From Candidatus Nanohalobium sp. (lineage in GTDB: Archaea; Nanohalarchaeota; Nanosalinia; Nanosalinales; Nanosalinaceae), in NCBI GenBank assembly GCA_042217545.1, contig JBDGSM010000046.1, positions 1 to 19,626 of the forward strand: a DNA stretch of 19,626 nt. The letters are read 5' to 3'. Positions 1 through 19,626 of the stretch are shown piece by piece. Made by a program: the position numbers and the translations under genes. Numbering within the stretch: position 1 is the first letter of the stretch; each line of letters opens with the position of its first letter. The notes below the pieces were generated by a model. It was not told the DNA's origin. It worked only from the letters and a program-made list of their open reading frames with translations, and ran no database searches.

Positions 1-1339
1 TGTGAGAACTGGAGGAAGTAGTTTGATCGGTTAAGTTGATTGCTGGTTCGCTGTTTGGCAGAGTAAGTGATTTCTTGGCACTTTTTCTCTTCACGCTGTC
101 AGTATCGTTGAAGATGAAGTAATAGTCTATCTTATCTGTTTCAGTGGAGCCATATCCAATATGGTCTAAAGACTTACTCAAAGAGGCATTACAGGCCTTC
201 TTTTGAGGGCCAGATACATTTTTCAAGGTCGCTGACCCAAGTTTCTTGTAGTTGTCCTTGTAATTTGGTTTGTAATAAACTTTGCAGCTAGAAAAGGAGG
301 CATCTCCGCTTGGATGCTCTGCAATTGCTGAAATATTGCTTTTATGCTTGTCATCATAGTTTTTTACATCTGTTGATGTTATATTAATCAACTTGTGGTT
401 TATTTCGTAAAAATCCAGCTTTGGAGTATCTGAGGAGTTGCTCGTGCCGAGATCAGCTGTTATCTTTATATATTGCGCATTTTCTAGGCCTGTAAGGTCG
501 ATAGTGTTTTTTCCATCTGCTAGGAGATAAGAAGTGGAGTCAAGCACATTTGATTTATCGTTTGAAACTTCTATATCTATGCTTATTTGTGTGTCGGTGT
601 TTATTGACTCTGTTCTGTAAGTTAAATTATGCCATGAGGCCTTCCTTCCTGTATTTATCCATCCTGTAGAATGAGTTCCTGAGCTCTTATACTCTGGAAG
701 GTAAACAGAGTAATCTTCCTGTTCATTGTAAGTGGTGTCTGTCGTCGGATCCATATGATAGCTACTGTATGCGCCTATTACCCTCATGATTGTGGACTCT
801 CCCATGTTGATGTCTTTTGGGACAGTTATCTGCTCGGAGACCACGCAGCCGTTTGTGCTGCAGTGACCTATTTTGTAGACGTTGTCGTCTGAAAGATCTT
901 CGTTATCGTTCCAATCGAATGCCACAGTAGCATACTCTCCGTATCCTCCTGTATGGAACCTGACGCTGATCTTATATGTATGGCCTGGCTTTAGAGAACT
1001 GGATTTTATATTTGTGGCGTCTAAATACCCTCCATTGTCGCCTGTAGAGTGAGATATGTCCTTTATTTCCACTTTGGTTATGTATTCTCCATAAGATGTG
1101 TCTCCTCCGCTTACATTGGCATATTTCCCTGCATCTACATTGTTGGCAGTTTTATTAACATAGCCAAGTTTTAAATTTCCTTTAGTGACTGTTACGTTAG
1201 TTAAGGAGCCTGATTTCCATTCTGTAGTGCTGTTTATGGTTTCTGATGTTGCTATTCCTGAACTGGACATAACTAAGGCTAGGAATATAAGGAAAAATGC
1301 TCGAAAGAGATAGTGGCTGTATTTATGATAGGATGACAT
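1..1339 (-). CDS. Secreted/surface glycoprotein with a GEVED-like domain (3'-truncated by the window edge)
   Basis: Manual translation from ATG at 1339 is open to position 2 (446 codons). It begins with a signal-peptide-like N-terminus (MSSYHKYSHYLFRAFFLIFLALVMSSSGIA). A GEVED-like segment lies at ~698-1087 (EYITKV..DNGGYLD..ATVAFDWNDNEDLSD..ITVP..MRV..NEQEDYSV). It is Ser/Thr/Asn-rich with 12 N-x-S/T sequons and two Cys pairs. Not in the ORF track because there is no stop inside the window. Confidence 0.85.
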   Translation of the reverse strand, partial: MSSYHKYSHYLFRAFFLIFLALVMSSSGIATSETINSTTEWKSGSLTNVTVTKGNLKLGYVNKTANNVDAGKYANVSGGDTSYGEYITKVEIKDISHSTGDNGGYLDATNIKSSSLKPGHTYKISVRFHTGGYGEYATVAFDWNDNEDLSDDNVYKIGHCSTNGCVVSEQITVPKDINMGESTIMRVIGAYSSYHMDPTTDTTYNEQEDYSVYLPEYKSSGTHSTGWINTGRKASWHNLTYRTESINTDTQISIDIEVSNDKSNVLDSTSYLLADGKNTIDLTGLENAQYIKITADLGTSNSSDTPKLDFYEINHKLINITSTDVKNYDDKHKSNISAIAEHPSGDASFSSCKVYYKPNYKDNYKKLGSATLKNVSGPQKKACNASLSKSLDHIGYGSTETDKIDYYFIFNDTDSVKRKSAKKSLTLPNSEPAINLTDQTTSSSSH

Positions 1340-1396
1340 TGATTATGGCTTCTCTTGACTAAGAATTTGAATTAGTTCATAATAAATGTTCAGCAA

Positions 1397-1876
1397 CTAC
1401 TTTCTAGTGTATTCCACAAAGTCGAAATCATCTCTTTCTTCTCTCTTAGTTTCTTCCCAGTTGTCTTCATCCCAGTTAGGGAAGAAAGTGTCTCCATCTA
1501 TTTCTCTATGTACTTCTGTTAAAATCATTTTATCTGCATCTTCCAGGGCCTCTTTGTAGATTGTTGCTCCTCCTATGATGAAGGCCTTGTTGTCGAGTTC
1601 TTCTGCTTTGTTGTAGGCCTCTTCGAGACTGTTCGCTGTTTTTACACTCTCGTCTTCTGGCCGAAAGTCGCTTCTCGTCAGTACTATGTTGGTTCTGCCG
1701 GGTAGAGGCCTTACTGGGTCAGGGAATGACTGGTATGTTTTTCTGCCCATTATGATGGGGTGTCCCATCGTGGTTTCTTTGAAGTGCTTCATGTCTTCGG
1801 GTATGTTCCAGGGTATGTCTCCGTTTTTTCCGATTGCGTTGTTTTCTGATACTGCTGCGATGATTATTTTCTCCAT
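1397..1876 (-). CDS. folA: Dihydrofolate reductase
   Basis: Canonical motifs: IIAAVSENNAIGKNGDIPW-IPEDMKHFK, IMGRKTY, PLPGRTNIVLTR, IIGGATIY, GDTFFP. Start placed at the ATG at 1876, 1 nt after the upstream stop. Confidence 0.97.
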   Translation of the reverse strand: MEKIIIAAVSENNAIGKNGDIPWNIPEDMKHFKETTMGHPIIMGRKTYQSFPDPVRPLPGRTNIVLTRSDFRPEDESVKTANSLEEAYNKAEELDNKAFIIGGATIYKEALEDADKMILTEVHREIDGDTFFPNWDEDNWEETKREERDDFDFVEYTRK

Positions 1877-1877
1877 G

Positions 1878-2660
1878 CTATCTTTCCTTGAATTCAAGCA
1901 GGTTCTGGAGGGTTTCGAAGTTTTCTGCGTGTTTAACTGCTCTCTGGAATTCCCGGATGCTTTCGAGATCGATCGAGTCCGGTTCGTAGAGTTCTCTGTC
2001 GCTGTACTTGTTCACCAGGCCTGCGGCTGTGAGTCCTGATAGTACGAGGCCTATCTCTTGGGCTCTGACGTCTTCGACTTTTTTCTTGAGGTCTCTGGTT
2101 CTGAAGTAGCTGTTTCTTTTTTCTTTTATTTCTTTGAGGCCTTCGTAGACGTTCTCTATGTTGTTTCTCAGTCTTCCGTATTCCTGTTCGCTCAGTTCCT
2201 TTATCTCCGGGTCGATTTCTGGTCTTTTACGTTCGGCTATGTCTCTCATCTTTCTGATGCTTTCTGCTGTGTTCTGGAACTGGTCTTTTTCCTCCGTTCT
2301 GTCTATGAACCTGGCGTAGAGGCCTTCCTCTTCTTCCTCTGGGTTTTCCTCGAGTACTTCTTCCGCTATCTCCTCTGGTTCCCTCGGCTGTGGTTCTGCT
2401 TCGAGTTCGTATCCGAGTCTTTCCCAGCCTGTTCCCTCGAGGAGGACTGCCTCCCAGGTCTTGGGGTTGTTTCCGGTTCTGATGACGTGGCTGGTTTCTT
2501 CTTTCTCTGTCATGTATTTGAGGGTTTTACCTACTTTCTGCGGGGTGTATCCCTCGAGTCTTTCGGCGATGTCTCCGCTCGTGAAGGATGAGGTCTCTTC
2601 TTGGGTGTAGGCCTCTATCTCGGGCAGCAGGTCCTCGTAGAATCGTTCCTCCCAGCTCAT
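1878..2660 (-). CDS. Hypothetical acidic protein with two winged-HTH-like repeats (possible DNA-binding protein)
   Basis: 260 aa. Two similar segments, FTSGDIAERLEGYTPQKVGKTLKYM..TW and FRTRDLKKKVEDVRAQEIGLVLSGLTAAGLV, joined by a Glu-rich linker. Abuts folA. Confidence 0.6.
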   Translation of the reverse strand: MSWEERFYEDLLPEIEAYTQEETSSFTSGDIAERLEGYTPQKVGKTLKYMTEKEETSHVIRTGNNPKTWEAVLLEGTGWERLGYELEAEPQPREPEEIAEEVLEENPEEEEEGLYARFIDRTEEKDQFQNTAESIRKMRDIAERKRPEIDPEIKELSEQEYGRLRNNIENVYEGLKEIKEKRNSYFRTRDLKKKVEDVRAQEIGLVLSGLTAAGLVNKYSDRELYEPDSIDLESIREFQRAVKHAENFETLQNLLEFKER

Positions 2661-2771
2661 CGTTTTTCCGTGGTCCTTTTGTTCGGGTATTGTTTCACGC
2701 GCGGTTTTCCCGGTTACTGGATGGTTTCGTTGTCCTGTAATTATTTAATACCTTGATTCTAATTAGTGCTT

Positions 2772-3458
2772 ATGATTCCCATCACGGCTATCGACCATTT
2801 CATCTGGGCAGGTCTTATCTTCCTGTCGTTTTACACTGTTTACAGAAAGTATCAGGAGAACCAGAACGAGATGCTGAAGAACTTCTACATGTTCTTCCTT
2901 GTCTGGTCAACAGGATTCTTTGGCCTGATGGCCTCCATGTTCACCTTGGGTGCTTACCTGGGTAACGACATGATCCTTTCGCTGGGATACGTGATACCTC
3001 ACATATTCGCGTTTGTATCGATAGGATATCTCTGGAAGGTCCAGAGCAGTATCAACTTCCCGAAGTACCAGAAGCTTTTCTGGGTTTTCGTCGGTTATGG
3101 GGTTCTGCTCGTCGGGTACGGGCTTCTGAACAGGCCTGATGTCGCTGTACAGGATGGAGTCGTGACTTACGGCGGTTCGATGTTCAGTTCGCTTATACCT
3201 CTTGGGATGACGGTCTCGGCAGTCCTTATCTCCGGAAGCAGTTTCTACTCCGCATACGTGACCAAGGGAGATACCAGAAGAAAACTTGTCCTGATAGGTA
3301 TCGGGACTATGTTGTCTCTCGTCTTTGGATCGATTTTCCATAACCTCGGTTACAAATTACTAGGTGAAGCGACAAATCTTGTATGGATCAGTATCTTCCT
3401 CGCGGTCACTCACTGGCAAATGCTTCAGGAAAAGCTCTCAGGCCTGAGAGGTGAGTAG
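2772..3458 (+). CDS. Stand-alone ~7-TM membrane protein resembling N-terminal 7TM sensor domains of histidine kinases
   Basis: About seven hydrophobic segments and no cytoplasmic catalytic domain. An RRKLVLIGIG motif precedes TM6. TATA-like TTATTTAATA at 2741-2750 favours a leaderless ATG at 2772. Family assignment is by pattern only. Confidence 0.6.
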   Translation: MIPITAIDHFIWAGLIFLSFYTVYRKYQENQNEMLKNFYMFFLVWSTGFFGLMASMFTLGAYLGNDMILSLGYVIPHIFAFVSIGYLWKVQSSINFPKYQKLFWVFVGYGVLLVGYGLLNRPDVAVQDGVVTYGGSMFSSLIPLGMTVSAVLISGSSFYSAYVTKGDTRRKLVLIGIGTMLSLVFGSIFHNLGYKLLGEATNLVWISIFLAVTHWQMLQEKLSGLRGE

Positions 3459-3776
3459 ATGGAGTACAAGGAGGTATTCGAGCAGATAATGGAAAAGGCT
3501 AACGGCATGGTGGGTGAGGTCGCGTACAGGCAGGCGGACCAGGTCGAAGGAGTGAACGTCTCTCAGGACGGTGAGGTCGAGGGAGAGATAGGAGGGAAAC
3601 AGGTACGTGAACTCGTGGAGAAATACAGCGATATAATGGGTGAAGGAGGATACGGAGTGGTCCGACAGTCCATAAAGGAGATATACGATGAGGACCAGTC
3701 CATAGCACAGCTGGAACTGCCTGACGAGGTCACCCCGAAAGAGGTAAGGGCCAGCCAGTTCGCCTCCGCGCTCTAG
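3459..3776 (+). CDS. Small acidic soluble protein, translationally coupled to the 7TM gene (possible signalling output domain)
   Basis: 105 aa. The ATG directly follows the upstream TAG and is preceded by a GAGGTGA Shine-Dalgarno sequence. Composition is halophile-like. Confidence 0.75.
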   Translation: MEYKEVFEQIMEKANGMVGEVAYRQADQVEGVNVSQDGEVEGEIGGKQVRELVEKYSDIMGEGGYGVVRQSIKEIYDEDQSIAQLELPDEVTPKEVRASQFASAL

Positions 3777-3786
3777 GAATCCCTTT

Positions 3787-4884
3787 TTATTCAGCCACCG
3801 AGAACTCGAGGCCTCCATGCGGATCATAGCCTTCCAGCTGGAAGTCCTCGTACTCCAGCTCGTCTATACTCTTCTCCGGCAGATGCATCTCAGGCCTTTC
3901 CTTAGGCTCCCTGGAGAGCTGTTTCAGCAGGTTTGGGACGTGATCGAAGTTCTCCTCGCCTTCCCTTTCATCCGGAGCCTCCTCTGCGATCCATTCTTTG
4001 ATGTCGAGGTAGTCTTCCCTGCTTGAGGCCTCTCTCATTTTCTTTTTCAGGGTTTCGAGGTTTTCGCTGTACCATTCTCCTCTCTCGTTCTTTCCGCAGT
4101 AGATGTGGCTGTCGACGATTGTATGTGAGAAGGTTCCTGGCTCGAAATCGGTCTGCTTCGCTATTATCTTTGTTATCAGTGCGTAGGCGGCGATGTTGAA
4201 CGGTATTCCCAGTGCGGTGTCGCCACTTCTTTGTGTCAGATGTGTGTTCAGTTTTCCGTCCTGTACGTTCATGACCCAGGTGAAGTGGCACGGTGGAAGC
4301 TTTGAGACTGCTGCGTTCGCCGGATGCCAGGCGTTGATGATGATTCTACGTGATTCAGGGCCTCTGTACGGGTGGTCGCCGTTCAGGGTGTCGATGGCGT
4401 ACTGTATCTGGTCGAAAGTTTTTCTCCCGTCCTCTTCCTCGTTGATCCAGCGTGAGATTCCTTCCCTGATTTCCTCTTCCTCCAGGTCGTACTGTTCCTC
4501 GGCTTTCTCCATCCATTCGTCCTGGTTGGTCGGCCACCACTCTCCTCTGAGAACGTCCTCGTCTTCTGGTATCGGGTAGCGGCGCCAGAAACGTCCGTAG
4601 GCGGTGGGTAGGAGGCCTTCGTCGTCGGCCCATGCGTTCCAGATCTTGGTGTGTTCTCTCAGGTTTTTGATGTGTTCTTCTCCTGTGAAGTACCATAGAA
4701 GTTCGTGGATGAGCGAGTTCCACCGGTAGCCGGAGAGGTCTTTCGTCGTGAGGAGAGGGAATCCTTCCTGAAGGTCGATCTTGTAGTGCTGTGAGAAGCT
4801 GGAGATCGTGTCCGCGTCTGTCCTGTTTTTCTTGTAGTTTCCGTCTTCGAGTATGTTTTTGACAAGCTGCTGGTACTGTTCCAA
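3787..4884 (-). CDS. thyA: Thymidylate synthase ThyA with two acidic insertions
   Basis: Motifs GFPLLTTK, ELLW, IWNAWAD, YG..WR, DQI, SRRIIINAW, LPPCH (catalytic Cys), QRSGD, GIPFNIAAYAL, DSHIY. TTG start with GGAGGGG upstream. Confidence 0.97.
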   Translation of the reverse strand: MEQYQQLVKNILEDGNYKKNRTDADTISSFSQHYKIDLQEGFPLLTTKDLSGYRWNSLIHELLWYFTGEEHIKNLREHTKIWNAWADDEGLLPTAYGRFWRRYPIPEDEDVLRGEWWPTNQDEWMEKAEEQYDLEEEEIREGISRWINEEEDGRKTFDQIQYAIDTLNGDHPYRGPESRRIIINAWHPANAAVSKLPPCHFTWVMNVQDGKLNTHLTQRSGDTALGIPFNIAAYALITKIIAKQTDFEPGTFSHTIVDSHIYCGKNERGEWYSENLETLKKKMREASSREDYLDIKEWIAEEAPDEREGEENFDHVPNLLKQLSREPKERPEMHLPEKSIDELEYEDFQLEGYDPHGGLEFSVAE

Positions 4885-4947
4885 AGAAGTTTTCCCCTCC
4901 TGGTTTCCAGTTCTGCCGAGAGAGTTTAATATCTTCGTGACTGGTGC

Positions 4948-5213
4948 ATGGCTATGAGGTTAAGGAGGGCGGCGCTTCAGACGTTTTCACTTGTTCCAGG
5001 CCTTGGTGCGGCGGTTTCTCTGTTCTTCTGGGTCTCTGTCGTGTTCGATCTAGGTGATCCGGCTCTTGATCGGGTCTGCCAGGGCCTTCTCTGACGCTTC
5101 CGGTGCTGGCGCTTGTGTTAGGGATCGTTGCGTGGAGGGTTTCTCCTGATCTGGATGATACTCTGAAGGGGGTCCTGGAGGCGCTGCTTGAGCCTGTTCT
5201 GAATCTCGGGTAG
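4948..5213 (+). pseudogene. Small 2-TM membrane protein gene with an apparent 1-bp frameshift (or sequencing error)
   Basis: ATG at 4948/4954 reads MRLRRAALQTFSLVPGLGAAVSLFFWVSVVFDLGDPAL and stops at 5092. The -1 frame from ~5070 reads SGLPGPSLTLPVLALVLGIVAWRVSPDLDDTLKGVLEALLEPVLNLG* (stop 5211-5213). A TATA-like TTTAAT lies at 4925. Confidence 0.5.
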
Positions 5214-5255
5214 GCGTTCCCTGAACTGTTAAACCTGGGGTTGTATTTACCGTAT

Positions 5256-5999
5256 GTGGAACTGCCCAGGATCTTCGAGTCCCGTGAGAAAGAGAAGAAG
5301 GTGCTGAAGTACACAGCGGTCCTTTTGGCGGTCTTCGTGGTCGGCTATTTCGTCACGCAGCCCTATCATGGATTGCTTTTTGACGTTGAGAGGATGAGGG
5401 ATTTCATCGAGAGCTTCGGACCTCTTGGACCGCTCGTATTGATAGCTCTTCAGGCCTCTCAGGTAATTATAGCGCCTGTTCCTGGCCCGGTGGTCGGTGC
5501 AGCAGCAGGGTATGCCTTCGGAGTTCTATGGGGTACAGTCTACGGGTTCATAGGCCTGGCTATAGGCAGTTCTATAGCCATTATACTTGCAAAGATGTAC
5601 GGTAGGCCTTTCGTTGAGGACGTTATCGCTGATGATACGATGGATAAGTTTGACGATCTTGCGGATGAGCACGGCTTCCTGCCGTTCTTCCTGATGTTCC
5701 TGTTACCGGGTTTTCCGGACGACGCGATATGCTTCATAGCAGGCCTTACAGATATAGACACGAAGAAGCTACTTCTTATGGCGAGCTTCGGACGTTTGCC
5801 AGGCCTTTTATCTCTTACAGTTGTGGGGAACAGTCTTGCACTTGGCAACATGAAAATTATGGCTGTAACAATGGTTATCGTGCTGGCTGTCAGTACTGGC
5901 GCCTGGTACGTCAGGGAGTCGGTCGTTCGGCCGGGAGAAAATATCAGGAATCCTGTCTCGGCGGTGAAGAGGAAGGCAGGTTCCTGGCTAGAGAACTGA
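5256..5999 (+). CDS. TVP38/TMEM64 (DedA/VTT superfamily) membrane protein
   Basis: Motifs FGPLGPLVLIALQASQVIIAPVPG, GYAFGVLWG, YGRPFVE, LLPGFPDDAICFIAGLT, GRLPG. GTG start at 5256 is assumed. Confidence 0.9.
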   Translation: MELPRIFESREKEKKVLKYTAVLLAVFVVGYFVTQPYHGLLFDVERMRDFIESFGPLGPLVLIALQASQVIIAPVPGPVVGAAAGYAFGVLWGTVYGFIGLAIGSSIAIILAKMYGRPFVEDVIADDTMDKFDDLADEHGFLPFFLMFLLPGFPDDAICFIAGLTDIDTKKLLLMASFGRLPGLLSLTVVGNSLALGNMKIMAVTMVIVLAVSTGAWYVRESVVRPGENIRNPVSAVKRKAGSWLEN

Positions 6000-6065
6000 T
6001 CAGGCAGACTGTTGTGACTAACCCTACCTACACTTTTAAAGTTGGTTAAGTGGTTCCTCTCTGTG

Positions 6066-6782
6066 ATGCCTCTGAGGGAGTTGCCGGATAAGGACAGGAT
6101 CGTAGGACATGAAGCGGGCAATTTTATGAGTGGTGTCGTCATTGGATGGCCGGAGAAGGAGGGAGACAACCGTCTCTGGATGGAGGGCGAGCAGATAATC
6201 AACGCGTTCAACCGGTATATGGAGGCAGCTGAGAGCGGTGATTTGAGGGGTCAGGCCGAGGCGATGAGGGTTCTTGAGAGTTTTGACGTTTATGAAACTC
6301 CTGATTATGCGAGGAGGCAGCTTCAGAGAGGTCTTGATGTTATAGAGTCTGCAGAGGCCTATGATAGGATGATCGAGGAGGATTATGAGACTGAAATAGG
6401 TCTTGATGATGTTCTGAGGCCTTTTGACTGGTATGATGGGATCGAGTCCGATTATGAGGATGTGGATGTTCGCGGCAGCGAGGCTCTGCGTGTTGTCTCC
6501 AGTACTATAGTCAAGAACTGGCTTGACCATGGAAACGGGAGGGATGAGGATGGAAGTATGTGGCTTGAGTACGAGGAGAACGGTGGAGAGGTGGAGCTCA
6601 GCATCTATGATAACGGTCCTGGATGGCCGGATGAGGGGATCGATTTCGAGGGGGGCGATCCCGGTGAGGGGATAGGCCTTTCGACCGCCTATGCCGTTAC
6701 CGAGGAGTACGGAGGGGTTCTGGAGCCCTTTGAGCCGGATACCGGTGGAGCGGGCTACAGGTGGATGCTGGAGAAGGCCTGA
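6066..6782 (+). CDS. Sensor-less histidine kinase-like protein (H-box plus HATPase_c)
   Basis: Putative H-box HEAGN near the N-terminus. N-box IVKNWLDHG, G1 IYDNGPG, G2 GEGIGL, then YGG..GGAGYRW. No TM segments or input domain. Confidence 0.8.
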   Translation: MPLRELPDKDRIVGHEAGNFMSGVVIGWPEKEGDNRLWMEGEQIINAFNRYMEAAESGDLRGQAEAMRVLESFDVYETPDYARRQLQRGLDVIESAEAYDRMIEEDYETEIGLDDVLRPFDWYDGIESDYEDVDVRGSEALRVVSSTIVKNWLDHGNGRDEDGSMWLEYEENGGEVELSIYDNGPGWPDEGIDFEGGDPGEGIGLSTAYAVTEEYGGVLEPFEPDTGGAGYRWMLEKA

Positions 6783-6788
6783 GGTTTT

Positions 6789-7507
6789 TCACATGGTTCG
6801 AGGCCTGAGGCATCCTATGAGGTGGAGGCTGCCGGTCACGAGTATCGTTTCGCCGGGTTCGGCATCGGACTTCGCGGCTTCCAGGGCGTTCTCCGGTCGT
6901 TCGAAGGTTTCCGAGTCTTTGGTTGATTCTTTCTGCAGGTTCTCTGGTTCTTCTGAGGCCCATTCGACATCTGATCTGGTGAAGTAGAACTTGGAGGCCT
7001 TGTTTTCAAGTGTTTGTATCATCTGGTGGTGTCTTTTCTTTTTTGAGGCGTTGAAGACGCATCTGAACTGGTCTGGCAGCTCTTCCAGGATTTTTTCTGT
7101 TGCTGAGGGGTTGTGGGCTCCGTCATGGCTGTGAGGGATTCGAAGAACGAAAGTTCCTGGTCCAGCGCCTCTATCCTTCTGTAAAGCTTCGGGAAATCCT
7201 TCCTGTCGATCATCGCCCCGTCCTTCTTTATCCGTTCCCTGACGCTGTGTATGTGGGGTGATCTGAAGGTCCCCGTGGAGTAACCTTTCTGCTGGAGCAG
7301 GGCCGAGATCATCTCCACAGTGGAGCCCTTCCCGTTCGTACCTCCGACCAGTACTACGTCAAGATCCCTCTGAGGCCTTCCGAGGAGGTGCAGGGCTTCC
7401 GCTGTCCTCTCCTTCGCGGGCCTTTTACCTTTTGAACGACGTGATTCCAGGTCCTCGACGGCGTTTCTGTACTGCTGCTGAACGCTTTCTGCAGTTTTTC
7501 TCTTCAT
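6789..7507 (-). pseudogene. folC: Folylpolyglutamate/dihydrofolate synthase with a large internal deletion and frameshift
   Basis: The N-terminal 128 codons carry VGGTNGKGST, FRSPH, RERI and SFFESLTAM. They join at ~7124, in another frame, to the C-terminal domain DGAHNP...ILVTGSLHLIG (stop 6789). The central E-x-G-x-GGRLDATN and DH...EKAGI region is absent. Confidence 0.88.
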
Positions 7508-7530
7508 CAGGTTCTCTTTCCCTGCTGGTT

Positions 7531-8793
7531 CTAGTACTCTACTTCGGAGTCCCTGTAGAGAGGGAACTCCTCCAGAAGTTCCGATACTCTCTGGCTGTGT
7601 TCCTCCCTGATCCTGCTGTCTTCAGGGTTCTTCACGACCTCTCCGATCATCTCGCCGATATCCTCAAGCTCTTCCTCCTCCATGCCACGAGTAGTTAATG
7701 CTGGAGTCCCGATCCGGATACCTGAAGTAATACGCGGCGACTCAGGATCGTGAGGAACCATGTTCTTGTTAACGATGATATTAACATCTTCCAGAGCCTC
7801 CTCAGCTGCTTTACCAGAAATATCTTCCTCACGCAGGTCAACTAGAACCAGGTGGTTGTCAGTACCGCCTGAGACCATCCTGAGACCTTCGTTTCTGAGG
7901 CCTTCTGCCAGTGCTTTCGTATTTTTCTTGATCTGCTTTGCGTAATCCTTGAACTCGGGTTTCATCGCCTCTTTGAAGCAGACAGCTTTCCCTGCAATCT
8001 GATGCATGAGAGGGCCTCCCTGGGAGAACGGGAAGACCGCTGAATCCACATCGCTGGCGTATTCTTCTTTACACATTATCATGCCGCCTCTCGTGCCGCG
8101 AATAGACTTGTGAGTGGTAGTAGTGACGATATCGCACTCCGGGAACGGCGAGGGATGTTCCTCCGCGGCGACAAGGCCTGAGATATGGGCTATGTCGCAC
8201 ATCAGGATCGCATCGACTTCATCTGCTGCTTCTCTAAATGCTGAGAAGTCTATCTCCCTCGGATAGGCTGAGTACCCGCAGACGATCAGATCGGGGTCAT
8301 GCTCCTTCGCTGCCTCGATTATATCCTCTTTCTCGAACCTCTCCGTTTCATTGTTGATCCCGTATGTTTCGAAGTCGAAGAGCTCGCCGGAGAAGTTCAC
8401 ATGGTGTCCATGCGTCAGATGTCCTCCGTGGGAGAGCACAGGGCCCAGAATTTTGTCGCCAGCTTCCAGCACGGAGAAATACGCTGCGAAGTTCGCCTGG
8501 GAGCCGGAGTGTGGCTGGACGTTGACATGATCTGCACCGAAGATCTCCTTCGCCCGATCTCTTGCTAGATCCTCGATCTCGTCGTGGTACTGGCATCCTG
8601 CGTAGTATCTTTTACCTGGATAGCCTTCCGCGTACTTGTTCGTCAAAATGCTTCCCTGCGCCTGCAGAATCTGCCTGGGAACAAAGTTTTCCGATGCTAT
8701 CATCTCAAGGCCTTCCTTTTCCTGCCTGTGCATCTCGTTTTTCAGTGCTTCATGAACTTCCGGGTCTGCTTCAGAAAGATCCTGGTGCTCCAT
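7531..8793 (-). CDS. glyA: Serine hydroxymethyltransferase
   Basis: Motifs [51 protein letters not shown] (PLP Lys), [24 protein letters not shown]. Confidence 0.98.
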
Positions 8794-8833
8794 ACATCAG
8801 AAAATCTCACGCAACTCCTACATAACTTACGAT

Positions 8834-9967
8834 TCAGTTCACGTCCTCAAGCACAAAACCCTCAGAGAAACCGCCTCTATCCTCTTTTTTCTCCTCTCTA
8901 ACTTCCTCTAACTTTTCACGCGAAAGGCCTTCATTTTCGATATAGGCGTCAACTACTTCCAGAAGATCGGCAAGCTCCTCGACATCCCTGTCTTCCTCAA
9001 ACTCTTCTGCTTCCTCCACGACTTTCTCCCCCAGGAACTTCTCCAGTTCAGCGCCTTCAACTTCACTGATCTTCGCTTCCTCACCGTTCTCCTCTATGAT
9101 CTCTGGAATCCTGTCACGAACAAGTTTCGGAAGCTCCTGCTGTTCTCTCCACTCCTGATGCGCCTTTTTCAGGCCTTCCCTGAGTTCGTCATGCATAGGA
9201 AGATCATCCAGCTTCGAAACTTCCACCCACCGGAAATCAGTGTGCTCATTCCCCAGCTCGATCTCGAGGCCTTCAGGTTCACAGAGAAACGTGGTCCCGA
9301 AGACCTGCTCCCCGCTGTCACGCATAAAGGTCCAGGAAGTAACAGGGTCCACGACTTCTGCCTCAAGGCCTGCCTCCTCCATTACTTCTCTTTTCAGGCC
9401 TTCCTGAGGTGTTTCCCCGTAGTCAAATCTTCCGCCGGGTACATCCCACAGGTTCTCCAGATGCGTCTCCTCTCCCGAACGCTTGATTACAAGAATTTTG
9501 CCTTTCCTGTCGACGATAACAGCTTTTCCAGCAGCTCTGAAAGTTTTTCTGTCCTCCAGGAACTTTCTGAACGCTTTCTCAAGGCCTCCTATCAACTCGT
9601 ACTCTGTAAACTCTTCAGGCCTTATCCAGGCGAATTCATCGTGATCACTGGAAAGCTGGGCTTCTGAGGTCCCTGTTCTCGCTCTAAAGTAGGTTCCTAC
9701 TATCTGCCATTTCTCCCCTTTCACTTCAGGCCTCCACTCGTCCGTGAAGAACGGTTCCCCGGTCTCTGCTTCAAGGCCTGTTTCTTCCAGCATCTCTCTT
9801 TCCAGGCTCTCCCTGAAATGCTGCCCTGGTTCGATCCTTCCTCCAGGAACATCCCATTTTCCGGCGTTAGCTCCTTCTTCGTACTCGGCGGACTCTTTAA
9901 GCAGCAGAACTTCCCCTTCCTGGTTTTCCACGAAGGCCTTGGTCGCTGTAAAGGTTTTATCTGTCAT
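8834..9967 (-). CDS. Nudix-Nudix-MazG-like (all-alpha NTP pyrophosphatase) fusion protein
   Basis: Two Nudix boxes, WDVPGGRIEPGQ..REMLEETGL and WDVPGGRFDYGE..REVMEEAGL. The C-terminal part KLVRDRIPEII..KVVEEAEEF..EELADLLEVV..K...RGGF is typical of the COG4997 house-cleaning NTP-PPase. Confidence 0.9.
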   Translation of the reverse strand: MTDKTFTATKAFVENQEGEVLLLKESAEYEEGANAGKWDVPGGRIEPGQHFRESLEREMLEETGLEAETGEPFFTDEWRPEVKGEKWQIVGTYFRARTGTSEAQLSSDHDEFAWIRPEEFTEYELIGGLEKAFRKFLEDRKTFRAAGKAVIVDRKGKILVIKRSGEETHLENLWDVPGGRFDYGETPQEGLKREVMEEAGLEAEVVDPVTSWTFMRDSGEQVFGTTFLCEPEGLEIELGNEHTDFRWVEVSKLDDLPMHDELREGLKKAHQEWREQQELPKLVRDRIPEIIEENGEEAKISEVEGAELEKFLGEKVVEEAEEFEEDRDVEELADLLEVVDAYIENEGLSREKLEEVREEKKEDRGGFSEGFVLEDVN

Positions 9968-9970
9968 TTT

Positions 9971-10615
9971 CTATCTGTCTCCGAGCATTTCGATTATGAT
10001 CTGCAGTATCTCGACGAATACTCCCATGTAGGCGATGTAGATGCCGATAGCGTTCATAATTACTCTTCCAGGCCTCTTTTTCATCCTCCAGAGTTCGTAG
10101 ACGAGGTATACGAGGAATCCTGCCAGTACGAGGATGAATGTTAACAAGAGCAACGGTGTGAGAGCACTGCCTATAAGGCCTGTTACGAATGCGGAGATGA
10201 AGAGGTAGTTAGAGTATTTTCCCCATTTTCTGAAGCTCCTGCTCGTTCCGTAGACCAGTAGCGCTGCTGCTACAGCTATAACTGTCGTGACCACGGCGGT
10301 TATCCCCAGTACGATCGGGAAAAATCTTGGCGGGACGAAGGAGAGGATTCCACCTCCGAACACTCCGTATGTGAGCTGGAGCAGCGTGAGTCCCAGGCCT
10401 GCGAGGCCTGTGTGGTCCTGCTTCATCCCTTTTTTGGCCAGGGATCTTCCCAGTGCTAGGCCTGCCCCGAAGATTATCATGCCGATTATAGGTACAGTGA
10501 ACAGAAGGCCTGTGATGCCTGCGAGTGGTGTTACTGCTACTACAGCCATTACTGCGATATTGAGTAGTATAAGGCCTGTGCTGAGCGCGATGCTTTTCAG
10601 TTCGTTTGAGTTCAT
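9971..10615 (-). CDS. Bax inhibitor-1/YccA (TMBIM)-like membrane protein
   Basis: About 7 TM segments. The C-terminal LVYE...AIGIYIAYMGVFVEILQII pattern parallels the BI-1 'ilYD...Al.LYlDfinlF..lL.il' motif. Confidence 0.6.
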   Translation of the reverse strand: MNSNELKSIALSTGLILLNIAVMAVVAVTPLAGITGLLFTVPIIGMIIFGAGLALGRSLAKKGMKQDHTGLAGLGLTLLQLTYGVFGGGILSFVPPRFFPIVLGITAVVTTVIAVAAALLVYGTSRSFRKWGKYSNYLFISAFVTGLIGSALTPLLLLTFILVLAGFLVYLVYELWRMKKRPGRVIMNAIGIYIAYMGVFVEILQIIIEMLGDR

Positions 10616-10685
10616 ACCTGGGACCTGGAAGGTGATCTTTTAGTCTCTGGTGGGGTTGAAAAACTTTCGCTGCGAAGACTTGGGT

Positions 10686-11423
10686 ATGAGTCAGGGTTTT
10701 GAAGGCCTCTTCGTTGTGATAGAGGGGCCTGATGCTTCCGGGAAACAGACACAGGCCGCGAAAACAGTGCAATGGCTCCGGGATCAGGAAGTCAGCGGTA
10801 TCTCGGAGGAGGCTGAAAAGGAGATACTTGATAGGATGCCGGGGAGGTATCCTGCGCCCGGGGAAGATGAGCGGGTAGAGGACTCGATCAGGAGAGGTGT
10901 CTGGAGGCTGTCCTTCCCTACATACAAACAGACTCCTGGAGGACGTGTCGTTGATGCATACCTCAGCGGGAGGTTTGGCGACAGGGAAAATCTTTCTGTC
11001 GAGGAGATAGTTGATATCTTCGCCGCGGACAGGAAACAGTTCAAGGAACTTATCCGTGAATACCTTAAGAAAGGAGGCGTAGTGGTATGTGACAGGTACA
11101 GGGAAGCCAATCTTATCCACCAGCTCGTCGACTACGAAGCCCGGGAATGGGAGGAAAAGCTGCAGGATATCAAAAGTGTCGACAAAGATCTTCCCGATGC
11201 CGATGAAATATTTTACCTCGATATAAGTCCTGAAGAAGCTATAGAACGTATTTCAGATAAGGAAAAAGATATACACGAGCTTGACGACAGCTACATGAAG
11301 AAATCGAATATGAACGGGAAAAAGGTCGCCGAACACGAGAATTGGCAGATTATCGACGCGGAAGGTACAAGGAAAGAAGTTCAGGAAAAAGTCAGGGAGC
11401 ATATAAGAGATTTTAAGGGCTGA
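10686..11423 (+). CDS. tmk: Thymidylate (dTMP) kinase
   Basis: P-loop VIEGPDASGKQTQ, SFPTY, FAADR, VVCDRY, FYLDISPEEA, DIHE, IIDA. An extra ~35-aa segment follows the first helix. ATG at 10686 chosen. Confidence 0.9.
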   Translation: MSQGFEGLFVVIEGPDASGKQTQAAKTVQWLRDQEVSGISEEAEKEILDRMPGRYPAPGEDERVEDSIRRGVWRLSFPTYKQTPGGRVVDAYLSGRFGDRENLSVEEIVDIFAADRKQFKELIREYLKKGGVVVCDRYREANLIHQLVDYEAREWEEKLQDIKSVDKDLPDADEIFYLDISPEEAIERISDKEKDIHELDDSYMKKSNMNGKKVAEHENWQIIDAEGTRKEVQEKVREHIRDFKG

Positions 11424-11512
11424 AGGCCTCGGAAAAAAACATTTTCTGTACCAATCATGCCTTCAAAGTGGCAAATTCTTTTTATATGAGGTAAGACCTC
11501 TTGTAATTGACG

Positions 11513-12082
11513 ATGAGCGAGGAAGACAACGTCGAAGAGACGAAGTCAGGGGTCAGGAAGAAAGGTGACTGGGATGAGATCTCAGAGTTCGCCGAAAAAG
11601 CAGAGAAAGTTATGGAAGACTCCGAAGTCGAAGATGAATCGGTCGAAAGATTCGGCCGCTGGAGGCCTCGTGAAGGAGAAGACAAGAAAGACGTCAAGGA
11701 AAAAACAGTTGAAGAAGCCCAGTTACCTGAAAACAACCTGGAGAAGGAAAGCAAAGGTGTGAAGGAGGATATAGGTGAGGCCTCAGAGAAAGCAGTAGAG
11801 GCAGGGAAGAAACTTAAGGAAGGACAGAATCCGGGGAAAGATGTCAAGGAAGCATCCCAGGGGTTTGTAAGGCCTTTCTATTCCAAGTTTGCGGAGAAGT
11901 TCAGAGGTTTTGAAAGCTTTGTTTATCGGAATTTCATGCTCAGGTTTAATCCTTACTATTTTGATTCCAGCGATGTATCTGCTGATATCTCCGAAGGAAA
12001 AAACGGTTATGAAATAAATCTCAACGTTTCTGAGGATGACACGCGTGGAAAACTGAAAGAAGAGTTTGAAGCTGGCAAATAA
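11513..12082 (+). CDS. DUF5828-like haloarchaeal protein
   Basis: Motifs SG...GDW, WRP, DVKEKTVEEA, VYRNFM..FNPYYFD..VSA, EINLN match my recollection of this haloarchaeal family. Its stop overlaps the next start (TAATG). Confidence 0.7.
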   Translation: MSEEDNVEETKSGVRKKGDWDEISEFAEKAEKVMEDSEVEDESVERFGRWRPREGEDKKDVKEKTVEEAQLPENNLEKESKGVKEDIGEASEKAVEAGKKLKEGQNPGKDVKEASQGFVRPFYSKFAEKFRGFESFVYRNFMLRFNPYYFDSSDVSADISEGKNGYEINLNVSEDDTRGKLKEEFEAGK

Positions 12083-13008
12083 TGATACTTACTGCACTCG
12101 CATTGATTGCTGCAGTTTTCATGGGTATATCGATAGGAGCTTCAAGTGTTGCCCCGGCTTTCGGTCCTGTAAACTCTTCTGGGTCCATAAATGTTCTCCG
12201 TTCGGCACTTATCGCAGGTATATTCGCCTTTATCGGCGCGGTAACTCAGGGCGGCAAAGTTGCAAACACCGTAGGGTCTGGCATACTTACAGGACCTATT
12301 TCAATGGAGCAAGGCGCTGTAATACTTCTTGTAGCGGCAGGCCTTGTCATAGTAAGCGTTCTAACAGATTATCCGATGCCTACAGCTTTTACAGTTATTG
12401 GTGCTGTCATAGGAAGCAGTTTTGCCTTTGGCAACAGTGTTGTTTGGGGTTTGATCCATGAGATAATCGGTTTCTGGCTTCTGGTCCCGTTCGTCGCTGT
12501 TTTACTCGGCTACGTCTTTGCAAGACTGCTCAGAAAGTTCATACCCGATGAGGCGAAGGATAAGGTCAGGAAACTTCTTATGGTGACCGGAGGCTACCTC
12601 GCTTACTCGGCAGGCGCATCGGCAGTAGGCCTTGCGGTTGGACCTCTATCCGCCATTCAGACACCTGTGATCCTTTTACTGGTATTTGGAGGCCTTTCAA
12701 TACTTGTAGGGGCCTGGATGTACTCTCCCAGGATTATAAAGGCTATCTCGTACGATTACTCCAGTATAGGGCCTCGGAGAAGTGTTGCAGCCCTTGCGAC
12801 TGCGGGTATAATGGCGCAGATAGGAGTGCTGTTCGGCATACCGATATCGTTTAACGAAGCAGTTATTGCGTCAGTCATTGGTTCAGGCCTTGTCGAGGGA
12901 AAGGAGAATGCGGATTTGAAAAAGATTTCATTCACTGCCGCTGCCTGGATCGGCGCCTTCCTTCTCGCAGGCCTTCTGACGTATGTAGCGGGCATCCTGA
13001 TCTTTTAG
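12082..13008 (+). CDS. PiT/PHO4-family anion (phosphate) transporter with variant signature
   Basis: Inverted-repeat membrane protein with GISIGASSVAPAFG, FAFIGA, G.KVANTVG, P.PT...IGAVIG, AGASAVG.AVG, GIPISFN..VIASVIGSG, W. Confidence 0.85.
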   Translation: MILTALALIAAVFMGISIGASSVAPAFGPVNSSGSINVLRSALIAGIFAFIGAVTQGGKVANTVGSGILTGPISMEQGAVILLVAAGLVIVSVLTDYPMPTAFTVIGAVIGSSFAFGNSVVWGLIHEIIGFWLLVPFVAVLLGYVFARLLRKFIPDEAKDKVRKLLMVTGGYLAYSAGASAVGLAVGPLSAIQTPVILLLVFGGLSILVGAWMYSPRIIKAISYDYSSIGPRRSVAALATAGIMAQIGVLFGIPISFNEAVIASVIGSGLVEGKENADLKKISFTAAAWIGAFLLAGLLTYVAGILIF

Positions 13009-13046
13009 GGGGGTAAGCTAAAAAGCTTTACCGGAAATTTCCTGGT

Positions 13047-13694
13047 ATGCTCCCGGAGGAAGATGTCGAGGCCCTGAAGGAAAAGCTGGAGGAGGTTTTC
13101 TCTGATTACTACGAGCTTGCGGGAGGTAAGAACTTCCGGTATCATCACCTTGTGAGGACGCATCGCTATGTGAAGAAGATGATGGAGCGTGAGGAGCTTG
13201 AAGGCCTTGACTTCGATCCTGACGTGGTGGAGGTTGCGGCTCTTTTCCACGATATCGGGAGGAAAGCAGATATCGAGGACGGTTATCTCGATCCGATGGA
13301 TGAGAACAGGGAGCACGCTCCGAGAGGAGCTGATATGGTTTCCGGTTATGTTGAAGGCTTTCTCAGCGAGGATCAGGTAGAGAAAGTTGAAGAGGTTATC
13401 CGCAACCATCATTCCGAGGCGGAGACAGTTGAGGGGATGATTGTTCAGGACTGTGACGCGCTTTCGAATTTCGGGGTTAACAATCTCTGGCGGATGATCC
13501 ATTACAGTGCGGAGAAGGAAAGAACGATCGAGGAAAGTTTTGATTACTTCTGGGATCAGGCCCTGGATCAGTACCGCAGGAAACTTCAGGGTTTCAACCT
13601 TGAAGCCTCGAGGATGGTTGCGAAGAAGAGGATCGTGAAGCATCAGGAAGCGATGCTGGAGATGGAAGAGGAAGTCCGCGGAGACGACATCTGA
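13047..13694 (+). CDS. HD-domain metal-dependent phosphohydrolase
   Basis: H..R (YHHLVR), AALFHDIG, EHAPRGA, IRNHH, VQDCDAL. Confidence 0.9.
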   Translation: MLPEEDVEALKEKLEEVFSDYYELAGGKNFRYHHLVRTHRYVKKMMEREELEGLDFDPDVVEVAALFHDIGRKADIEDGYLDPMDENREHAPRGADMVSGYVEGFLSEDQVEKVEEVIRNHHSEAETVEGMIVQDCDALSNFGVNNLWRMIHYSAEKERTIEESFDYFWDQALDQYRRKLQGFNLEASRMVAKKRIVKHQEAMLEMEEEVRGDDI

Positions 13695-13729
13695 GAAACT
13701 CTTTTCAACAAGGCCGGGTAATTTCCAGT

Positions 13730-14431
13730 ATGGATTCTGAAAAGGCGAAGAAGTTCGAAAGGCACAGGAAGGAGATGGAGAAGATGGCCTTCCTGAACGT
13801 CACAGTCATCCTCCTGTATCTTGCAGGCATAGGCCTTTACCTTGGAGGTTTCAAGAACCAGTTCCTCTTGCTGCTTCTGGCGGCTCCGCCTACTGTGATT
13901 GTCAGCGGCATGTTCGTACTGGCCATAATCTTTCTCTGGGCGTTGCCCGTTATGCATTACCGGGAGGAGAGAAGAGCAGTTACGAACAAGGACATGGATT
14001 ACTACCGGGGGAGAGATCTGGCCGATGAGCCGACGATCGAAATACTTGAAGAACAGGGCTGGAAGGAAGTTGACTCCGAAAACAACCGCGTGGTGTTGGA
14101 AACCTTCGTAAGCCCGTTCCACAGACTTATAGGCAGGAAGACAACGCTGATAATGGAGAAAGAGGAGGAAGGTGAAAACTCGGAGACCTACATCCTTAAA
14201 ACAAGGAAGAACGAGATCAACAGGACAAAGACAACATACCACGAGAGAAACGGAGAAACCATAATAACGGAAACCACGGTCTCACTTGATAGAGTATCCC
14301 CGATCTACCTGGAGATCACAATGTTCCTCGAACCAGACATAGAAGACCTTATAGAGGACCTCTCTGAAGAAGACCTTAAAGTAACTGATGAACACGTCGA
14401 TGTCGGCATCAGGAGATATGAACTCGAATAA
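13730..14431 (+). CDS. Hypothetical membrane protein (two N-terminal TM segments, acidic soluble C-terminus)
   Basis: 233-aa ORF with halophile-like composition. No recognisable motif. Confidence 0.7.
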   Translation: MDSEKAKKFERHRKEMEKMAFLNVTVILLYLAGIGLYLGGFKNQFLLLLLAAPPTVIVSGMFVLAIIFLWALPVMHYREERRAVTNKDMDYYRGRDLADEPTIEILEEQGWKEVDSENNRVVLETFVSPFHRLIGRKTTLIMEKEEEGENSETYILKTRKNEINRTKTTYHERNGETIITETTVSLDRVSPIYLEITMFLEPDIEDLIEDLSEEDLKVTDEHVDVGIRRYELE

Positions 14432-14508
14432 TATTACCGGATAACCTGCAGAAGGCCTTTAGAAACGCTCAGATGGTATCTGGAAAAAATTAAAGGGGGA
14501 GAAAGTTG

Positions 14509-14598
14509 TCAGTCTTCTTTGTTTTCCAGCATGCTAAGCGGTATGTACATCGCGATGAAGGTCGCTACTAGTATCGTTATGAAAAAACCTGTATTCAT
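14509..14598 (-). CDS. 29-aa single-TM small protein
   Basis: MNTGFFITILVATFIAMYIPLSMLENKED*. GAGGTGA SD lies just upstream, there is an ATGA overlap with the upstream ORF stop, and a T-rich tract follows. Absent from the ORF track, presumably too short. Confidence 0.6.
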   Translation of the reverse strand: MNTGFFITILVATFIAMYIPLSMLENKED

Positions 14599-14759
14599 CT
14601 TTTCACCTCATGGAGACTCCTTCCTAATCTCTGATTAGGTAGTGGGTAGTTGACGTCGATAGCAGGAAGCCCTAGCACCAACCTGTGAAGTATATATACA
14701 ACTGTCACCGCTATAGCACCTATAAAACTTATCTCGCCGGGATTCATAGAATTTGCCAT
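14595..14759 (-). CDS. 54-aa small protein with one hydrophobic segment
   Basis: MANSMNPGEISFIGAIAVTVVYILHRLVLGLPAIDVNYPLPNQRLGRSLHEVKR*. GGGAG lies upstream of the ATG at 14759, with TATA-like TTATAAA at ~14791-14797. Confidence 0.45.
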   Translation of the reverse strand: MANSMNPGEISFIGAIAVTVVYILHRLVLGLPAIDVNYPLPNQRLGRSLHEVKR

Positions 14760-14883
14760 TGTTATCTCCCACTTAAACATTACAAGTCACTTTATAACTC
14801 GATTATTACAATCCTCGATAACATTGAAGCCTAACACAACTCAAAAACTATCAAAAAACATAGATAAATCCGTAAAGGCCTTC

Positions 14884-14899
14884 AAAAAAACAAGAAAAA
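14884..14899 (-). terminator. Archaeal oligo-T terminator of tRNA-Pro
   Basis: TTTTTCTTGTTTTTTT on the minus strand, immediately 3' of the tRNA. Confidence 0.7.
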
Positions 14900-14900
14900 G

Positions 14901-14973
14901 TGGCAGGGCCGAGATTTGAACTCGGGTCTACACGCCCCCAGCGTGCAATGATGGTCCACTACACTACCCCGCC
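14901..14973 (-). tRNA. tRNA-Pro(GGG), no intron, CCA not encoded
   Basis: Sequence GGCGGGGTAGTGTAGTGGACCATCATTGCACGCTGGGGGCGTGTAGACCCGAGTTCAAATCTCGGCCCTGCCA. Acceptor GGCGGGG/CCCTGCC, anticodon arm GCACG-CT[GGG]GG-CGTGT, T arm CCGAG-TTCAAAT-CTCGG, discriminator A. Confidence 0.95.
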
Positions 14974-15113
14974 GAAAATCGGAGATTTTCTGTGGGCACA
15001 GAAACTCCTGAAGGAGTTTCGCACCCCGCCAATTCCCGTAGCAATTGGGAGTACGAAGGGCTCCAGCAGGTGCCGGAGCTGCACGCAAGAATCCATGCTG
15101 CGCATGGCTTGCG
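14974..15113 (-). repeat. Array of abutting/overlapping short inverted repeats directly upstream of tRNA-Pro (possible structured leader or ncRNA)
   Basis: Stems at 14974-14990, 14987-15004, 15001-15020, 15029-15048, 15060-15079 and 15084-15113. Mismatches resolve as G-U pairs on the minus strand. Confidence 0.75.
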
Positions 15114-15176
15114 AATAGACATGCAGTACAGTTTAGGCCTTGTGCTGAGAAATTTTAAACCTGAACTTTCAGGTCT

Positions 15177-17072
15177 TCAGTCCTTGAACTCGGATTTTCC
15201 TGGCGGCAGAGATCTTATGATGTAGTCAAGTTTCAGTTCCTTGCTTAACCGGGACTGGATGGTCTTCGCCAGCTCCGATTTCTTGGTGTGGCCAGGCCTC
15301 AGGTTGATGTAGTTGTCGCAGTGCTCTCTTATCGCGTTTTCCGGTCCGCACATCGAAACTTTGTGATCTTCTATCTCGTAAATGCCGATCGAGGCCTCTA
15401 CTGACATGTTTCTCATGTATTCTCTGTCGCCTCTGATGACGAAGGCTCCTTTCTGGAGGTACTCTCCTGACTCAGGCTCTTCAGTTACCTGTTCTGGGTC
15501 GACGTAGTAGACGTCGTCGGCGCCGATGCCAGCCTTCCAGGTCTTTGCGAACGTGACAGCGGCCTTCGCAGCCTCCTCTCGCGTCGCCTCCCCGCATTCC
15601 TGCCCTTCCTTGACAACGACGCTGGGCGCACCGTCAAAGTCCGCGTGAAAGTACAGGTCGTTGCTTTCCATGTGCTTGTTGACCAGCATATCATTGGTCT
15701 GGGCGTCTCTACCGCAGAGAACCAGGAAGTCCTCGGATGAACGGAACCAGCGATACTTCTCGAACCACTCCTTGTCCCGCTTCTCCGTCTTGTCCTCCAT
15801 CACTTCATCCAGCTCGATATCCTCCTCTTCCAGCTCTGCAAGCTCCTCTTCAGTCTCCTCCAGGGCCTTTTCCACGGAATCGATCTTCGACTCCGAATTC
15901 TTCGCCTTATCATAGTAACGGGAGGCGATAGCCTCCAGGTTATCGTCCAGAGTCAACTTGATACTTTTTCCATCAACTGTTACAGATACGAACTCGTTCT
16001 GCTCGTTAAGAGAGTTTATACGGTCCGTTAATTCTCTCTCCGACTCCTGCAGCATCTCCTCGGTCTCCTTCCATCCATGCTTTTCCACACCTTTCTTCAC
16101 TGCTTCCTGAATCTCCTCCAGGAGCTGATAGTTCTCGTAGACAAGCTCTGCCTTCTCCCTGTTCTGCTCCGCGGACTTCTTCAGGCCTTCCTTCTTCCGC
16201 TCCTGCTGCTCAAGCTGGCGTTCAAGGCCTTCCTTCCTCTCCCTGTAGGCCTCACGTTTCTCCCTCTCCTCTTTTCGCTGCTCCTTCCTGTAGAAGAACT
16301 CGTCCAGTGCTTCAGAGAACTTCTCGAACTCCTCGCTGTCGTATTCTTCGTAGGTCTGTAGTGGGAACGGTGTGGCTCGCTCCATTTTCTCTCCATCCCT
16401 GTAAAGCACCGGTTCAGGCCTTTCCGCGGATTCAAAGATCTCTCTGATCTCCTCGTCTATCCTCTCCTTTTCTTCCTCGCCCAGTTCGGAGATCTCGGTA
16501 TTTTTATCGATCTCAGCTCTGGCGCAGATCTCTTCCGCGTACGTGCCTCCGAGCCTGAGGCCTGCCGCGATCTCTCTTACGATTTCGCCTTCGCCCAGGT
16601 TTTTCACAAAGCTTTCAAGGCCTCTGGGGTCTTCTGCCGGTTCCGGGTACTTGTATTCGTTTCCGACCCTGATCTCCCTGTCCGCCCATTCCTCCTCTCT
16701 GAGGGCTCCGATTATCTTGTCGTCTTTCAGGAGGATGAAGTTTCCTTTTCCGAAAATCTCGCATATCAGTGTGTGTTCTCCGCTCTCTATCTCCAGGATG
16801 CGGTCGAATCCTTTCTGTTCTATAGAATCTACTCGGGAAAGGTGCTTCCTAAGCTCCATGCAGAAGCCCGGCGGCTTCATAGGGTTGTCACGCTTGTACT
16901 TCGAGATGAAAGCGTGGTTCGTCCCGATTATCAGGCGTTTTTTTCCCTCTCCATGAACGTAGATTTCCAGGGTTAGTTCCTGGCCTCTCTGGTAGACTTT
17001 CTGGATATGGCCTTCCTCCAGCTCCTTGAATTCTTCTTCGAGGATTGAAAGATCCAGGCTTGTCAGTTCCAT
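15177..17072 (-). CDS. rqcH: Ribosome quality-control protein RqcH/Rqc2 (NFACT, FbpA-like)
   Basis: N-terminal IQKVYQ, PPGFCMELRKHL, Q.GFDRI, EIFGKGN, GGTYAEEIC. A coiled coil follows, then NFACT-R (WFEKYRWFRSS, GRDAQTND, FHAD..GAP, VTEEPESGEYL.KGAFVIRG). Confidence 0.95.
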   Translation of the reverse strand: MELTSLDLSILEEEFKELEEGHIQKVYQRGQELTLEIYVHGEGKKRLIIGTNHAFISKYKRDNPMKPPGFCMELRKHLSRVDSIEQKGFDRILEIESGEHTLICEIFGKGNFILLKDDKIIGALREEEWADREIRVGNEYKYPEPAEDPRGLESFVKNLGEGEIVREIAAGLRLGGTYAEEICARAEIDKNTEISELGEEEKERIDEEIREIFESAERPEPVLYRDGEKMERATPFPLQTYEEYDSEEFEKFSEALDEFFYRKEQRKEEREKREAYRERKEGLERQLEQQERKKEGLKKSAEQNREKAELVYENYQLLEEIQEAVKKGVEKHGWKETEEMLQESERELTDRINSLNEQNEFVSVTVDGKSIKLTLDDNLEAIASRYYDKAKNSESKIDSVEKALEETEEELAELEEEDIELDEVMEDKTEKRDKEWFEKYRWFRSSEDFLVLCGRDAQTNDMLVNKHMESNDLYFHADFDGAPSVVVKEGQECGEATREEAAKAAVTFAKTWKAGIGADDVYYVDPEQVTEEPESGEYLQKGAFVIRGDREYMRNMSVEASIGIYEIEDHKVSMCGPENAIREHCDNYINLRPGHTKKSELAKTIQSRLSKELKLDYIIRSLPPGKSEFKD

Positions 17073-17158
17073 AGAAAGGCCTTGTAACTTGAAAAGTTAA
17101 AATAGGGTGACTGGTGCAGGTTGGTGCAGAATATTCACACTTCTTGAACATAGAAGAG

Positions 17159-17166
17159 TTTATAAT
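17159..17166 (+). promoter_or_regulatory. Putative TATA box for nrdA
   Basis: TTTATAAT preceded by a purine-rich BRE-like AGAAGAG. It lies upstream of the NrdR-like box. Assignment to nrdA is inference. Confidence 0.4.
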
Positions 17167-17222
17167 GAAGGCATTCCAAAACAGAATTGCGTACGAGATA
17201 TCTGGGGGAGGGAATTCATCGC

Positions 17223-17238
17223 CCACAACATGTAGTGG
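17223..17238. promoter_or_regulatory. NrdR-box-like palindromic operator
   Basis: CCACAACATGTAGTGG matches the bacterial consensus acaCwAtATaTwGtgt at all upper-case positions. It lies 110 bp upstream of nrdA. A weaker copy may exist at ~17193-17208. Confidence 0.7.
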
Positions 17239-17348
17239 GTCTCTCTAATCGTCTATCCCCAGCTATACCTTAGAGGCCTGTTTCAGGCCTTTACTGGATA
17301 AACAGTAGCTAGCTGCAGCTATATCGCAGTATAACGGTGTTATATAAG

Positions 17349-19626
17349 ATGACGGATCAGAAAAGTGTTGGAAAGAGCCCGGAGTCTGAAAGCTCCCTAA
17401 AACCCAAGCAAATATTCGGAAATGCGTTCCAGGACCTGGATCCTGAGATCGGTATCGAAGATCTAATAGATCAGGCGGATTCACAGCTTTATGCTGGGGC
17501 GTCCCAGGAGGAACGTTTCGAGGCCTGTATCCAGGCAGCGACGTCACATATCGATCGGGATCCTGCTATGAAGAAGGTAGCTGCTGATATTTTCCTTCAG
17601 AAGTACTACAGAGAAGTTATCGGTGATTTCGATTCAGCTAGCTTCGAGGAAAAGTACAGAGAGGTTTTCGCTAGGAACATCCGCAGAATGGTGTCCGAAG
17701 AGATTCTCGACGAGAGGATGCTCACATATGATCTCGAGAAGCTGGCGGAGGAGATCAGGCCTGAAAGAGACCAGCTATTTGACTACATGGCGCTCGATAC
17801 CCTTTACCAGCGTTACTTCCTGAAGAAGGAGGATGAAAGACTTGAACTGCCTCAGGCCTTCTGGATGCGGGTTGCTATGGGTGTTGCGCTTCAGGAACCT
17901 GTTGCCAACAGGCAGGAAAGAGCTTCAGAGTTTTACGAGAAGCTTTCAAAGCTAAAGTTCGTGCATTCGACTCCTACGCTCTTCCACGCCGGTACGACCC
18001 ATCCGCAGCTATCTTCCTGTTATCTGACGACTGTGAGCGATGACCTTGAACATATCTTTGATTCCTACCAGGATCACGCGATGCTTTCGAAATGGAGCGG
18101 AGGCCTCGGAAACGACTGGACGAACGTCAGGGCTGAAGGTGCGCTGATAGAGTCCACAGGCGTCGAATCGACAGGTATAGTACCTTTTCTGAAGATCTCA
18201 AACGATGTAACGCACGCTATCAACCGAAGTGGAAAGAGGAGAGGTGCTGCATGCGCCTACCTCGAGGCCTGGCACCTTGACTTCCCTGACTTCCTTGATC
18301 TCAAGAGGAACACCGGAGATGAGAGAAGGAGAACTCACGATATGAACACTGCGGCCTGGGTTCCGGACCTCTTCATGAAAAGAGTCGAAAAAGACGAGGA
18401 ATGGACTTTCTTCTCACCCGACGAGGTTCCAGAGCTCCATGGCATCTACGGCCAGGAGTTCGAGGAAAAATACAGGAAGTACGAGGAGAAGGCCGAGAAC
18501 GGGGAGCTCAGACAGTACGAGAAAGTGGATGCGAAAGAGCTGTGGCGGAACATGCTCACCAGGCTGTTCGAAACCGGTCATCCATGGATCACTTTCAAGG
18601 ATCCATGCAACATCAGAAGCCCTCAGGATCACGAAGGCACGATCCACTCATCCAACCTGTGTACAGAGATCACGCTGAACACCAGTGAGGACGAACATGC
18701 TGTATGCAACCTTGGAAGCGTCAACCTTGCAGAACACGTCGATGAGGAAGGCCTCAAGGCTGAGGAGCTGAAGGATACTGTCTCGACAGCTATGCGGATG
18801 CTTGACAACGTCATAGATCTATGTTTCTACCCTACAGAGGAAGCCGAGAACAGCAACATGAGGCACAGGCCTGTAGGCCTTGGAGTGATGGGGTTCCACG
18901 ACGCGCTGATCAAGCAGAGGATCCCTATGGATTCGGAGGAAGCTCTGGAGTTTGCTGACATGTCTCAGGAGTTCATTGCGTATCATGCGATTATGAACTC
19001 GTCGAAGCTGGCTGAGGAACGTGGAAGTTACGAGTCGTTTGAAGGCAGCAAGTGGGACCGGGATATCCTTCCGCAGGACTCGCTGGATCTCCTTGAAGAG
19101 GAGAGAGGCCGTGAAATACCTCTTCCAAGAGAAGAGCGTCTGGAATGGGATCAGGTCAGGAAACATATCCAGGAACACGGCATGAGGAACTCCAACGTCA
19201 TGGCTGTAGCCCCGACTGCCACAATTTCTACGATCTCCGGAGTTTCCCCGAGTATAGAGCCGCGCTACAGTAATCTTTACGTCAAATCCAATATGAGCGG
19301 TGACTTCACGATTATAAACGATTACCTGGTCGAGGATCTGAAGGAGGAAGGCCTCTGGGAGGAGAAGACTGTTGAGCAGATTAAGGCCTCCGATGGATCT
19401 ATCCAGGAGATCGACAGGATTCCAGAGGAAATCAAAGATCTGCATAAGGGAGCGTTCGAGATCGATCCAAGACATCAGTTGAAATTAACTGCTCACAGGA
19501 TGCAGTGGATAGATCAGTCTGTGTCTCACAACGTTTTCTTCCCTTCAACTGATGGAACCAAGCTGGATTCAGTTTACAAGACTGCGTGGGAGTACGGTCT
19601 GAAGACGACCTACTACCTGCGTTCAC
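17349..19626 (+). CDS. nrdA: Class I ribonucleoside-diphosphate reductase alpha subunit (3'-truncated by the window edge)
   Basis: Manual translation from ATG at 17349 is open to the end. Motifs: ELPQAFWMRVAMG, STPTLFHAG, PQLSSCYL, SKWSGGLG, KRRGAACAYLEAWH, TGDERRR, ETGHPW, SSNLCTEI (active-site N-x-C-x-E), VCNLGS, RPVGLGVMG, APTATIS, WIDQSVS, GLKTTYYLR (class I YY dyad). Not in the ORF track. Confidence 0.97.
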   Translation, partial: MTDQKSVGKSPESESSLKPKQIFGNAFQDLDPEIGIEDLIDQADSQLYAGASQEERFEACIQAATSHIDRDPAMKKVAADIFLQKYYREVIGDFDSASFEEKYREVFARNIRRMVSEEILDERMLTYDLEKLAEEIRPERDQLFDYMALDTLYQRYFLKKEDERLELPQAFWMRVAMGVALQEPVANRQERASEFYEKLSKLKFVHSTPTLFHAGTTHPQLSSCYLTTVSDDLEHIFDSYQDHAMLSKWSGGLGNDWTNVRAEGALIESTGVESTGIVPFLKISNDVTHAINRSGKRRGAACAYLEAWHLDFPDFLDLKRNTGDERRRTHDMNTAAWVPDLFMKRVEKDEEWTFFSPDEVPELHGIYGQEFEEKYRKYEEKAENGELRQYEKVDAKELWRNMLTRLFETGHPWITFKDPCNIRSPQDHEGTIHSSNLCTEITLNTSEDEHAVCNLGSVNLAEHVDEEGLKAEELKDTVSTAMRMLDNVIDLCFYPTEEAENSNMRHRPVGLGVMGFHDALIKQRIPMDSEEALEFADMSQEFIAYHAIMNSSKLAEERGSYESFEGSKWDRDILPQDSLDLLEEERGREIPLPREERLEWDQVRKHIQEHGMRNSNVMAVAPTATISTISGVSPSIEPRYSNLYVKSNMSGDFTIINDYLVEDLKEEGLWEEKTVEQIKASDGSIQEIDRIPEEIKDLHKGAFEIDPRHQLKLTAHRMQWIDQSVSHNVFFPSTDGTKLDSVYKTAWEYGLKTTYYLRS

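Follow-up and report, generated by a model that had tools for sequence, protein, structure and literature searches.

A highly iterated AGGCCT palindrome in nanohaloarchaeal genomes and its possible origin as the binding site of a DNA-wrapping chromatin complex

The closest described systems are the cyanobacterial palindrome HIP1 (GCGATCGC) and its alternates (PMC4390886, PMC5861425, PMC13756078), which are hyper-abundant, occupy all reading frames and spacers, are patchy among relatives, and are conserved between genomes beyond controls. HIP1 reaches about 1 copy per kb (PMC4390886), and Xu et al. 2018 (PMC5861425) report CAGGCCTG, which has an AGGCCT core, at 0.37 per kb with an observed/expected ratio (O/E) of 14.7 in Synechococcus PCC 6312. 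The uptake sequences USS and DUS (PMC3458573, PMC2817400) have cores of 9–12 bp and the bacteria that carry them possess known uptake machinery. In archaeal nucleosomes, about 60 bp are protected, with GC-rich centres and WW offset 5 bp from SS (PMC3691661). Dcm/Vsr repair also leaves a sequence-specific compositional footprint, and AGGCCT is a methylase target in Alcanivorax (PMC12128166). The AGGCCT system analysed here resembles cyanobacterial HIP1 in all four of the features given above but is not HIP1 proper. It differs in its sequence, its hexamer length, its archaeal host, its density (3.6–4.0 per kb genome-wide) and its lack of a cognate methylase, and its 30–45 bp exclusion and 10-bp-phased flanks were not found in the passages on HIP1 that were consulted. 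Literature searches found no published report of an AGGCCT excess in nanohaloarchaea.

The window, i.e., the whole 19,626-nt stretch of DNA that was analysed, holds exactly 86 dispersed, unstranded AGGCCT copies between 193 and 19389 (4.4 per kb) by direct count, in agreement with the approximate count of the preliminary description. Dinucleotide shuffles of the window (n = 200) gave a mean of 6.09 and a maximum of 12, with 0 of 200 reaching 86; the excess is thus about 14-fold against this null and, as first estimated, about 18-fold against base composition. Most GGCC tetramers had been described as flanked by A and T, and 86 of the 129 indeed lie inside AGGCCT. All three frames are used, as had been noted: by the gene calls of this analysis, on which the phase and genic/non-genic split rests, 78 copies are genic (16 Arg-Pro, 18 [EKQ]-Ala-x and 44 x-Gly-Leu) and 8 are non-genic. 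The claim that nearly every gene carries the site corresponds to 18 of 20 annotated-size genes, the gene at 3459–3776 being without any. The highest density lies at 8834–10615 on the minus strand, with 10 copies in a double-NUDIX gene and 7 in a Bax1-I-family gene. The window is a near letter-for-letter match to long contigs of runs X1 and X2, which may be its source.

The seven non-coding positions listed in the preliminary description were all recovered, and one absent from that list was added at 4998–5003, between thyA (3787–4884, minus strand) and a VTT-domain gene (5256–5999, plus strand). The others lie immediately past the thymidylate kinase stop (11424–11429), at 14453–14458, 19 bases from tRNA-Pro (14876–14881; the tRNA gene itself, 14900–14973 on the minus strand, has no copy), between tRNA-Pro and an NFACT (Rqc2-like) gene (15135–15140), and, as three copies starting at 17077, 17274 and 17285 (17077–17290), in the spacer from which the NFACT gene and ribonucleotide reductase diverge. 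The pair 17274/17285 is one of the rare pairs less than 29 bp apart.

The excess extends to the whole genome of the window (G000, 92% complete), where 3,699 copies give a 15-fold excess (O/E 15.1 by base composition); the copies lie on 82 of 82 contigs at 1.3–5.9 per kb, and the excess is not a contig artefact. The O/E is 19.6 in the single-contig relative G003, and CGATCG has 0.99 in G000. Under a pooled second-order Markov model, itself inflated by the motif, the O/E of AGGCCT is 5.1, below the cut-off of 16 that Xu set for octamers. It is extremely improbable that the excess is an effect of codon pairs, peptides, RNA structure or hairpin repeats. AGG, CCT, GGC and GCC are common codons, but the copies are 6.5- and 8.0-fold above synonymous shuffles in every frame (544/1068/1574 by codon phase against 99/167/219), are found for both gene orientations, and number 473 in intergenic DNA against 21–68 expected. 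The spacer O/E is 17 and 28, at a density of 4.2 per kb, as dense as in genes. Extended inverted symmetry around the site is absent, and spacer 14-mers are repeated in at most 4 copies. Intergenic excess and frame independence together refute the codon, peptide and structure explanation, and the initial claim of a HIP1-like, frame-independent excess beyond codon and amino-acid bias survives.

The excess has bent the proteome, as tripeptides are about doubled ([EK]GL 2.0, [EKQ]A[FYWCS] 1.8–2.2) against 0.9 in the AGGCCT-poor genome G021. Copies are few in rRNA (3 in 4.4 kb) and tRNA genes (1 in 3.6 kb), and low-GC islands have none. HIP1 sites are characterised by a periodicity of 10–90 kb. No significant periodicity of AGGCCT density was found between 10 and 100 kb in G003, where a peak at 52 kb had P values of 0.11 and 0.22 by a method that differs from Xu's; the residual of occupancy peaks near 97 kb, above 100 permutations, and this could be produced by the islands.

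Within the phylum, the excess is lineage-specific, with a patchy set of 12 rich genomes among 70, and in one genome (G046) it is decaying, the sites being lost through ordinary transitions. Between G003 and G023 (61 genes), 120 of 255 AGGCCT sites are common (0.47), compared with 0–0.19 for 13 control hexamers, and only 29 of the 135 differences are silent. AGGCCT thus combines the properties of a highly iterated palindrome, namely a genome-wide excess, occurrence in all frames and in non-coding DNA, and conservation beyond controls.

AGGCCT fills 76–87% of its silent opportunities and is favoured there over each of the 21 classes of one-off neighbours tested, equally for transversions and transitions, with ln odds of 1.9–3.8 in G000 and 1.2–4.6 in G003. 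The preference is weakest against AGGCCC/GGGCCT, and this grading resembles a graded binding motif. The most conserved genes show equal occupancy (0.79 and 0.82), and the value is 0.78 of 49 in a G003 gene cluster at 40–54 kb, read as a ribosomal-protein operon. The preliminary description had taken the rarity of AGGCTT/AAGCCT relative to AGGTCT/AGACCT as a sign of biased repair at the second C. The window counts (4 and 16) are as described; however, the specific depletion disappears once codon context is controlled, and the ln odds against AGGCTT/AAGCCT (3.1, 2.4) are matched by those against the transversions AGGCAT (3.7) and AGGACT (3.3–3.8), so that the inferred bias is unsupported.

The same result bears on the proposal of an orphan GGCC/AGGCCT methylase coupled to Vsr-like repair at one cytosine, since lost or supplied by the host, because repair of a single mismatch would not deplete transversion neighbours relative to AGGCCT, whereas these are equally depleted. 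Of the 12 rich genomes, 1 has a C5 methylase, compared with 15 of 38 other family genomes, and 1 has an N4/N6 methylase; Dam-type methylases and Vsr occur in 0 of 5 rich genomes searched. Since G000 is 92% complete, a methylase gene could be missing from its assembly; yet C5 and Dam-type methylases and Vsr are absent from all four single-contig rich genomes (G001, G003, G019, G058), and N4/N6 methylases from three of them. Thus, no cognate orphan methyltransferase (C5, N4/N6 or Dam-type) co-distributed with AGGCCT was found, nor does Vsr track the richness as had been suggested. G021, the sole inspected relative with a GGCC-type C5 enzyme, avoids GGCC (0.44); the GGCC specificity of this enzyme is putative and based on a motif. 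Restriction sites are usually avoided in this manner, whereas AGGCCT is enriched, and its neighbour depletion, unlike that of Dcm/Vsr, is not confined to one transition. Restriction-modification at AGGCCT is of the StuI type. It does exist in Alcanivorax (PMC12128166), but the model is very unlikely for these genomes.

A second AGGCCT is disfavoured within about 29 bp (28–43) of the first. The pooled occupancy is 0.57–0.70 with another site 12–28 bp away, compared with 0.76–0.79 expected, and is normal from 29 bp; the pair density at 12–28 bp is 0.56 and 0.64 of background. The best-fitting exclusion step is 29 bp pooled, 28 in G003 and 43 in G000. The gain of the 29-bp step over an exponential decay is only 2.6 log-likelihood units. 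No consistent 12–28 bp deficit was seen for seven control palindromes, whose counts are small.

This local saturation, and the resistance to change in all directions, would also follow from a methylase-free ratchet of the Elhai type with another strand mark, in which a site-recognising nicking or repair protein copies from the AGGCCT strand across some 30 bp, so that site-creating errors are fixed, site-destroying ones are reverted, and the sites have no function. In Elhai's model, the ratchet should be cancelled by a neighbouring site (PMC4390886), EndoMS/NucS is present in 5 of 5 genomes searched, and in G003 GGTC/GACC is depleted (0.42) and first-position variants are enriched (GGGCCT 2.8). 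On the other hand, neither a strand mark nor a co-distributed nuclease was found, NucS occurs in rich and poor genomes alike, and G000 lacks the GGTC depletion. Synonymous divergence is not lower beside conserved sites (0.56–0.62 at 4-fold sites within 20 bp, 0.52–0.61 farther away), a comparison near saturation and of low power. The ratchet, which does not predict 10-bp-phased flanks, appears quite unlikely.

The flanks of AGGCCT carry 10-bp-phased A/T out to ±35 bp at about twice the level of matched controls in two genomes, fading beyond 37 bp. For silent A/T, the cosine at a period of 10.0 bp has an amplitude of −0.109 and −0.094 in G000 and G003, compared with −0.051 and −0.056 around the matched WSSSSW words (differences by gene bootstrap −0.058±0.014 and −0.038±0.014), with TA at 5, AA at 6, and TT at 14–15, 23–24 and 33 bp from the centre. 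The 10-bp phasing is itself a family-wide background: WSSSSW words taken together give −0.082 in the poor genome G021. Among single words, AGGCCT comes only 4th of 30 and 9th of 22. In G000, opportunities left unfilled show almost the same phasing (−0.084±0.022); the excess was not seen in the partial G023 (−0.014±0.057, 183 sites), and its sign is reversed in small loci from other rich genomes (+0.125±0.049, 173 sites). Site-to-site distances have little 10-bp phase.

With a probability of about 0.45, we regard AGGCCT as a site kept by selection for the binding of a two-fold chromatin complex that wraps DNA and probably consists of histones; the chromosome-organising site, the second candidate of the preliminary description, has thus become the best supported explanation, with histones as a candidate binding protein. 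AGGCCT would mark the centre of the sequence bound by a two-fold symmetric complex that is abundant and bends or wraps the DNA. The observed odds favour each site about 20- to 50-fold over its neighbours, and the force would be selection. The exclusion suggests that one complex covers about 30–45 bp, where a second site would not be favoured because it adds little, and the modest A/T tuning every 10 bp is as in wrapped DNA. Once the preference lapses, the sites would decay by ordinary transitions, as seen in G046. By economy, the likeliest reader would be the cell's own histone chromatin, with the GC-rich palindrome at the tetramer dyad, placed there by a lineage-specific histone-1 variant or by a histone-loading or barrier factor. 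The archaeal nucleosome code (PMC3691661, PMC6136690) appears to share the 10-bp A/T periodicity offset 5 bp from a GC-rich centre, the extent of about ±35 bp and the site-poor rDNA. It is, however, a diffuse dinucleotide preference and not one strongly favoured word, and Thermococcus nucleosomes avoid intergenic DNA (PMC3691661), whereas AGGCCT is as dense in spacers.

Histone matches occur in 27 of 27 genomes searched (2–5 per genome). Column 47 of histone 1, which aligns with the dimer-dimer interface residue L46 of HMfB (PMC6136690), is Tyr in 9 of 10 rich genomes and in the decaying G046, compared with 2 of 15 poor ones; the exceptions are G022 (rich, Phe) and G005 and G014 (poor, Tyr). 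It splits rich from poor more cleanly than any of 407 variable RpoA' columns, as a column chosen post hoc with three independent pairs (sign test p 0.25–1). Histone 1 retains His and Asp at HMfB positions 49 and 59, i.e., an intact interface, and the likely DNA-contacting residues do not differ between rich and poor genomes. We know of no precedent for hexamer-specific reading by histones. A bolder form of this reading, which is unlikely, is that in some nanohaloarchaea the histone complex has come to recognise a single hexamer at the dyad, and that the entire genome, with its proteins, has been rewritten by selection into a discrete code of nucleosome addresses with one AGGCCT per about 270 bp, switched on and off between sisters by one or two dimer-dimer interface substitutions.

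An uptake or recombination signal under molecular drive, as in Pasteurellaceae USS, Neisseria DUS and, as now proposed, HIP1, is somewhat unlikely. A surface receptor or recombination enzyme would prefer AGGCCT DNA, and site-creating variants would be preferentially recombined in, favouring AGGCCT over every neighbour, as observed. Like USS and DUS (PMC3458573, PMC2817400), AGGCCT has thousands of copies, about doubled tripeptides, a GC-rich core, helically phased T-rich flanks, and few sites in recently acquired genes. It is missing from low-GC islands. It differs as a 6-bp palindrome, and the phased T-tracts of the Haemophilus USS lie on one side only (PMC3458573). In a co-occurring strain, about 25 differences cluster within 140 bp (window 2888–3029), which suggests homologous recombination. 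HIP1 increases transformation (bioRxiv 10.1101/2024.09.10.611283), and pilus and competence genes co-vary with it (PMC13756078). However, the HIP1 effect is largely methylation-dependent (bioRxiv 10.1101/2024.09.10.611283), and here no methylase tracks AGGCCT richness. Neither ComEC nor DprA was found in any of the 5 genomes searched, of which 3 are rich and 2 poor. A giant VirB4/HerA-type surface ATPase is encoded by 6 of the 12 rich genomes and by 9 of the 38 others, and the site density and 30-bp exclusion would be finer than kilobase uptake fragments require.

Genomes that amass one short palindrome have been a puzzle since HIP1, three decades ago. The AGGCCT case lies in another domain of life, is about four times denser than HIP1, and lacks the methylases underpinning one main HIP1 model. 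Its presence, absence or decay among close relatives with 1-Mb genomes provides natural controls, and the excess matters for codon-bias and selection analyses in AGGCCT-rich genomes. The exclusion distance and phased flanks lead to a testable physical prediction of a particle of about 30–70 bp centred on AGGCCT. If histones are the reader, these nanohaloarchaea would have a sequence-specific positioning code strong enough to alter amino acids.

The palindrome AGGCCT occurs exactly 86 times in the window, compared with 6.1 ± 2.4 times in dinucleotide shuffles, and the hand count of about 86 in the preliminary description was thus accurate. The genome that contains the window (G000; 82 contigs totalling 1.03 Mb, with a completeness of 92%) is small and encodes acidic proteins. 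AGGCCT is its commonest hexamer, with 3,699 sites, and accounts for 58% of all GGCC. The sites are found on 82 of the 82 contigs, so that the excess is not limited to one contig, and the genome-wide excess that the preliminary description had anticipated holds against Markov nulls, with observed/expected ratios of 15.1, 13.0 and 5.1 for the order-0, order-1 and order-2 models, respectively. The excess is real and unusual.

The genes of G000 were obtained with a self-trained gene-calling script (1,190 genes), whose uncertainty is carried into the coding/intergenic splits. By phase, there are 544, 1,068 and 1,574 coding sites, compared with 99, 167 and 219 after synonymous shuffling, and the 112.6 kb of intergenic DNA contains 473 sites, where 21–68 are expected. 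The earlier observation that the sites use all three frames and the spacers, beyond codon bias, is borne out by these values. The excess is not a codon effect, and codon or RNA effects as its cause do not fit the facts and have a negligible probability. In G000, AGGCCT occupies 76% of the Arg-Pro contexts in which it is silently allowed, 79% of the [EKQ]-Ala-[FYCW] contexts and 87% of the [EK]-Gly-Leu contexts; the corresponding share is 83–85% in G003, also a rich genome, 15–33% in the intermediate genome G046 and 4–6% in the poor genome G021. The tripeptide [EKQ]A[FYWCS] has observed/expected ratios of 1.8 and 2.2, compared with 0.9 in G021, and [DN]GL has 0.5 compared with 0.8; the proteome is bent by AGGCCT.

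The conservation of the sites in orthologs, raised in the preliminary description, was confirmed for G003 and G023 over 61 genes in 68 kb of G023, where 120 of 255 sites are common to both although 52–62% of the 4-fold sites differ; silent changes account for only 29 of the 135 differences. No lower divergence was seen near the sites, at low power, and AGGCCT is independent of gene conservation.

Comparison with other Nanohaloarchaeota, as the preliminary description had proposed, showed that 12 of the 70 genomes of the phylum are rich, with 1,481–4,489 sites. G046, with 762 sites in 0.8 Mb, is intermediate, and the other 57 range from 32 to 892. All the rich genomes belong to one family and four genera, and genus g2 includes two rich and four poor genomes. 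In a 50-row RpoA′ tree, with G028 excluded and G004 and G066 lacking a whole gene, the rich trait needs four changes (three with G046 unscored), all within a 26-genome subclade of moderate support. G046 is the sister of the rich genome G047. Its peptide signature is retained, and the transition neighbours are in excess in the 287 kb of about 0.8 Mb covered (AGGTCT, 25 vs 11.5 and 29 vs 10.3 expected; AAGCCT, 24 vs 11.8), for which reasons its pattern reads as the decay of AGGCCT once the force lapsed. No remnants were seen in the poor genomes within the clade (0.376, compared with 0.394 outside).

In other archaea, the median observed/expected ratio was 0.6 over 80 loci among the matches listed, and the highest value among long loci was 3.5. 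For viruses, three sets of pattern loci (at least 122, of which 80 had flanks; 62; and 17) were screened together with 79 RNR loci; among the loci listed, no contig with an acidic proteome had two or more AGGCCT per kb over long flanks, which is not proof of absence, and searches of phage collections gave no match. Seven viral contigs (L461, L446, L429, L470, L457, L467 and L484), selected for containing AGGCCT, exceed the expected number of sites 8- to 14-fold in their flanks and have 35–37% GC and mostly basic proteins. They may be phages that infect an unrelated host in which this hexamer is likewise favoured.

The preliminary description had suggested a GGCC/AGGCCT methylase coupled with very-short-patch repair, with repair biased at the second C, and a co-distributed C5/N4 methyltransferase or Vsr gene; the results speak against each part. 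No C5 methylase was found in G000, and its sole N6/N4 match reads as a Trm11-like tRNA enzyme. Among the 50 family genomes, C5 methylases are present in 1 of the 12 rich genomes and 15 of the 38 others. N4/N6 methylases occur in 1 of the 12 rich genomes, neither a Dam-type methylase nor Vsr was found in the five rich genomes searched, and no such enzyme tracks richness among the family genomes searched. In the single-contig genome G003, the only such enzyme is type I HsdM-like and lies within an AGGCCT-poor island. At silent opportunities, AGGCCT is more frequent than every one of 21 classes of one-off neighbours (ln odds 1.9–3.8 in G000 and 1.2–4.6 in G003), transversions as much as transitions. 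Considering the mutation balance, repair of one mismatch would raise the transversion neighbours together with AGGCCT. Since they are as depleted as the transitions, the force acts on the whole word, protecting or favouring it with a stickiness of about e^3 to e^4 and with AGGCCC/GGGCCT as a weak variant. The production of AGGCCT by a methylase and very-short-patch repair does not fit the facts that the other readings share and is very improbable. The preferred flanks are C then T in G003 compared with T in G000, which indicates that the extended motif drifts between lineages. Separately, a C5 methylase with an adjoining gene is present in poor G021 (L154:491-2386), a genome in which GGCC is avoided (0.44) and ACGT even more so (0.22), and GGTC/GACC (0.42) and ACCC/GGGT (0.37) are depleted over the whole G003 chromosome (L059-L111).

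AGGCCT behaves as a highly iterated palindrome but is not HIP1, the cyanobacterial one, from which it differs in sequence, in domain of life, and in having no cognate methylase (Elhai 2015, PMC4390886; Xu 2018, PMC5861425; Rodriguez-Cruz 2026, PMC13756078; accessible text). It also has no clear kilobase periodicity. The accessible text of Xu et al. 2018 gives 0.37 per kb for CAGGCCTG in one Synechococcus, a tenth of the density of AGGCCT here. No report of the motif in archaea, Nanohaloarchaea included, was found in the accessible literature; no match was found there for the motif AGAGGCCTCT with nucleosomes. The main text of Reva 2023 (PMC10266531) contains no GGCC, and the methylation profiling described there is for SVXNc only.

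Two further features of the window were observed. At 2888-3029, a co-occurring strain (sequencing runs X1 and X2) has about 25 differences in 140 bp of an otherwise near-identical gene, which suggests recombination over a short tract; AGGCCT sites do not mark its boundaries. At 6789-7507 (−), beside glyA, thyA and folA, two short ORFs resemble the N- and C-terminal ends, with the middle missing, of what its motifs suggest is a folylpolyglutamate synthase (FolC)-like gene; they have no Pfam match.

Gaps of less than 50 bp between sites number 339, compared with 606 expected. Conditioned on opportunity, the occupancy is 0.57–0.70 when another AGGCCT lies 12–28 bp away, compared with 0.76–0.79 expected; with the data pooled, it returns to normal at 29 bp and beyond. 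The pair density at 12–28 bp is 0.56 and 0.64 of background. The best exclusion step is 29 bp in the pooled data, 28 bp in G003 and 43 bp in G000; a step and an exponential describe the data almost equally well. Because occupancy and pair density fall at short distance, two sites within about 30–45 bp are redundant in part, as a protein footprint or a repair patch would make them. A methylase-free repair ratchet, in which strand choice favours AGGCCT, fits most of the same facts as a histone-based reading and is considered quite unlikely. Within this exclusion zone, pairs exactly 12 bp apart are in local excess in G000 and G003 (17 and 26, compared with about 5 at the adjacent spacings).

At silent positions around AGGCCT, A/T enrichment recurs some 5.5, 15, 25 and 35 bp away from the centre, with dinucleotide peaks of TA at 5 bp (1.4 and 2.2), AA at 6 bp (1.9), and TT at 14–15, 23–24 and 33 bp. 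The 10.0-bp A/T amplitude is −0.109 and −0.094, compared with −0.051 and −0.056 for matched WSSSSW words; the difference by gene bootstrap is −0.058 ± 0.014 and −0.038 ± 0.014 and fades beyond 37 bp. Among single words, AGGCCT ranks 4th of 30 and 9th of 22, and G021 has a similar periodicity around all GC-centred words (−0.082). Smaller sets gave −0.014 ± 0.057 (partial G023), −0.030 ± 0.049 (G046) and +0.125 ± 0.049 (small loci of other rich genomes). No quasi-palindrome or hairpin extension surrounds the site. The phasing indicates DNA bent around AGGCCT and does not name the protein. Archaeal nucleosomes have the same geometry in the accessible text of PMC3691661, and the Haemophilus uptake core is also flanked by helically phased T-tracts in that of PMC3458573. 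A drive through DNA uptake or recombination that favours AGGCCT fits most of the facts that a histone-based reading fits and is regarded as rather unlikely. Five genomes were searched for each of ComEC, DprA and NucS; the first two were absent, and NucS was present in all.

Among the G003 genes, 81 are common to G000 and missing from G021; 69 of these were scanned with Pfam and 7 of the 81 tested for co-distribution across other genomes. A further 329 genes occur in G003 only, and 395 genes of G021 lack a counterpart in either rich genome. All seven were rejected as readers, as none tracks richness: a SWIM protein (in 18 of 50 genomes), PolB2 (in poor G056 and G061, missing from rich G019), a second SbcC-like ATPase (0/5), proteins of 196 aa (0/5) and 218 aa (30 of 50) of unknown function, a giant VirB4/HerA ATPase (15 of 50), and a small winged-helix protein (38 of 50). 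No candidate emerged from the uncalled short ORFs of G003, and a Pfam scan of 150 of 292 small shared proteins gave no lead.

Histone matches were found in all 27 genomes searched, and G000 encodes three canonical paralogues together with a short one. Column 47 of one canonical paralogue, histone 1, aligns with HMfB L46, which lies at the dimer-dimer interface according to the accessible text of PMC6136690. This column, selected post hoc and covering only three independent pairs, carries Tyr in G046 and 9 of the 10 rich genomes, compared with 2 of 15 poor genomes; G002 and G047 gave no match for this paralogue. In the RpoA′ control, 0 of 407 columns split rich and poor genomes as well. We regard this Tyr as a lead and do not take it as evidence of cause. 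The short 55-aa histone (G003 L059:17918-18082 and homologues; nearest solved relative PDB 9F2C) is present in 45 of 50 family genomes, often at 95–100% identity, with two matches in several g21 genomes.

The whole genomes of G000, G003 and G021 all have a 10.0-bp A/T periodicity at silent sites, a sign of histones wrapping DNA across the family. We infer, with a probability of roughly 45%, that AGGCCT would be bound by a two-fold DNA-wrapping complex, probably histone-based, and that selection for this binding would keep the sites in the rich genomes.
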